64,000 bases of DNA, from assembly GCA_035623825.1 (NCBI GenBank), contig DASPSR010000007.1:1-64000 (forward strand), written 5' to 3'. The notes beneath the pieces were generated by a model that saw only the letters and a program-made list of their open reading frames with translations, had not been told where the DNA came from and ran no database searches. The translations under genes were made by a program, and so were the position numbers. The DNA is from Nitrospirota bacterium. GTDB lineage: Bacteria; Nitrospirota; UBA9217. Shown piece by piece: positions 1 to 64,000 of this stretch (the stretch's first letter is position 1; every line of letters begins with the position of its first letter).

Positions 1-375
1 CTGAGCAATTTAGAGTTTGTACAAGAAACACTCAAAAATGCCGCACTCGAGGCAAAGGCGACGATTGTCGAAGTCGCTTTCCATGAATTCAGTCCATTTG
101 GCATCAGCGGGATGGTTGTCATTGCTGAATCCCACCTTGCCATCCACACCTGGCCGGAATACGGCTATGCCGCAGTAGATGTCTTCACCTGCGGAGACCT
201 GATTGATCCCAAGGTCGCCGCAAAATACCTCATTGACAAGTTCCAGTCCAAAAACCCTTCAATCATCGAGATGAAGAGGGGTATTCTAGGCCACGAAAAG
301 CTTCCCCACAAAGTCACGGTACAGGGAGAATCGCTCCAGCATGATAGAGCCCAAGAGCTACAAGTGGTTCATTGA
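1..375 (+). CDS. speD: S-adenosylmethionine decarboxylase proenzyme (5' truncated by window edge)
   Basis: Frame is open from base 1 (LSNLEFVQETL...FHEFSPFGISGMVVIAESHLAIHTWPEYGYAAVDVFTCG); contains the ESH self-cleavage and HTWPE/FTCG motifs. Confidence 0.93.
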   Translation: MSNLEFVQETLKNAALEAKATIVEVAFHEFSPFGISGMVVIAESHLAIHTWPEYGYAAVDVFTCGDLIDPKVAAKYLIDKFQSKNPSIIEMKRGILGHEKLPHKVTVQGESLQHDRAQELQVVH

Positions 376-1261
376 GTACATGAGCCCCGAGGAGGGGCAT
401 CTTCACGGCATCCGCATGATCAACTATGCAAGTCAGACCAAGTTTCAGCGGATGGAGATCATGGAAAGCGGGAGCTATGGCCGGTGCCTCGTGCTAGACG
501 GCAAGATGCAGTCATCGGTCACCGACGAGTTCATCTACCACGAGGGTTTGGTGCATCCGGCCATGCTTACCCACCCGAATCCGAAGCGCGTATTCATTGT
601 CGGAGGAGGCGAAGGGGCGACACTCCGGGAAGTGCTCCGCCATAAAAGTGTCGAGTACTGCATGATGGTGGACATCGATCAGGAAGTCGTTGAAAAATCA
701 AAGGAACTCTTGCCTGAATGGCACCGGGGAGCTTTCGACGACCCTCGGACCGACCTCCGTTTCATGGATGCCCGAAAGTATCTCGAGGAGACTCAGGATT
801 CCTATGATGTCATCATCATCGATATCTCCGAGCCTGTGGAAGAGGGACCGGCCTACCTTCTGTTCACGCGCGAGTTTTATGAGATCGTGAAAGAGCGTCT
901 GAGCCCCGAAGGGGTCATCTCCCTCCAGGCGGGGACCACGGCGCTGCACCAGCTTTTGAACTTTACGGCCGTGAACAAGACTCTGACCGCTGTGTTTCCT
1001 GTCGTCGCCCCCTATGCCGTTTCCATACCCTCTTTCGGGCTGCCATGGGGCTTTACCCTTGCCTCGAAAAAGAACGACCCAAGGAAGTTCAGCACTCAAC
1101 AGGTGGACGATATGATCACCAAGAGGATTAAGGGCGAAAACCGATACTACGATGGCATCACAAACCAGGGCATGTACCTCCTGCCCAAGCACATTCGCAA
1201 GGCCATGGCGGAAGAGACAAAAATTATTGAGGACAATGCTCCCCTCTTCACCTACCACTAG
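341..1261 (+). CDS. speE: Polyamine aminopropyltransferase (spermidine synthase family)
   Basis: LVLDG..QS..DEFIYHE, VGGGEGATLREV and YDVIIID motifs; overlaps speD. Confidence 0.92.
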   Translation: MIEPKSYKWFIEYMSPEEGHLHGIRMINYASQTKFQRMEIMESGSYGRCLVLDGKMQSSVTDEFIYHEGLVHPAMLTHPNPKRVFIVGGGEGATLREVLRHKSVEYCMMVDIDQEVVEKSKELLPEWHRGAFDDPRTDLRFMDARKYLEETQDSYDVIIIDISEPVEEGPAYLLFTREFYEIVKERLSPEGVISLQAGTTALHQLLNFTAVNKTLTAVFPVVAPYAVSIPSFGLPWGFTLASKKNDPRKFSTQQVDDMITKRIKGENRYYDGITNQGMYLLPKHIRKAMAEETKIIEDNAPLFTYH

Positions 1262-1267
1262 AAGGCA

Positions 1268-2746
1268 ATGAATCCTAACCGATTAGAGGATGAGCAGTTT
1301 CGAACCCCTCTGTTCGATGCAATGGTCAATCTTGCGGAAAGCCGCAAGGTTTCCTTCCATACTCCCGGACATAAGAGCGGCAAAGGCATATCCACCCGGT
1401 TCCGCAAGTTCGTCGGACCGCGTATCTTTTCCATCGACCTCACCACGCTCGACGAGGTAGACTCACTCCAGAACCCCACAGGTGTCATCAAGGAAGCCCA
1501 GGAACTCGCTGCAAAGGCGAGCGGTGCTGATCGTTCCTACTTTCTTGTGAACGGCACGACGGTGGGAAACCATGCCATGGTGGCGTCTATGACAGGGCCC
1601 GGCGACAAGGTCTTGATCGCGCGTAACTGCCACAGGTCGGCGCTGACTGGCATGATCGTGAGCGGGGCGCAACCCGTCTTCTTTCAGCCGACCTTTGATC
1701 GCGACCTCAAGCTCACCCTTAATGTGACCTTTGAGACGGTCAAACAGGCAATCGACGAAAACCCTGGCAGCCGGGCGCTGTTAATCACCAGTCCGAACTA
1801 TTACGGTCTCTGCGCCCACATCGAGAAGATCATCCCCTATGCCCATGAGAAGGGGCTCATTGTCCTTGTTGACGAGGCCCATGGACCGCACCTGAAGTTC
1901 AATCCTAAGCTTCCCAAGTGTGCCCTTGAAGCAGGGGCTGACCTCTGCGTCCAGTCCACCCACAAGATCGTGGGCGGCATGACCCAAGCGTCCATGCTCC
2001 ACGCCAAGGCTGGGAGAATCAATATCGACGACGTCACGAATACCCTCAAGCTCCTCCAGACTACCAGCCCGTCCTACATCCTCATGGCCTCCCTCGACTT
2101 GGCGCGCATGCAGATGGCTACCGAAGGGAAAAAGCTGCTGAACCGCACCATCAAGCTTGCCGAAGAAGCACGTACCGAGATCAATAAAATCGCCGGCATT
2201 TCCTGTTTCAGCAAGGAGCGGGCGCAACATGCTGGTATGGCGGATATGGACGTGACGAAGCTCACGATTACGGTCTCGGATCTGGGGCTTTCCGGATATC
2301 ATGTGTCCCAGATGTTGAACACACGGTTCGGGATCCAGGTCGAGATGGCTGACCCCTTCCACGTGCTTGTGATTGTCTCGATCGGGGACCGTCAAGACGA
2401 CCTGAACCGACTTGTCGAAGCGCTCAGGCAGATCTCGGCAGAGACGGGGCTCCAAGGGACGCTCCTGCCCTTGGACAAGGTCCGTCCGCCGTCACTCACG
2501 AACCGTTTTGTCATGACCCCGCGTGAGGCCTTTTACTCGGATACCGAGCTCGTGAGCATAGACCAAGCGACAGGCAGAGTGGCCGCAGAGATAGTGACCG
2601 TATATCCGCCGGGCATCCCCCTCCTCGTTCCGGGAGAAGATATTTCAAGAGACGCCATCGACTACATAACGAACATGGCGGGACTCGGCGCGATCATCGA
2701 CGGCTTGAATGAAAGCAACACCCTCGTGCGGGTGGTAAAATCGTAG
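1268..2746 (+). CDS. PLP-dependent Orn/Lys/Arg decarboxylase (Bacillus SpeA-like)
   Basis: SFHTPGHK, LVNGTT, DEAHG, QSTHK (PLP lysine), TTSPSY and YPPGIP motifs; follows speDE. Confidence 0.88.
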   Translation: MNPNRLEDEQFRTPLFDAMVNLAESRKVSFHTPGHKSGKGISTRFRKFVGPRIFSIDLTTLDEVDSLQNPTGVIKEAQELAAKASGADRSYFLVNGTTVGNHAMVASMTGPGDKVLIARNCHRSALTGMIVSGAQPVFFQPTFDRDLKLTLNVTFETVKQAIDENPGSRALLITSPNYYGLCAHIEKIIPYAHEKGLIVLVDEAHGPHLKFNPKLPKCALEAGADLCVQSTHKIVGGMTQASMLHAKAGRINIDDVTNTLKLLQTTSPSYILMASLDLARMQMATEGKKLLNRTIKLAEEARTEINKIAGISCFSKERAQHAGMADMDVTKLTITVSDLGLSGYHVSQMLNTRFGIQVEMADPFHVLVIVSIGDRQDDLNRLVEALRQISAETGLQGTLLPLDKVRPPSLTNRFVMTPREAFYSDTELVSIDQATGRVAAEIVTVYPPGIPLLVPGEDISRDAIDYITNMAGLGAIIDGLNESNTLVRVVKS

Positions 2747-2957
2747 CAATCGCTCGATCACAGTCCGCTCAGAATATTACATGCAAAACGATTGTTCTTT
2801 CCCGCATTTTCTCCAAAAACAATTTTGCCGCAAGACGCGGGGGAAGAAAAGATGACCTATGTTCTTCCGCTATGCTTCCCACGAAAGCCTCTTGTGCTTT
2901 GCACCTATTCAGATCAAGACTTTTTAGTTCCGTCTTGCACAGATCAGGAGGGCTATC

Positions 2958-4199
2958 ATGCATGTTCAGGGTCTGCTCGGACTAATCATGTTCCTGGCCA
3001 TAGCTTGGCTTTTCAGCGAGAACAGAAAGGAGGTCAGGGTCAAAACAGCACTCTCAGGTGTCATAGTCCAGCTAAGCATTGCGGGCATTCTTCTCTATAT
3101 CCCGTTCTTTAAGAAATTCTTCCTGCTGTTGAATAACATAGTCCTGGCCCTTGAGGACGCAACGAAAGCTGGAACATCGTTCGTGTTTGGCTACATCGGC
3201 GGTGGTACTCCGCCCTTCCTGCTCCAGGATCCCGGAGCGAACTTTATACTGGCGTTCCAGGCCCTTCCGCTGGTCCTCGTGATTGGAGCGCTCTCCGGCC
3301 TTCTTTTTTACTGGCGAATTCTACCCTACATCGTAAAGGGCTTCTCCTTCCTGCTCCAAAAGACCATGAACATCGGTGGCGCACTCGGACTTGGCGCATC
3401 CACAACGATATTCCTCGGCATGGTGGAGGCGCCCCTCGTCATCAAGCCCTATCTTAGGGTCATGACGCGGAGCGAGATTTTCTCGCTCATGACTGTTGGG
3501 ATGGCATGCATCGCCGGAACGGTAATGATTCTCTATGCCACGATCCTGAAGGGAGTGATACCCGATCCCCTGGGCCATATACTCGTCGCGTCATTCATCC
3601 ATGTAGCAGCAGCTGTTACTATTGCGCGGATCATGATCCCCGAGACGGGTAATGAAACGGCAGGGGTGCTCATTCCGCAACAAACGGCCAAGAGTTCGAT
3701 GGATGCCGTGGTTAAGGGAACCTTTGACGGCCTCCATCTGCTCCTTAACATCATTGCGATGCTCGTGGTAATGGTCGCGCTTGTGCATCTCGCAAATCGC
3801 CTCATCGGCCTGCTGCCAGACGTAGCCGGGGCGCCGCTCACGCTCCAGAGGCTTCTCGGCTTCCTCATGGCGCCCGTGGTCTGGCTCTTTGGCATTCCTT
3901 GGGCGGAAGCGCAAACGGCGGGGTCCCTTATGGGCACGAAGACCATACTGAACGAGCTTCTCGCCTTTCTGGACATGGCCAAGCTCCCGGTGGATGCACT
4001 CGATTCGCGGAGCCGGCTGATTATGACCTATGCCCTGTCAAGCTTTGCCAATTTCGGCAGCCTTGGAATCCTCATCGGCGGGCTTGGCAGCCTGGCGCCG
4101 GAACGGCGGGACGAGATCGTTGGACTCGGCATAAGGGCTCTTGTAGCGGGGACGCTTGCTACGTGCATGACCGGTGCGGTAATCGGTATATTTTCCTGA
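2958..4199 (+). CDS. Concentrative nucleoside transporter (NupC/CNT family)
   Basis: Multi-TM; FVFG, FLGMVEAPL, KTILNE and SFANFGSLGI motifs; AGGAGG RBS. Confidence 0.9.
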   Translation: MHVQGLLGLIMFLAIAWLFSENRKEVRVKTALSGVIVQLSIAGILLYIPFFKKFFLLLNNIVLALEDATKAGTSFVFGYIGGGTPPFLLQDPGANFILAFQALPLVLVIGALSGLLFYWRILPYIVKGFSFLLQKTMNIGGALGLGASTTIFLGMVEAPLVIKPYLRVMTRSEIFSLMTVGMACIAGTVMILYATILKGVIPDPLGHILVASFIHVAAAVTIARIMIPETGNETAGVLIPQQTAKSSMDAVVKGTFDGLHLLLNIIAMLVVMVALVHLANRLIGLLPDVAGAPLTLQRLLGFLMAPVVWLFGIPWAEAQTAGSLMGTKTILNELLAFLDMAKLPVDALDSRSRLIMTYALSSFANFGSLGILIGGLGSLAPERRDEIVGLGIRALVAGTLATCMTGAVIGIFS

Positions 4200-4322
4200 T
4201 GCAGACCAGTCGGAGGCAAAATCTTGGCACCGCAGCGGTCTACAAGATGCCGAACCGCGTAGTTGTTGACTTCATCATTGAACGGTATACCCTTATTCTT
4301 CCTAATCTGGTATAATCCAAAC

Positions 4323-5948
4323 ATGCGCCTTTTCCGTTATCGGGGCCGGTTCTTCCAAGGGGTCAGGCTTTTCTTTACGGTGCTTCTGAGCTATAAGCTC
4401 TTGGGGCTCCGCAATGCCTTTGCCTCTCCAAAGGTCCGGCAGGAACGGCTCAAATGGCTCCATGCAAAGAACGCGACCATGCTCCGCGAGCATATGATCA
4501 AGATGCGCGGAGTGCTGATCAAGATTGGCCAGTTCATGTCATCCCGTGTTGACATTCTACCCGAAGAATACACAGACGAGCTTTCCAAGCTTCAGGACCA
4601 AGTGCCACCTGCCCCCTTTTCCGACATCATGAGGCGCATTACGGAGGAACTCGGTCCCATGGACGAGGTATTCTCCTCCTTCGATGAAGTGCCAATTGCC
4701 TCAGCCTCTCTCGGCCAGGTACACCGAGCGTGCCTCCGCGATGGAGATTGCATAGTGGTCAAAGTCCAGTATCCGGGCATTGACGAGGTGATAGCGGCGG
4801 ACATGAAGACGCTCAAGTTCGTAATCAGGATTCTGCGGCTCCTCTACCGGCAAATCAACCTCGATGTCATCTATTCCGAGTTCTCAAGGATCGTCTTTGA
4901 GGAGTTGGATTATATACAGGAAGGAAAGAATGCCGAAACGTTCGCCCGAAACTTTGAGAAAAACCCGAAGATCAAGATCCCCTTGGTCTATTGGCCGTTC
5001 ACGACGTCCAAGGTTCTAACCCTTGAATATCTCGCCGGTACCAAAATCACCGACTTCGAACTGATTGACCGTCAGGGCATCGACCGGAAAGAGGTTGCAC
5101 GCGTACTCGCAGAGGCGTACGCTCAGATGTTCTTTGCCGACGGCCTGTTCCACGGCGATCCTCACCCCGGGAACATATTCGTGCGGCCGGGCCCCGAGGT
5201 CATTCTCGTTGACTTCGGCATGGTTGACCGCATCTCACTTCCGAAAAGAGAGGGACTCCGGCGCGCCTTCACCGCGATCGTCGATCACGATGCGCTAGGC
5301 CTGGTCCGCGCGCTTGTGGACATGGGCTTCATACCGCTCACGAAGGACATTCAACCACTGGTGCAGTTCGTGGATCGGATCCTTCAGAAGTACCGGGACA
5401 TCTCGCCTTCGCAGTTCAAGGCTATGGACATCGACGAGATCGGCAGCGACATCATGGAGGCGCTCCAGCTAAGTCCGTCCATCCAGATCCCGAACGACTT
5501 CATCCTCTTTGGGAGGGTCGTCGGCATGCTGAACGGACTCGGCTCGCGGCTTGATCCTGAGACCAACATCATCGAGATCGCTACCCCCTTCGCTCGGGCG
5601 TTCATCCGCGCCGAGGAGTCGCGTCCGGCGCGGCTCCTGAAGCAGGCGGGTGGCGTGGCCCGGTCCCTGGTTCGGCTGCCGAGGCTCCTGGAAGACCTCC
5701 TGGTCACCACCGGTCGGGGCGAGCTGCGCGTCGAGATCGCGTCGCAGGATATCGTGCGCGTGCTCCAGCACATTCACAACATAGGACGCGGTTTCATCCT
5801 CGCGATCTTCGCCGCGGGCGCGGCTGCGGCTGCCGTCGTCTTCCGCCTTAACCGGTTTGACACAGACGCATTGTGGTGCGCCTATGCCGCTGGAATCTTG
5901 CTGCTGGGGGCCGTCTACTTCATGAGGAAATCGCGGCGATGGGACTGA
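4323..5948 (+). CDS. AarF/ABC1/UbiB family kinase-like protein
   Basis: IKIGQ, LQD, ASASLGQVH, VKVQYP, ELDY, FHGDPHPGN and DFG motifs, C-terminal TM; ATG 4323 chosen because it follows TATAAT. Confidence 0.9.
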   Translation: MRLFRYRGRFFQGVRLFFTVLLSYKLLGLRNAFASPKVRQERLKWLHAKNATMLREHMIKMRGVLIKIGQFMSSRVDILPEEYTDELSKLQDQVPPAPFSDIMRRITEELGPMDEVFSSFDEVPIASASLGQVHRACLRDGDCIVVKVQYPGIDEVIAADMKTLKFVIRILRLLYRQINLDVIYSEFSRIVFEELDYIQEGKNAETFARNFEKNPKIKIPLVYWPFTTSKVLTLEYLAGTKITDFELIDRQGIDRKEVARVLAEAYAQMFFADGLFHGDPHPGNIFVRPGPEVILVDFGMVDRISLPKREGLRRAFTAIVDHDALGLVRALVDMGFIPLTKDIQPLVQFVDRILQKYRDISPSQFKAMDIDEIGSDIMEALQLSPSIQIPNDFILFGRVVGMLNGLGSRLDPETNIIEIATPFARAFIRAEESRPARLLKQAGGVARSLVRLPRLLEDLLVTTGRGELRVEIASQDIVRVLQHIHNIGRGFILAIFAAGAAAAAVVFRLNRFDTDALWCAYAAGILLLGAVYFMRKSRRWD

Positions 5949-6277
5949 CGCAAGCGATGACGATGATTAGATGATTATCTGTGGGGATTCGCCGATAGGA
6001 CAGGGACGTTCAGGATGGTGCCTTCGTCAGCTGCGGCGGTCAGATGACGAAAACTGTTCGACGATTTCCTGGCACTTTCAAGCGGCTGCTGGACCTCGAG
6101 ATCACGGCAGCGCCTATCGTCCTGAGCTCAAACGGGTCGCGCGAACGGCAGGGGATTCATTTTTGCTCTTCTTGCCGGGGCGGTATAGCGACGCTTTCTC
6201 CCTCCGGATCACCACGATTCAGCGAAGAAAGTATTCGGGAAACAAACGCGAACGGCCTGCTGGTCCCCTGATTCATT

Positions 6278-8065
6278 CTACTCGGCTCTAACGAGATCCT
6301 CGAACCTGATGTCCACGCCGAACACCCCTATAATGCGGCCGTCCGCGGAGCCTATTGGTGCCGATACGGTGATGCAAAGCGCACCCGTGATCTTCGACGT
6401 ATAAAAGTCTGAAACGAAGCTCTTGCCATCCTTCATGGGATAGATAAACCAGGGGCGGTCCGAAAAATTGTCGCCGAGCCCTGCATGCTCAAATTGGGCC
6501 TTATACTGGATCTGGGTGATGTTCCTCGTCGTCTTCTTCCCCTCGCCGTTCACCACGTAGGCGAATTGGATTGAGGGGTTCTCCTCGAGTAGCTTCTGCA
6601 TGACCGATTCCTGATGAGCGTGGTCCATGGAGCGGATTTCCTTCCGCTCCACCATCTCCTCGACCAGATGCAGGGCGATCTCCTGAGCCTTTTTCTTCAG
6701 CTTGTCCAGATCCGATACGAAATACTCTGGCAGGTACTTTTTCGCTTTTTCCAGAAGCTCATCGTGAGAGATGCTCGTGGTTCTGCCCTGCTCATACTGT
6801 TCAAGCACCCACTTGTGCATCTTGGCGAGACCCGGATGGCGCTTGTCGATCTTCTTGTCCGCGTCGAGCCCGAGGTGGCTGTTCACCCAGTGCGCTATGC
6901 CGGCAATGCCCGACTTGTCGGTAATTATGACGCCCATGGGGCGCTTGAGGATCTTTGTTGTATCGAAGATATTGTAGATCTCTTCGTTCTTCATCATGCC
7001 GTCGGCGTGGATTCCAGCGCTCGTAGAGTTGAACTCCGATCCTACGAAGGGATAATTGGTAGGAATAGAAAAGCCCATCTCCCTGCGGAAGTACTCAGCC
7101 ATCTCGGTTATCGCCGTCGTGTCTATGCCTGCGTCGTTCCCAGTGAGGCTGATGTAGTCGATGAGCATGGCTTCCACGGGCGTGTTGCCCGTGCGCTCGC
7201 CGAACCCCAGGAGGGCGCCGTTCACAGATGCGCAGCCATACATCCACGCGGCAACACCGTTGATAAGCCCCTTGTGAAAATCATTGTGCCCGTGCCATTC
7301 TAGCTGTTCCGACGGCACTCCGCCGTCATGGATCAGGGCATAGAAGATTTCAGGTACCCCGCGCGGCAGCGCCGTGCCCGGAAAGGGGAAGCCGTAGCCC
7401 ATGGTATCGCAGGCCCTGACCTTGATGGGAATCTTGGATGTTTCCGAGAGCGTCATGAGCTCCTGCACAAAAGGGATGACGAAGCCGTAGAAGTCGGCCC
7501 GCGTGATGTCCTCGAGGTGGCAGCGAGGCGTGATGCCCTGTTCGAGCGATGCGGCAACGATATCGAGGTACTGTTTGAGCGCTTCCTGGCGCGTCATGTT
7601 GAGTTTCAGGAAGAGATGATAATCAGAGCAGGAGGTGAGGATGCCGGTCTCTTTGAGCCCCATCTCTTTTACGAGCTTGAAATCATTCTTGTTCGCCCGG
7701 ATCCAGCCGGTTATCTCAGGATACCGGTATCCGCGCTCCATGCAGAGCTGAACAGCCTCGCGGTCCTTTTCAGAGTACAGAAAAAACTCGGTTTGCCGGA
7801 TTACACCGTTAGGGCCGCTCATACGGTGCATGAAGTCGAAGATGTCGGTTATCTGGTTGGGGGTATAGGGAGGACGCGACTGCTGGCCGTCGCGAAACGT
7901 CGTATCCGTGATCCAGATCTCTTTCGGAATGTTGGTCTGGATGAGCCGGTCCTCAAGTACGACCCTGGGTACGCTTGAATAGGGAAACAAGTCTCGATAA
8001 AGGACGGGTTCTTTTACATCCTTCAGATCGAAAGATATTTTGGATGTTTGTTTTTTTATGGACAA
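6278..8065 (-). CDS. DRE-TIM metallolyase, Re-citrate synthase-like, with C-terminal Cache-like domain
   Basis: ITDTTFRDGQQ, HLEDITRAD, WHGHND, GFGERTGN and AGIHADG motifs; C-terminal 'FSDRPWF...VSDFYTSKITGALCITVSAPI...GVFGVDI' is Cache-like; TTG start with GGAGG RBS. Confidence 0.75.
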   Translation of the reverse strand: MSIKKQTSKISFDLKDVKEPVLYRDLFPYSSVPRVVLEDRLIQTNIPKEIWITDTTFRDGQQSRPPYTPNQITDIFDFMHRMSGPNGVIRQTEFFLYSEKDREAVQLCMERGYRYPEITGWIRANKNDFKLVKEMGLKETGILTSCSDYHLFLKLNMTRQEALKQYLDIVAASLEQGITPRCHLEDITRADFYGFVIPFVQELMTLSETSKIPIKVRACDTMGYGFPFPGTALPRGVPEIFYALIHDGGVPSEQLEWHGHNDFHKGLINGVAAWMYGCASVNGALLGFGERTGNTPVEAMLIDYISLTGNDAGIDTTAITEMAEYFRREMGFSIPTNYPFVGSEFNSTSAGIHADGMMKNEEIYNIFDTTKILKRPMGVIITDKSGIAGIAHWVNSHLGLDADKKIDKRHPGLAKMHKWVLEQYEQGRTTSISHDELLEKAKKYLPEYFVSDLDKLKKKAQEIALHLVEEMVERKEIRSMDHAHQESVMQKLLEENPSIQFAYVVNGEGKKTTRNITQIQYKAQFEHAGLGDNFSDRPWFIYPMKDGKSFVSDFYTSKITGALCITVSAPIGSADGRIIGVFGVDIRFEDLVRAE

Positions 8066-8202
8066 TGGACCCTCCTTACTAATATAAATCCTGATTCCTG
8101 ATATTGAAATCCTGGATAAAAATGAATTTCAAGGTATGCCCCACGATTTTGAGCATGCGGTCTTTATCATTTATTTCGAATTTCAGATTTTAGCTTTAGA
8201 AT

Positions 8203-8862
8203 TCAATCTCCTCGTATGCCCCTGATCGCCGCAGCATAATCCTTCGTACCGAACACTGCCGAGCCTGCGACGAGAATGTCGGCACCGGCCTTGATGATCC
8301 CGGCTGCGTTGCTGGGGTTCACCCCGCCATCTATTTCAATCTCGGTCTTGAGCTCGAGTTCGTCGATCCGTTTCCGCAGGGTACGGATCTTATCCAGCAT
8401 CAAGGGAATGAACGCTTGACCACCGAAGCCGGGGTTCACGGACATGATGAGCACCATATCCACTTCGGTGAGTATATAGTCCAGGCTCGAAAGCGGCGTC
8501 GCCGGATTGAGCGAGACCGCTGCCTTGACGCCTCTGTGTTCCTTGATCGACTGGACCAGCCTGTTCAAGTGGAGAACAGTTTCGACGTGTACCGTGATAT
8601 AATCCGCGCCCGCCTTTGCGAAATCCGCGATGTACAGCTCCGGGTTTGTTATCATGAGGTGCACATCGAGGGGCAGCTTCGACACCTTGCGAACCGACTG
8701 GACGATCATTGGACCGATGGTGATATTCGGCACGAAGTGGCCGTCCATCACGTCGATGTGGATTATATCGGCGCCGGCGGCCTCGACGGCCCTGATCTCG
8801 TCACCGAGACGGGAAAAATCAGCTGAGAGAATTGACGGCGCAACCTTGATCTTTCGTGACAT
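8203..8862 (-). CDS. rpe: Ribulose-phosphate 3-epimerase
   Basis: [31 protein letters not shown] and DGG motifs. Confidence 0.97.
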
Positions 8863-9009
8863 AATTCCCCTACTTGGAAATTTGAATATCCCGAATCACA
8901 GGTATCACAAACACAGAAGATATCCAAATTCAAATTGCCGAACCATATACATGTGGAGCTTGGGCTTGTAATTCATTTGTAACCTGGCGTTTCGTTAGAG
9001 AAATTTATC

Positions 9010-9726
9010 TTACTTGCTCATAATGATATCCACAGTCCCGTCTGAAGGGACAGGAGAACCGGCGTCTGGCTTCTGGCCAACCACGACGCTCTCTGCTGCC
9101 GAGAACTTGCTTCCCGATGCCCTGTACACGATCCTGTGCTGCAATCCTGCTCTGTCAACGATTTTGAGGGCCTCTTCGGCCTTCTTTCCGATCAGTTTCG
9201 GCGTAACGAGCAACGGAACCTTCCTGCCCGAGCTGACAAGCATGCTGATTTTTGCGCCTTTTTCGACCGGACTCCCTCCTAGAGGGGCCTGAGAAATCAC
9301 GATGTCCCGCTCCACGTTTTCAGACGATACACGCGACAGATCTCCGGGGAAAAAACCTGCCTGCCGGGTCATGATCTCCGCCTTGCGGTAGTGTTCACCA
9401 ACAAGCATCGGTACCTGCATTTCACTCGGCCCCTGGCTCACGACCACGTGCACCTGGCGCCCTTTTTTGATCCCGCTACCGGGTGCTGGAATCTGGGAGA
9501 TAACGGCGTTCCTGGGCACAGTTGGATGAAACTCACGACGCTCCACCTTGAGCTGTAGCCCTTGCGGGGTCAGTGTTTCGATCACGGTCACGATATCTTG
9601 GCCAGTAAGATCGGGGACGCGCACCTCTTCCTGGCGGAGAAGCAGCGCAACGACTGCCAACGCGCTTACGATCCCTACTCCGATGAGCGCAAGGAATATG
9701 CTGAGACCTCTCAGGAACCGCTTCAT
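9010..9726 (-). CDS. Membrane-anchored PASTA-repeat protein (no kinase domain)
   Basis: N-terminal TM followed by three VPDLxG...VISQxP..G..V..G..V.LxVS repeats. Confidence 0.85.
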   Translation of the reverse strand: MKRFLRGLSIFLALIGVGIVSALAVVALLLRQEEVRVPDLTGQDIVTVIETLTPQGLQLKVERREFHPTVPRNAVISQIPAPGSGIKKGRQVHVVVSQGPSEMQVPMLVGEHYRKAEIMTRQAGFFPGDLSRVSSENVERDIVISQAPLGGSPVEKGAKISMLVSSGRKVPLLVTPKLIGKKAEEALKIVDRAGLQHRIVYRASGSKFSAAESVVVGQKPDAGSPVPSDGTVDIIMSK

Positions 9727-9921
9727 GAGTTAATCACCCATTGTACTCAGAATTAATACAAGAATCAAGATTTTTGCCCCTCGTGAACGCGAATATTTTA
9801 AAGCAAGACCTTTCCCCTTTCGACAGCAATGGTCATAAAAACTCTCATTACAGGATGAGTAGCAATTATTCATGCTGGCTCTTACGCACCTTTTGCCGCT
9901 ACTCCCATATCCGGCCTATTT

Positions 9922-11262
9922 TTAGGACTTCTTTATCATTCGCACACCGAAAAAACCATCCATCTCAGTCTCACGAGGGAAGGTGCGGAAAAATCCGTCA
10001 TTACCAACGAGATGTGCAGCTTCCGGCGGCAGATACGGCCGAGGGTCGTCAATCATGAACTCGTTGCCGCTCCTATGAAGGAAATCGGCGATCACCTCTT
10101 CGTTTTCCTCCGGTTCAGTGGTGCAGGTGGCATAGACGAGTGCACCGCCGGGTTTCAGAAGTCTGACGCAGTTTTTGAGTATCTGCGTTTGCAAGATCCC
10201 GCGATCGCTGATTTTCCGCATGCTCTTGTTCCATCTCCCGTCAGGATGCCTCCGAAGCACACCGAGGCCCGAACAGGGCGCGTCAATCAGGATTTTGTCA
10301 AACTTCTCCTCAGAGTATCTCGCAGCGTCTCCTTGTACTGTCTTTATGATCGTTATCCCAAGTCTCCGGATGTTCTCCTGAATTTTTTCAATTCGTCCTG
10401 CGTCGGAGTCGAGAGCAACGATCATTCCTCGGTTCTGCATGATCTCGGAGAGGTGCGCTGCCTTGCCTCCGGGCGCGGCGCATGCATCGAGCACTGTTTC
10501 CCCGGGGCGCGGTGCGAGCATCAAACTGATGAGCTGGGCCGCCTGATCCTGTATCATGAACCAACCCTTTTGGTACGAAGAGAGCTCCTGTAAGCCATAT
10601 CCGGCGACAATTTCGAGCCCGACCGGGGAGTGGCTCGTCTCAACGGCTGTCACGCCTTCAGAACTGAGGGTTGCTTTGAGGACATTCCTCGTGGTCCGGA
10701 GCGTATTCGTTCTGATAACGAGCGGCGCTGGCCGGTTATTTGCCAGTAAGAACGCCTCAGTTGTTTCAGCGCCGAACCGTTCTGTCCAGCGCCGGACCAG
10801 CCACTCGGGGTGTGAATACAGTATGGAAAGCTGCAACGGTTTGTCGTCCGGCCCGGGATAAGTGACAGCACTCCTTTTTCTGTCCAGGTTCCTGAGCAGG
10901 GCATTTACATATCCGTGCTTCCTCCCGTGCTGCTTCGCCAGCTCAACCGATGTGTTTACGGCCGCGCTTACCGGAACCCTGTTCAGGAAAAGCATCTGGT
11001 AGGCACCGAGTCGAAGGATATTTCTCGTCCACCGGTCCGTCTTCTCAACAGGTTGTGCAGAAAACCGATTGAGGATCCAGTCAAGAAGGGCCCTGTTTCT
11101 GAGCGTTCCGTATACCAGTTCGAGAATAAAGGCGCAGTCGAGAGCATCGAAGTCCTGCCGTGCCTGTTCCAAGAACATATCGGCAAAGGCTCCCTCCTCA
11201 ACGCGGCGGAGAATCATGAGAGCATTTTCGCGGGGGTTATGTTTGTGCGACACGGAGTTCAC
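9922..11262 (-). CDS. rsmB: 16S rRNA m5C967 methyltransferase
   Basis: NusB-like N-terminus; DACAAPGGK, DAPCSGLG and YATCT motifs; in fmt operon. Confidence 0.93.
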   Translation of the reverse strand: MNSVSHKHNPRENALMILRRVEEGAFADMFLEQARQDFDALDCAFILELVYGTLRNRALLDWILNRFSAQPVEKTDRWTRNILRLGAYQMLFLNRVPVSAAVNTSVELAKQHGRKHGYVNALLRNLDRKRSAVTYPGPDDKPLQLSILYSHPEWLVRRWTERFGAETTEAFLLANNRPAPLVIRTNTLRTTRNVLKATLSSEGVTAVETSHSPVGLEIVAGYGLQELSSYQKGWFMIQDQAAQLISLMLAPRPGETVLDACAAPGGKAAHLSEIMQNRGMIVALDSDAGRIEKIQENIRRLGITIIKTVQGDAARYSEEKFDKILIDAPCSGLGVLRRHPDGRWNKSMRKISDRGILQTQILKNCVRLLKPGGALVYATCTTEPEENEEVIADFLHRSGNEFMIDDPRPYLPPEAAHLVGNDGFFRTFPRETEMDGFFGVRMIKKS

Positions 11263-12016
11263 AGCGGCCGCTTGCTAGAAATTCGAGCGCTTCTGCGACC
11301 TTTGTAATATCCACGCTCGTATTGAAACATGGACCGAAAGGGCGATCGTTCAGGATGCCGATGACCGGCAAAGGATAAGCGTCTTGAATGCCGCTCGTCA
11401 GGTCCCGCTCGCAGGCCACGGCGATGATGGCTTGGGGTTTGGACTCCGCTACACGCCTCCGTGCGAGTGTGCCGCCTGTTGCAACGGAGAGGTGCACGTC
11501 ATGTTTCTTCGCAAGTACGACAAGGTCCTTGATATCGCATTTACCGCAAGCCTGGCATTTGTAGGCATCGCTCGTGATCTTGATAGCGCAGTCGTTGAAC
11601 TGCAAGCAGTGCGGCATCAGCAGGAGGATCCGTTTCGGCTTTATATCGCTGCACTTGGCTCGGACGAGGAGGTTGTTGACCTCGACGAAAGACTGCTGAA
11701 TTTTTTCCTTGGATATACCGAGGAGCTTGCCCACCACGATCATGATCGGGAAGAGCACTTCGATAACGATCCACCTGAGCTTTGCTGCAAGAAAGAGTTC
11801 TCTCCCCCTGATGAGCGTAAGGATCAAGAGAGCGACGCCTAGGATGAGCGCGCCGATTACCGTACCCATAGTTACACAGACGATCCTAGGCGCCAGGGGG
11901 TGAATGTTTCTGAGACCGATGTAGGGGATCAGGTAAAGACCCACTGTGACCGCGGTGATTAAAAATACGGTAAAGACGATGAGGCCTATGAAGATTCTCT
12001 TCCTGGGTTCAGACAT
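11237..12016 (-). CDS. DUF116 family protein
   Basis: LLMPHCLQ..C, CQACGKC, ATGGT, AVACERDL and GPC.NT motifs; typical position between fmt and rsmB. Confidence 0.85.
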   Translation of the reverse strand: MSEPRKRIFIGLIVFTVFLITAVTVGLYLIPYIGLRNIHPLAPRIVCVTMGTVIGALILGVALLILTLIRGRELFLAAKLRWIVIEVLFPIMIVVGKLLGISKEKIQQSFVEVNNLLVRAKCSDIKPKRILLLMPHCLQFNDCAIKITSDAYKCQACGKCDIKDLVVLAKKHDVHLSVATGGTLARRRVAESKPQAIIAVACERDLTSGIQDAYPLPVIGILNDRPFGPCFNTSVDITKVAEALEFLASGRCELRVAQT

Positions 12017-12096
12017 AATGAATAAGGTAATGGTTGCGATGCCCGTATCGACATTCTGCGCAGGAGTGGGGCAAAACGCAAAGAACCTCTCCGTGG

Positions 12097-13050
12097 TTAG
12101 CCCGTAGTTCCGTGTATCCGCTGTTCGCTCGAAAAATTTATCTCTGCAATCCCCCGGTGCCCCCGCAGGAAGTCGGCAGCATCCATAGGTTTTTTGCCTG
12201 CCGGCTGAACCCGGACGACGTGCAGCCTTCCACTTCCAGTACCTACGTCCAAAGCGCCCTGCGTGCCCCGATAAATTCTGCCCGGATCTCCGCTTCCGCG
12301 AAGTACCTCAGTCTCGAGGATTTTGACCATGGTTCCTCGAACGAACGTGTACGCCCCCGGCCAAGGAGTCAAACCCCTCACGCGGTTGTGAATCTCCGAT
12401 GCCGAAAGCGCCCAATTGATGAGTCCGTCTTCTTTCTTCAGCAAAGGCGCCAGCGTCGCTTTCGAATCGTCCTGCTGCACTGGCGCCAGCTTTTCCGCCT
12501 CGATGAGCGGGAGGGCTTCCGTGATAAGCTTCGCGCCGAGTACCGAAAGCTTCTCCGTCAGTGTTCCTGCCGTGTCTTTCGGATCGACGGGAATGGCCTC
12601 CTGCAAGAGGATCGCTCCCGTATCCAGCCCTTCGTCCATCTGCATGATGGTATTGCCGGTCCGCGTCTCGCCCCTGATGATCGCCCAGTTGATGGGCGCG
12701 GCTCCGCGGTAGAGCGGCAGGAGCGATGCGTGTATATTGATGCAGCCGTACCTCGGAAACATGAGGATCTCCTTCGGGAGTATCTGCCCGTACGCTGCCA
12801 CGACGATGACTTCAGGGGCTAGTCGGAGAATGCCCTCGATGGCCTCAGGATCCCGCACGCGTTTCGGCTGGTACACTTCCAGCCCCAGTTCGAGCGCGGC
12901 TATCTTGACCGCCGGCGGGGACAGGGTACGGCCCCGTCCCGCTGGTTTATCGATCCTTGTTACCACCCCGGCGATGTCGTGGCCCGCTTTTGCCAGAGCC
13001 CGAAGCGGCGGCACCGAAAAGTGCGGTGTGCCCATGAATACCAGTCTCAT
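12097..13050 (-). CDS. fmt: Methionyl-tRNA formyltransferase
   Basis: VFMGTP.F, AYGQI, INIHASLLP.YRGAAPI and DEGLDTG motifs. Confidence 0.97.
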   Translation of the reverse strand: MRLVFMGTPHFSVPPLRALAKAGHDIAGVVTRIDKPAGRGRTLSPPAVKIAALELGLEVYQPKRVRDPEAIEGILRLAPEVIVVAAYGQILPKEILMFPRYGCINIHASLLPLYRGAAPINWAIIRGETRTGNTIMQMDEGLDTGAILLQEAIPVDPKDTAGTLTEKLSVLGAKLITEALPLIEAEKLAPVQQDDSKATLAPLLKKEDGLINWALSASEIHNRVRGLTPWPGAYTFVRGTMVKILETEVLRGSGDPGRIYRGTQGALDVGTGSGRLHVVRVQPAGKKPMDAADFLRGHRGIAEINFSSEQRIHGTTG

Positions 13051-13184
13051 GGTTGAAATTCCAGATCTAAATTACCTGTTCTAATGAATGTCCATCGCCC
13101 GATGACAAGAAATCCTCATGACGGCTCGACAATTTTGTTATAGATATTATTTGAGATTTTGGGCTTGAAACTTGGACTGTTATC

Positions 13185-13703
13185 CTACTGTTTTTCTGCC
13201 ACGGCCTTTCGATGCCTTCGCTTAAAGATGTTTTTCTTGAGCACGCTCAGCCTGTCTACGAACAGCAGGCCGTTGAGATGGTCGATTTCATGTTGCAGGG
13301 CTTTTGCCATGAGTCCTTCCGCCTCGACCTCGAAGGATTTCCCGTCGCGGTCAAGCGCACGTACTTTCACCTTTTGTGCTCGCTTTACCGTCTCCGTATA
13401 CTCAGGGATACTGAGGCAGCCCTCCTCCTCAATGACGGCACCCTCCATAGACAGGATCTCTGGATTGATGATGACGAGTAGTGGGTGGCGCCGCGCCGGG
13501 TCCTCCCGCGTGCTCAAGTCGATTACCGCGACCTGAAGCGGTACGCCAACCTGGTTAGCAGCAAGACCGACGCCGGGAGCGTCATGCATGGTCTCGACCA
13601 AGTCATCGATAAGCCGTTGTATCGTGCCGTCGATGGTTCTGACAGGGTCGGTTTGCTTCCGGAGCACAGGGTCTGGATATTTTCGTATCTCACGTATAGC
13701 CAT
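13185..13703 (-). CDS. def: Peptide deformylase
   Basis: GVGLAANQ, EGCLS and QHEIDHLNG motifs. Confidence 0.97.
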   Translation of the reverse strand: MAIREIRKYPDPVLRKQTDPVRTIDGTIQRLIDDLVETMHDAPGVGLAANQVGVPLQVAVIDLSTREDPARRHPLLVIINPEILSMEGAVIEEEGCLSIPEYTETVKRAQKVKVRALDRDGKSFEVEAEGLMAKALQHEIDHLNGLLFVDRLSVLKKNIFKRRHRKAVAEKQ

Positions 13704-13800
13704 GGATGTTATATTTAACATGATTTATTTGCAAAATCAAGGCATAAGATGCAGCAGATGGTGTTGACACTTTGGTTGAATTTATGGTATTTTAAAAAAA

Positions 13801-16800
13801 ATGGCTATTGATAAAAATACCGTTATTAAAGAAGCCCAGAAATTTGCCGTTAAAGGCCAAATCGACAAGGCAATCGCCGAGTGGAAAAAGCTGGTCAAGG
13901 AATTTCCGAACGATGCCAATGCCTTCAATACAATCGGCGACCTGTGTCTTAAGAAAGATGCGAAAACCGATGCTGTCGATGCGTACGTGAAGGCCGCAGA
14001 CATACTGGCATCCGACGGATTCACCTCGAAGGCCATCGCGCTCTACAAAAAAGTCCTCAATATAAACCCAAAGAAGATTGAAGTACATCTCGCCCTCGGA
14101 GACCTGAATGTGGAGAAGGGACTCACGGGGAACGCACTCGAATCCTACAAGCTCGTCGCCGACCACTACACGAGAAATAAAGACACCATCAATGCCCTGG
14201 GCATCTACCAGAAGATGGCGGACCTGAACCCCTCCAACGTTACCTTCAGGCTCAAACTCGGGGACATGTACGCGAAGGAAGGGATGAAAACGGAGGCGAT
14301 CGAAACCTACCTGCAGGCCGCAGACGTACATATATCCAAAGATGCTTTCAATGACGCCCGGCAGGTCTTCGAGAAAGTCCTCGCCCTGGATCCGAACAAC
14401 AAAAAAGTGTACCACAAGGCGGGCATCGTCTATTTTAAGGAAGGGAAGTTCGCAGAGGCGTGCAAGGCCCTCAAACCGGCCTTTGAGGATGACCCGTTCA
14501 ATCAGGAGCTTGTCGATACCTACCTCGATGTTCTGGCAAAGGCTGGCCGTAATGCCGAAGAAGAGGACGTGTATAAGAAACAGCTATCCCAGGAGGCCGG
14601 CAGGATAGACATTCGCAAAAAACTCTACCACCACTATCTCTCGCAAAAAGAATATGATAGGGCTCTCACCGAGGGTGTGGCCATAGCGAACGTGATGACA
14701 GAGAACAAGGAATTCGATGCGGCCGAGGCCTTTCTCAAGGGCTTCGTCTCCGAGGTCCCGCGGAGCGCTGACGGGCATTGCAGTCTGAGCGACTATTATA
14801 TTAGCACGGCCAGAAGGGGCGATGCGGCAAAGGAACTTTTGATGGCCGCGGAGATCCTGATAGAGGACGGAGCAGGGGACAGGGCACGGGACGTACTCGA
14901 ACGGGCGCTAGTGATTTCACCTGATATGAAAGAGGCACGGCAGCGGCTCGAAAGCCTGCAAGCGTCGCCGGCTGAAGCCGCAGCTGTGACCGCTAATTCT
15001 ACAAGTACGCAACCAGAGGCAGCTGTGCCCCTTATGCCAACGGCTGCGCCTGCGGCATCGCCAATTACCGATGAAGACCCTGCCATTGCAGAAGCGCTCA
15101 TGGAAGTGGAAGTGCTCGTTAAGTACGGTCTTGCTGCCAAGGCCGTAGAGCAACTTGAAGGGCTGGCCGGAAGGTTCCCCGAAAGTCCGCAAATCCGCAT
15201 CAGGCTGAGGGATTTGTACCGGGATCAGGGGGATGTGCAGAAGGCCGCTGAGCATGTTCTAGCCCTGGCAGATATTTATGTGAAGAAAGGCTCGCAGGAC
15301 CAGGTTGAGCCACTGTTGCAGGCTGCTCTTGAAATGGACCCGGGAAACAGGGCGATCGCTGAAAGGCTGGGAGTGGCTCCGGCCGTTTCGGAGGAGCCGC
15401 CTTCGGCTGCTGCAGAGTCTATAGGAATACCAGAACCGTCAATCGATGCATTCGCTTCTGAGGGAGGGCATGCTGCAGAGGAGACCACGCCTCCGGAAGT
15501 TCATCCGTCTCCCGGCGAGATTTCATTAGGCGATCTTGAGATGAACACCTTCGAGCCCGAGGATGGGCAGTTATCGACGGCACCTCTCGCTGAAGATACT
15601 GTTTTGGAGGAATCTCAATCTTTACAGCATGGCCCTGAAGAGCATGATGAGGTCGAAAAAGCCGCCCCCGTCTCCCAGGTGCCTGCAGAAGAGCCGCCGT
15701 TGACAGTTCATGAAGCTACGTTGTCGGAGCCTCTGCTGAAGCAACCAGAGCCGCTAGCTGAACCAGAGCAGAAATTGCCTGCCAGGGAGTCGGCTACAGT
15801 TGAAACCGATATCAGCGAGATCTGGGCCGAAGCGGAATTCTATTATCAGCAAGGGTTGTTCGATGAGGCAAAGAAATACTACGCGAAGATCATTGAACAG
15901 ACCCCCGGTGACAAACGGGCCATCGAAAGGCTTTCCGAGATATCTCGCGAAGAGGACGAGGTACAGGAATTTTCCAAGCTCGCTGAAGCAGTTGAGGGGC
16001 TGGAGGGGATGGCATCGGGCGACGCTACCGAGGGAGAGATGGCCTTGACTGCTTCGGACGAGGAAGCTGTCCGATCGTTAATGTCTGAGATTCAGAAGCT
16101 CAGACAGGTGCAGAAACCTGAACCTTCTCCCCCCAGTGATCAGTCAACCACACCCGTTCCTTCCGCGGAGATGAAGGAAAATTCCGGCGATCGAGATATA
16201 CACAAAGACGAACAGTATGATGGCTGGGAGCAGGAAGAACCGGGAGGGCAGGTCGGGGAAGAGAGTTTTTTTGACTTGGGACAGGAACTCCGGCAAGAAA
16301 GTCCGGCTGATATCTCACCGGCGCAACAGGAAAAACCAGATGATTTTTTTGACCTTGCATCTGAGCTCAGGGATGAGCTTAGCAGTATTTCGATTTCAGC
16401 GCAGCCCGCCACATCTGCCGAGGAAGAAAAGAGCCTGGATGATATCTTCGAGGAGTTCAAGAAAGGCGTGGACCAGCAAGCGGTCAAAGAGGACGCGGAT
16501 ACCCACTACAATCTCGGTGTGGCGTATAAAGAGATGGGGCTCTTGGATGATGCCGTCGGAGAGTTTCTCCTGACACCCGAAGGGGAGCCGAAGTTTGTCC
16601 AGAGCCGGTACATGCTCGGGCTGTGTTATATGGAAAAAGGTGATTATCATAACGCCATTGCCGAGATACAAAATGCACTAAATTATTCAGAAAGTACGGG
16701 TGGAAGCCTTAAGGAGCGTATAGAAATGCAATATGACCTTGGACTCGCGTACCAGGGAGAGGGGAACACAGAAAATGCGCTTGCTCAATTCCAGATGGTC

Positions 16801-16986
16801 CATGACACGAATCCAGGCTATCGGGATACTTCTGCTAAACTCAAAGAGCTTAAACAGGGGTCATTTATTTCTATCAAGCAGCTAAAAGATGATATTGAAA
16901 AAGAGATATCCGCAAAATTTTTTGAAGAGGGCGAGAGGATCGAGCGCGAAGAAAAGACCAGGAAAAACGAAAGAGTCCGCAGCTAA
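13801..16986 (+). CDS. Large tetratricopeptide-repeat protein with acidic Pro-rich linker
   Basis: Multiple TPRs; C-terminal 'DTHYNLGVAYKEMGL' block resembles motility/pilus-associated TPR proteins of Myxococcota/Desulfobacterota. Confidence 0.8.
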   Translation: MAIDKNTVIKEAQKFAVKGQIDKAIAEWKKLVKEFPNDANAFNTIGDLCLKKDAKTDAVDAYVKAADILASDGFTSKAIALYKKVLNINPKKIEVHLALGDLNVEKGLTGNALESYKLVADHYTRNKDTINALGIYQKMADLNPSNVTFRLKLGDMYAKEGMKTEAIETYLQAADVHISKDAFNDARQVFEKVLALDPNNKKVYHKAGIVYFKEGKFAEACKALKPAFEDDPFNQELVDTYLDVLAKAGRNAEEEDVYKKQLSQEAGRIDIRKKLYHHYLSQKEYDRALTEGVAIANVMTENKEFDAAEAFLKGFVSEVPRSADGHCSLSDYYISTARRGDAAKELLMAAEILIEDGAGDRARDVLERALVISPDMKEARQRLESLQASPAEAAAVTANSTSTQPEAAVPLMPTAAPAASPITDEDPAIAEALMEVEVLVKYGLAAKAVEQLEGLAGRFPESPQIRIRLRDLYRDQGDVQKAAEHVLALADIYVKKGSQDQVEPLLQAALEMDPGNRAIAERLGVAPAVSEEPPSAAAESIGIPEPSIDAFASEGGHAAEETTPPEVHPSPGEISLGDLEMNTFEPEDGQLSTAPLAEDTVLEESQSLQHGPEEHDEVEKAAPVSQVPAEEPPLTVHEATLSEPLLKQPEPLAEPEQKLPARESATVETDISEIWAEAEFYYQQGLFDEAKKYYAKIIEQTPGDKRAIERLSEISREEDEVQEFSKLAEAVEGLEGMASGDATEGEMALTASDEEAVRSLMSEIQKLRQVQKPEPSPPSDQSTTPVPSAEMKENSGDRDIHKDEQYDGWEQEEPGGQVGEESFFDLGQELRQESPADISPAQQEKPDDFFDLASELRDELSSISISAQPATSAEEEKSLDDIFEEFKKGVDQQAVKEDADTHYNLGVAYKEMGLLDDAVGEFLLTPEGEPKFVQSRYMLGLCYMEKGDYHNAIAEIQNALNYSESTGGSLKERIEMQYDLGLAYQGEGNTENALAQFQMVHDTNPGYRDTSAKLKELKQGSFISIKQLKDDIEKEISAKFFEEGERIEREEKTRKNERVRS

Positions 16987-16988
16987 CA

Positions 16989-17093
16989 TGCCTATTTTTT
17001 AGGCTTCTGATTAAATATCAGGCAGAAACCAGCCATTTAACAATTACTAACCTTCTGAAATTACTATATTTTCATTTTAGCATTGAAATTGCT
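16989..17093 (+). promoter_or_regulatory. Putative sigma54 promoter with tandem NtrC-like sites upstream of glnB-glnA
   Basis: TGCCTA-N5-TAGGCT (16989) and TGATTA-N5-CAGGCA (17008); imperfect -24/-12 element TAGCATTGAAATTGCT (17078-17093, AG instead of GG). Confidence 0.5.
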
Positions 17094-17103
17094 AATTTAA
17101 TAG

Positions 17104-17457
<354 letters not shown>

Positions 17458-17642
17458 AGAGGGGAATGAAAAAAGCGGGGAAAAAGAGCAGTAGCAGTGA
17501 AAAAGCAGCGAAAGCAACAACCGATAAATCACCCAAGAAATCATTGATAAATAAGGACCTCGCGATCGCCGGACAGGCAGGAGCAGCAAACAAACAGAAG
17601 AAAAGATCAGTTTCAATACGACTTTCTGAACAGGAGGATAGA

Positions 17643-19055
17643 ATGACACCAAAAGACGTGCTGAAGATGGCAAAAGAGAACAAGGCAATGATGGTAGATA
17701 TGAAGTTTCTGGATTTTCCGGGATTGTGGCAGCATTTCTCCGTTCCGGTCGACGAACTTACTGAGAGCATCTTCGAAGAAGGCCTCGGGTTCGACGGATC
17801 GAGTATTCGCGGATGGCAGGCGATTCACACGAGCGATATGCTCGTCGTGCCCGACGCGGAGACGGCGGTTATGGACCCCTTCACCAAGTATCCGACGCTC
17901 TCGCTCATTTGCAACATCGTAGATCCGATTACCAAGGAGCGCTATTCCCGCGACCCGCGCTACATCGCGCAGAAGGCCGAGGCGTACCTCAAATCATCCG
18001 GCATTGGAGATACCTGCTATATGGGCCCCGAGCCGGAATTCTTCATCTTCGACGACATCCGCTTTGATCAGGACTCCCATTCCGGATACTACTTTCTCGA
18101 CAGCGTGGAAGGCATCTGGAACAGCGGCAGGGACGAGAAGCCAAACCTGGGATACAAACCGCGCCACAAGGAAGGCTATTTCCCGGTGCCGCCCATCGAC
18201 AGTCAGGAGGACATCCGTACCGAGATGGTGGAGGAGATGCAGAAGGTCGGTATCTACGTTGAGAAGCAGCACCATGAAGTGGCCACTGCAGGCCAGGCCG
18301 AGATCGATATGCGGTTCAACCCACTGGTCAAAATGGCTGACCAGCTCATGTACTACAAGTACATCATTAAGAACGTAGCCAAGCGGCATAACAAGACCGT
18401 GACCTTCATGCCCAAGCCGCTCTTTGGAGACAACGGATCGGGCATGCACACGCACCAGTCCATCTGGAAGAACGGCAAACCGCTCTTTGCGGGCGACGGT
18501 TACGCGGGCATGTCCCAGCTTGCCCTGAACTACATAGGCGGGGTCCTAAAGCATGCCAAGGTAATCGCAGCTTTCACCAATCCGACGACGAACTCATATA
18601 AGAGACTGACCCCGGGCTTTGAGGCGCCGGTAAACCTGGCCTACTCAAGCCGCAACCGCTCGGCAGGCATTCGCATCCCCATGTATAGCGCGAGCCCAAA
18701 GGCTAAGCGCGTCGAGGTGAGGTTCCCTGACCCGTCCTGCAACCCCTATCTCGCGTTCGCAGCCATGCTTATGGCTGGCTTGGATGGTATCGAGAACAAG
18801 ATCGACCCGGGCCAACCCCTTGACAAGGACATCTATGATATGGAGCCCGAAGATCTGGCGAGCGTACCGTCCATGCCCGGCTCATTGGACGAGGCACTGG
18901 ACAATCTGGAGGCTGATCACAGCTTCCTCATGAAGGGCGACGTGTTCACAAAAGACGCCATCGAGACTTGGATCAGTTACAAGCGGAGCAAGGAAGTGGA
19001 TGCTCTCCGTCTGCGGCCCCATCCGTATGAGTTTTTCCTCTACTACGATCTCTAA
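17643..19055 (+). CDS. glnA: Glutamine synthetase type I
   Basis: [31 protein letters not shown] and NRSA motifs; AGGAGG RBS before ATG 17643; frame is also open from 17454. Confidence 0.97.
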
Positions 19056-19081
19056 GCAATTCATGTTATTTATCAGTCCAG

Positions 19082-19115
19082 ACCGGGACCTCTATACTAG
19101 AGGTCCCGGTTTTTT
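19082..19115 (+). terminator. Intrinsic terminator after glnA
   Basis: ACCGGGACCTCTA-tac-TAGAGGTCCCGGT hairpin followed by a T run. Confidence 0.9.
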
Positions 19116-19337
19116 GTCGTTGAAGATGCCACCAGATGACATTATTGTCATTCGTCCAAGTACGATCATCTTCAGGTAATAACAGTGCCGTCATGATTCC
19201 GGCTTTTCCTTCGGATATCAAAGATGTTTGAGTCGGATGTGAAGATAGGCAGGACTTTTTTGTCTTGATTTTTTCGGCAGTTCGTATGATAATTGCCCCT
19301 TTGAAACAATTACAATATTTTTTAGGAGGTTGATCAC

Positions 19338-19988
19338 ATGCGTATTATATTATTAGGAGCGCCGGGCGCAGGCAAGGGCACGGTAGCGAAGCTGTTAACG
19401 GCGCTGGACGGTTCGGTGCAGATATCGACCGGGGATATCCTCCGGGGTGCGGTCAAAGCAGGCACGCCGCTAGGCAAAGAGGCCCAAGGATATATGGACC
19501 GGGGCGACCTTGTCCCCGACTCACTCATCATGGGCATCATGGAACAGCGGCTTCAAGAACCGGATATGAAAAAAGGATTTCTGCTTGATGGGTTCCCGCG
19601 GACTATCCCGCAGGCAGAAGCGCTGGATGCTCTTCTCAAGAGACTCAACATCAAGCTCGATCTGGTGGCGAACATCGATGTCCCGCGCGACGTTATCCTT
19701 GACCGCCTGACTACGAGGCGGACCTGCTCGAATCCATCGTGTCAGGAGATCTACAACGTGAAGAGCAATCCGCCGGCAGCCGGCGGCAAGTGCAAGAAGT
19801 GCGGCAGTCCCGTGGTGCAGCGTGCCGATGAAACCGTAGAGGCTATATCCAAGCGGCTGGATGTCTACAATGAGAAAACGGCTCCGCTCATCGGCTACTA
19901 TGAAAAGAAGGGGATGCTCCTGACCATACGAGATACGAGCAGCGACGGTGTCGTGAATGCCATCAAGAAACAGATAGCGAAGAAATAA
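19338..19988 (+). CDS. adk: Adenylate kinase (Zn-lid type)
   Basis: GAPGAGKGT, STGDILR and LDGFPR motifs; four Cys in lid. Confidence 0.96.
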   Translation: MRIILLGAPGAGKGTVAKLLTALDGSVQISTGDILRGAVKAGTPLGKEAQGYMDRGDLVPDSLIMGIMEQRLQEPDMKKGFLLDGFPRTIPQAEALDALLKRLNIKLDLVANIDVPRDVILDRLTTRRTCSNPSCQEIYNVKSNPPAAGGKCKKCGSPVVQRADETVEAISKRLDVYNEKTAPLIGYYEKKGMLLTIRDTSSDGVVNAIKKQIAKK

Positions 19989-20009
19989 CTCCTGATTCAG
20001 GTCTAGAAG

Positions 20010-20048
20010 AAGAAGAGGCGGGATAAAAACATCCCGTCTCTTCTTATT
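20010..20048. terminator. Probable bidirectional terminator between adk and convergent usp
   Basis: AAGAAGAGGCGGGAT / ATCCCGTCTCTTCTT inverted repeat. Confidence 0.75.
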
Positions 20049-20111
20049 TACACTTGTAATTTCAGGCGGCTGTGCACACCTGCGGAACCGCTGTTCTCAA
20101 GGCCGATTCTG

Positions 20112-21023
20112 TTACTCTTTGCACGTTTTGCCGATCAAGACGGAACACTTCGAATGGGTAAGGATATTTCTTGATACGCTTCCCATTATTCCTTTAATTC
20201 CCCTCAAGCCCCTGCAACCAAGAGCTACCAGGTCTGCCTCCGTGGTTTCCTCTGTTTTTAATATTTCCGTCGAGGGATCTCCTACTTTTGACAGTACATC
20301 AATATTCTTAAATCTTTTGCTTAAAGCATCTCTGGCCTGTTCAATAATATTTTGAGATTGCGTAAATTCAATTGCTCTGTTGCTGGCGACAACATCCTTG
20401 ATTCGTTCATTTATTTCCAAAACAAACCGTTCAGGGATGTCGGAGAAGCCGGACGATATTACGTTCAATATTGTTACCTCGGTGCTGTCGGGAAAGGGAA
20501 TGGACGACAGGAATTCACCCGTCGCCACGGAATAACTTGAACCGTCCGTGGCAAAGAGGATCTTTATCCGATCGGGATTTGCTCTCACTGTTGGTTTTAC
20601 AATAAGAACCGGCTTAGGCGAATTAATGGCAACCGACCTCGTCACGCTACCGAGAAAGACGGACGCAATTCCTTTTATGCCTCTGGCACCTAAAGCGATG
20701 AGATCCATACCCGATGATTCGGCGATGTTAATGATGCATTGATCCGGAGTACATTGGCTTGGTGAAAATTCGTCAATTTCGACGCTGATGATCGCTTGGA
20801 CGGGTTTTAGAATCGTCAAGGCTGAATCAAGAATCTTTGGTGCGATATCTTTTTTAATCGTTTTGAGTGTATTGAAATAAAATTGCTCATCATATCGAAA
20901 AGGGATCGCGTATATGGCATGAAAAACGGTAATAGAGTCATCCCGGGACCAATCTATTCGCGTCAGGAATTTAGCCGTACTTTCCGAGTATTCGGAGCCA
21001 TCTGTTGCAAGCAATATTTTCAT
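20112..21023 (-). CDS. Tandem-domain universal stress protein
   Basis: Two KIL.ATDGS...DL.ALG.RG...GSV...VLI units. Confidence 0.9.
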   Translation of the reverse strand: MKILLATDGSEYSESTAKFLTRIDWSRDDSITVFHAIYAIPFRYDEQFYFNTLKTIKKDIAPKILDSALTILKPVQAIISVEIDEFSPSQCTPDQCIINIAESSGMDLIALGARGIKGIASVFLGSVTRSVAINSPKPVLIVKPTVRANPDRIKILFATDGSSYSVATGEFLSSIPFPDSTEVTILNVISSGFSDIPERFVLEINERIKDVVASNRAIEFTQSQNIIEQARDALSKRFKNIDVLSKVGDPSTEILKTEETTEADLVALGCRGLRGIKGIMGSVSRNILTHSKCSVLIGKTCKE

Positions 21024-21345
21024 TTCTTATGTCTTTATAAAACAACGAGTCCCGGATTATAATGTTGCGAGCGAATCGTTAGTCTTATTGTCACGATCGT
21101 CATCTGCATTTTTATTATAGCAGTTTTTAAAACACAGGTTGCCGTCATCGCTGAATCAATACTATCATTCTCGTTTCATTTTCTTGCATCTTACTAAAGT
21201 GCTCCGTTTTATCCACACCAAAATATTTCACGAGGTTCCTGAAGAATGCCTATGGATGACTTCCATATTAAATGTCCCTTTGTCTCAAAAGTTTGTGCCA
21301 ACGTTTTCACTAATCGACCATAAGCACTTGATAGCCGGTTGTTAA

Positions 21346-21999
21346 TTAAGTTTTTGGCGGGCACATCTTGGCGGACGCAGGCAACCTGTCGATCTTTTCC
21401 CAGGGGATTGCAACGATGTCTCCGTCCGTGAGAAGCTCTTTCAGTTCAGGTTGTCCGAAAAGGACGATTGTCCTTTGCGAAGGGAGATAAGGACCACTGC
21501 AAACAAGATCAAGGATCAAGCCAGACTTTGGGCCACGAACTATATCAAATTCGGAACAGGGGAACTTCTCTGCTTCTTCCAGATCGCACAAATACCCGCC
21601 CCGCAGAAAAAGCGTGCGTCCGTCCTCTAAATGCAGGTAATAGCCGCCGTCTTCACCTTCGAATTCTTTAACCCTGATCGCACGAGTAACACGGAAGCGA
21701 GTCACCTCGGCAACGCCGTCAGCCAGATCCTTCTCATAAAGGGTGAGTGAAATCCTGAAACGCAATTTATTGTAAGAGTGAATGCTATAAACAAGACAAG
21801 CGGTTATGATGCTTGAAAAGAGGACGGGGAAATTTGGACGCAAAAAACCGAGGAAGCGGCTGACAACAAGAATGATACCAATGCAGATGGTTGACAGAAA
21901 TGCCGCTATAAGCAAAGCCCTGGTCAAGGTGACCGGATTCTTTGCCTTGGCAATAAGAGCTTGGCGCTCCTTGCTGGTCATCGGCCTTAAACTGGTCAT
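21346..21999 (-). CDS. Hypothetical membrane protein (2 TM)
   Basis: ORF with two hydrophobic segments; GAGGG before ATG 21999; start uncertain (alternative 22068). Confidence 0.6.
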   Translation of the reverse strand: MTSLRPMTSKERQALIAKAKNPVTLTRALLIAAFLSTICIGIILVVSRFLGFLRPNFPVLFSSIITACLVYSIHSYNKLRFRISLTLYEKDLADGVAEVTRFRVTRAIRVKEFEGEDGGYYLHLEDGRTLFLRGGYLCDLEEAEKFPCSEFDIVRGPKSGLILDLVCSGPYLPSQRTIVLFGQPELKELLTDGDIVAIPWEKIDRLPASAKMCPPKT

Positions 22000-22135
22000 G
22001 TACCATCCCTCTGGGACCCACCCCGGCTGGCTAGGTTCAGAAAGCAAACAGGCGATAACATAATGCATGCTTTGGTGCGAGCAAAGTTCTTCTGTTAAGT
22101 GACTTAATTCTACAGACGGTATCTGAATTGCATCG

Positions 22136-22993
22136 CTATAACCTCACCGGGACACCTCGTTCTTTAAGATATTCCTTTGCTTGCCTGATAGTAAATTCGC
22201 GGAAGTGAAAGATAGAGGCTGCGAGAGCAGCGTCAGCCTTGCCTTGCGTGAATCCATCATAAATATGCTCCAGGTTCCCGACACCGCCCGAGGCGATGAC
22301 CGGGATCGAGACCGCTTCCGCCACCGCGCGGGTTAGCTCCAGATCATAACCCGTTTTCTGACCGTCCTGGTTCATGCTTGTGAGGAGTATCTCGCCGGCC
22401 CCGTACTCTTCCATCTTCCGTGCCCATGCAACTGCGTCTATGCCCATAGGTTTCCTGCCGCCGTGAGTGTAGACTTCCCATTTGAGCGTTGGGTGAGGAG
22501 TGTGGAGATCCGTGCTACTTAGAAATAGAACCCTGTACTTCGGGTCATCGGCCCATCTGAGCGGAGGCTTGAAGTCCCTGTCATGTTTCACGACGCGTTT
22601 GGCGTCTATAGCGACAACGATGCACTGGCTGCCAAAGCGCATGGATGCTGCCTTGATGAACTCGGGATCATGGACCGCGGTTGTGTTGATTGAGACCTTA
22701 TCCGCTCCGGCAAGAAGCAAGTTCCTGATATCGTCAAGGCTTTTAATGCCCCCGCCGACGGTGAGAGGCATGAAAACCTGCTCTGCAGTCCTCCTCACAA
22801 CATCGAGAATAATGCCCCGCTCTTCGTGAGATGCGGTGATGTCGAGGAAGGTGAGCTCGTCCGCCCCCTGTTCATCGTAGAATTTGGCGTTTTCGACGGG
22901 GTCTCCTGCATCGATCAGGTTCACAAAACTGACCCCCTTGACGACGCGGCCACCTTTCACATCAAGGCAGGGGATGATTCTTTTAGTCAGCAT
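22136..22993 (-). CDS. hisF: Imidazole glycerol phosphate synthase cyclase subunit
   Basis: [27 protein letters not shown] and IASGG motifs; carries an internal insertion. Confidence 0.96.
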
Positions 22994-23096
22994 AAAATCC
23001 AATTACTCCCGAAAGAAATTATATCGTTCGAAGGTGCAGAGAACGGGAACCTTGGTCAAAACATGCAACCTTGCAATCTGACCCGCGATATGGCTT

Positions 23097-23843
23097 CTAT
23101 CTTGCGCACCGGTTATCATTCAATTTGACAAACAAGATGGCTTCCCTCAAATTAAGGGACCCGCTGTATATTGCCTTCCCGGTGATTACTCCACTTATTC
23201 CGGAATACCTGATAGTCAACAGATCCTGGATGTCTTTCATCGTTGCCACGCCGCCTGAGGCGATTACAGGGATTTGGAGCGATTCTGCAAGCAACTTGGT
23301 TGCCTCGACGTTCGGGCCCGAAAGCATGCCGTCGCGCTTGATGTCTGTGTAGATAATTGCTATTACGCCATAATCCTGCATCTGCTTCGCCAGGTCAACG
23401 GCTTTTACATTGGTGACTTCCGCCCAGCCTTTGATTGCGACCATGCCGTCCTTGGCATCGACGCCTGCAATGATCTTTCCCGGGAACCTCTGGCAGGCCT
23501 CCCGCACAAAAGCAGGGTTTTCGATGGCGGCTGTGCCGAGAATGACGCGATCGACACCGATTAGTATGAGGGTGTTGACTGTGGCGATATCCCGGATGCC
23601 ACCTCCGACCTCGATTGGCATCTTTACGGCATTCCGGATTGCCTTGATAGCTTCGAGGTTCTTCGGCACTCCGGCAAAGGCGCCATCCAAGTCAACGACG
23701 TGCAGAAACTCCGCGCCCTGAGCCTCCCAGTGCTTTGCCGTTGTCGCGGGATCGTCGGAGTAAACCAAGGCCCTGTCCAAGAGTCCTTGCTCAAGGCGTA
23801 CACATTTACCATCTTTTAAATCAATTGCAGGGATGATTAACAT
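23097..23843 (-). CDS. hisA: ProFAR isomerase
   Basis: [24 protein letters not shown] and TDI.RDG motifs. Confidence 0.96.
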
Positions 23844-23935
23844 GAATGATCCTTTACAATGTTTGCCGCAAGGATGCCAGGGCTAAGAAGTAAAGATTTT
23901 CCTTGTGCCCTGTTGACTACGTTGTTGTGAGTGTT

Positions 23936-24553
23936 TTAAGACTTCAACTCCCCGAACCGTTTCAGGATAGACAGACCAAGTGTCTGACTCTTCTCAGGAT
24001 GAAACTGGACTGCAAAGATGTTGTCCTTCCAGATGCTTGAAACAAACTCGGTTCCGTATGGTGTCGTTGTAGCGATTACCCCTTTATCTTCAGGCACCAC
24101 GTGAAAGGAGTGCACGAAATACACGTGGCTGTTATCCGGGACATCCTGGAGAGCCGGGGCCCGTCTTTTAATGGATATCGAATTCCAGCCCATATGCGGG
24201 ATCTTGAGATCCGCAAATGCAGGTCCCTTGAAGCGGATGACACGGCCCTTGATGATGTCCAGCCCTTTTGAAATTCCGAACTCCTCGCTTTCCGTGAAGA
24301 GAAGTTGGAGGCCTAGGCAGATACCGAGAAACGGTTTGCCCGATCTGATGCCATTACGCACCGCATCGATGAGCCCGTACTGCTCCAAATTCCGCATGCA
24401 GTCCGGGAATGCACCCACGCCGGGGAGCACGATTTTGGAGGCGTTTTGGATCTCCTTCGCGTCGCTGCTGACCATGGCTTCATGGCCCATGCGCTCGAAG
24501 CCTTTCTGAACGCTCCGTAGATTACCCATTCCATAATCGATAATGGCGATCAT
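23936..24553 (-). CDS. hisH: IGP synthase glutamine amidotransferase subunit
   Basis: DYGMGNL, PGVG, GICLG and QFHPEKS motifs. Confidence 0.97.
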   Translation of the reverse strand: MIAIIDYGMGNLRSVQKGFERMGHEAMVSSDAKEIQNASKIVLPGVGAFPDCMRNLEQYGLIDAVRNGIRSGKPFLGICLGLQLLFTESEEFGISKGLDIIKGRVIRFKGPAFADLKIPHMGWNSISIKRRAPALQDVPDNSHVYFVHSFHVVPEDKGVIATTTPYGTEFVSSIWKDNIFAVQFHPEKSQTLGLSILKRFGELKS

Positions 24554-24644
24554 AATTTTAGAAAACCGTTCGACGTCGAATGAGCGGATAGGCCGACCAG
24601 CAAAAACCGATCAATGACCAGCCGCCGTTTCGTCCTTTCACCCG

Positions 24645-25235
24645 CTAAATCTTCCCTTTTGTCGACAGCACGCCCTTTATCCTCGGGTCCAAGCTTGCGG
24701 CTTGGTCCAAGGCGCGGCCAAATGCCTTGAAGACCGCTTCGAGCATGTGATGGACGTCGCGGCCGTAAAGAAGGCGGATGTGCAGGTTCATTCCGGCATG
24801 GTTAACAATGGATTGAAAGAAGTCTTCTATAAGTCCGGGATCGAAGTTCTTGAGTCTGTACTTCTTCGGCAAGTCCACCTGGTATGACAAAAACGGCCTG
24901 CCAGAGAGGTCGATCACCACTTGCGCGAGCGTTTCGTCCATGGGCACGGTCACATCTCCGTACCTGCTGATTCCCTTACTGTCTCCGAGCGCTTTTTTGA
25001 GTGCCTGTCCGAATGCGATCCCGAGGTCCTCGACCGTGTGGTGGTCGTCGACCATCGTGTCCCCCTTGGCCTTGATAGTGAGATCGAAGAATCCGTGCTT
25101 GGCAATGTGAGAAAACATGTGGTCCATGAACGGCACCGATGTCCTGATGTTGTATACGCCCGTGCCGTCGAGGTTCAGCGATACTCGTATGTCTGTCTCC
25201 CTGGTCTTACGCGTGATTGTCGCTTTGCGAGCCAT
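24645..25235 (-). CDS. hisB: Imidazoleglycerol-phosphate dehydratase
   Basis: [18 protein letters not shown] and HH..EA.FK motifs. Confidence 0.97.
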
Positions 25236-25329
25236 TCGGCCCCCTTTTAGACAACAAAAAATATAAGGAGAAACGAAAGCAGGGAGAAATGGGGCAAGCT
25301 AAACCATTTTTCCTCTTCACTTGTTCTCC

Positions 25330-26409
25330 TTAATCAGTAACAATTTTATTCAGCTCATCAAGAAATTCAAGATTCTCCTCTGGCTTTCCCACAGTCACGC
25401 GCAGGCAGTTTTCAAGATGGCCGGGCTTGTCTAGATTCTTGATGAGGATTCCCGCCTGCTTGAGCTTCGTATAGACATGCGTTGCGTCAGTGGCGGTTCT
25501 GAACAGAATGAAATTTGTTTCAGACGGGTAGGGTGTAATACCCTGCATCTTCACGAGGGCATTATATAGTTTTTCCCGTTCTGAAATCAACAGGGAAATC
25601 TGCCGTTTCACGATGTCTTTGCGCTTTAGCGCTGCAACAGCAGCAGCTTGGGACAGGGTGTTGATGTTGTAAGGCAGTCTAATCTTGTTCATCTCCTCAA
25701 TAATTAGCGATGAGGCTGCCAAAATTCCCACGCGAAGACCGGCAAAACCTATTTTCGACAGTGTCCGGAGGATGATCATGTTCGGGAACTTCCTGAGTTC
25801 GGGAAGGTAGGTCTTTCGAGAGAAATCAAAGTACGCCTCATCTATCACCACGGCGGCAGCGGCTTTGCTCAAGATTTTTCTCACAGCGACATCGGAGAAA
25901 CGGTTCCCTGTCGGATTATTCGGACAAGCGAGGAAGATTATCCTTGCTTGGACTTCATTTGCTTTCTTGAGCATCTTGTCCGCATCGAGGGAAAGATCTT
26001 TTCCAAGAGGTACAGTGACAACGCTCTGGGAGAGAGCCCGGGAGGTGATCTCGTACATTGCAAAAGTTGGCGCGGGGATGAGCACTGGCCCACCAAAGGC
26101 AAGGATGATCGCTTGAATAAGTTCGTCCGATCCGTTGCCTAGCATCATGAGGTTAGGGTCCATGCCCCAGAGCGCAGAAACCGCCTTTTTCAGCTCCCTT
26201 GCCGATGGGTCAGGATAGCGGTTGATGAGAGCCTCACTCGCTGCATTTCCAATCTCGCGACTCACCTGACGCGGAGGAGGGAAGGGGTTTTCCATTGCGT
26301 CGAGCTTGATGCGGCACGGCGTTTCGTCAATGGAGTAGGCACTGAGCTCACGGATGGATGGCTTAATGAGTTTTACGATATTTTTTGTTTTTGTCGATTT
26401 TGTCCTCAT
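25330..26409 (-). CDS. hisC: Histidinol-phosphate aminotransferase
   Basis: NRYPDP, GNGSDE, PNNPTG, DEAY and RTLSK motifs; start approximate. Confidence 0.93.
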   Translation of the reverse strand: MRTKSTKTKNIVKLIKPSIRELSAYSIDETPCRIKLDAMENPFPPPRQVSREIGNAASEALINRYPDPSARELKKAVSALWGMDPNLMMLGNGSDELIQAIILAFGGPVLIPAPTFAMYEITSRALSQSVVTVPLGKDLSLDADKMLKKANEVQARIIFLACPNNPTGNRFSDVAVRKILSKAAAAVVIDEAYFDFSRKTYLPELRKFPNMIILRTLSKIGFAGLRVGILAASSLIIEEMNKIRLPYNINTLSQAAAVAALKRKDIVKRQISLLISEREKLYNALVKMQGITPYPSETNFILFRTATDATHVYTKLKQAGILIKNLDKPGHLENCLRVTVGKPEENLEFLDELNKIVTD

Positions 26410-26714
26410 CGCCCGAATAATATACAGGAAAGAAGCAACAGGCACAAGGAGAAACTGACACCAGACGTCACAGCGGACAGACACTGAAACACATGGTCAG
26501 CGAACCCATAGCTTCATAATGGTGCGACAGCGGAGAGGCAGCACCATCGAAGAAGGCAGTTCTTCTCTGTGTGGGCAGGGAGTGATTACGCCCGTCATTG
26601 AACCTGAAGCTTTCCCCTGAGATTAAAATGCCTTAAGGGTACAGTGCACCATCAGGAAGATCGAGCATATAGGATCAAAAAAGAAAAAGGCGTCCGTTCC
26701 GGCCGCATTTTTCA

Positions 26715-27635
26715 TTAAGGAATGACCTTGTTCAGGGGATATTCAACGATCCCTGTCGCGCCTCTGCGTTTGAGCCTGGGGATAAGGCGCCGGGCCTCTC
26801 TTTCGTCAAGGATCACCTCGAGGCTCACCCACTTCGGGTCCGCCAAATGGGATATCGTCGGCGCATGCATTGAGGGCAGGATGCCACAGACCTCGCTCAG
26901 GACATTCTGTGGCACGTTCATCTTGAGCCCCACCTTCTCCTCGGCGGCCAGGGCGCCCTGAAGCAGCATGGTCATGTTTTCTATCTTTTTTCGTTTCCAA
27001 GGGTCCTTCCATGCCTTCTTGTTCGCAACAACCCGGGTGGTGGACTCGAGCATCACTTCGACGATCCTGAGTTTGTTCGCCCGGAGCGAACTGCCTGTCT
27101 CGGTGAGTTCCACAATGGCATCAGCGAGCCTTGGGGGCTTTACCTCCGTTGCTCCCCAGGAGAACTCCACATCCGCGGTTACGCCCTTGGACTTGAGGTA
27201 GCGCCTCGTGTAGCCCACCAGCTCGGTCGCAATACGCTTGCCTTTGAGGTCCTTGATCGACCTGATGGGCGAGTCCTCGGGCACGGCCACGACCCAGCGC
27301 ACCGGCGTAAGGCCGCCCTTGGCGTACCGAAGCTCGGCAACCTCCACCACGTCGGCATTTTGCTCGAGGATCCAGTCCTTGCCGGTGAGGCCCACGTCAA
27401 AGATGCCGTTGTCCACGTACCGGGCCATCTCCTGGGCACGAACCATGATGCACTCGATGTCCGAGTCATCGATGCTCGGGTAGTAGCTGCGCGAGCTGAC
27501 CTGGATGCGGTAGCCTGCCTTAGCGAAAAGCTTGAAGGTCGAATCCTGCAGACTGCCCTTTGGCAGGCCAAGCTTGAGTTTTTGGCTCCCGCTTATGTTT
27601 GGTTTAGGTGATGTTTTTTTCGATTTCGATGGCAT
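26715..27635 (-). CDS. hisG: ATP phosphoribosyltransferase, long form
   Basis: LPKGSL, GLTGKDW, SWGATE and TETGSSL motifs plus C-terminal regulatory domain. Confidence 0.95.
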
Positions 27636-27709
27636 GGTGTCTCCTCTAAAACGATTTAACAGGATGACGAACGATTTCATCCCATTCTGTAGGTCCTGTT
27701 CAAGTCACT

Positions 27710-29005
27710 TCAGCTCTTGTTCTCCATCCTCACCCTGACCGTGTTCCCATGGGCCTCGAGTCCTTCCACGTCCGCAATCTGCATGACGGCGTCGCCCACG
27801 TTTTCGAGACCTTCCCGGGTGTAGAAGATGAGGCTTGACTTTTTCATGAAGCTGTCTGTGGACAGGGGCGAGAAGAATCGTGCCGTTCCTCCCGTGGGGA
27901 GAACATGGTTCGGTCCTGCGATGTAGTCGCCAACGGATTCGGGTGTATAATGGCCGAGGAAAATGGCGCCGGCGTTTTTGATCAAAGCCAGCAGTTCGAA
28001 CGGTTTTTCCACAGCGAGTTCGAGGTGTTCGGGTGCAATGGCGTTCGATACGGCAGCGGCTTCTTCTAGGCTTCCCACCATGACAATAGCGCCGAATCTG
28101 TCGATGGCCTTACGCGCGATATTTTTTCTCGCTAAGTTCGCAAGCTGGCGCTCGATTTCGGCGTCCATCTTAGCCGCCAGTTCTCGTGACGGAGTAACGA
28201 GGATGGAGGACGCCAGCTCATCATGCTCGGCCTGCGAAAGCAAGTCTGATGCAATAAATGCTGGATTAGCGGTATGATCGGCGATTATCAATATCTCGCT
28301 CGGCCCCGCGATCATATCGATGTCCACCTGGCCGAAAACATACTGTTTGGCTGTTGCTACATAAATGTTGCCCGGGCCTACGATCTTATCGACCTTCGGG
28401 ATCGTGGCGGTTCCGTATGCCATGGCAGCGACAGCCTGTGCCCCTCCGATCTTGAATATGTCACTTACCCCGGCAATGTCCGCGGCGGCGAGGATATAGG
28501 GATTGAGATTGCCACCGGGTGCAGGTGAACACATCACAAGCTGTTCCACACCCGCCACTTTGGCGGGGATTGCGTTCATGAGCACCGATGAGGGATAGCA
28601 TGCCTTGCCGCCAGGCACATAAATGCCTGCGCTCCGGATTGGCCGAGCAAGCTGACCCAGGATGACACCATCCGCCTCCTGGCTGACCCAAGAACTCAGC
28701 TTCTGTTTCTCGTGAAAAGTACGGATATTGCGCGCTGCGAGTTTCAGAGCTTCGATCTTTTTTGCATCTACATGGGCGTAAGCGTCTTTTATCTCTTTTT
28801 GAGAGACTCTGATATTCTTGAGCGTGAATGTTGCGCGGTCGAACTTCTCCGTATACTCGAGCACGGCCGGGTCGCCTTGCTTGCGTACCCGTTCAACCAC
28901 TTCACGGACCGCGATTGCGACTTCCTCGGTCGCGGTTTCACCGCGATTGATGATGCGTTTGAGCTCGGTGTTGACATCTTTGTGCTGCGAGTCGATGATT
29001 TTCAT
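27710..29005 (-). CDS. hisD: Histidinol dehydrogenase
   Basis: YVPGG, GPGN, DMIAGPSE, QAEHD, APEHL and GPNHVLPT motifs. Confidence 0.97.
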   Translation of the reverse strand: MKIIDSQHKDVNTELKRIINRGETATEEVAIAVREVVERVRKQGDPAVLEYTEKFDRATFTLKNIRVSQKEIKDAYAHVDAKKIEALKLAARNIRTFHEKQKLSSWVSQEADGVILGQLARPIRSAGIYVPGGKACYPSSVLMNAIPAKVAGVEQLVMCSPAPGGNLNPYILAAADIAGVSDIFKIGGAQAVAAMAYGTATIPKVDKIVGPGNIYVATAKQYVFGQVDIDMIAGPSEILIIADHTANPAFIASDLLSQAEHDELASSILVTPSRELAAKMDAEIERQLANLARKNIARKAIDRFGAIVMVGSLEEAAAVSNAIAPEHLELAVEKPFELLALIKNAGAIFLGHYTPESVGDYIAGPNHVLPTGGTARFFSPLSTDSFMKKSSLIFYTREGLENVGDAVMQIADVEGLEAHGNTVRVRMENKS

Positions 29006-29124
29006 GGAACCTCGCTAAGTGGGCAGGGTTACGATCCTGTATTCTCGCCCGCCAGGTTGTTCGTATTTTGCATTGGTCCTCGCCATCAGAAACGAGCTTC
29101 GCGACCGGTTGATGGACCCTGATG

Positions 29125-30372
29125 TTATATTCTTTTTATATCCGCCCCTAAGGCTGAAAGCTTCTCCTCAATATGCTCGTAACCCCGGTCAAGATGGTAA
29201 ATGCGTGAAACTACTGTCTGGCCTTCCGCCGCGAGGCCGGCGAGGATAAGTGAAGCGCTCGCGCGGAGATCGGTTGCCATGACGGGAGCTGCCGAAAGTT
29301 TTGGGACGCCCTTGACGATAGCGCTCCGGCCTTCAATATGGATGTTCGCCCCCATTCTCCGGAGTTCGGCCACATGCGTAAAGCGGTTCTCGAAAATGGT
29401 CTCATTGATGACGCTCGTCCCCTCGGCCAGCGTCATTAGGCTCATGAACTGCGCCTGCATGTCCGTTGGGTATCCCGGATACTCAAGCGTCTTAATGTTT
29501 ACTGGCTTGATGCTTCGTTGCCCAGTCACTCGGATGGTACCGTCGGCGGTCTTTATTTCGGCTCCCGCCTCGGCGACCTTGGACAGGACAGCGTCAAGGT
29601 TCCCTGGGAAGCAGTTCTTGATCGTTACTGTACCACCGGTGATGGCTGCGGCGATCACGAACGTGCCAGCCTCTATTCTGTCGGGCATCACTCGGTAGCT
29701 CATGGGGCGGAGACTCTCGACGCCCTGGATCCTGATGACGTCCGTACCCGCCCCTTCGATCTTTGCGCCCATCTGCGTGAGGGCGTTCGCAAGATCAAGG
29801 ACTTCCGGTTCGCGCGCCGCGTTCTCAATCAAGGTTTCTCCTTGCGCGAGCACCGCTGCCATCATGATATTCTCCGTGCCGGTCACGGTCACCGTATCGA
29901 AATTGACATGTGCGCCGCGGAGCCTTCTGGACTTCGCAAGCACATATCCATGCTCGATCTCAACGGCGGCGCCGAGACTTGCAAGTCCCGCGAGATGCAG
30001 ATTGATGGGTCGGGCGCCGATGGCACACCCCCCCGGAAGCGAGACTCTGGCGTAGCCCATGCGTGCCACGAGCGGTCCGAGCACGAGCACCGATGCACGC
30101 ATGGTCCTTACGAGATCATAAGGCGCTTCGGGATTCGTGATCAAGCTTGAGTCGAGGAGAATATCGTGATCCTGCCGTTCGAATGCTACCCCCATATTCT
30201 GGAGAATTCTTCCGAGCGTGCTAACGTCTGCCAGGCGCGGGACATTGGATATTCTGTGCCCGCCTCCGCACAATAGCCCCGCTGCGATAATAGGAAGCGC
30301 TGCATTCTTCGCCCCGCTGATTGCAACTTCGCCCTTCAGTCTTTTGCCGCCTTGAATTACGATTGTTTTCAT
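29125..30372 (-). CDS. murA: UDP-N-acetylglucosamine 1-carboxyvinyltransferase
   Basis: [25 protein letters not shown] and HLDRGY motifs. Confidence 0.97.
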
Positions 30373-30531
30373 AACAGTTTAGGTTGCTTTCGTTTATTCG
30401 AACGCAGCCAACAAACCGGAGGCCTGATTTGGAAATGACGGACAAACCCTAATGATTTAACATTCCGGCAAATTCAGATAGTTTCATTCGGTATTATTGT
30501 TTTAGAGGTTGAAGGTCTGGATTTGCAACAT

Positions 30532-31395
30532 TCATTTTTTTCTTGCTATGATCACTCTCTCAATCCCCGCCAGATCTTGCAATATCTCCGGGATCTTATA
30601 TTTGCAGGTGTCTTTCACGATCCCTATAAGCGGTTCTGACTGCCCCTGCCCCATCTCCATGATAAGGCTCCCGCCCTGCCTCAAAAACCCTGGGGCGGCA
30701 TCGATGATCCTCTCCTGAATTTCTGTCCCTTCCGGGCCTGCAGTGAGCGCAAGCTGAGGTTCGAAGTCCCTAACCTCGGGCTGAAGCGCCGGGACGTCTC
30801 CGGAGCGCACGTAGGGGGGGTTCGAAACGATGAGGTCAACCCTCCCTTGTAGGTCGAGTTCCACCATCGGTCCGAACAGATCGCCTTCGAGGAACCTGAT
30901 GCGGTCCGACACTTTGTTGTTCTGTGCGTTCCCTTTAGCAACTGCGAGTGCCCGTTCGGAAGTGTCAGTTGCAAAGATGCGCACAGTGTCGCTCTCTTTT
31001 GCAAGGCTTACTGCGATGCATCCCGAGCCGGTGCAGAGATCGACAACCACGACCGCCCTTCCCGCGGGCCGAATGATTTTGAGCGCAGATTCGACGACCA
31101 GTTCCGTTTCCGGCCTCGGGATCAGCACGTCAGGCGTGACGTTGAAATCAAGTCCCCAGAATTCCTGTCTGCCGGTGATGTACTGAAGCGGCTCCCGGTG
31201 TGCCCTTCGATTGACCGCCGCTTCAAAGAGCGGTAGCCTTGCTTCGTCAAGAGCGTCGTTGCGATGGGTAATAATCCATGCACGATCTCTCACGAAAATG
31301 TGGGAAAAAAGTACTTCAGCGTCGAGCCTTGCATTGCTTATGCCCGCTGAGATTAGTTTTTCTGATGCTCTGTTTATCGCTTCGATAAGGGTCAA
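30532..31395 (-). CDS. prmC: Release factor glutamine methyltransferase
   Basis: EPLQYI, LIPRPETE, DLCTGSG and SNPPY motifs; follows prfA. Confidence 0.95.
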   Translation of the reverse strand: MTLIEAINRASEKLISAGISNARLDAEVLFSHIFVRDRAWIITHRNDALDEARLPLFEAAVNRRAHREPLQYITGRQEFWGLDFNVTPDVLIPRPETELVVESALKIIRPAGRAVVVVDLCTGSGCIAVSLAKESDTVRIFATDTSERALAVAKGNAQNNKVSDRIRFLEGDLFGPMVELDLQGRVDLIVSNPPYVRSGDVPALQPEVRDFEPQLALTAGPEGTEIQERIIDAAPGFLRQGGSLIMEMGQGQSEPLIGIVKDTCKYKIPEILQDLAGIERVIIARKK

Positions 31396-31491
31396 CGGTC
31401 TGGCGACACGCTAATTGTAAAAGTAGAACGAAAAGATTAATAGAAATATGCCTATGTTATTCAAGATTGCCGGTTTCATTTCAAATTTGTA

Positions 31492-32559
31492 TTACATGTT
31501 CTTCAACCGCTCGGCGTTTGCCGCAGCAGTCAACGCATCGATGAACTCATCAAGATCACCGCCGAGCACAGACTCGATTCGGAACAGTGAAAGACCGATG
31601 CGGTGATCGGTCACTCTGCTCTGTGGGAAATTGTAGGTCCTGATTTTTTCGCTCCGCTCCCCAGTCCCGACTTGCGATTTGCGGTCCTGGGCGGTGGCGG
31701 CTTCCTGTTTTTCGCGCTCCCGCTCGAGCAGGCGGGAACGAAGGATTTTCATCGCCTTTTCACGATTCTTAAGCTGTGAGCGTTCGTCCTGGCATGCGAC
31801 CACCTCGCCCGTGGGGATATGGGTGATCCTGACCGCGGAATAGGTCGTGTTCACACTCTGTCCGCCGGGTCCCGAAGAGCAATAAGTGTCTATCCTGAGG
31901 TCCTTTGCCTCGATCTGCACGTCCACATCATCGGCCTCGGGCAGCACAGCCACCGTGACGGTAGACGTATGGATCCGGCCGCCCGCCTCGGTTGCGGGGA
32001 CGCGTTGTACGCGATGTACGCCTCTTTCGTATTTGAGTCTGCTGTACACTCCCTTGCCCTGAATTTGGGCGATGACTTCCTTCACGCCGCCGACACCCGT
32101 GGTGCTCATGTCGAGGAGGGTGACTTTCCATCGCTTCTTCTCGGCATAGCGCGAATACATGCGGAAGAGCTCGGCAGCAAAGAGTCCTGCCTCGTCTCCA
32201 CCGGCGCCTGCCCGGATCTCGAGGAAGATGTTCTTCTCGTCCCGGGGGTCCTTGGGCACAAGCATGATGCGGAGTTCCTGGTCCATCTGCTCGCTCTTGG
32301 TCAGCAACTCCTTGAGCTCGGCCTCGGCCATTGCACGCAGTTCGGGGTCCGACTTCTTGTCCTTCAAGAGCTCCTCGGCATCGTGGATCTGCTTCTGAAC
32401 ATCCTGATATGCCCGGTAATGGTTAACAACATCCTCGATTTCCGACCGTTCTTTCGAGTACTTCTGGTACTGTTGATGATTGGCGGCAACCGCTGGATCG
32501 GAAAGGAGCCTGGTCAACTCATCATATTTTTCAGCTACCGCGTCTATTTTTTTGAACAT
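31492..32559 (-). CDS. prfA: Peptide chain release factor 1
   Basis: GGQ motif, PAT anticodon-mimic motif, RTYNFPQ. Confidence 0.97.
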
Positions 32560-32659
32560 AGGTAAAACAACATTCCACGAAAAGACTAAGGAACGGAGAA
32601 AAGAAAAGATTTTTATCTCGTGTCCTCGCCTCTTTGCGGCAAGGGGACTCTTACATCAA

Positions 32660-32684
32660 CAAAAAACCCCGCATCAGCGGGGTT
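32660..32684 (-). terminator. Terminator-like hairpin overlapping the DUF1385 stop codon
   Basis: Minus strand CCCCGC-TGAT-GCGGGG followed by TTTTTT. Confidence 0.6.
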
Positions 32685-33579
32685 CCATCGCGAGGGCCTC
32701 GTCGAGCGCCCTGATGGCGACCTCTATTTGATCGTCAGACGGCTCTCGCGTCGTGAGGCGCTGGAGCCAGAGTCCCGGGAGGATCAGCACCTCAATGAGA
32801 GGATGCCCTCGCTTCTTTGCACTGAACTTTATGAATTCGTAGCCCAGCCCAGCGATTAAGGGCAGTAGTACGATGCGTGAAAGGCCCTTCGCCCAGAAAG
32901 GCCAGCTGCCCGGAATGAGCGAGAACAGGATGATGGAAAACGCTATAACCGTAAGTAGGAAGCTTGTCCCACAGCGTGGGTGGATGCAGGAATAGGGTTT
33001 AGCATTCTGCACCGTGAGTTCGACCCCTGCCTCGTACGCGGCGATGGCTTTGTGCTCGGCCCCATGGTACTCAAAGACCCGGCGGATGTCCTTCATGAAT
33101 GAGATGCCGGATACATATCCGAGGAAAAGAGTTATCCTGAGGGCCCCATCCGTGAGATTGAAGAGGATGCTGTTCCTGCTGACGGCATCGTATTTTGCGC
33201 CGAGCACGTTAGTGAGCAGGAGAGGGAGCGCTAGGAAAAGACCGAAAGCGAAAGCAAGCGCCAGGATAATGGTCCCGGCCATGGCAAGCGGGCCGACTTC
33301 TTCTTTCCTTTCACTGCCGGCGTCGAGTGATTCATTCGCAGAGAAATTGAGCGCCCGTATCCCGAGCCACAGGGCCTCGAACAGTGCCGCGGATCCCCGG
33401 ACTATCCTCTTCTTCAGGATTGGGAACCGTTCTCCAAGCGGTTTGAGCGATTGCGTGAGGACCGCGATCTCGGCACCAGGCCTGCCGCCTTTGCGTACAG
33501 CTACAGTGAAGCAGTGCGGTGAGCGCATCATCACTCCTTCGAGCACCGCCTGACCGCCTATGGTTAATTTTCCTGGCAA
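32674..33579 (-). CDS. DUF1385 family membrane protein
   Basis: GGQAVLEGVMMR, YHGAEHK, HPRCGTSF and LQRLTT.EP motifs; typical rpmE-prfA context. Confidence 0.92.
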   Translation of the reverse strand: MPGKLTIGGQAVLEGVMMRSPHCFTVAVRKGGRPGAEIAVLTQSLKPLGERFPILKKRIVRGSAALFEALWLGIRALNFSANESLDAGSERKEEVGPLAMAGTIILALAFAFGLFLALPLLLTNVLGAKYDAVSRNSILFNLTDGALRITLFLGYVSGISFMKDIRRVFEYHGAEHKAIAAYEAGVELTVQNAKPYSCIHPRCGTSFLLTVIAFSIILFSLIPGSWPFWAKGLSRIVLLPLIAGLGYEFIKFSAKKRGHPLIEVLILPGLWLQRLTTREPSDDQIEVAIRALDEALAMEPR

Positions 33580-33633
33580 GATGGGGACCTCGTTTCAGGC
33601 TTGTTGATATTTCGCTAGCGGGTTGCCTGTGAA

Positions 33634-33834
33634 TTAGGCTTTCTTGTACTTTTTCCTGAACTTGTCGACTCGGCCTTCTGTATCAATCAGCTTCTGCTTG
33701 CCGGTGAAGAATGGATGGCAAACCGAGCAGATGTCGAGCTTGACATTCTCTTTTGTGGATCGCGTCTGGAACGATTCACCGCAAGCGCAGTGGATTGTCG
33801 TCACTTTGTAGTCGGGGTGGATTCCCTGTTTCAT
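33634..33834 (-). CDS. rpmE: 50S ribosomal protein L31 (Zn-binding type)
   Basis: [22 protein letters not shown]. Confidence 0.97.
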
Positions 33835-33949
33835 GATTCATCTCCTCCTGATATAAAAGCCATAGCCACAGCGGACTGCTGTGACTCTCATTGTCAAGGC
33901 CGAAATAATATATCAAACTGTCTAAAATTACAAGCAAAAAATTATTTGA

Positions 33950-35197
33950 TTACTTGTTCATAGAGTCTAGAAAATCCCGGTTAGTCTTTGATTGCTTGAG
34001 TTTTTCGAGCAGGAACTCCATACTTTCCACCGTGGTGAGGGGGTTGAGGACCTTCCGCAGCACCCACATCCGGTTCAGATCGTCCTTGTCAACGAGAAGC
34101 TCTTCCTTACGCGTGCCGGATGCGTTGATGTCGATGGCTGGGAACACGCGCTTGTCCACGAGCTTACGGTCGAGGTGGAGCTCCATGTTGCCGGTACCCT
34201 TGAATTCTTCAAAGATTACGTCGTCCATACGGCTTCCAGTGTCGACGAGTGCGGTCGCAAGGATAGTCAGGCTGCCGCCCCCCTCGATGCTCCGGGCTGC
34301 GCCGAAGAACCGTTTTGGCCGCTGAAGCGCATTTGCGTCCAGACCACCGGAGAGCACCTTTCCAGAAGCCGGGATGATCGCGTTGTGCGCCCGCGCGAGA
34401 CGGGTGATGCTGTCAAGCAGGATGACGACGTCTTTTTTGTGCTCAACTAGACGCTTTGCGCGCTCGATCACCATGTCAGCGACCTGCACGTGCCGCTGCG
34501 GCGGCTCGTCGAAGGTGGAACTGATGATTTCCGCCTTGACCTGGCGCTGCCAGTCCGTCACCTCTTCAGGCCGCTCGTCAATTAGGAGCACTATGAGCTT
34601 GACGTCCTTATGGTTCTTCAGGACGGCTTTGGCGATGGCCTGGAGCAGCATGGTCTTTCCTGTCCGCGGTGGGGCCACGATCATGCCGCGCTGACCCATC
34701 CCGATAGGCGTGATGAGGTCCATAGCGCGGGTAGTATAGTCGGTCGGGGAATGTTCGAGTCTTATTTTCTTTTCGGGATAGTAGGGAGTGAGGTTGTCAA
34801 AGAGGATTTTGGTTCGAGAGATTTCGGGGTCCTCATAATTTATGCCGTCCACTTTCAGGAGGGCAAAATAGCGCTCGCCTTCTTTCGGTGGCCGTATCTG
34901 GCCGGAGACAGTATCGCCGGTGCGAATGTTGAACCTCCGTATCTGTGAAGGAGACACGTATATATCGTCCGGGCCGGGAAGGTAATTGTAATCGGGTGCT
35001 CGAAGGAAACCAAAACCGTCCGGCAGGATCTCAAGAACGCCTTCGCCGAATATCATGCCGTTCTTTTCGGTCTGCGCCTGCAGGATTGCAAAAATGAGCT
35101 CCTGCTTTCTCATACCACTGACGCCTTCGACCTTTAGCTCGTCCGCCATAGTCGTGAGCTCGGCTATGCTTTTCCCTTTAAGTTCTACTAAGTTCAT
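33950..35197 (-). CDS. rho: Transcription termination factor Rho
   Basis: [28 protein letters not shown] and EEFKGTGN motifs; AAGGAG RBS before ATG 35197. Confidence 0.97.
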
Positions 35198-35519
35198 GAT
35201 TTTACTCCTTGGCCCATGGCCTGCGAGGGCAGACCTGGTCCGCACCCGAGAAGTAGGCTGATAGTTATTCTTCTCCAGCAACAAGCGTAATAGTTGTGTA
35301 AATAGTTATGATGCTTTTTTCTAGGGGGAGCGAGTTCCATTAGATTGTCAGTTTGTGTGGTTAATGTGAGTAACCAGCAAGGTGCTGCGTGACTTGGTTT
35401 ATTTACGGATGAAATTGCCCTTCTGTATTAAGCGGTATGCTTTTATTCTACCTGGTTATTATGCTGGGTTAGGTAATAACAGGGGTTTTTGGTCAGGTTT
35501 ACATGATTTACTGACAAAA

Positions 35520-35548
35520 AATATACCTCAGAAAGTCGGGTTTGTCAA
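35520..35548 (-). promoter_or_regulatory. sigma70 promoter for rho, implying a ~310 nt leader
   Basis: Minus strand TTGACA-17 nt-TATATT. Confidence 0.7.
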
Positions 35549-35799
35549 TAATTTATTTAATGCTATTGCAGACATCGTTATTTTGAGGCAAGTTTAATCG
35601 CACCCTTGGAAAACAGTCACCCAGATAACTGAAGTGCCGACTGGAATCGGGCCAGTCAAATAGCGTGAAGACCGACCATGCGCAGCGACCTCATGAACAG
35701 CCAATCTTCATCACCCCGGCAAGCGACGTGGACTGATCTCCCGAGAGTACGACAGCGAATCCGAATTGGTCTTATCTACCCCTGCTTGATGAATTCCGG

Positions 35800-35828
35800 T
35801 TGACACCCACTCTTCTCTGTCGTAGTAT
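35800..35828 (+). promoter_or_regulatory. sigma70 promoter of Rieske/cytochrome b operon
   Basis: TTGACA-17 nt-TAGTAT, 7 nt before ATG 35836. Confidence 0.7.
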
Positions 35829-35835
35829 TTCCCTC

Positions 35836-36288
35836 ATGGAGCCGGACCGAAGAGATTTTATCAAAAAAGCGCTTACAAGCGTGCTCGTCCTTCTTGGTCT
35901 TGGTTTCATGATACCGGGTCTTAAGATTCTCTCTCCTGCAGGCAGCCGCAATAAAGAGCTCGTTTATTTCCCCCTCGTCCCGGAGGGGGATGTCCCCAGG
36001 TCAGGAGTTAAGAAGAGCGAGCTAGCCTATGTCATCGCCGGCAAGGAGTGGAAGGCAAGGGTCTTTATTGTATCCACTTCGGACAGTTTGAGCGTATTCT
36101 CGGCAACCTGCACGCATCTGGGATGTCTCGTCAATTATAAGAAGGAAAAACGTGAGTTCGTCTGCCCATGCCACGGCGGGCGGTATGACCTGACCGGAAG
36201 GAATATTGCTGGACCTCCACCGGCCCCTCTTACTCGTTTTCCCATCAAGACGCAGGATGGGATGATTGTTGTCGGAATCAAGGTGTGA
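35836..36288 (+). CDS. Rieske [2Fe-2S] subunit of a menaquinol oxidoreductase
   Basis: Tat motif RRDFIK plus TM; CTHLGC and CPCHGG boxes; GPPPAPL. Confidence 0.93.
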   Translation: MEPDRRDFIKKALTSVLVLLGLGFMIPGLKILSPAGSRNKELVYFPLVPEGDVPRSGVKKSELAYVIAGKEWKARVFIVSTSDSLSVFSATCTHLGCLVNYKKEKREFVCPCHGGRYDLTGRNIAGPPPAPLTRFPIKTQDGMIVVGIKV

Positions 36289-36294
36289 TTGCGT

Positions 36295-36939
36295 ATGGGG
36301 TTTCTCAATTATTTGAACACGCGCCTGGGATTTACGAGCAGGCACCGGGGAGTGCTGGACAAGCCGGTGCCGGGATGGATCAATTATTTTTATTGCTTCG
36401 GCGGAATAACGTTCACCCTGTTCATTATACAGGTTCTCACGGGCCTGCTCCTCTCTTTGCACTATATACCAGCCGAGGCAGAGGCTTACCGGAGCATTCA
36501 GCGCCTGCACCTGAATGTTCCACTCGGCCATCTGCTCCGCTCATTACATCACTGGAGCGCGAACCTCATGGTCGTGATGGTAATGCTCCATATGCTCAGA
36601 GTATTCATCACCGGGTCATACAAGAATCCGAGAGAATTAAACTGGGTCGCCGGGGCTGTACTGCTCCTGTTGACATTGGGATTCGGTTTTACGGGCTACC
36701 TTCTGCCTTGGGACCAGAAAGCCTACTGGGCAACGGTGGTGGGGACAAATATGCTCGGCTCGATACCGCTCATAGGGCCCGTCCTCGCTGCATTCGTCCG
36801 AGGGGGCCCCGAGGTGACCGGTCAGACGCTCCTCCGGTTTTATAGCATGCACCTGCTTTGGTTTCCTATCTTGACGGCGTTCTTTCTCTGGGTACATTTC
36901 CACATCCTGCGAAGGCTGGGCATCTCGGGGGGAATGTGA
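36295..36939 (+). CDS. Cytochrome b6-like subunit (split cytochrome b, N-terminal part)
   Basis: YCFGG (heme ci Cys), four heme His, TGYLLPWDQ..YW and RFY..H motifs; ends GISG; start ATG 36295 or TTG 36289. Confidence 0.93.
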   Translation: MGFLNYLNTRLGFTSRHRGVLDKPVPGWINYFYCFGGITFTLFIIQVLTGLLLSLHYIPAEAEAYRSIQRLHLNVPLGHLLRSLHHWSANLMVVMVMLHMLRVFITGSYKNPRELNWVAGAVLLLLTLGFGFTGYLLPWDQKAYWATVVGTNMLGSIPLIGPVLAAFVRGGPEVTGQTLLRFYSMHLLWFPILTAFFLWVHFHILRRLGISGGM

Positions 36940-37049
36940 GCACATGATATGCATAGTAGGGCGTGAGGGATGCATAGAGATTGAGAAGCGTCTATAGTCT
37001 CAGCTGAGAGTATCGAACAGAGCCTCGTCACCCTGATGTTGGAGTACCG

Positions 37050-37433
37050 ATGAACAAAATCAGAGAAAAAAAGTTCTTCCCTTATTATCTCTTCGAGATC
37101 ACGCTTGTGGCCCTGTTCACGGTGGAGGCAGCTCTGCTGTTGGCTGTCTTGTTCCCGTCCACCGTCGGGCGAGAAATAGATTTTTCGGCGCAATATAGCC
37201 CAAGGCCCGAATGGTATTTCCTCTTTCTGTACCAGCTTACCAAATACTTTCCCGGGCGGTGGACGTTCGTGGGGGCAATTCTGCTGCCCGGGCTCGCCTT
37301 CAGCGTACTGCTCCTTTCGCCATTCCTGGATAGCAGTACGGAGCAATCCCTTGGGAAGCGAAGGGCCGCCGCGGTTATTGGCTTTGGTCTGCTAGCCGCA
37401 GTAGTGGCCTTGACTGTTGCATCCATGATATGA
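37050..37433 (+). CDS. Subunit IV-like (C-terminal part of split cytochrome b)
   Basis: FFPY, PEWYFLFLY Qo-site motif and PFLD; 3 TM. Confidence 0.88.
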   Translation: MNKIREKKFFPYYLFEITLVALFTVEAALLLAVLFPSTVGREIDFSAQYSPRPEWYFLFLYQLTKYFPGRWTFVGAILLPGLAFSVLLLSPFLDSSTEQSLGKRRAAAVIGFGLLAAVVALTVASMI

Positions 37434-37518
37434 ATGACATGAAGGAAAGTTTCGAATTGTAGGAGTTGGCTTCAAGGGCATTGGCCTCTCAGATAGGCAA
37501 GAACCAGCAGGGTGATGT

Positions 37519-38559
37519 GTGAAACATCTCATATCGATTATCATTCCCAATTATAACGGCAGTCGGACGATCGGAAAGTGCCTGGAGTCCATCTTTGCGT
37601 TCAACGACGATGATTGGGAGGTCATAGTCGTTGACGACTGTTCTGAGGACAGCTCAATCGACATTATCGGGAAATATCCCTGCAGGCTTATCCAGTTGGA
37701 GAAACACGCAGGCGCTTCAGCCGCACGGAATGCAGGAGCATTCAGCAGCAAGGGCGATGTTCTGTTTTTTATCGATGCTGATTGCCTCCTGAAAGATGAC
37801 ACCCTGTTAATCATTCGGAATCATTTGTCAGCGCAGCCTGCAGATGTGGTTATCGGCGGCACCTACACACCTGTGCCGCGGGATCCCGGATTTTTCAATC
37901 AATTTCAGTCTGCATTTATCAACTACTTTGAGACGAAAAACAGCAGCAGCCCTGATTACCTCGCCACACATGCCTTGGTTATTAACGCCGAAACCTTTAG
38001 GAAGTTCGGCGGGTTTAAAGAAAACTTCCTGCCTATTCTCGAAGATGTCGAGTTCTGTCACCGTCTGCGAAGGGCAGGTTACAGGCTGATTATGGATCCT
38101 GATCTCCAGGTCCGCCACATCTTTAACCATTCATTCATGAGGTCAATCCAGAATGCCGAAAAAAAAGCACGATATTGGACCATGTATTCCTTGGTGAACA
38201 GGGATTTATTTGCAGATTCGGGAGCGGCGTCTAGAGAACTTAAGCTCAACGGTGTCGCATGGCTGGCGACGGTTGTGCTTGCATTTCTCTCCCTCGTGTC
38301 CGGGCAACGGGAATTTCTGCTGCCCTTGCCCTTGCTGTGGGCATTCGGCGTTTTTGTCAACAGATATTTATTCAAGGCGTTTTATAAAGCAGGCGGCGCT
38401 TTTTTTGCTCTAGTGGCAGGGACGTACTATGTGATAGTATATCCTGCGGCTGTCTGGCTGGGAGCTGCCAGGGGGGCTGTACAATATTCCCTTCAGAATA
38501 AAATGAAGTCTGGCAAAGGCGGTCCCCGCGAGTTCTATAAGGGAACATCGAAGGAATAG
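37519..38559 (+). CDS. Glycosyltransferase family 2 with C-terminal TM helices
   Basis: SIIIP.YN, VVDDCSED, ARN.G, FIDAD and EDVE motifs. Confidence 0.9.
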   Translation: MKHLISIIIPNYNGSRTIGKCLESIFAFNDDDWEVIVVDDCSEDSSIDIIGKYPCRLIQLEKHAGASAARNAGAFSSKGDVLFFIDADCLLKDDTLLIIRNHLSAQPADVVIGGTYTPVPRDPGFFNQFQSAFINYFETKNSSSPDYLATHALVINAETFRKFGGFKENFLPILEDVEFCHRLRRAGYRLIMDPDLQVRHIFNHSFMRSIQNAEKKARYWTMYSLVNRDLFADSGAASRELKLNGVAWLATVVLAFLSLVSGQREFLLPLPLLWAFGVFVNRYLFKAFYKAGGAFFALVAGTYYVIVYPAAVWLGAARGAVQYSLQNKMKSGKGGPREFYKGTSKE

Positions 38560-38564
38560 ATACA

Positions 38565-39653
38565 ATGTACTCACCATTCAGATACGTACGGGACATATTC
38601 TGGAAGGGAAGGCCGATTCATCTAGCGTTTTTCATCACCAGACGGTGTAATGCCAAATGTCCCTTCTGCTTCTATCTCAGGTCGGGCGAACCCCCCGCTG
38701 ATTCCCTGCCCGAACTGTCGTTGGAGGAGATCGAGAGGACATCTTCCTCCCTAGGCAGTCTCCTGTGGCTGGCGTTTTCCGGCGGTGAGATTTTTCTTAG
38801 AGACGATCTCATTGAGATCGCCCGAATCTTCTACCGGAATAACAAACCGGCGATTATGCTGTTCCCGACGAACGGGCTTATGCCTGAGGTGATCCTTGAC
38901 AGGATAGAGACGATCGTTCGCTCATGTCCAAAGAGCGTTGTTGCCCTCAAGCTATCCGTTGATGGAGTAGGCGAGGCGCATGACACGATCCGCAATATGC
39001 CGGGAAGCTTTGACAAGACCCTGCAGACATATATGGCGGTTTCCGATCTTGTCGATCGGTACCCGAATTTCGAACTCGGAATAAATACGGTCTTCTGTTC
39101 AGAAAATCAAGAATCTATGGATGAGGTAATCGATTTCGTGCGGGAGCTCAAAAACATCAAAACGCACACAATTTCTCTCGTGAGGGGCAACCTTACTGAC
39201 AAGCGGTATGGCGTCGTAGATTCCAATAAATACCTTGATGCCGTGCGGAAGCTTGAAGAGAACCTAAAAGGAGGGAGGTCACCTGTATATCGTTTCAGGG
39301 GTGCACGCATCAAGGCAGCACAGGATATTCTTCAGCGCCGTCTCATCCACCAGACGATGCGCGAGAACAAAAGGATCATACCCTGTTTTGCAGGCAGGCT
39401 TAATCTGGTTCTCACGGAATGTGGCGATGTTTTCCCCTGCGAACTGCTTACGGAATCTTTCGGAAATGTGCGGGATTTCGGATATGACATAGGGAAAGTT
39501 GTCCGTTCAGAGAGAGCTTGCAGGGTGAATGGTTCGATAAGGGACAACACGTGCTACTGCACCCACGAATGTTATTTCATGACCAATATTTTGTTCAACC
39601 TTCAAATGTATCCCACTTTAATGAATGAATACTTGCAGCTCAGGACCAAATGA
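38565..39653 (+). CDS. Radical SAM enzyme with SPASM/twitch-like C-terminus
   Basis: CNAKCPFC and SGGE; C-terminal CFAG...VFPCE...CYCTHEC. Confidence 0.9.
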   Translation: MYSPFRYVRDIFWKGRPIHLAFFITRRCNAKCPFCFYLRSGEPPADSLPELSLEEIERTSSSLGSLLWLAFSGGEIFLRDDLIEIARIFYRNNKPAIMLFPTNGLMPEVILDRIETIVRSCPKSVVALKLSVDGVGEAHDTIRNMPGSFDKTLQTYMAVSDLVDRYPNFELGINTVFCSENQESMDEVIDFVRELKNIKTHTISLVRGNLTDKRYGVVDSNKYLDAVRKLEENLKGGRSPVYRFRGARIKAAQDILQRRLIHQTMRENKRIIPCFAGRLNLVLTECGDVFPCELLTESFGNVRDFGYDIGKVVRSERACRVNGSIRDNTCYCTHECYFMTNILFNLQMYPTLMNEYLQLRTK

Positions 39654-39747
39654 TGGTACGTTGGTGGATGCGAGGGCTTTAGTCTTCACAAGCAGTTTTA
39701 CCAATCATCATGCCGAGCCGGACGTCGAAAGGGTGTGCTTGCATTGA

Positions 39748-41094
39748 TTATTCTATTCCAAGTTCTTTCAGCCTTTTCCACAGAGTGACTCTGCTGATAC
39801 CGAGGTGCTTCGCCGTAAGGGTCCGGTTTCCTCTATTCAGGGTCAGCGCCGAGCGCAGCTTTTCCCTATCCAAAATCTGTTCACTTTCCTCAGCCTTTTT
39901 CTCCTGGAAAACATATTCAGGGAGGTCAGTGACTTCGATAGTGTCTCCTTTACAGGTGATAGTGCTATGTTCCAAAGCGTTGATCAGCTGCCGCACGTTA
40001 CCCGGCCACGAGAAGTTTTCGATGATCTCCATTGCTTCTGGGCTTATGCGCCGGATGTTCTTGCTGTTGATATGAGATATCTTTTTCAGGTAGTGGAAGG
40101 CGATGACCGGGATATCTTCAGTCCGATCCCGCAGCGGCGGAACCTTGATAAGAATGGAGTTAATACGGTAGAGGAGATCTTCCCGAAAGATGTCCGATTT
40201 GACGAGGGCGTTCAGGTCCTTATTCGTAGCTGAAATCAGCCGGATGTTGACGGGGATCGGATGGTGATCTCCCACGCGTTCCACGACCTTCTCTTCAAGG
40301 ACCCTCAGCAGTTTCACCTGCATGACTTTCGGCATGTCGCCGATCTCATCGAGGAAGATACTGCCGTCATGGGCGGCCTCGAACCTGCCCGTCCGGTCGC
40401 TCATGGCTCCGGTAAAGGAGCCTTTTTTGTGGCCGAAGAGCTCGCTTTCGAGGAGGTAGTCGTTCAGAGATCCGCAGTTCATAGCTACGAACGGGCCCTC
40501 CTTGCGTCTGCTTAGGGAGTGGATGGCCTGGGCCACGAGGTTCTTGCCGGTGCCGCTTTCGCCGCAGATTAGTACAGGTGCTTCGCTCCCGGCAGCGTTC
40601 CGGATCTGCTCGAACAGTTTCTGCATAGGGGCGCTCTTCCCGAGCAGACCCATGAACCAGTATTCCTGCCGCAGTTCCTGTCTCAGTTCTTCGAGCTCCA
40701 TCTCCTTCATGTACAGCGATGTGATATCCGTCATGGACTCCACTGCACCGATCATTTCACCATTCTCATCCCGCAGGACAGTGGCATTTTTCAACAGGTA
40801 GACGGCCCTTCCGTCACCGGAGCGTATCCGGCATTTCTTGTTCTCGATCACGCCCATCTTGAATATGCCGCAGTCTTTTCTCTTCCCCTCGTTGGTTAAG
40901 AAGACACAGGTGTCACTGTCGAGGATCGTGCACTGTTGCCCAATGATCTCTTCTTTTCGATATCCGGTAATATTTTCCGCAGCCCGGTTGAAGAACAGAA
41001 TATTCCCGTCCTTATCGACGATCATGAGCCCGTCTCGCATGGTTTCGAAAACGTTGATAAGAAAGTGTGGCTCTTTGAATAATTTTTCGATCAT
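39748..41094 (-). CDS. PAS-domain sigma54-dependent activator (bEBP 1)
   Basis: PAS; GESGTGK, ESELFGH.KGSFTGA, LDEIG and WPGNVR motifs; Fis HTH; no receiver domain. Confidence 0.94.
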   Translation of the reverse strand: MIEKLFKEPHFLINVFETMRDGLMIVDKDGNILFFNRAAENITGYRKEEIIGQQCTILDSDTCVFLTNEGKRKDCGIFKMGVIENKKCRIRSGDGRAVYLLKNATVLRDENGEMIGAVESMTDITSLYMKEMELEELRQELRQEYWFMGLLGKSAPMQKLFEQIRNAAGSEAPVLICGESGTGKNLVAQAIHSLSRRKEGPFVAMNCGSLNDYLLESELFGHKKGSFTGAMSDRTGRFEAAHDGSIFLDEIGDMPKVMQVKLLRVLEEKVVERVGDHHPIPVNIRLISATNKDLNALVKSDIFREDLLYRINSILIKVPPLRDRTEDIPVIAFHYLKKISHINSKNIRRISPEAMEIIENFSWPGNVRQLINALEHSTITCKGDTIEVTDLPEYVFQEKKAEESEQILDREKLRSALTLNRGNRTLTAKHLGISRVTLWKRLKELGIE

Positions 41095-41126
41095 TGATCC
41101 CCCTAAGGTGTAAAAAAATGAAACAT

Positions 41127-41187
41127 GTTAATTAGCATTTTGTTAATTGTTAATTTAACATGTTTAACGTTAATTAGCATTTTAACA
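41127..41187 (+). promoter_or_regulatory. Putative enhancer (UAS) repeats for the divergent bEBP
   Basis: Exact 15-mer GTTAATTAGCATTTT at 41127 and 41169 (42 bp apart), plus (T)GTTAA/TTAACA inverted half-sites. Confidence 0.65.
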
Positions 41188-41260
41188 CTTATTTGTCAAC
41201 ATAAAATTATAATGATTTTGTAAGGTATTGAAATATTGTAAAATTGGTTGTATTATAAGA

Positions 41261-41277
41261 TAGGCATGACATTTGCT
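41261..41277 (+). promoter_or_regulatory. sigma54 -24/-12 promoter for the usp-usp-usp-yeeE operon
   Basis: TAGGCATGACATTTGCT: GG(41263)-N10-GC(41275). Confidence 0.82.
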
Positions 41278-41330
41278 ATTGTATAAAGTAACTTGGAAAT
41301 ATACAATCCGCTGGTTAGGAGGAATGCAGC

Positions 41331-41915
41331 ATGAAAAAGATCCTGATAGCAGTAGATGATACAAAGGGATCAAAGAACGTACTTTCGGTCTTTCATAATT
41401 TTGTCCAGAAGCCGGTTGAGGTGGTTCTTCTTCATGTAGAAAAGTTACAGGGCAGGTCCCTGATGATTGACATGCTTGGCGACGCGGAAATGTCGACCCT
41501 GAAGGAAATGCTGAGTGGTACCGATTATAAAGTCGCTTTGGATAAGAGGGCGGAAAAGATTCTGGCATTTTACTCGAAAGAGCTAGCACAGGACGGTCTG
41601 GGAACGCTCAAGACCGTGAGGAGGGAAGGCGTTCCTTCTGAAGAAATCCTAAAGGTTGCTGGAGAAGAAGGCGCCGACATGATCATTCTTGGCCAGAGCG
41701 GAAAAAGAGGGTTCGACAGGTTTATCACCGGAAAAGTCGCGCGATATGTTGAGAACAACGCGAAGGTGCCTGTTCTGGTTGCAAAAAGACCGCTCATGTG
41801 TGAAGAACCATACACCAAGAGGGACGCCTGGGCCGCGGTTTCCGTTACATCGGCGATCATGCTTGCGTTGTTCCTTCTGGGCATCATACTTCAGAGGGGA
41901 TCGCTTATCCATTAA
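41331..41915 (+). CDS. Universal stress protein with C-terminal TM helix
   Basis: KKILIAVD, EG.P.EEIL..A and PVLVAK motifs; hydrophobic tail. Confidence 0.9.
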   Translation: MKKILIAVDDTKGSKNVLSVFHNFVQKPVEVVLLHVEKLQGRSLMIDMLGDAEMSTLKEMLSGTDYKVALDKRAEKILAFYSKELAQDGLGTLKTVRREGVPSEEILKVAGEEGADMIILGQSGKRGFDRFITGKVARYVENNAKVPVLVAKRPLMCEEPYTKRDAWAAVSVTSAIMLALFLLGIILQRGSLIH

Positions 41916-41997
41916 GTTTAATAACGTGTTCTATTGTGTTTCAATGACAGATAACTAAAAAATCAGATAACTAAAAGCAATGTAAGAGGAGGTTCGC

Positions 41998-42513
41998 ATG
42001 AAAAAGGTATTGATCGCAGTAGATGAAACAGAAGGTTCAAAATCAGTATTGTCGGTATTTCGCAATATGGTGCGTCCACCCGAAAGTGTGGTGCTAGTCC
42101 ATGTGCAGCAGCTCGAAGGCAAGTCCCTCATGATCGACATGCTAGGTGACGCGGAGCTGAACACGCTTCGGGAAGCTCTGAGAGGCACGGAGTTCAAAGA
42201 GGCGCTTGACCGGAAGTCGGAAAGGATCCTGAACTACTACCGTAAGGAAATTGAGAACGGCGGTTTGGTCAGCGTGAAGACGGTAATCAGGGACGGAATC
42301 GCCTCTGAAGAGATACTGAAGGTGGCCCAGGAAGAGGGTGTGGACCTCATTGTCACTGGCTATAATGGGAAGTCCGTCATGCAAAGGCTTTTCACCGGCT
42401 CACTCAGTAAAGAGATGGAGAAGAATGCACCGGTACCGGTCCTTGTGGCGAAGGAACCCACAGAAAAAGAGAAGTATGCTTGGACAGCCGCTGCCGCAAT
42501 GCATTCGAAGTGA
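41998..42513 (+). CDS. Universal stress protein
   Basis: Paralog of 41331; USP motifs. Confidence 0.9.
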   Translation: MKKVLIAVDETEGSKSVLSVFRNMVRPPESVVLVHVQQLEGKSLMIDMLGDAELNTLREALRGTEFKEALDRKSERILNYYRKEIENGGLVSVKTVIRDGIASEEILKVAQEEGVDLIVTGYNGKSVMQRLFTGSLSKEMEKNAPVPVLVAKEPTEKEKYAWTAAAAMHSK

Positions 42514-42560
42514 GGTCGTTAAGCAGTCGGCTAGTCGTTCACATGTTTCTTAACACAATT

Positions 42561-42633
42561 CATGTAATTCTGAGCGAAGCGAAGGATCTCTGGTTTCCAT
42601 AATCGAGTCCTTCGCTTCGTTGTGTGTGACATG
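42561..42633. repeat. Degenerate REP-like palindromic element
   Basis: CATGTAATTCTGAGCGAAGCGAAGGA ... TCCTTCGCTTCGTTGTGTGTGACATG; resembles the widespread TGTCATTCTGAGCGAAGCGAAGAATC intergenic palindromes. Confidence 0.6.
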
Positions 42634-42719
42634 CAAAATACAATATCAAATCTTCAATGATTTCAGTGCCTACAGGGCCTGAAATAGCAGGCGTCCAAAT
42701 TATATTTAGGAGGGGGGGA

Positions 42720-43217
42720 ATGAAGAAGGTTTTAATGGCGATAGACGAGACAGCAGGTTCAAAATCCGTGCTGTCCGTCTATAAAACCATGGTTCAGGAA
42801 CCGGAAAACGTGATCCTGGTCCATGTGCAGCGGCTCGAGGGCAAGTCCATGATGAAGGATATGCTTGGCGAGTCCGAGTTGAAGGCCTTGAAGGAGTCGA
42901 TGCGGGGCACGAAGTACAAAGCGGAGCTTAACCGGAAGTCAGAAAATATTACGAGCTTCTACAAGAGGGAGATTGAGAACGGCGGTTCGGTCAAGGTGAC
43001 TACCCTGGTGAGGGAAGGCATCCCCTCGGAGGAGATTCTGAGGGTCGCCCAGGAGGAGAAGGTCGATCTGATTATTATGGGCCGCAACGGAAATACTGGG
43101 CTCCGACGATTTTTTGCCGGATGCGTTACTAAAGAAGTAGAACGAAGTGCAACAGCGCCCGTGCTTGTCGCAAAGACGGCTGGGTATAAAAAATTATTAC
43201 AATATGGCTGGAGGTAA
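42720..43217 (+). CDS. Universal stress protein
   Basis: Paralog of 41998; AGGAGGGG RBS before ATG 42720. Confidence 0.9.
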   Translation: MKKVLMAIDETAGSKSVLSVYKTMVQEPENVILVHVQRLEGKSMMKDMLGESELKALKESMRGTKYKAELNRKSENITSFYKREIENGGSVKVTTLVREGIPSEEILRVAQEEKVDLIIMGRNGNTGLRRFFAGCVTKEVERSATAPVLVAKTAGYKKLLQYGWR

Positions 43218-43221
43218 GCTT

Positions 43222-44319
43222 ATGCTGCATGGTAGCATTGTTTCTTTTGGGACCGCGATCTTGGCCGGTCTTGCACTTGGTTACATTCTGCAGAAGGGGC
43301 GTTTTTGCCTCAATTCGGCGTTTCGGGATATCATCTTCGTCAAGGATTATACGCTTTTCCGATCATACCTTTTCGCCGTGGTCATATCGATTGTGGGTTC
43401 AAATCTGATGGAAGACTTGAAGCTACTCCAGGTCATTAATATTGACACAGGGACATTGGAGGCCACGAACCTCATGCGCCAGACTTTTGTTCCTGTTGCG
43501 AACATCCTTGGAGGTTTTCTGTTCGGCATTGGGATCGTGCTTGCCGGAGGATGTGCAAGCGGCATCGTGTATCGTATCGGCGAAGGCCAGTTGTCTGCCA
43601 TGGTGGCGATTCTTGGTTTCTTTTTCGGTGCAGTGATGACGGCTGACGGCCTCCTAAGTCCTGTCAACAACTTTCTCAAAAGTTTTCGAGTCGAGATCAA
43701 CGGCACGACGAGCCCGGCCATATGGGACCTTTTCGGAGGCGGTCCAGTGCTGAAATGGCTTACTATCGCGATTTTCTCCTTCGGTGTTCTGACGTTTGTG
43801 TTTGCGGGCAAGCCGACATTCAAGTCGAAGTCGAAAGGATTCGCCTGGGGTACAACCGGTGTCCTGATCGGCGTGCTTACCATCGCATCATGGTGGGTAT
43901 CTTCCTATTTCGGCGGCGCCCCGCGCGGCATGGCCGTGAGCGGGCCGGTCAGGGAGTTCTTCTATGTCCTGCTTACCAAGAGCACGCATTCCAGCTTCCC
44001 TGAATTTAGCTTCCTCGGCATCTTCCGCGGGTCATGGGGTATGTTCTTCATTCTTTCCGTGCCATTCGGCGCGTGGCTGAGCGCACTGAGCCTCAAGGAA
44101 TTCAAATGGAAGATCCCGCCCGCGGCGGAGTTCCTTACAGTGTTCTTCGGAAGCATCCTGATGGGGATCGGCGCGGTCATCGCCGGTGGCTGCAACATCG
44201 GTCACGGCGTTACCGGCATGTCAACAATGGCGGTTTCGAGCCTCGTGGCAATTATCGCCATCATCCTCGGCAACTGGACCATGGTCTACTTCAAGCTGAT
44301 CAGGCCCATGCAGGAGTAA
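43222..44319 (+). CDS. YeeE/YedE family thiosulfate/sulfur transporter
   Basis: Three conserved Cys motifs: GRFCLNS, GGCASG, GGCNIG; multi-TM; GGAGGT RBS. Confidence 0.92.
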   Translation: MLHGSIVSFGTAILAGLALGYILQKGRFCLNSAFRDIIFVKDYTLFRSYLFAVVISIVGSNLMEDLKLLQVINIDTGTLEATNLMRQTFVPVANILGGFLFGIGIVLAGGCASGIVYRIGEGQLSAMVAILGFFFGAVMTADGLLSPVNNFLKSFRVEINGTTSPAIWDLFGGGPVLKWLTIAIFSFGVLTFVFAGKPTFKSKSKGFAWGTTGVLIGVLTIASWWVSSYFGGAPRGMAVSGPVREFFYVLLTKSTHSSFPEFSFLGIFRGSWGMFFILSVPFGAWLSALSLKEFKWKIPPAAEFLTVFFGSILMGIGAVIAGGCNIGHGVTGMSTMAVSSLVAIIAIILGNWTMVYFKLIRPMQE

Positions 44320-44337
44320 ACTACAGCCCCCTTAAAC

Positions 44338-44378
44338 AAGGACGGTCCCGGCAGTTTTGCGGAACCGTCCTTTTTTTT
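44338..44378 (+). terminator. Intrinsic terminator after yeeE
   Basis: AAGGACGGT...ACCGTCCTT hairpin followed by a T run. Confidence 0.85.
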
Positions 44379-44597
44379 GCATCATATGATGAAATAAAAG
44401 GGGATTGAAGGATAATAAAGTCGTTTATAATACTTGTGTTTTTCACAGCCTGACAATTCGTCTTACCTTCTTTGCCAAGGTTCGTTCAAAAGCGCGTCCT
44501 TCCTGTAAAATTAGCTTTTTTTGTCTTGCTAATTCCCCTTTCAGGTGTTATTCTTTTTCTAAGTAACAAAGAACAAATCTCTAATAATTCTGCACAC

Positions 44598-45944
44598 ATG
44601 TTGGACAAATTATTAAAAGACCCGCGGTTTTTGCCTGAAGTGTTTGAGACCATGAGGGACGGCCTTATGGTAGTGGATAACAAAGGCCGTATCCTCTTGT
44701 TCAATCGTGCAGCTGAAGAAATAACCGGGTATCGAAAAGATGAGGTTATCGGAAAAGAATGCACTGTTTTTCAATGTGACACCTGCGTGGTCATAAATGA
44801 TTCCGAGGGCCAGCGAGACCGTCAGAAGGATAGATTCGAATCTACTTACAATAAGCGATGCCGGATACGGTCGGCGGACGGAAGGTCTGTTCTTCTGTTA
44901 AAGAATGCCGTTGTAATTCGGGATGACAATGGCGAGATACTTGGTACCGTTGAGTCGATGACAGATATTACATCGCTATACAACAAGGAATTGGAACTGC
45001 AGGGCCTGAAGGAGGATTTGAGACAGGACTACTGGTTCATGGGGCTTTTGGGGAAGAGCGTACCCATGCAGAGATTGTACGAGCACGTACGGAATGCTGC
45101 TGTGAGTGAAGCCCCTGTCCTTATTATCGGAGAAAGCGGTTCTGGCAAAAACCTTGTCGCACACGCCATACACAAACTGAGCAGGCGAAGGGATGGACCG
45201 TTCATCCAGATGAACTGCGCGTCACTGAACGAACAGCTTCTCGAAAGCGAGCTCTTTGGCCACAAGAAAGGTTCCTTCACCGGCGCGGTCAGCGACCGGA
45301 TAGGAAGATTCGAGGCGGCCCATGAGGGGGGGATTTTCCTTGACGAGATCGGAGATATGCCGATGACGATGCAGGTTAAGCTCCTCAGGGTTCTTGAAGA
45401 AAAAGTCGTGGAACGTGTGGGAGACCAGAAGCCGATTCCTGTGAACATTAGGCTCATTTCAGCCACCAACAAGGACCTCGCCAGCCTAATCCACGCAGGC
45501 AAGTTCAGGGAAGACCTCCTTTACCGGATAAATTCCATAGTTATCAACGTACCACCGTTACGGGAGCGAAAAGAAGACATTCCACTCATTGCTCTCCACT
45601 ACCTGCGGAAGATATCCTCGGTAAATAATAAAGAGATCCGCAGCATCAGCCCTTCTGCGATGGAGATTCTGATGGACTTCCCCTGGCCGGGCAACGTTCG
45701 GCGTCTCATCAATGCCCTTGAACACAGCGCCGCCACTTGTAAAAGCGATACTCTTGAGGTCTCGGACCTTCCGGACTATCTCACCTACGAAAAAAAAACG
45801 GAAACGAACGAAAGCCGCATCGACATCGAGGAGATCCGCTCCACCCTTTCTCTGTATAAAGGCAACAGGACGCTTGCGGCAAAGCACCTCGGGATAAGCA
45901 GAGTTACTCTCTGGAAAAGACTGAAGGCACTTGGCATCGATTGA
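44598..45944 (+). CDS. PAS-domain sigma54-dependent activator (bEBP 2, paralog of 39748..41094)
   Basis: Collinear with bEBP 1 from MLDKLLKDP; GESGSGK and GSFTGA motifs; HTH AKHLGISRVTLWKRLK is identical in both. Confidence 0.93.
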   Translation: MLDKLLKDPRFLPEVFETMRDGLMVVDNKGRILLFNRAAEEITGYRKDEVIGKECTVFQCDTCVVINDSEGQRDRQKDRFESTYNKRCRIRSADGRSVLLLKNAVVIRDDNGEILGTVESMTDITSLYNKELELQGLKEDLRQDYWFMGLLGKSVPMQRLYEHVRNAAVSEAPVLIIGESGSGKNLVAHAIHKLSRRRDGPFIQMNCASLNEQLLESELFGHKKGSFTGAVSDRIGRFEAAHEGGIFLDEIGDMPMTMQVKLLRVLEEKVVERVGDQKPIPVNIRLISATNKDLASLIHAGKFREDLLYRINSIVINVPPLRERKEDIPLIALHYLRKISSVNNKEIRSISPSAMEILMDFPWPGNVRRLINALEHSAATCKSDTLEVSDLPDYLTYEKKTETNESRIDIEEIRSTLSLYKGNRTLAAKHLGISRVTLWKRLKALGID

Positions 45945-45962
45945 GGAGGTTCAGAGGAGGAT

Positions 45963-47609
45963 ATGAGGGGATATGCCGTCATCATAGGAGGTCTCGTGGC
46001 GGTTATTGCGATCCTCGCAACATTGAGTGTCTTTTTCCAGCGGACGCTCGAGACAGAGACAGCCGAACAATTCAACAAGCAGCAACTACTCCTTGCCAAT
46101 GCGGAAGCGTCGAACATCCAGACCTATATCAGCGGAATAAAGGAGGAAATGCTCAGCATCGCCAGAGCAATGTCGCAGTTCCAGGTCCGCAAGGAACCGG
46201 ATTGCAGGGTGCTGACCGATGTAGTCTTCAAAGATAACGATAACGTCAAAAAACGGGTAGAATTCCTTGACCGCAACGGGGAGATCTTTTTCAGCCGGGG
46301 AAACGTGCACGCCGAAGGACCCGATGAAAAAAAGATCATTAGCAGAGCGGCAAGATTATGCCCTGGCGACGTGCTGATGGAACAGAATCTGAAGATGATC
46401 TCCATAGTAGCTCCGATATGCCATTATGACTCCCTCATCGGCGCGGCGGTGCTTACCCTCGATATCCAGGACATCGCCAAGACCTTCCTCAGCTCCATAA
46501 AATCCGGTTCACGAGGATATGCATGGATGATGGATGAAAAAGGGAATCTCCTTTACCATCCGACGCAGCCCAACATGGTGGGCAGGAACCTATACAAGAC
46601 CGACTCATCCTGCTTTAAATGTCATAAGACCTTTGATACTGAGAAAAAAATCATCGAGGGAAGAGGCGACTATTTCGGACGGTATGTCGCACCGACCGGG
46701 GAAGACAAGGTCCTTGCCTTTTCTACCGTATCGGCCGGGAACGCACGGTGGATCGTGGCGGTATCGGCCCCCTATTCCGAGGTGACCCTATCGATCAAGC
46801 AGTCCATGCGATTCTACGCATGGATCATTATCCTGATCTTCGTGACGACCAGTGGCGTTGCCACCATGCTCATCATCCTAAACCGGAAACGGGAACAAGC
46901 AGAAGGACGGGCAAAACATGAGAAGGAGCTTGAGATGATGCATGCCGAAAAACTGGCATCCCTCGAACGATTGACCTCGGGCATTACCTCCGAAATAGGG
47001 AACCCGTTGACGTCCATCTTCTCTTTCGTGCAGATATTAACGGACATGGAGGAGGACGAATTTAAAAAGGAAACGCTCGAGACCATCTCTTTTCATATGA
47101 ACAGGATTGATGATATCCTGAAACAGCTTTCCGGTTTTTCGAAGGTGCCACCCCTTGAGATCAAACCGTGCAAAGTGAACGGCCTCATAGAGGATTCCCT
47201 TACCCTCCTCCAGTACGATAAGAGGGTGCAAAATATCACCATTATGAGGGACCTCGGGCTAGACATACCGGTGATCACCACGGACGGGAACCAGCTCTCT
47301 CAGGTCATTGTGAACATCATATTGAATGCCGTGGACGCAATGCCGAATGGCGGGACCCTAACGATTCGAAGCAGGCTTAAAGACAACGATGTAGAGATCG
47401 ATTTTGAAGATACGGGAGTTGGCATCTCTAAAGAGAACCTCGGAAACATCTTCGACCCGTTCTATACTACAAAAGAGAAGGGAACAGGTCTTGGCCTCGC
47501 CGTAAGCTACAGCATCATCAAGAAACTCAACGGAAGCCTCACGGTGGAAAGCGGCCCCGATAAGGGCTCCAGATTTGTGATAACCCTTCCCTTGAATGGG
47601 GCAAGGTAA
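45963..47609 (+). CDS. Membrane sensor histidine-kinase-like protein with Cache domain and c-type heme motif; H-box His absent
   Basis: Two TM, periplasmic YAW..D..G..LYHP Cache, CFKCH; intact N/G1/F/G2 boxes; H-box reads SGITSEIGNPL. Confidence 0.85.
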   Translation: MRGYAVIIGGLVAVIAILATLSVFFQRTLETETAEQFNKQQLLLANAEASNIQTYISGIKEEMLSIARAMSQFQVRKEPDCRVLTDVVFKDNDNVKKRVEFLDRNGEIFFSRGNVHAEGPDEKKIISRAARLCPGDVLMEQNLKMISIVAPICHYDSLIGAAVLTLDIQDIAKTFLSSIKSGSRGYAWMMDEKGNLLYHPTQPNMVGRNLYKTDSSCFKCHKTFDTEKKIIEGRGDYFGRYVAPTGEDKVLAFSTVSAGNARWIVAVSAPYSEVTLSIKQSMRFYAWIIILIFVTTSGVATMLIILNRKREQAEGRAKHEKELEMMHAEKLASLERLTSGITSEIGNPLTSIFSFVQILTDMEEDEFKKETLETISFHMNRIDDILKQLSGFSKVPPLEIKPCKVNGLIEDSLTLLQYDKRVQNITIMRDLGLDIPVITTDGNQLSQVIVNIILNAVDAMPNGGTLTIRSRLKDNDVEIDFEDTGVGISKENLGNIFDPFYTTKEKGTGLGLAVSYSIIKKLNGSLTVESGPDKGSRFVITLPLNGAR

Positions 47610-47711
47610 AACCTTTGCAATGCTTATTTCTGAGAAACCTTTAGTCCATTGGTCAGACTGCCCCTTTGTCCCCTTTAAGAACAAAGGGACGGCACGTCAT
47701 GTATAGAGTGA

Positions 47712-48122
47712 TTACAGCGACTTAACGGTTGTTTCTTGCCATGAGCGTGCAACGAGACCGCCAAGTGCGCCAATAAGCATAGCTAATGGGACGAATATGA
47801 TAAAGGAAACTAAGACGCCGCCAAACGCGGCAAGACCCAGTCCTTGGGGTTTCAACAGATAGTTCAAAAGAAAAATACCTCCTTTTAACAGCACGTGGTC
47901 AATAAAGTATATACCTGCTCCCGTTGAAGCAGCTTGCCATATACCCCCAACCTTTTTCTTTATGACAAACCATCCTGCATAAAAAATTATGCAAATCCTG
48001 CCAATGTTATATAAAATATCTCCGAGACTATAAGGCAAGAAGGCGAGAAGAGTATTTACTAAAAAGAAATTGATTAGAACGAAGAAAATCGGACGTCTCA
48101 TCACAGCCAGGTATTTTTTCAT
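47712..48122 (-). CDS. Hypothetical membrane protein (4 TM)
   Basis: Hydrophobic, AT-rich ORF with GGGAG RBS. Confidence 0.65.
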   Translation of the reverse strand: MKKYLAVMRRPIFFVLINFFLVNTLLAFLPYSLGDILYNIGRICIIFYAGWFVIKKKVGGIWQAASTGAGIYFIDHVLLKGGIFLLNYLLKPQGLGLAAFGGVLVSFIIFVPLAMLIGALGGLVARSWQETTVKSL

Positions 48123-48254
48123 AGCTTCACTCCCGATAATGATACCCTTCTTTCGTCCCTCTCTGCAGTAGCAAGCGAAATTTAAATGATTACCTCACAG
48201 CCTGTTCCCGCGAGCCAGTTTCATCTTCCTAATCGGAGAGGGCGCATCGAAAAG

Positions 48255-49739
48255 TCAAATTTGATGTCCGGAGGGTTTGATCGCCGTTGCGTTCAACTCC
48301 TTCTCCTGCCTGTGGAAAAGGTCCATTTTGAGCGCCAGCCAGAAGAGGCTTCTGATACTCTTCAAAACTACCTTCACGTCATTGATTGTCCTCAGACCAA
48401 ACAGTTTTTTAAACATAAAGGATGGCCTGAGGTAAAATCTCTTGAAGGCGATCTGCCGGAGCGTCTGGATATCCTCCCGCTTCATGGTCTTCGGTATGAA
48501 GGCCGCACCCTGATACGTAAAGTCTGAGAGTTCATTGGAAATCGCACCGTATCGTTCCAGATTGTCATATAGATAAGTGCCAGGGAACGGTGTTATGGCG
48601 TGAAAGTTTGCCATGTCTGGGTTCAGCTTGACCGCGAATTCGATTGTCTTAAGGCCTTCTTCAAATGTTTCACCTGGTATTCCGAACATGAAGGGAGTGC
48701 TGACCTTGAGGCCGACAGCGTGCGCAGTCCTTACGGCGTTCTCAATCTGATCCAGTGTTATGCCTTTTCTTATGGTATTGAGATTTTTTTGGACGCCGCT
48801 CTCTGCACCGAAGAGAATGGCCCAGCAGCCTGCATCCCGGAATGTCTCGAGAAGGGGCTTGTCTACCTGGTTGACACAGGCAGAGGCAAACCACGTAATC
48901 GCAAGTCGGCGCCTCTGGATCTCCTGTGCAATTTGCATTGCCCGCTCATAATCAGCTGCGAAGGTATCGTCCAGGAATTTTATCTCTTTATATCCCAGCT
49001 TTACGCAGAGTCCGATCTCTTTCATAACATTATCGACACTCCGGTAGCGGATCCCGCTCTTTCGGTCCTTGTCCAATTGAAAACAGTAAATACAATGCCT
49101 GTTACAGCCCCGGGAGGTTATCATCACGGCTACCGGTCTTTTCCGGTAGGTTCCCGGGGGAGGGATGTAGCGATTCGTGTCGCCAAGAAGCTCCCGCGCA
49201 GGGAACGGAAGGGAATCCAGATCGCTGATGAGCGGCCTCGGGGGGTTTTTGAAGACCCTGTTCCGCTCGCGATACACCACGCCCAGAACTCCTTCAAGGT
49301 TTCTGCCGCTCTGTAGCCGTTCGACGATCTCGAGGACAGTAAGCTCACCTTCACCGGTAACGATCGCATCGATTTCGGTTCCGGCGTCATCCAAGCAATG
49401 CTCCTGCACAGCAGTAGGATAAGGCCCGCCAGCACAGATAAAGCAACGTCCGTCAAACAATCTTTTCAGGTCAGCGGCGGTTTTCTTTGCTTTGTTCCAG
49501 CCAAAGGTCGTTGAGTAGATTCCGATAAAGTGAGGCCTGAATTGCTCAAGTTCGGCAAGGATCTGCTCGTGGGTCAGGAAAGCGCCATTGATAAACTTGA
49601 CGAAATGACCGGCATTCTGGAGAACGGCAGCCACGGACAGGGTACCGACCGGCTGCCAGTAGTTAATCTGCGAGCTTGCGGTCTTTGAGGAAAAGATCTC
49701 TTCGGGGATCCAGGCGGGTATGACAAGTGCGCACTTCAT
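48255..49739 (-). CDS. Cobalamin-binding-domain radical SAM enzyme
   Basis: B12 domain (GG.YPT, GEGE, DLDSLPFP); TSRGCNRHCIYC, DDTF, G.ESG and G.PGET motifs. Confidence 0.92.
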   Translation of the reverse strand: MKCALVIPAWIPEEIFSSKTASSQINYWQPVGTLSVAAVLQNAGHFVKFINGAFLTHEQILAELEQFRPHFIGIYSTTFGWNKAKKTAADLKRLFDGRCFICAGGPYPTAVQEHCLDDAGTEIDAIVTGEGELTVLEIVERLQSGRNLEGVLGVVYRERNRVFKNPPRPLISDLDSLPFPARELLGDTNRYIPPPGTYRKRPVAVMITSRGCNRHCIYCFQLDKDRKSGIRYRSVDNVMKEIGLCVKLGYKEIKFLDDTFAADYERAMQIAQEIQRRRLAITWFASACVNQVDKPLLETFRDAGCWAILFGAESGVQKNLNTIRKGITLDQIENAVRTAHAVGLKVSTPFMFGIPGETFEEGLKTIEFAVKLNPDMANFHAITPFPGTYLYDNLERYGAISNELSDFTYQGAAFIPKTMKREDIQTLRQIAFKRFYLRPSFMFKKLFGLRTINDVKVVLKSIRSLFWLALKMDLFHRQEKELNATAIKPSGHQI

Positions 49740-49746
49740 ATAAATG

Positions 49747-51159
49747 TTATGTGCTTGCAAGGACCAATTCTTCAAGTTCGAGGGCGCCAGCAGAGCGGGA
49801 TTTTTTAATGACCTTCCCCGCGGTCTCTATGCCCGATCGTATCGCAACGTCCATATTGTAATAGCGGAACATGCCGCTTCTTCCTGCAATGTGAAGGTTG
49901 CTGAAGCGTCCCAGGTAGTCCTGCAGATGGTCGGCGTGTTTCCGGTAACCGACTTCGAAAAGCGGATATGCATTCGGCACGCGCACAACCATGCTGTCCA
50001 GGACCAGCTGTTCGTTGATAAAGCCGAGCCGGACAAGGTTCTTGACGGTGAGCTCCGCAAGCTTGTCATCTTGCATGTTCCAGATCGCATCGCCTCTAAA
50101 GCTGAAAAACTCCGTGATTAAAAGCGATTTGCCAGGAGGGGCCATGGCGGGGCTCCAGTTCGTCGGCTCATGGATCCTGCCGAAGGGGATCTTCTTTTCC
50201 GGGATATAGATCCATGTCTGGTTCGTGACCCGCTTTCGGTCCACCATGATTGCCACGACCACTAAATCACGGTATCTGAGCTTTGAAGCTGCTTCGAGGA
50301 TGGCGGGAGGGGGAGAAGGGTTGAGCATGCTCACGAGCTTTGTAACGGGAATGCTTGACACAAATTCATCAGCCGGTATTGTAAGCACCCGGCCCTGGTC
50401 CCGGACACAGATGCTCCCTACTCTGAAATCAGAGTGATTAACAAGTTGGACAATAGTATCGGTGAATACATCGTTGCTCTTTACGATCTCCTCCTTAAGC
50501 CGGTCGGACAGCCGCCCGATGCCGAGAAAGGGGTATAAAAAACTGTCTGTCAGGGTGGCCAAGTCTTTGCCGCTGAACTTAAAAAAAGCATTTTTAAGCG
50601 CTGTTCCCAGGGAGAGCCCTTTGATGCGCTGGGCAACCCATGTTGCGCTTATCCTGCTGCAATCGATGCCCCACACTTTTTCACTGTATTCCTTGAAATA
50701 GATATTGAACATGGTGCGACCGAAATTGCTGGTCACCCAGTCCTCGAGAGATACGGTCACATTATTTCGGATTGTTCTCCTGGTTGTTTGCCGTACGTAG
50801 TCAGCCAGGATCCGGGTGGTGGTCGGAATACCAAGACGGAACATCGCGTTGATCGGCCTCAGCGGATAGTCAAAATATCGATCGCGCAGGTAAATCTTGC
50901 TGCTGCGCTTGACGGTGAGCAATTCATCTCCCATCAGATTCCGCACAAAGGCATCGATCTGCTCGTCCTGAGTGAAAAACCGGTGACCTCCCAGATCAAA
51001 ACGGAACCCGTTTTTAACGATAGTTTTTGAGAGGCCGCCGACGACGGAATCGCGTTCGTACACCTTTACGCTGAACCCGGCATTCGACAAGACGTAACCG
51101 GCCGAAAGGCCGGAGAGACCACCGCCTAATATGATGATATCATGTAAAGTACCGTTCAC
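49747..51159 (-). CDS. FAD-dependent oxidoreductase (HemY/UDP-galactopyranose mutase-like)
   Basis: GGGLSGL..G, VGGL, FDLGGHRF, YSEKVWG, AYP and GR.G.F.Y.NMD motifs. Confidence 0.85.
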   Translation of the reverse strand: MNGTLHDIIILGGGLSGLSAGYVLSNAGFSVKVYERDSVVGGLSKTIVKNGFRFDLGGHRFFTQDEQIDAFVRNLMGDELLTVKRSSKIYLRDRYFDYPLRPINAMFRLGIPTTTRILADYVRQTTRRTIRNNVTVSLEDWVTSNFGRTMFNIYFKEYSEKVWGIDCSRISATWVAQRIKGLSLGTALKNAFFKFSGKDLATLTDSFLYPFLGIGRLSDRLKEEIVKSNDVFTDTIVQLVNHSDFRVGSICVRDQGRVLTIPADEFVSSIPVTKLVSMLNPSPPPAILEAASKLRYRDLVVVAIMVDRKRVTNQTWIYIPEKKIPFGRIHEPTNWSPAMAPPGKSLLITEFFSFRGDAIWNMQDDKLAELTVKNLVRLGFINEQLVLDSMVVRVPNAYPLFEVGYRKHADHLQDYLGRFSNLHIAGRSGMFRYYNMDVAIRSGIETAGKVIKKSRSAGALELEELVLAST

Positions 51160-51358
51160 GCTATTACCTGTGATATGGGGGAAAAGGTGCAGCGGAGAGG
51201 ATATTGCCTATTTCACGTGTGTCTGTCAGATGACAGCATGATAAAATCTGATGCAGCTCCCCTCTGATACTGCATCAACTCGCATGTCCGTGTCACCCTT
51301 TGCCGGAACGCAGATAGGGACTGCCGGATGCCAGCAAAGGAATTAATGTTTTCCCCGC

Positions 51359-51820
51359 CTACTTCACTATAAGTACGGGAATTTCAGCATTGTTCGCCAC
51401 TTCTCTACTAACGCTTCCCATGAAGAGGTGCGTGGTTCGTGTCCCCCGAGAGCCAACGATAATCAAATCCGCTTTTTCCTCCCTGGATGTTTTCAGGATT
51501 TCTTCGGCGGGGTGCCCTCTCTTGATGATCGTCGTGACACCTGTCAAGCCTTTATCCTCCAAGGCCTTCTTGTAATAATTCAGGATGGTCCGCGCTTTCC
51601 TGTCTAGTGCGTCCTGATATTCAGTCCCCTTCAGCATTTCTTTCAGGGTAGCCATTTCTGCGTTCCCGAGCATTTCATCGATGAGTGATTTGCCCTCGAA
51701 TTTTTCCACGTAGATCAGTGCGATTCGCTCGGGACGAATACAGGAGCAAATATTCGTGCACGCTGAAAAAGCATTTTTTGTGCCCTTGGTTTCGTCCACT
51801 GCAATGAGTATCCTGTTCAT
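51359..51820 (-). CDS. Universal stress protein with CxxxCxC
   Basis: RILIAVD, G.PAEEI, GSRG...GSVS motifs; CTNICSC. Confidence 0.9.
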   Translation of the reverse strand: MNRILIAVDETKGTKNAFSACTNICSCIRPERIALIYVEKFEGKSLIDEMLGNAEMATLKEMLKGTEYQDALDRKARTILNYYKKALEDKGLTGVTTIIKRGHPAEEILKTSREEKADLIIVGSRGTRTTHLFMGSVSREVANNAEIPVLIVK

Positions 51821-51919
51821 GATTTCTCCGTTAATCAGCGATGGTCCCGAAACGACCAGTTAAATTATGGGAACTTTATGTGTCGCAATGAGAAAAGTCA
51901 CGGATGCTGGTTCCGGGCA

Positions 51920-52204
51920 CTATTTATATCCGCCTGCTGCCGGGGCTCCATAACCACCTGACTTGGGAGCCGGTGCTGCGCCATAGCCGCCAGATGCTGG
52001 CGGTGCTGCGCCATAGCCGCCAGATGCGTGTGTCGGTGCTGTACCATAGCCACCGGCTGCTGGCGCGGATCCCGAGCCATAGCCGCCTGCGGCGCTCTGG
52101 CCTGGTGAAGCTTTCGCTATCGTCTCATGCTGCTGGCTGTAAACCACCAGGAATCCAAGAATGCACACCACGATCGCAATGAGAATTACAAGGGGTGTTT
52201 TCAT
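51920..52204 (-). CDS. Small membrane-anchored/exported GGYG-repeat protein
   Basis: GAGGGAGG RBS; N-terminal hydrophobic helix; six (A/S)GGY(G/K) units. Confidence 0.8.
   Translation of the reverse strand: MKTPLVILIAIVVCILGFLVVYSQQHETIAKASPGQSAAGGYGSGSAPAAGGYGTAPTHASGGYGAAPPASGGYGAAPAPKSGGYGAPAAGGYK
51971..52027. repeat. Exact 27-bp tandem repeat (period 30) within the GGYG gene
   Basis: CGGTGCTGCGCCATAGCCGCCAGATGC at 51971 and 52001, flanked by degenerate copies. Confidence 0.9.
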
Positions 52205-52237
52205 AGATCCTCCCTCAAGTACAGTTGACGCAACCGC

Positions 52238-52489
52238 TTAAGCCTTTTGGATTTTAAAGATGATCTTGCCGCCCTCGTGCTTCTTTTCCATAAGCTCATG
52301 CCCGCCCTGATCAAGCATCTGAACTATAGTTTCTGCCGATGAGGGGTTGTCGAAGATCATCTCGAGGACCTCACCGGAAGATATTTTCTCCAGGGATTTC
52401 TTGCAGTAGATCTGGGGATGGGGGCACACATAGCCGCATACGTCGAGCATATAGGTCCCATCACCTTTTTTTTCAAATTTCATAGCCAT
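52238..52489 (-). CDS. TusA family sulfurtransferase
   Basis: LDVCGYVCPHP (CPxP), GEVLE..DNPSS; directly follows yeeE. Confidence 0.92.
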   Translation of the reverse strand: MAMKFEKKGDGTYMLDVCGYVCPHPQIYCKKSLEKISSGEVLEMIFDNPSSAETIVQMLDQGGHELMEKKHEGGKIIFKIQKA

Positions 52490-52538
52490 GACGAATTTCC
52501 TCCTCTATGAGTATTATGTATTCAATGTAAACTGTACG

Positions 52539-53957
52539 TTAGAATTCGGCCATTTCCGCCGCCATCTTTCTTTCCGACCACCAGTTGAAGAACTTAACTC
52601 CTCCAAATGCACCGACCACCATGCCCAGACCGTAAAGCCATCCACTGGGATCGCCGCCAGCAACGCGAATGAAAAACGCGCCGATGTTACAGCCGAGTGC
52701 GGGACGCGAGCCCAGCCCCATCAGGGTGCCTCCGAGCAGACCCCAAACGATGAGCTCCCCTTTCGGCAGCTTGAACTTGAACTCCTTGCTCATGAGAGAC
52801 ATGATCATGGCGCCGAAAATGATGCCGAAGGACATCCAAAGGGCCGGGTTGCGCCAGAGTTCGGGGAGCCCGTTATTGACACCGAAGAACACGTTGTTCC
52901 GCATATTCCAGCCGAGCTTGTCGAGAACCCATGCTCCGAACTGTCCCTCCTGACTTGTGATATACCAGTAGCCCGGGTCGAACACCGTGCCCCTGATGCT
53001 GGTATCGGCGGCATGTCCCATCTTGGTGAGGAGCTGTCCGAAATTCGAGACACCGAACTTGATCTGCATGCCCTTCATGACGAAGATGTGGAGTCCTGCC
53101 GTGATGCCAATGATGACACCCATCAGGGTCGTCCTTTTGGAAGCGGTCAGCATGCTCCAGATCCCGGAGAACTCATCAGCGAAGCCGGTTGGCTTGCCAG
53201 TCTGCTTTGTTCGTTTTTTGATGAACCCTTTCCGGATATAGAAGGCATAGATGACGATAATCAGGATGAGGGCAGGAATGATCGCACTGATGAGCGCATC
53301 TCCGATGAAGTACTTTGTTACGCCGGGGAGGGCTCCTCCGATAGACTTGGTGTGTGAAAGCTGAATGGCGGGCTGGTCCCAGACGTACCCGGTGAGGTAG
53401 TAGTCGAACCAGGAATTGACCTTGTCGACGGGGAGGTTCTTTGCGGCAGAGGATGCCTTCCAGGAATCGGGAACCAGTGCCAGGAACGGTCCTCCGACAT
53501 TCACAAAGATAGCCTGGCCAAAGGATATCCCCAGTATGGAAAGTATCGAGGTGCCGTTGCCTTCGCCGATCTTGTACAGCGACCCCGATGCGCATCCGCC
53601 GGCAAGGACCATTCCCACACCAAAGATCATCCCCGATATCAGAGTGTGAACGCCGAACGGAGCCGGGTGGAAGGTGCTCATGTTGGTCGCTTGGAGCGTT
53701 GCCTGGATGATGCTGAAAAATATGAGCGCGACCAAAATGCCGACCGCCATTCTTGGAACGCCTGCGGCAAACAAATCCCTCGATGCCGACGCGAAACAGA
53801 ACCTGCCGTATTGAAGCATTATGCCGTAAGCAATTCCGAACCAGATGTATACTACGAGGTACATATAGTATACATTTGCCTTGTAATAAAGCAGGCTAAT
53901 GAGAATCAGCAAGCCTGTTATTACGAAGGCCCATATCTGATTTCTTCTTTCTTCCAT
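52539..53957 (-). CDS. YeeE/YedE family sulfur transporter, long form
   Basis: GRFCFAS, GGCASG and LGCNIG motifs; two large loop insertions relative to the 43222 copy. Confidence 0.92.
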   Translation of the reverse strand: MEERRNQIWAFVITGLLILISLLYYKANVYYMYLVVYIWFGIAYGIMLQYGRFCFASASRDLFAAGVPRMAVGILVALIFFSIIQATLQATNMSTFHPAPFGVHTLISGMIFGVGMVLAGGCASGSLYKIGEGNGTSILSILGISFGQAIFVNVGGPFLALVPDSWKASSAAKNLPVDKVNSWFDYYLTGYVWDQPAIQLSHTKSIGGALPGVTKYFIGDALISAIIPALILIIVIYAFYIRKGFIKKRTKQTGKPTGFADEFSGIWSMLTASKRTTLMGVIIGITAGLHIFVMKGMQIKFGVSNFGQLLTKMGHAADTSIRGTVFDPGYWYITSQEGQFGAWVLDKLGWNMRNNVFFGVNNGLPELWRNPALWMSFGIIFGAMIMSLMSKEFKFKLPKGELIVWGLLGGTLMGLGSRPALGCNIGAFFIRVAGGDPSGWLYGLGMVVGAFGGVKFFNWWSERKMAAEMAEF

Positions 53958-54264
53958 AATACTATTTCCCCCTTAAAAATAGTTTTGAAAGATGTTGCTC
54001 ATGTGCAAGGCAGTTTTCTTATTGTAAGATGATCACGCCCCCCTTCGCCGTTGAAATCGCTCGAAAAACCCGTCAATTATTTTAAGATCGTGGATGCGGG
54101 TAAATTTATGATGCGCAGGTTATCCGGAGATATATATAATATATAAACGGAGTATCAAAAACAAGCACTATTTTGCATGTAATGTTGCGTAATTGCATGA
54201 TTTTGCAACAAAAAACGGATTGAACGTGCAGCGAAGCTGATGGACAGCTTATTCAAGGATTTTT

Positions 54265-55962
54265 TTAGCGGGTAAAGGAGACATCTTTTCGATAGATTCT
54301 GACGCCGACACTGTATCGAAATATTTCTTCTCTCACATTGAACACTTTGGTTAATCGGTAGCCTTCGAGCCTCTGTGCAACAGGTTTCGGCAACGGGTCA
54401 TCTGAAGCGTCCAAAATTACAATGACGGGAACGCTTAAAAATGCATCTGGTTTGACCATATAGTATGCCGGGTTCCGGTATTCCCAGGTAAATCGGAGAG
54501 GAGACCGTTCAATCTCCTCGCGGGGTGGGATGCCTTCAGGCCTGTATTGATATCGTATCTGCTGGTCCGTGAAAAGGTCGAGAAGGGGAACAGCTACAGC
54601 AGGATTTACAACGGGCTCCTTCGAAGCCAGCGTTATGACTTCGACCTCCCCGGCTTCCATCCTATTGAGATACTCCCCGGCATGTTTAAGGTTAACGATG
54701 CTCATGCGTTCTGCAAGCGGCAGGTAGGCGAAGATTCCGATAACAAGCGATGTCGTGACTGTGCTGAAGACAATGAATCGTTTCAACGCATCCTGTTTGA
54801 TGACCTGCAGCCCGTACCCTGCCATAAGAGTAAGCATGGGAAAGACGGGTACTATGTATCGGATCCTCTTGATGTTAAAGAGGATGATGAGTAGGACGAG
54901 CCAGCAGGTAATTACATAATTTATGTCCCGTTTGCGGAATGCAACCACGAGGGAAGCAAGTGCTGATGCCGCAATGAAGGGGTGTGTCTGGAATAGAAAG
55001 GTCGAAACGAAGCTTTCTCCCCACCGGGCAAGGCCGCGTTGTTGAAACCCGTGCAGAAGTCCGACCTGTTCTGAAACCACGTCGAACTTTAAAATCAGCA
55101 TCACTCCCGAAACTGCCGCTGCCGTGAGCAGGATAACAACCCCTCTTAGAAGCGGGCGGCGGTCTTTCGACCATGCATGACCTACGATGTAAACGATCAA
55201 CACGACTCCGAGCACGGAGAGCATGAGCCAGGCAGAATACTTGGTGAGAACGGTGAGAACAATCGCCGCTATGGCACATGCAACTCTCGCGGACCGACCT
55301 TTGTTGAGCGCTTCGAGAAATGTGAACACCGACAGGGCGAGGAAAAACATGGTTGGTACATCCACCAGCATAAGCGGGACCTGGGTCAGCAGATAGGGAA
55401 TGCCGAGGAGCAGCATCCCGGCAGAAAATCCTGTTTCCCTGTCCCAAAGTGTTTTCCCGATGAGAGATGTCAGAACAACGGTCAGAGAGAACAGTACGGT
55501 CGTAAACATCTGGATAAAGATTCTGCTCTCACCGAAAAGTTTGAAGATTATTCCGTAGAGAAATGGTACGAGCGGCATATCCGTCCAGGCAAAGATCGTT
55601 CTGCCCCATTCTTTCAGAAAATAGCCGATGCCGTACACTTCGAGGTGCTTTGCCTGGGTAAAATATCGCGACGCGTCAACGATGATCTCTGATTCTTTCC
55701 AAAAAAGCGCGCTGGAAGCAAATGAGAGCGCCACAAGAAGCGGGATCTGATATCTATCGGAGACGGCGCCTCGCGACAGGAAAAAAGAAACGATGAGACC
55801 CGCGACGATACCGATGTAAATCCGTGAAATATCGACGCTGGCAAATACCCACGACCAGCTGAACAGGGCATTGTCGTCTGCATCGCGGAGGAGAATAAGG
55901 GCGACAAAGATCAAAAGACACACAACGGCGATGAGGATAAAACTGGCAGGTTTGTCTTGCAC
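54265..55962 (-). CDS. GT-C membrane glycosyltransferase (ArnT/PMT-like, family 39/83)
   Basis: Many TM; DASRY luminal loop, DMPL, LVDVP, TKY and RY..P..P motifs; GTG start inferred from upstream TATAAT. Confidence 0.78.
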   Translation of the reverse strand: MQDKPASFILIAVVCLLIFVALILLRDADDNALFSWSWVFASVDISRIYIGIVAGLIVSFFLSRGAVSDRYQIPLLVALSFASSALFWKESEIIVDASRYFTQAKHLEVYGIGYFLKEWGRTIFAWTDMPLVPFLYGIIFKLFGESRIFIQMFTTVLFSLTVVLTSLIGKTLWDRETGFSAGMLLLGIPYLLTQVPLMLVDVPTMFFLALSVFTFLEALNKGRSARVACAIAAIVLTVLTKYSAWLMLSVLGVVLIVYIVGHAWSKDRRPLLRGVVILLTAAAVSGVMLILKFDVVSEQVGLLHGFQQRGLARWGESFVSTFLFQTHPFIAASALASLVVAFRKRDINYVITCWLVLLIILFNIKRIRYIVPVFPMLTLMAGYGLQVIKQDALKRFIVFSTVTTSLVIGIFAYLPLAERMSIVNLKHAGEYLNRMEAGEVEVITLASKEPVVNPAVAVPLLDLFTDQQIRYQYRPEGIPPREEIERSPLRFTWEYRNPAYYMVKPDAFLSVPVIVILDASDDPLPKPVAQRLEGYRLTKVFNVREEIFRYSVGVRIYRKDVSFTR

Positions 55963-56352
55963 GGAGGCATTATAGCATTGGCTCGTATGAAGTTCTACGA
56001 TTTTCGACCCGAGCGTCAGTTGTTGCCGGCCGAAAAGGATGACGCCGAAAAGCACTGCTATTTTGGCTGACCGCTGCACGAGGTCATTTAGGTGCTCATG
56101 CTTATTCGAGAGATGGCCGCCCTTTGTCCCAGACGAACAGCATAAACGTGCATATTCTCCTCAATTCGACCAAAATAGTCGTCGGAGCATGCCTTGTGAC
56201 ATGTCCTTTGCGTTTTTTTTGAAGATCGCTTGCGGACAGCCCAAACGACGTGTCGGACAGATGAAAGTAATCTCGTAGATGCTGCTAATGGGCAGCTCGT
56301 TACTTGAACTCAATGACGCCGAAAATAGTGGGCTAGGAAACAAGATGAGGCC

Positions 56353-56378
56353 CCGGGAGGCACCGGAATGCCTCCCGG
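56353..56378 (-). terminator. Hairpin downstream of the rhodanese gene
   Basis: CCGGGAGGCA/TGCCTCCCGG perfect 10-bp stem; weak U tract. Confidence 0.5.
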
Positions 56379-56386
56379 AAGAAGAT

Positions 56387-56887
56387 TCATTTTACGATTG
56401 GATAGTTCTTGCTGGCTGCGCCTTGGATGGCTTCCTGCATCTTCTGCCCTCCGCGATAGCCCTTGATCCATGCAGCGTAGCCGAAAGCCATGGTGTAGGC
56501 ATCGTAGCCGAGCGCGCGCAAGCCCACGATTGGGAGATTCTGTGTTTGGCCGGTTACGCAGACGACAATAACTTTCTTGTTCTTAGGGAGCTTCTTGAGA
56601 TTTTCGAGCTTAAAGATGTCCTGGACGGTTATCTGCATAGAACCGGGGATGTGCCCTTCACTGTACTCGGCCGGATTGGGCCGCACATCGACGATCACGA
56701 AGTCGGTCTTCTTCTCGTTGATCATGGCCATTACCTCGTCGGCCGTGATTTGCCAGAACTTGGCTTCTGGACCTTTGGATAGCACCGCATTCAGCTTTGC
56801 TGCCATATCATCTGCGGCAGACGCAGCAGGGATTGTGACAGCCACGGCAAGAATCAATACCCACATTACAAACAAGATCTTTTTCAT
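56387..56887 (-). CDS. Exported rhodanese-domain sulfurtransferase
   Basis: Signal peptide (..ASA-AD); DVR...EY..GHIPGS; active-site loop CVTGQT; AAGGAGG RBS. Confidence 0.9.
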   Translation of the reverse strand: MKKILFVMWVLILAVAVTIPAASAADDMAAKLNAVLSKGPEAKFWQITADEVMAMINEKKTDFVIVDVRPNPAEYSEGHIPGSMQITVQDIFKLENLKKLPKNKKVIVVCVTGQTQNLPIVGLRALGYDAYTMAFGYAAWIKGYRGGQKMQEAIQGAASKNYPIVK

Positions 56888-56961
56888 TGCCCCCTCCTTA
56901 AGTGTATGCATAATGTTCACCACTCGCTTCCTTCCGAGAAACGGCTTTTTTATTACGAACG

Positions 56962-57264
56962 TCACAGTATGATTACTCGGTCCGCCTCATGCTGCATGAC
57001 GGCGTTGTTGTACTGGCTCCCACAGACGATTTCCGATGGAAGGCCCTCCGATGTAACCCCCAGGTGCTTTGCGCTATGATCGCAGAAACTCACGGTTACC
57101 CCTGTTGTCCTGCACAATTCGGCGAATGCGGGTGTTCCAACGAGCTTTGTGCCAGCATCCATGTTAAAGAGCATGACGGTATGTCCCTTTGCAAGGGCCA
57201 CTTTGGTAATCCCCTGCACTGCGTCAAGATTTTTATTGGTGTTCACAAGTATGCCGAGCTTCAT
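56962..57264 (-). CDS. DsrE-like sulfur relay protein (copy A)
   Basis: LF.MD.G, FCDHS and CGSQYNNA...ADRV motifs. Confidence 0.82.
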   Translation of the reverse strand: MKLGILVNTNKNLDAVQGITKVALAKGHTVMLFNMDAGTKLVGTPAFAELCRTTGVTVSFCDHSAKHLGVTSEGLPSEIVCGSQYNNAVMQHEADRVIIL

Positions 57265-57348
57265 GCGTGCTCCCTCCCCTCGAATCGAATATCGCGCGTC
57301 CGGATGTGCCTGTTTCCGGAAAGCCTGAACCAACCTGCAGCTTCTCGT

Positions 57349-57516
57349 CTACCAGGATATAACTTTATCGCTGGAGAAAATGAGATCGACGATCTGGTCG
57401 TAGTTCTTGTTCTCTTTGAGATTCACGACTGTGACGTCATTTCCTTTTTTATGTACTTCCATGATCTTTTTTGCCGTGGCATCGAAATCCTGCTTTTGAA
57501 TGTATAAAATTTTCAT
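57349..57516 (-). CDS. Small DsrH/TusB-like conserved protein (55 aa, copy A; not in ORF track)
   Basis: Manual translation MKILYIQKQDFDATAKKIMEVHKKGNDVTVVNLKENKNYDQIVDLIFSSDKVISW; GAGGTG RBS; homologous to 59604..59774. Confidence 0.8.
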   Translation of the reverse strand: MKILYIQKQDFDATAKKIMEVHKKGNDVTVVNLKENKNYDQIVDLIFSSDKVISW

Positions 57517-57541
57517 TAGTCATCACCTCGTTCTGGTTACT

Positions 57542-57814
57542 TTAGTACGGAAGGATATGGTCATATTCCAGAAGTTTTTGCGCCAGTTCTTCAGTTGAAA
57601 TGTAATCCATTCCCGAGTTCTCTTTCGTGTTCGTGGCAAGCTTCATTCCCAGGTCCTTGATGGTCTCGAGATTCAGGTCGTTGTCATCGTTCTTTTCAAC
57701 CTTTCGGTCCAACACATATACATCGATGGTATCATCCATGAGCGTGATCCCCACAGACATCCTCAGGGCCTCACCTTGCCGGTCCCTGACGAGTACAGCA
57801 ATTTTTTTCCCCAC
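57542..57814 (-). CDS. DsrF-like conserved protein (copy A)
   Basis: KKIAVLVRDRQGEALR...EELAQKLLEYD.ILPY; AAGGAGG RBS before GTG; homologous to 59305..59583. Confidence 0.8.
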   Translation of the reverse strand: MGKKIAVLVRDRQGEALRMSVGITLMDDTIDVYVLDRKVEKNDDNDLNLETIKDLGMKLATNTKENSGMDYISTEELAQKLLEYDHILPY

Positions 57815-58263
57815 GGTATCCTCCTTAATTGAGATTCGCAGCCTTGTCATCGTGTTTTTCCGAATAAATTTCAAGAATTAGAATCTGCGGACAAGAATGC
57901 GTGATTGGAATTGAACAACACCTCCTCCCATCCTCAACATCAGGCGGTGATGCAAAATGTTGAGAAGACGTTCAGTACCGGCAGATATGTTACATGCTCC
58001 AGCATGCATGATCGCGCTTGCGCAGGCACTTAGTTGCGGGATATAGAATTTTATCGGTTTTTAAATTATATTCTTATTGTATGAGGAAGATAGGGACCTA
58101 ATAAACACATTAATAACATAATACAAAAAAAAATAAAATGCAAGCAGAGGCCGTTGGCCCTGCCATAAACTCTCATTATGGAGCAATGAAAGTTTTTAAT
58201 AGGCATGCCGCGGGATGATGTGCGGTCTGACCTTTCATTTTATTTAAGTTCGAAAAACGCATA

Positions 58264-58292
58264 TTGACACGAGGGATGGTTTTTGTTAAGTT
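58264..58292 (+). promoter_or_regulatory. Putative sigma70 promoter of tusA with ~190 nt leader
   Basis: TTGACA-17 nt-TAAGTT. Confidence 0.55.
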
Positions 58293-58490
58293 ACTATACT
58301 CAGGAACTCATAAATGCATTCTGGATAATTGCCGATCTGCTGATACGGTAGTGTGGTGTGCGCAGAGTGGGCCACTTGTCCAGCATGCTTCTGAATAAAA
58401 CATCGGGGATATAGTAGTGATCGTTAAGTTGAAAGAATCGGGCAAATTAAACAGCCCGAATTTGATACTCAATGGTGAGGAGGAATAATC

Positions 58491-58739
58491 ATGGCACTGA
58501 AAGATGAAGCACCGAAGCAAACGCTGGATACTCTTGGTAGGGTATGCCCCTATCCGCTGTTGTTGACCAAAAAAGCGCTGGAAAAGCTCGGAAGCGGCCA
58601 GATGCTCAAGGTTCTTTGCGATGCCCCTGCTTCTGCCGAGGACAGCATCCCGCGCTACTGCGAGAAAAACAAATTTGCCTTTGAAGCTGTGAAATTGGAA
58701 GACAAAGGCATGTGGGAGCTCTATATCAAGAAGTCATAA
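58491..58739 (+). CDS. TusA family sulfurtransferase
   Basis: LDTLGRVCPYPLL.TKKAL, L.VLCD.PAS; GAGGAGG RBS. Confidence 0.93.
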   Translation: MALKDEAPKQTLDTLGRVCPYPLLLTKKALEKLGSGQMLKVLCDAPASAEDSIPRYCEKNKFAFEAVKLEDKGMWELYIKKS

Positions 58740-58826
58740 GCGCGTGAGCAGTACCCTCATAGCTCTCAATGGTTTTATCCGACCGTGATCTGTTATTTTC
58801 CGGCATCCAAACTTGCCGCACCACAA

Positions 58827-58860
58827 GCCGGGCAGTGTTAATCTGCCCGGCACTCTTTAT
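58827..58860 (+). terminator. Hairpin/terminator after tusA
   Basis: GCCGGGCAG/CTGCCCGGC stem followed by ACTCTTTAT. Confidence 0.55.
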
Positions 58861-58971
58861 GCCTAAGACAGAATAAAACAGTTGTTAGGAAATCAATCTT
58901 GGCAGGTTAATGGCAATTATCGGTCCGATTCCATTGTTTTGCTATATTCTACGAGAGAGGAGGTGAAAATC

Positions 58972-59277
58972 ATGGCAAATGGAATGTTGGGTATGATGGT
59001 TACCAAGTATGAGAACCTGGAGCATATCACTGGAGTAGTTAAAGCGGCATCGGATGCAGGGCATCCGGTAGTGATATTCTTGACTGACGAAGGAGTGCGT
59101 TTCACGAGGGATCCAAAGTTTCTGGAATTGCTCAAGGTTCCCGGCGTTGAGCTGTCCTGTTGTGACCACAGTTGCGAGCTGATCGGGATTCATGAAAAGA
59201 CGGCTGGCATCTCGTACGGCAGCCAGTACAACAATGCCGGAATGCTGCATGACAGCACCCGGGTACTAGTGTTCTAG
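58972..59277 (+). CDS. DsrE-like sulfur relay protein (copy B)
   Basis: IFLTDEGV, CCDHSC and GSQYNNA motifs; GGAGGTG RBS. Confidence 0.82.
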   Translation: MANGMLGMMVTKYENLEHITGVVKAASDAGHPVVIFLTDEGVRFTRDPKFLELLKVPGVELSCCDHSCELIGIHEKTAGISYGSQYNNAGMLHDSTRVLVF

Positions 59278-59304
59278 CAAATATGAGAAGAAGGGGAGTT
59301 TTCT

Positions 59305-59583
59305 ATGGGAGATACGAAAAAAATAGCAGTGATCGTGAGGGACAGGCCGAGCGAGGCGCTCCGTGTTTCAGGAGGGCTTACCCTGGCCGACGATACAATA
59401 GATGTCTTTGTGCTGGACCGGAAACTTGACAAGAGCAATCCCGAAATCGCGACGCCACTTGAACTGGTCAACGAACTTGACCTGAAGATGTATTCCAATA
59501 ATCCCGAAAACGGGTACACGACAATCACACTTGAGGAGATGGCGAAGAAGCTCCTCGAATATGATTTAGTAGTGCCATACTAA
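59305..59583 (+). CDS. DsrF-like conserved protein (copy B)
   Basis: KKIAVIVRDRPSEALR...EEMAKKLLEYDLVVPY. Confidence 0.8.
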   Translation: MGDTKKIAVIVRDRPSEALRVSGGLTLADDTIDVFVLDRKLDKSNPEIATPLELVNELDLKMYSNNPENGYTTITLEEMAKKLLEYDLVVPY

Positions 59584-59603
59584 CATGATAGGGGGTTTCA
59601 ACC

Positions 59604-59774
59604 GTGAGGATCCTGCATATCTTAAAAACAACGCCTGATGCAAGCACAAAAAAGATCATGCAAGTGCACTCGGCAGGGCATCAGGTAAAGACCGTTGAGC
59701 TGTATAAGGGAGGCGTTTCCTACGACGGGCTTGTGGCGGAAGTATTCGCGCACGACAAAGTGTTCTGCTGGTAA
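59604..59774 (+). CDS. Small DsrH/TusB-like conserved protein (56 aa, copy B; not in ORF track)
   Basis: Manual translation MRILHILKTTPDASTKKIMQVHSAGHQVKTVELYKGGVSYDGLVAEVFAHDKVFCW; GTG start after AGGGGG. Confidence 0.78.
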   Translation: MRILHILKTTPDASTKKIMQVHSAGHQVKTVELYKGGVSYDGLVAEVFAHDKVFCW

Positions 59775-60007
59775 GGGCAGCATGCAGATAATCCCGGTGG
59801 TCGGGATTGTTGGAAGGACAGGCGCGACAACGAGGGCTTGCGCTGGCGGGGGATGAGCGCGGCTCGTGTTTGATCATAAGAATAAGCGAAGCAATTCAGT
59901 ACCGCATCAGCAGAACCGACTTCGTACACCACTTTTTTAACTGCGACAATAAAACAGGCATCGTAGCCGCTATCCCTGGACCTGCTTTGACTACCTGTGG
60001 CAGAAAT

Positions 60008-60655
60008 TTAAAACTCAAACAGTAATCCAGCGAGCCAGCTCGACCCTCCGAGATTGACGGAGCCGCCAGTGTTAGTGTTCGCCATGGCGTGAGTGTACTC
60101 AACTTCTACGAACAAGTAGGTGTGAAATACGCCGATGTCTTCGTACAGGCTCGTCGATGCGCTCTGATCGATCCTGTCCAGCAACATCTGGAGCCCTCCC
60201 CTGCCGTGATACCCGTCGGCCGTGCCGCGGGCTGTGGACTGGGATTGAAGCTCCTCCTTATAATATATGCGGGTCCAACCGCCGCCGATGTAGGGAACGA
60301 GCAACTGCTTTTCACTGAATACCCCGCGCACGAGGACAAAGGCGTTCACAGGAGCGAGCTCATACGTCACCGATCCGGCCGTAATCCCGTGCAGCGGGGC
60401 CAACGCTTCTCCGTTGTCCTTTATATAACCGCCCTGGATGCCCACCTCGATCTGTCTGGTGATTTTGTATGCCAATGAGCCCGCGTATTCACCGGTATAA
60501 TCCTTCCCGTAGTAGGTCGACCAGTTGCTGATGTCCGGATAGAAACGGCCGCCCTTAATTTCCAATGACCAATGAGGACGCTCCTGATCTGAACCAGCTG
60601 CGAAAACAACTACCGGGAAGAAGGAGAAGAGCAAAATCAGGATGGATTTCTTCAA
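60008..60655 (-). CDS. Outer-membrane beta-barrel protein (MXAN_2562-like)
   Basis: Signal peptide, alternating beta strands, LVPY.GGG motif, C-terminal Phe (GLLFEF); start overlaps upstream stop. Confidence 0.72.
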
Positions 60656-62442
60656 CGTTTTCCTCCTGCATGCAAGAGCTTCTTACGGGCGTGGAGAGCA
60701 AAGACCAGCAGTCCCGCACTCACCAAGGTGAGGGCTTTTGCTAAGGCTGATGCCCGCGTCATGAACAGTGCGCCGCCGACTGCCGGCATGAGCGCCATCC
60801 GCACCGCGGGTTTGAGCCAGGGATGTGCGTTGATGAACTCCGCACCGCCCGGCCCGACCCGGTAATACCACCGGACAAAAGCCCTCCCTGGTGCGTTCGT
60901 CAGAAGGTACCGCTCACGGAACTCCCGCAGTGCCTGCACCTGAGATGCCGAGTAATGGCCGTATGCTGCGGTTGCTATGAAGCAGCCGTTGTTGACGAGA
61001 TCCGGGTTCGGTATGATGGTTTCGGGGAAATCTGTCTGGGAGTTCGAAAGGGGGCCTTCCACCGTACTCCCGATAGGAATCGATTGTTCCGCCGAGTAAT
61101 TGCTTTCATGGGAAACGCCAGGGGTACCGCCGCCCGCGCCTACTACCGTACTGTCAAATGCTGTTACCGAAAAAAAATAGGTGTTCTGAGCTAAAGCAGA
61201 GACAGTGATGAGATAATAGTGACCATTTATCAGCCCCCCGAGCGCGTATGAGGTCGTGTTGCCGACATGGATGGTGGTGGTTGTAGCCGAGCTAACAATA
61301 GATGTATCAGTGTAATGGAGAAGGTAATCCGTCGCTGCTGGAACTGCCGACCAACTGGCGAACAGTGTTCCGTTACCGATACCCAGTTTATTGAGAACAG
61401 GCGCTGAGACTGATTCGACAGCTTCAGATAGGCCGCTGATGACGGTGCTCGTCACCGAACTTGCCAGGGTCGCCTTACTATCATAGGGCGCACCCGACCT
61501 GTTCAGACTGTAATATACATTATATCCGCCTATGTTATAGGCATTGTTTGGCGACCAGTCTACCGATACCGAACCCGAACTAGGCGAGCTGAGCGCAACG
61601 CCAGAGATTATAAATGGTATGGTATCGGCACCCGCACCGCCGTAGGCCCCGATGTCGGTTCCGCTAAAACCGTTCCCAATGCAGGGTGAGCCTTGCTGTA
61701 GATGCAAATCCATTCCTGGCGGCGGACTGCTGGGGTTGACGAACTTAGGATTGGTGGCGGCAACAATCGAATTCGGAATGTTTGTATCGCCTGTCGGCAA
61801 GAATGTGTAACCATTATTCGGATTTGCATCGAAATCATTATACGTGATGTTAGTAGTCTGCGGAGAAGACAGCGCAGTGCTGTTTTGGGAAAAAATATTG
61901 CTCTGAATCAGGATACCCGTGGGGGGACTGCTTATGGCAGTTAGATTTTGAAAAAAAGTGTTATTTGAGATCGTACCAGATGAAGAAGCGCCTTGGAACT
62001 CAATTGCTGTTGCCTTCCCGCTCCCAAAGAAGACGTTGTTGGAAATATTCGCCGATGATACACCCGTGAGCTGTATGCCGACTGATGTGCTTACGATCGT
62101 AAGTTTTGAAATATTTACAGTCCCCAGACCATTTGCCGTGATAGCCGGACCGCTGGCACTCTGGAGAACCGTCCTGGCTGTCTCGGTGCCTGATATGGGC
62201 AGATTGTCAACAGTCAAAGAGACCGATTCGGTGTATGTGCCGGCTTCAATAACAATACTGGGACTGGTGGTATTACTGGCTGCGCTGACGGCAGCCGAAA
62301 TCGAAGCGAAACAATTTACATTAAGCGCCGAGCCGCACGATTTACTCACTGTCAATGTCGCCGCCTGCACGATGCGGGGCGAAGAGGTGATGAGCAAGAT
62401 CAATATGGAAAATGAAAGCACGATGGCATGTCTTGTGCGCAT
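60652..62442 (-). CDS. Secreted beta-helix/FN3 surface protein with CFI-box-CTERM domain
   Basis: Signal peptide; Ser/Thr/Asn-rich beta-helix and FN3-like segments; C-terminal CFIATAAYG...V..LREFR..YL.....GR.FV.WYY, then TM and basic tail. Confidence 0.8.
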
Positions 62443-63060
62443 GCTTTTTCCCTTCAATGAGTAAATTTTAAAGCCATACCAAAGAAGGTATAAATTCAAA
62501 CCGAGATTACCGTCTTCTGCAAAAGAGATGAGAACGCCCGCTTATTGTTAACGTGATTTCCTGCATAGGTGCCGGCTTCGATCAATGCGGAATGGCTTTG
62601 CCTGCATTCGCCAGGTCCGCGACCAAGGCCACCGCGACGATGGCTGACTGAGTGGTGAATACTGAGCGAGAACAAAGAGCTTAATAGCTGCAGCGACGGC
62701 GGTCGAACGAGCTATGAGCGCAAACAGAATGCGCGTTACAACAGAACATGTAAGAAATTGTTCGCCTCACTTCACCGGTCCTCATGAGAAAGCTCAATAA
62801 CCATAGCATAATAAGAGTGGGAAAGTCAAACCCATATGAGGAGGAGGCAGCGTTGTCGCCGTGCCCGGAAGGCAAGAATGTCACGTTTTTTATTGTAGCC
62901 CGCTGTGATTTACGGTATCATTGGCATTGCGCAGAATTTAACGCTGGGAACAGCTGCTTTCATTTCGCCTTGCACTGCAGCAAATTATAATGCTAAGGTC
63001 AGAGACATGATTGACAACCCGTCTTCACGCCGCCGTCTTGCGCTTCGGGGGACGAACGCC

Positions 63061-64000
63061 ATGATTAGACACATTCGTTTGAGTTGTTTCGTCTTAGCGC
63101 TTCTCACGATATTGGCTTCAACGGCATTTGCCTACCAGCAGATCGAGTTCATCAGAGAAATCGGCGGTTCCGAAAAAAAAACCAAAGAACGCCTGTTGAG
63201 CTCACCCAGGGCGCTGGCACTGTCCGGGGAAAAGATCTATATTGCTGACACCGATGCGCACAGGGTCGCGGTACTTGATATGAGCGGCAAGATGGTTTTC
63301 TCGTGGGGCGAGAAGGGTGATAAGTCCGGCCAGTTCAAGTCGCCTGCAGGCATCGCTGTTGATGAGCAGGGCAGGGTTTATGTCGCAGATACGGGCAACG
63401 GACGCATCCAGGTGTTCGATGCAGCGGGAAAGTGGCTCAGGAGCATCGGCGGCAAGGGCAGCGGGCCCCGCGAATTCAGCAATCCTTCGGGGATCACGGT
63501 CCGAAGAGGGCTACTCTATGTTGCCGATGCAGGAAACAGCCGAGTTCAGGTGCTCACCTACGACGGTATCTTCACCGGACAGTTTACGGTGAAGACCAAG
63601 AAGGATGAAATGAGGGCGCCTGTAGCGGTGGCGGTGGATGTTCGGAACAAGGTTTACGTGCTTGATGCCGACGGCAATACGGTCCGTGTATTCGACGCCG
63701 CAGGGGTACAGATAGAAAAATTCGGCTCCCGGGGCAAGGGATCCGGAGGATTTAATAAACCGCAAGGTCTTGCCGTTGACAATCGCGGGAACGTCTATGT
63801 GTCGGACATGGGAAACTTTAAACTCAAGAAGTTCGATGGCGAGGGAACGCTGCTCGGATCCCTTGGTTCCGAGGGCGACGGACCGGGTCAGTTCCGCGAG
63901 GCTGCCGGAATCGACATTGACCGTGATGGCGAAGTCTTCATGCTCGATGCTGGGAAAAACACGCTTCAGATATTCTCATCCGAGCCCGATGATGGCCGGC
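63061..64000 (+). CDS. Secreted NHL-repeat beta-propeller protein (3' truncated by window edge)
   Basis: Signal peptide, then repeated G..G...GQF..P.GIAVD..G..YVADTGN.RIQVF units; open to window end; alternative in-frame ATG at 63007. Confidence 0.85.
   Translation, partial: MIRHIRLSCFVLALLTILASTAFAYQQIEFIREIGGSEKKTKERLLSSPRALALSGEKIYIADTDAHRVAVLDMSGKMVFSWGEKGDKSGQFKSPAGIAVDEQGRVYVADTGNGRIQVFDAAGKWLRSIGGKGSGPREFSNPSGITVRRGLLYVADAGNSRVQVLTYDGIFTGQFTVKTKKDEMRAPVAVAVDVRNKVYVLDADGNTVRVFDAAGVQIEKFGSRGKGSGGFNKPQGLAVDNRGNVYVSDMGNFKLKKFDGEGTLLGSLGSEGDGPGQFREAAGIDIDRDGEVFMLDAGKNTLQIFSSEPDDGR

Follow-up and report, generated by a model that had tools for sequence, protein, structure and literature searches.

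The region from 35,836 to 59,774 of the 64,000-nucleotide Nitrospirota stretch analysed here (the window) is, taken whole, probably best explained as a sulfur-acquisition region of composite make-up, in a member of the Nitrospirota that bears Dsr, Apr and Sat. At its core stands the YeeE-TusA-DsrEFH type II ("YTD") set for sulfur import and relay, already published and present here in two copies. This set is merged with a small respiratory complex, a regulatory unit and sugar-modifying genes; the links recur in many uncultured relatives and point to a part of sulfur metabolism not yet described. In the literature searched, neither a YTD-glycosylation nor a YTD-Rieske/b6 linkage is described. 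The host genome carries dsrA/B (C38), dsrC, aprA, sat and rpoN.

Assembly of the locus

Pfam and NCBIfam scans of the open reading frames recovered every gene that the first-pass annotation had listed at 35.8–59.8 kb, and the proposed flanks were also found: rho on one side and a pair of surface proteins (215 and 615 aa) on the other. The left end is the ATG of the Rieske gene, and the right end is the stop codon of the last small DsrEFH-type gene. In the "duplicated core" of that annotation, two different YTD-type clusters have in fact been merged. Comparison with relatives shows the ancestral unit, Rieske-cytochrome b6-subunit IV-TusA-YeeE-DsrEFH type II, between rho and the outer-membrane/CFI-box pair. 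As gene order indicates, this unit was split here by a block of ~21 kb that separates subunit IV from TusA2, and it lost its own YeeE in the window's lineage. Its members and the site of the lost gene are:

35836..36288, + strand: Rieske [2Fe-2S] protein with an RRDF twin-arginine-like N-terminus (Pfam Rieske, 43 bits)
36289..36939, + strand: cytochrome b6-type protein, the N-terminal part of a split cytochrome b (Pfam Cytochrome_B, 186 bits)
37050..37433, + strand: subunit IV-like membrane protein, cytochrome b C-terminal part (Pfam Cytochrom_B_C, 32 bits)
58491..58739, + strand: TusA2 (Pfam TusA, 72 bits); its orthologue follows subunit IV in relatives
58827..58851, + strand: G+C-rich hairpin of 9 pairs, 8 of them G-C, at the YeeE site of relatives
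58972..59277, + strand: DsrE type II copy B (Pfam DsrE, 18.5 bits, below cut-off)
59305..59583, + strand: DsrF-like subunit copy B, 92 aa, 56% identical to copy A (family alignment)
59604..59774, + strand: small subunit copy B, 56 aa (ORF, family listing)

The compact order Rieske-b6-IV-TusA-YeeE-DsrE-DsrF-like-small subunit, on one strand, is intact in each of the 6 loci compared from relatives (6/6, four genera), bounded by rho and the surface-protein pair. In the window, DsrE copy B (91% identical to its G002 orthologue) directly follows TusA2, and the YeeE that intervenes in relatives is missing. Relative to the same-genus genome G002, the ~21-kb block is an insertion. It holds two units. 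The first is the second YTD-type cluster, with a different gene order (DsrF-like, small subunit, DsrE, rhodanese, GT-C, YeeE2, TusA1, GGYG anchor, USP4) and is interleaved with a flavoprotein resembling UDP-galactopyranose mutase (UGM), a B12-binding radical SAM enzyme (B12-rSAM), a radical SAM/SPASM-like enzyme and GT2; the second is regulatory (see the last section). The genes of the first unit, those interleaved with it and a neighbouring membrane protein are:

37519..38559, + strand: GT2 glycosyltransferase with hydrophobic C-terminal segments (Pfam Glycos_transf_2, 102 bits)
38565..39653, + strand: radical SAM enzyme with a Cys-rich, SPASM/twitch-like C-terminal part (Pfam Radical_SAM, 45 bits)
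47712..48122, − strand: 136-aa multi-pass membrane protein downstream of B12-rSAM (no family above threshold)
48255..49775, − strand: B12-rSAM (Pfam B12-binding, 58.7 bits; Radical_SAM, 84.3 bits)
49747..51159, − strand: UGM-like flavoprotein, amine-oxidase fold (NF005548, 454 bits, cut-off 389)
51359..51820, − strand: USP4 (Pfam Usp, 80 bits)
51920..52204, − strand: GGYG-repeat single-pass membrane protein (sequence; family alignment)
52238..52489, − strand: TusA1 with a CPHP motif (Pfam TusA, 68 bits)
52539..53957, − strand: YeeE2, long (472 aa) YeeE-family transporter (Pfam Sulf_transp, 138 bits; orthologues in relatives)
54265..56079, − strand: GT-C fold glycosyltransferase (Pfam PMT_2, 43 bits)
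56387..56965, − strand: exported single-domain rhodanese (Pfam Rhodanese, 58 bits)
56962..57264, − strand: DsrE type II copy A (Pfam DsrE, 23.3 bits, cut-off 22.7)
57349..57516, − strand: DsrEFH type II small subunit copy A, 55 aa (family listing)
57542..57814, − strand: DsrF-like subunit copy A, 90 aa (model pLDDT 83.7)

The two trios each comprise a DsrE-like protein (~100 aa) with proteins of ~90 and ~55 aa, and correspond to DsrEFH type II, a sulfur transferase that has been characterised and that according to PMC13293266 hands sulfur to DsrC in vitro. A link of the trio to disproportionation, an association given in the first-pass annotation for the YTD cluster, is disputed in the same paper. 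Trios A and B are 38–56% identical (small subunits 45–46%) and are therefore old paralogues, not products of recent duplication. Foldseek relates DsrF-like copy A to YchN (DsrE/F-like) and to DsrF (2hy5_B, E 6e-4, TMq 0.76). Cys61 of DsrE-II is invariant in 14/14 aligned sequences, and both TusA proteins keep the CPxP cysteine.

The exported rhodanese has an N-terminal signal-like segment, a likely start at MKKILF and a single Cys, in CVTGQT. The GGYG protein (94 aa, six GGYG repeats) is a single-pass anchor that complex modelling predicts to bind YeeE2. The complex reaches a median score of 0.81 over 3 runs, against 0.00 for the best of 3 controls; 116/157 solved complexes and 2/215 mismatched pairs attain this mark, counts that are only rough because self-built alignments went in. 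At least 35% of contacts are shared among the runs, partner pLDDT is 45–47, and the predicted interface joins anchor residues 2–26 to YeeE2 residues 7–46, 289–300 and 385–390.

Among the enzymes, the radical SAM/SPASM-like protein has CX3CX2C and C-terminal cysteines, with all NCBIfam scores far below cut-offs; in relatives GT2 is paired with this enzyme (rSAM1). B12-rSAM matches AprD4 (6fd2, E 3.7e-25) and HpnJ (198 bits, below the cut-off of 578), the flavoprotein matches UGM (4dsg, E 2.9e-25 over residues 7–451), and the GT-C model (pLDDT 71) matches ArnT (5f15, E 3e-7). The 136-aa membrane protein is conserved in the nearest relatives only.

Linkage of the genes in relatives

The non-YTD genes were expected by the first-pass annotation to be syntenic with yeeE, tusA and dsrE elsewhere. 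This holds in many genomes for the biosynthetic genes, USP4 and the rhodanese, and for Rieske/b6/IV only within the window's own family; the sigma54A/USP1-3/YeeE1 unit is common to the nearest genera only. All comparison genomes are Nitrospirota, the relatives are not independent, and the loci compared are the best 80 of 372 by score.

Fifty-seven of these loci, with at least 8 kb available upstream of B12-rSAM, are informative. The flavoprotein is present in 57, GT-C in 50, any YeeE in 49 and DsrE-II in 35. A YeeE, of two different types, lies between the GT-C and flavoprotein genes in 49/57. The typical order on one strand is DsrE-small subunit-Rhd-GT-C-YeeE2-TusA-GGYG-USP-flavoprotein-B12rSAM; a radical SAM gene and GT2 follow on the opposite strand, then a DsrF-like gene. 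DsrEFH subunit genes flank the enzyme genes on both sides. In 24/25 YeeE2-type loci, USP4 comes after TusA1 and the anchor. The GGYG protein is encoded in 20/30 YeeE2-type loci, in 0/27 shorter-YeeE loci and in 0/8 loci lacking YeeE. The glycosylation set can stand alone: 8/57 informative loci have GT-C-flavoprotein-B12rSAM with no YeeE or DsrE nearby.

Across the phylum, 38 of 201 evenly drawn Nitrospirota genomes carry B12-rSAM (tallied by hand). All 38 have a DsrE-II match. Co-occurrence with dsrA, which the first-pass annotation had proposed checking, is found in 35/38; the three carriers lacking it are genomes 70–85% complete, and 99 of the 201 genomes have no dsrA match. In 20/38 genomes, from 9 families, DsrE-II is found no more than 17 kb upstream of B12-rSAM and in the same orientation. 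Within the genus the distribution is patchy, with no B12-rSAM match in the two same-genus genomes G002 and G003.

The Rieske gene is the sole copy in the genome, and no gene for a cytochrome c or other acceptor was found in the locus. By hand tally, the distance between DsrE-II and the cytochrome b6 orthologue is at most 3.5 kb in 17/32 genomes of the family and at most 30 kb in 23/32. In G004, the second cluster follows the Rieske/b6/IV genes in its entirety, all in one co-directional array. The Rieske/b6-sulfur linkage was found only in the family of the window, where rho, an unrelated gene, is also conserved beside the cluster; shared ancestry could therefore explain it.

Proposed mechanism and competing explanations

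The following sequence of steps is proposed. The rhodanese, together with the Gly/Tyr-rich tail of the YeeE2-bound anchor, would capture zero-valent or thiosulfate-type sulfur in the periplasm; YeeE2 would import it, TusA would take over, and DsrEFH type II would relay it to DsrC/DsrAB. GT2 might put a radically tailored sugar on polyprenyl phosphate, and GT-C might move it to an acceptor at the periplasmic face, in a two-step membrane glycosylation serving sulfur uptake. Candidate acceptors are the tail of the anchor protein, a different molecule of the envelope or the surroundings of the transporter. The Rieske/b6 complex may tie the process to the quinone pool, and YeeE1, the USPs and the sigma54 activators may form a sensing branch.

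A rather unlikely reading is that the neighbourhood has no shared function: the enzymes would make an ordinary envelope glycan, Rieske/b6 would be a general quinol oxidase, and inherited order plus island-like accretion would account for the rest. The stand-alone enzyme sets (8/57), the insertion relative to G002, the conservation beside the compact cluster of rho and a surface-protein pair with no known sulfur tie, and the single Rieske/b6/IV set of the genome, as expected for a housekeeping complex, are consistent with this. However, the recurrent placement of two YeeE types between GT-C and flavoprotein, the DsrEFH genes on either side of the enzymes and the G004 array argue for linked function, as does the confinement of the enzyme set to DsrE-II genomes and nearly to dsrA genomes in a sample where 99 genomes gave no dsrA match.

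It is improbable that the point of the system is maturation of the GGYG-repeat protein into a modified or glycosylated peptide by the radical SAM enzymes and glycosyltransferases. The GGYG gene does lie inside the cluster, fold matches place GT-C with PMT/STT3-kind enzymes that glycosylate proteins, and the radical SAM enzymes have sub-threshold maturase scores (ApyD 110, TIGR03975 77, AlbA 49 and StsB 50 bits). Yet the enzymes are kept with no nearby GGYG gene in the other two architectures, and in G007 GGYG sits with YeeE2-TusA1 about 210 kb from the enzyme genes. The closest solved relatives of the enzymes, UGM and AprD4, act on sugars, and the anchor is predicted to bind YeeE2. Handling of selenium (or tellurium) rather than sulfur by the transport and relay genes is very improbable. 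Best names do point that way, namely the selenium protein YedE/FdhT for YeeE2 (122 bits, cut-off 350), YedF for TusA1 (46.8 bits, cut-off 79) and the selenite/tellurite operon cytochrome ExtP for cytochrome b6 (252.7 bits, cut-off 290; cytochrome b6 itself 246 bits, cut-off 325), but all three NCBIfam scores are under the curated cut-offs. The reported in vitro transfer to DsrC, the presence of dsrAB, dsrC, aprA and sat, and the tracking of dsrA by the enzyme set and DsrE-II across the phylum all argue for sulfur.

Regulatory unit and expression

Activator A, USP1-3 and YeeE1 make up the second, putatively sigma54-controlled unit of the block; activator B and a haem-Cache pseudo-kinase lie downstream of them.

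39748..41094, − strand: sigma54 activator A, PAS-AAA-HTH with no receiver domain (Pfam Sigma54_activat, 228 bits)
41125..41277, + strand: conserved upstream repeats (GTTAATTAGCAT twice, TGTTAA/TTAACA) and sigma54 promoter
41331..41915, + strand: USP1 with a C-terminal hydrophobic tail (Pfam Usp, 78 bits)
41998..42513, + strand: USP2 (Pfam Usp, 68 bits)
42657..43217, + strand: USP3 (Pfam Usp, 78 bits, match from residue 22); start likely at 42720
43147..44319, + strand: YeeE1, YeeE/TsuA-type transporter of ordinary length (Pfam Sulf_transp, 225 bits); true start probably downstream of 43217
44472..45944, + strand: sigma54 activator B, paralogue of A (Pfam)
45963..47609, + strand: dCache-HisKA-HATPase sensor (Pfam; sequence)

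The −24/−12 promoter AGGCATGACATTTGCT lies at 41262–41277, upstream of USP1, and its GGCAT-N6-TTGCT is invariant in 5/5 aligned relatives. It is the only sigma54 promoter found at the locus, with none before the YeeE2, GT-C, DsrEFH or flavoprotein genes, and there is little sign of common regulation across the locus. The activator genes form an inverted repeat (I1, 73% identical DNA over 947 nt). YeeE1 scores 217 bits against NCBIfam TsuA, below the cut-off of 400. The four USPs are 41–59% identical among themselves, and all further matches in the genome stay below 37%.

The sensor has CFKCH in its Cache domain, and Ser replaces the phospho-acceptor His. Its H-box TSEIGNPL occurs in the window and in two further genomes (three loci: L023 and L007, both of G001, and L024), with the variants AHEIGNPL in L037 and AYEIGNPL in L101. 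Counterparts of activator B and the pseudo-kinase with more than 55% identity were found at only four loci examined (G001, L024, L037 and L101).

One RNA-library run yields contigs identical to the USP1-3 and YeeE2-TusA1-GGYG regions; they cover USP1 and USP2, the USP2/3 and GGYG/TusA1 junctions and some of YeeE2. The contig over USP1 begins at 41304.

The sulfur-transfer core and its merger with a compact Rieske/b6 cluster

Open reading frame listing combined with Pfam and NCBIfam scans gives a gene map without gaps for the sulfur-relay locus (35.8–59.8 kb of the window), and every gene named in the first-pass annotation was recovered there by these scans. The host genome (3.24 Mb, completeness 89.65%), in which the window is contig C13, also carries dsrA and dsrB on contig C38, dsrC, aprA and sat, and rpoN on contig C7 (448 bits). 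For the best 80 of 372 public loci resembling the window's B12-radical SAM (B12-rSAM) region, the record title is Nitrospirota, Nitrospirae, Thermodesulfovibrionales, Ca. Sulfobium or Dissulfurispiraceae in 79 cases and 'uncultured bacterium' in one.

Genes of the locus and its flanks (coordinates in the window, strand, product)
35836–36288, +, Rieske protein (Pfam Rieske, 43 bits)
36289–36939, +, cytochrome b6 (Pfam Cytochrome_B, 186 bits)
37050–37433, +, subunit IV (Pfam Cytochrom_B_C, 32 bits)
37519–38559, +, GT2
38565–39653, +, radical SAM protein (rSAM) with a Cys-rich C-terminus
39748–41094, −, sigma54 activator A
41331–44319, +, USP1, USP2, USP3 and the ordinary-length transporter YeeE1
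44472–45944, +, sigma54 activator B
45963–47609, +, dCache/HisKA/HATPase protein
47712–57814, −, minus-strand array, transcribed from 57814 to 47712 with the 90-aa protein first
Start of the minus-strand array, −, 90-aa protein, 55-aa protein and DsrE (copy A, 56962–57814)
Middle of the minus-strand array, −, exported rhodanese, GT-C, YeeE2 (472 aa), TusA1, 94-aa GGYG-repeat protein and USP4
End of the minus-strand array, −, flavoprotein, B12-rSAM and 136-aa membrane protein
58491–59774, +, TusA2, DsrE (copy B), 92-aa and 56-aa proteins
Flanks, rho upstream; a 215-aa and 615-aa pair downstream
60008–62499, −, 215-aa outer-membrane beta-barrel (MXAN_2562 family) and 615-aa CFI-box-CTERM/fn3 protein

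The core of the locus is already known. YeeE1 and YeeE2 score 225 and 138 bits against a Pfam PF04143 cut-off of 27, and TusA1 and TusA2 reach 68 and 72 bits against a Pfam TusA cut-off of 28.6; the TusA cysteine motifs, CPHP and CPYP, are both of the CPxP kind. The DsrE cysteine is kept in both copies, and all 14 aligned family members have it (Cys61 in copy A numbering). The model of the 90-aa protein (pLDDT 83.7) matches the DsrE/F-like protein YchN as well as DsrF (2hy5_B, E 6e-4, TMq 0.76). The two trios are 38–56% identical and differently ordered, and are therefore old paralogues.

According to a recent report (Plum-Jensen et al. 2026, PMC13293266), the dsrE-like gene and two hypothetical genes of the YeeE-TusA-DsrE (YTD) cluster encode DsrEFH type II, which transfers sulfur and has an active cysteine, Cys67 in the Electronema DsrE-like subunit. 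The complex, a heterotrimer or hexamer in which the two small partners have DsrF- and DsrH-like folds, passes sulfur from TusA to DsrC in vitro and occurs in 985 genomes, mostly alongside reductive dsrAB; three subtypes of it have been published, and the same report argues against YTD as a disproportionation marker (PMC13293266). A common xCDHS context and similar length suggest that Cys61 corresponds to Electronema Cys67. The window shares with the published cluster a YeeE-family transporter, a TusA with the CPxP cysteine, a DsrE of about 100 aa with a conserved cysteine, two small partners, one DsrF-like by predicted fold, and the presence of dsrAB, dsrC, aprA and sat in the genome. It differs in having two diverged, differently ordered copies, one without its own YeeE. 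One copy is interleaved with GT-C, the flavoprotein, two radical SAM enzymes, GT2, a USP, the exported rhodanese and the GGYG anchor, and in the window's relatives one copy directly follows a Rieske/b6/IV operon.

Elsewhere in the genome, on contig C14, a second YeeE-family reading frame (about 12998–14103) and a DsrC/TusE-like frame (19758–20071) each contain an in-frame TGA; selenoproteins, split genes or errors are possible explanations.

The locus is a merger of a compact cluster with a second cluster. The compact form was compared in six fetched loci from four genera of the window's family, one being the window's own genus. In 6/6 loci the interval bounded by rho and the 215/615-aa pair holds Rieske-b6-IV-TusA-YeeE-DsrE-92 aa-56 aa on one strand, over about 4.3 kb. 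The TusA and trio of this compact cluster are orthologous to TusA2 and copy B of the window (DsrE 68–91%, 92-aa protein 78–89% and 56-aa protein 62–77% identical). In the window, about 21 kb (37.5–58.4 kb) separates subunit IV from TusA2, and the copy B trio has no adjacent YeeE, a gene present there in all six relatives; the closest relative of the missing transporter in the window's genome is YeeE1, at 49% identity. Precisely at the relatives' YeeE site, in the gap from TusA2 to DsrE copy B, stands a strong G+C-rich hairpin (58827–58851; nine pairs, eight of them G-C), which may be a scar or an attenuator.

A hand tally of the Rieske/b6 linkage covered 201 genomes drawn evenly from the phylum. 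Of these, 32 carry a cytochrome b6 orthologue that is full-length and at least 73% identical, and all 32 belong to the window's family. A DsrE-II match lies within 3.5 kb of it in 17 of these genomes and within 30 kb in six more; in the other nine it sits on a different contig or was not detected. In one relative (G004), Rieske/b6/IV and TusA2 lead a single co-directional array that contains the whole second cluster. No Rieske/b6–YTD linkage was found outside the family; one public locus (L072) has a distant Rieske/b6/IV set (29–40% identical) 6.5 kb from the cluster. Since rho is also kept beside the cluster, inherited gene order may account for part of the linkage.

The Rieske/b6/IV set of the locus is the sole copy in the window's genome. 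It shares with cytochrome b6f/bc complexes a Rieske protein with a twin-arginine-like leader and a split cytochrome b (b6 and subunit IV), and differs in that the locus encodes neither cytochrome f nor c1 nor any further c-type cytochrome, the only CxxCH motif among its proteins being that of the Cache sensor. The Geobacter ext cluster includes a rhodanese-like protein, ExtH. The ExtP/ExtQ cytochrome b pair of Geobacter extHIJKLMNOPQS (PMC5877670) offers a second comparison: ExtP gives a near-threshold match, and the window's genes too lie beside chalcogen-handling genes; their linkage to YTD genes was seen in one family only.

The 215/615-aa pair was seen flanking the compact cluster in three of the six fetched relatives, and also in the relative genomes G001 and G007; in a fourth fetched relative the 215-aa gene alone is visible and the stretch ends there. 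The pair could be an outer-membrane entry route, or merely inherited gene order.

Glycosylation and radical SAM genes beside sulfur genes

Gene neighbourhood and co-occurrence group the glycosylation and radical SAM genes with those for sulfur handling. The first sample comprised 80 loci anchored on B12-rSAM, the best 80 of 372, mapped with tblastn. Upstream genes were counted at 57 loci, those whose sequence extends 8 kb or more in that direction from the anchor.

Genes upstream of B12-rSAM (57 of the best 80 loci)
Flavoprotein, adjacent: 57/57
GT-C: 50/57
Any YeeE: 49/57
Long-type YeeE with TusA and USP: 25/57
Ordinary-length YeeE: 24/57
DsrE-II: 35/57
Rhodanese: 16/57
GT-C-flavoprotein-B12rSAM with no sulfur gene near: 8/57

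Downstream, rSAM occurs in 21/57 and GT2 in 18/57 of the loci with at least 6 kb on that side, again from the best 80 of 372. The commonest full form is DsrE-small subunit-rhodanese-GT-C-YeeE2-TusA-GGYG-USP-flavoprotein-B12rSAM (e.g. L040, L055, L067 and L081), followed, after a gap of 0.8–2.2 kb, by opposite-strand rSAM and GT2 and then a DsrF-like gene. With this DsrF-like gene beyond GT2 and DsrE at the other end, the enzyme genes are flanked on both sides by genes of one sulfur-transferase complex.

The second sample, independent of the first, consisted of 201 evenly drawn genomes of the phylum, counted by hand. A B12-rSAM orthologue (E 1e-100 or better) occurs in 38/201 genomes, spread over 13 of 26 families. 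A DsrE-II profile match accompanies it in 38/38 genomes, against 50/163 of the others, and dsrA in 35/38 against 67/163, the three exceptions being 70, 77 and 85% complete; no test statistic is attached to these counts because relatives are not independent. DsrE-II lies upstream, on the same strand and within 17 kb of B12-rSAM, in 20/38 genomes from nine families, and most of the others are fragmented assemblies. The cluster has at least three architectures with differing accessory genes, which calls for caution over YTD alone as a marker.

At ten ordinary-YeeE loci (L032, L044, L045, L047, L082, L084, L089, L096, L098 and L100), a protein of 75–83 aa stands in TusA's place between YeeE and the flavoprotein. 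It has a conserved MSGC (MSGF or MSGY in two loci) and a C-terminal Cys pair (CCV, CGC and so on). It may be a carrier of the TusA kind that lacks CPxP.

The enzymes resemble known sugar-modifying proteins at a distance. The flavoprotein is a member of NF005548, whose only family name is 'hypothetical protein' (454 bits, cut-off 389), and aligns over its full length to the eukaryote-type UDP-galactopyranose mutase (UGM) 4dsg (E 2.9e-25); its TIGR00031 score is 54.8 bits against a UGM family cut-off of 303.75. The best structure match of B12-rSAM is the diol dehydratase AprD4 (6fd2, E 3.7e-25), and its HpnJ score is 197.6 bits against a cut-off of 577.6. HpnJ and AprD4, which are sugar-rearranging B12-radical SAM enzymes, and UGM are thus the best family or structure matches of the two proteins, yet the window's enzymes fall far under both the HpnJ and the UGM family cut-offs. 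A hopanoid reading of the biosynthetic genes (HpnE/H/I/J) was rejected, all scores lying far under the family cut-offs.

The GT-C model (pLDDT 71, pTM 0.75) best matches ArnT with undecaprenyl phosphate (5f15, E 3e-7, TMq 0.47), followed by STT3, PglB, ALG9/12, AftD, DPY19 and PMT; by sequence, GT-C gave no match among solved chains. Acidic residues are conserved in its first periplasmic loop, where R65, D68 and N70 are invariant. GT2 has C-terminal hydrophobic segments and scores 23 bits for ArnC against a cut-off of 529. ArnC/ArnT and GtrB/GtrC carry out two-step, lipid-linked periplasmic glycosylation. The window pair has in common with them a GT2 with membrane segments and a GT-C fold nearest ArnT. 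It differs in its partners, two radical SAM enzymes and the UGM-like flavoprotein, and in its place amid sulfur-relay genes, and no flippase gene candidate was identified at the locus. The enzyme set is read, from homology and predicted folds, as a sugar-tailoring line that would feed lipid-linked glycosylation in two steps on the periplasmic side, with a putative sugar and a putative acceptor.

Regulation and expression

A −24/−12 promoter, AGGCATGACATTTGCT, lies at 41262–41277, 54 nt 5′ of USP1. Its GGCAT-N6-TTGCT core is invariant in 5/5 aligned relatives, while the surrounding spacer is 70% identical, and conserved repeats of the TGTTAA/TTAACA type stand upstream of it, beside the divergent activator A. 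The USP1 operon alone combines a sigma54 promoter, an activator with an AAA+ domain (activator A) and rpoN in the genome. It also has the only intergenic site scoring 10/12; three other GG-N10-GC sites upstream of genes score 8/12, and the scan of intergenic regions found no comparable sigma54 promoter before the other operons of the locus. A single sigma54 regulon across the whole locus is unsupported, since TGGCAC-N5-TTGCW with two mismatches gives 27 matches against 29 expected. The upstream repeat GTTAATTAGCAT has no other occurrence beyond chance (four matches, 3.4 expected). A further 10/12 sigma54-like site, at 58900, falls within the longest DsrE copy B reading frame, 72 nt before the likely start.

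Other expression signals were searched for by scanning. No known RNA or riboswitch reaches the gathering score in 33–63 kb. Across 41–60 kb, sigma70 promoters (29, against 20.3 in shuffles, sd 5.5) and terminators (24, against 19.5, sd 4.3) are not above shuffled sequence, and these scans were therefore not used for operon limits.

The first-pass annotation had labelled the dCache/HisKA/HATPase sensor a haem pseudo-kinase. The haem label agrees with a CFKCH motif within the Cache domain, and the pseudo-kinase label with the H-box TSEIGNPL, which is without the phospho-acceptor His. This H-box is found in the window and two further genomes (G001, as L023 and L007; and L024). It reads AHEIGNPL in L037, the nearest orthologue with the His, and AYEIGNPL in L101.

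Among the USP proteins (41331–43217 and 51359–51820), USP2 and USP4 keep G-x2-G-x9-G-S, the signature for ATP binding in UspFG-type proteins; USP1 and USP3 depart from it at its final position. USP1 also has a hydrophobic C-terminal tail.

A comparison with SoxT-type YeeE proteins, which are described as serving sulfur import and signal transduction (PMC11582611), bears on YeeE1. Like them, YeeE1 lies in a regulator-controlled operon apart from the import and relay genes, whereas its regulators are PAS-domain sigma54 activators and its operon is headed by three USPs; no SoxR/sHdrR-type repressor was found in the scanned open reading frames of the locus. By analogy, YeeE1 would have a sensing role.

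Contigs of a peat metatranscriptome (X9) are identical to the window at 41304–41992 (USP1, starting just past the promoter), in USP2 and at the USP2/USP3 junction, and further identical pieces span the GGYG/TusA1 junction and, in two places, YeeE2. Coverage of the locus stretch by a DNA run is even. Because X9 is kept as contigs, levels, ends and strands are unreadable from it, and the YeeE1-to-flavoprotein and GT-C-to-DsrEFH-copy-B stretches are uninformative; the contigs record presence in an RNA library and are no measure of levels or induction.

The GGYG protein and sulfur uptake

The GGYG protein begins with a conserved N-terminal helix, MKTPLVILIAIVV.ILGFL.VYSQQH, continues with 4–10 (A/P)-rich GGYG repeats and ends in GGYGK. 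It is single copy in the window's genome. Within the loci from the best 80 of 372, its gene follows TusA in 20/30 with a long YeeE and is absent from all with a shorter YeeE (0/27) or without YeeE (0/8). In G007, a relative genome, it lies with YeeE2-TusA1, and the enzyme genes are about 210 kb away. This distribution, together with the separation in G007, assigns the GGYG protein to the transporter and not to the enzymes. An obligatory role of the GGYG tail as enzyme substrate was set aside, as the enzymes occur at the 27 shorter-YeeE and eight YeeE-less loci where the protein is absent.

The anchor can carry other tails. At L091 and L097 the same anchor has a double rhodanese in place of the GGYG tail, and in relatives further removed the GGYG protein gives way to a pair of small anchors whose tails are of the DYYKDLYK type. 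The fused form, from two species (L091:3573–4679 and L097:6810–7916), is a 368-aa double-rhodanese-like protein with the GGYG-family N-terminal anchor.

Complex prediction for YeeE2 with the GGYG protein scored 0.81 (median of three runs), against 0.00 for the best of three controls. This reaches the tool's mark, which is met by 116/157 solved complexes and 2/215 mismatched pairs, counts that are rough here because custom alignments were used. At least 35% of contacts agree between runs, and the partner's pLDDT is 45–47. The predicted interface places anchor residues 2–26 against YeeE2 residues 7–46, 289–300 and 385–390. The anchor helix is predicted to run parallel to the first YeeE2 helix, which starts at the charged N-terminus MEERRNQ, and the GGYG tail is therefore probably periplasmic.

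The GGYG protein resembles the sulfur globule proteins SgpA/B/C in composition only, as Gly/Tyr repeats in small exported proteins, and both occur in organisms that handle periplasmic zero-valent sulfur. It differs from them in being membrane-anchored and a predicted YeeE binder, and it comes from an anaerobe of the Dsr type instead of from a purple sulfur bacterium.

A literature search found no paper joining any four of YedE, TusA, radical SAM, glycosyltransferase and Nitrospirota. The search of individual papers covered main texts: 'radical SAM' and 'glycosyltransferase' are absent from PMC13490349 and PMC9751629, 'Rieske' and 'cytochrome b' from PMC13293266, and 'cytochrome b', 'radical SAM' and 'glycosyl' from PMC12998232. 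The accessory linkages are conserved and, within the literature searched, undescribed. New from the window are the Rieske/b6 merger, the enzyme set nested within DsrE-II/dsrA genomes, the sigma54/USP/YeeE1 unit, and the attribution of the GGYG protein to YeeE2, for which the complex prediction reached the tool's mark.

Current models of disproportionation and of 'reverse' Dsr sulfur oxidation leave unsettled how sulfate-reducer-like anaerobes bring zero-valent sulfur, polysulfide or thiosulfate through the envelope, and the uptake steps and outer components are stated as not identified (PMC13490349). The mechanism of the locus, as we infer it, would in its widest form, which we judge rather unlikely, join YeeE2, the GGYG anchor bound to it, the exported rhodanese and GT2/GT-C with a radically tailored sugar into one periplasmic uptake apparatus for insoluble or chain-form zero-valent sulfur. 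A Gly/Tyr brush, possibly glycosylated and sulfur-globule-protein-like, would be tethered at the importer mouth. The apparatus would feed TusA, then DsrEFH type II, then DsrC, and in the window's family would be redox-coupled to a dedicated, cytochrome-c-less Rieske/b6 complex. If this is true, it would be an unrecognised front end of Dsr-based sulfur oxidation and disproportionation in anaerobes. The candidates for such a front end are the conserved, nested YTD/DsrEFH type II genes with the glycosylation/radical SAM set, the Gly/Tyr-repeat importer partner and, in one family, Rieske/b6.

Two smaller features were noted. In the closest relative, G001 (L007/L008), the genes for YeeE1, the sensor kinase and the GGYG protein seem fragmented or frameshifted, which may be assembly error or decay. 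Upstream of YeeE2 (53958–54264), a repeated GCAA block (TGTTGCAAAATCATGCAATTACGCAACAT...AAATAGTGCTTG) is common to five of six relatives and may be an operator for some regulator.
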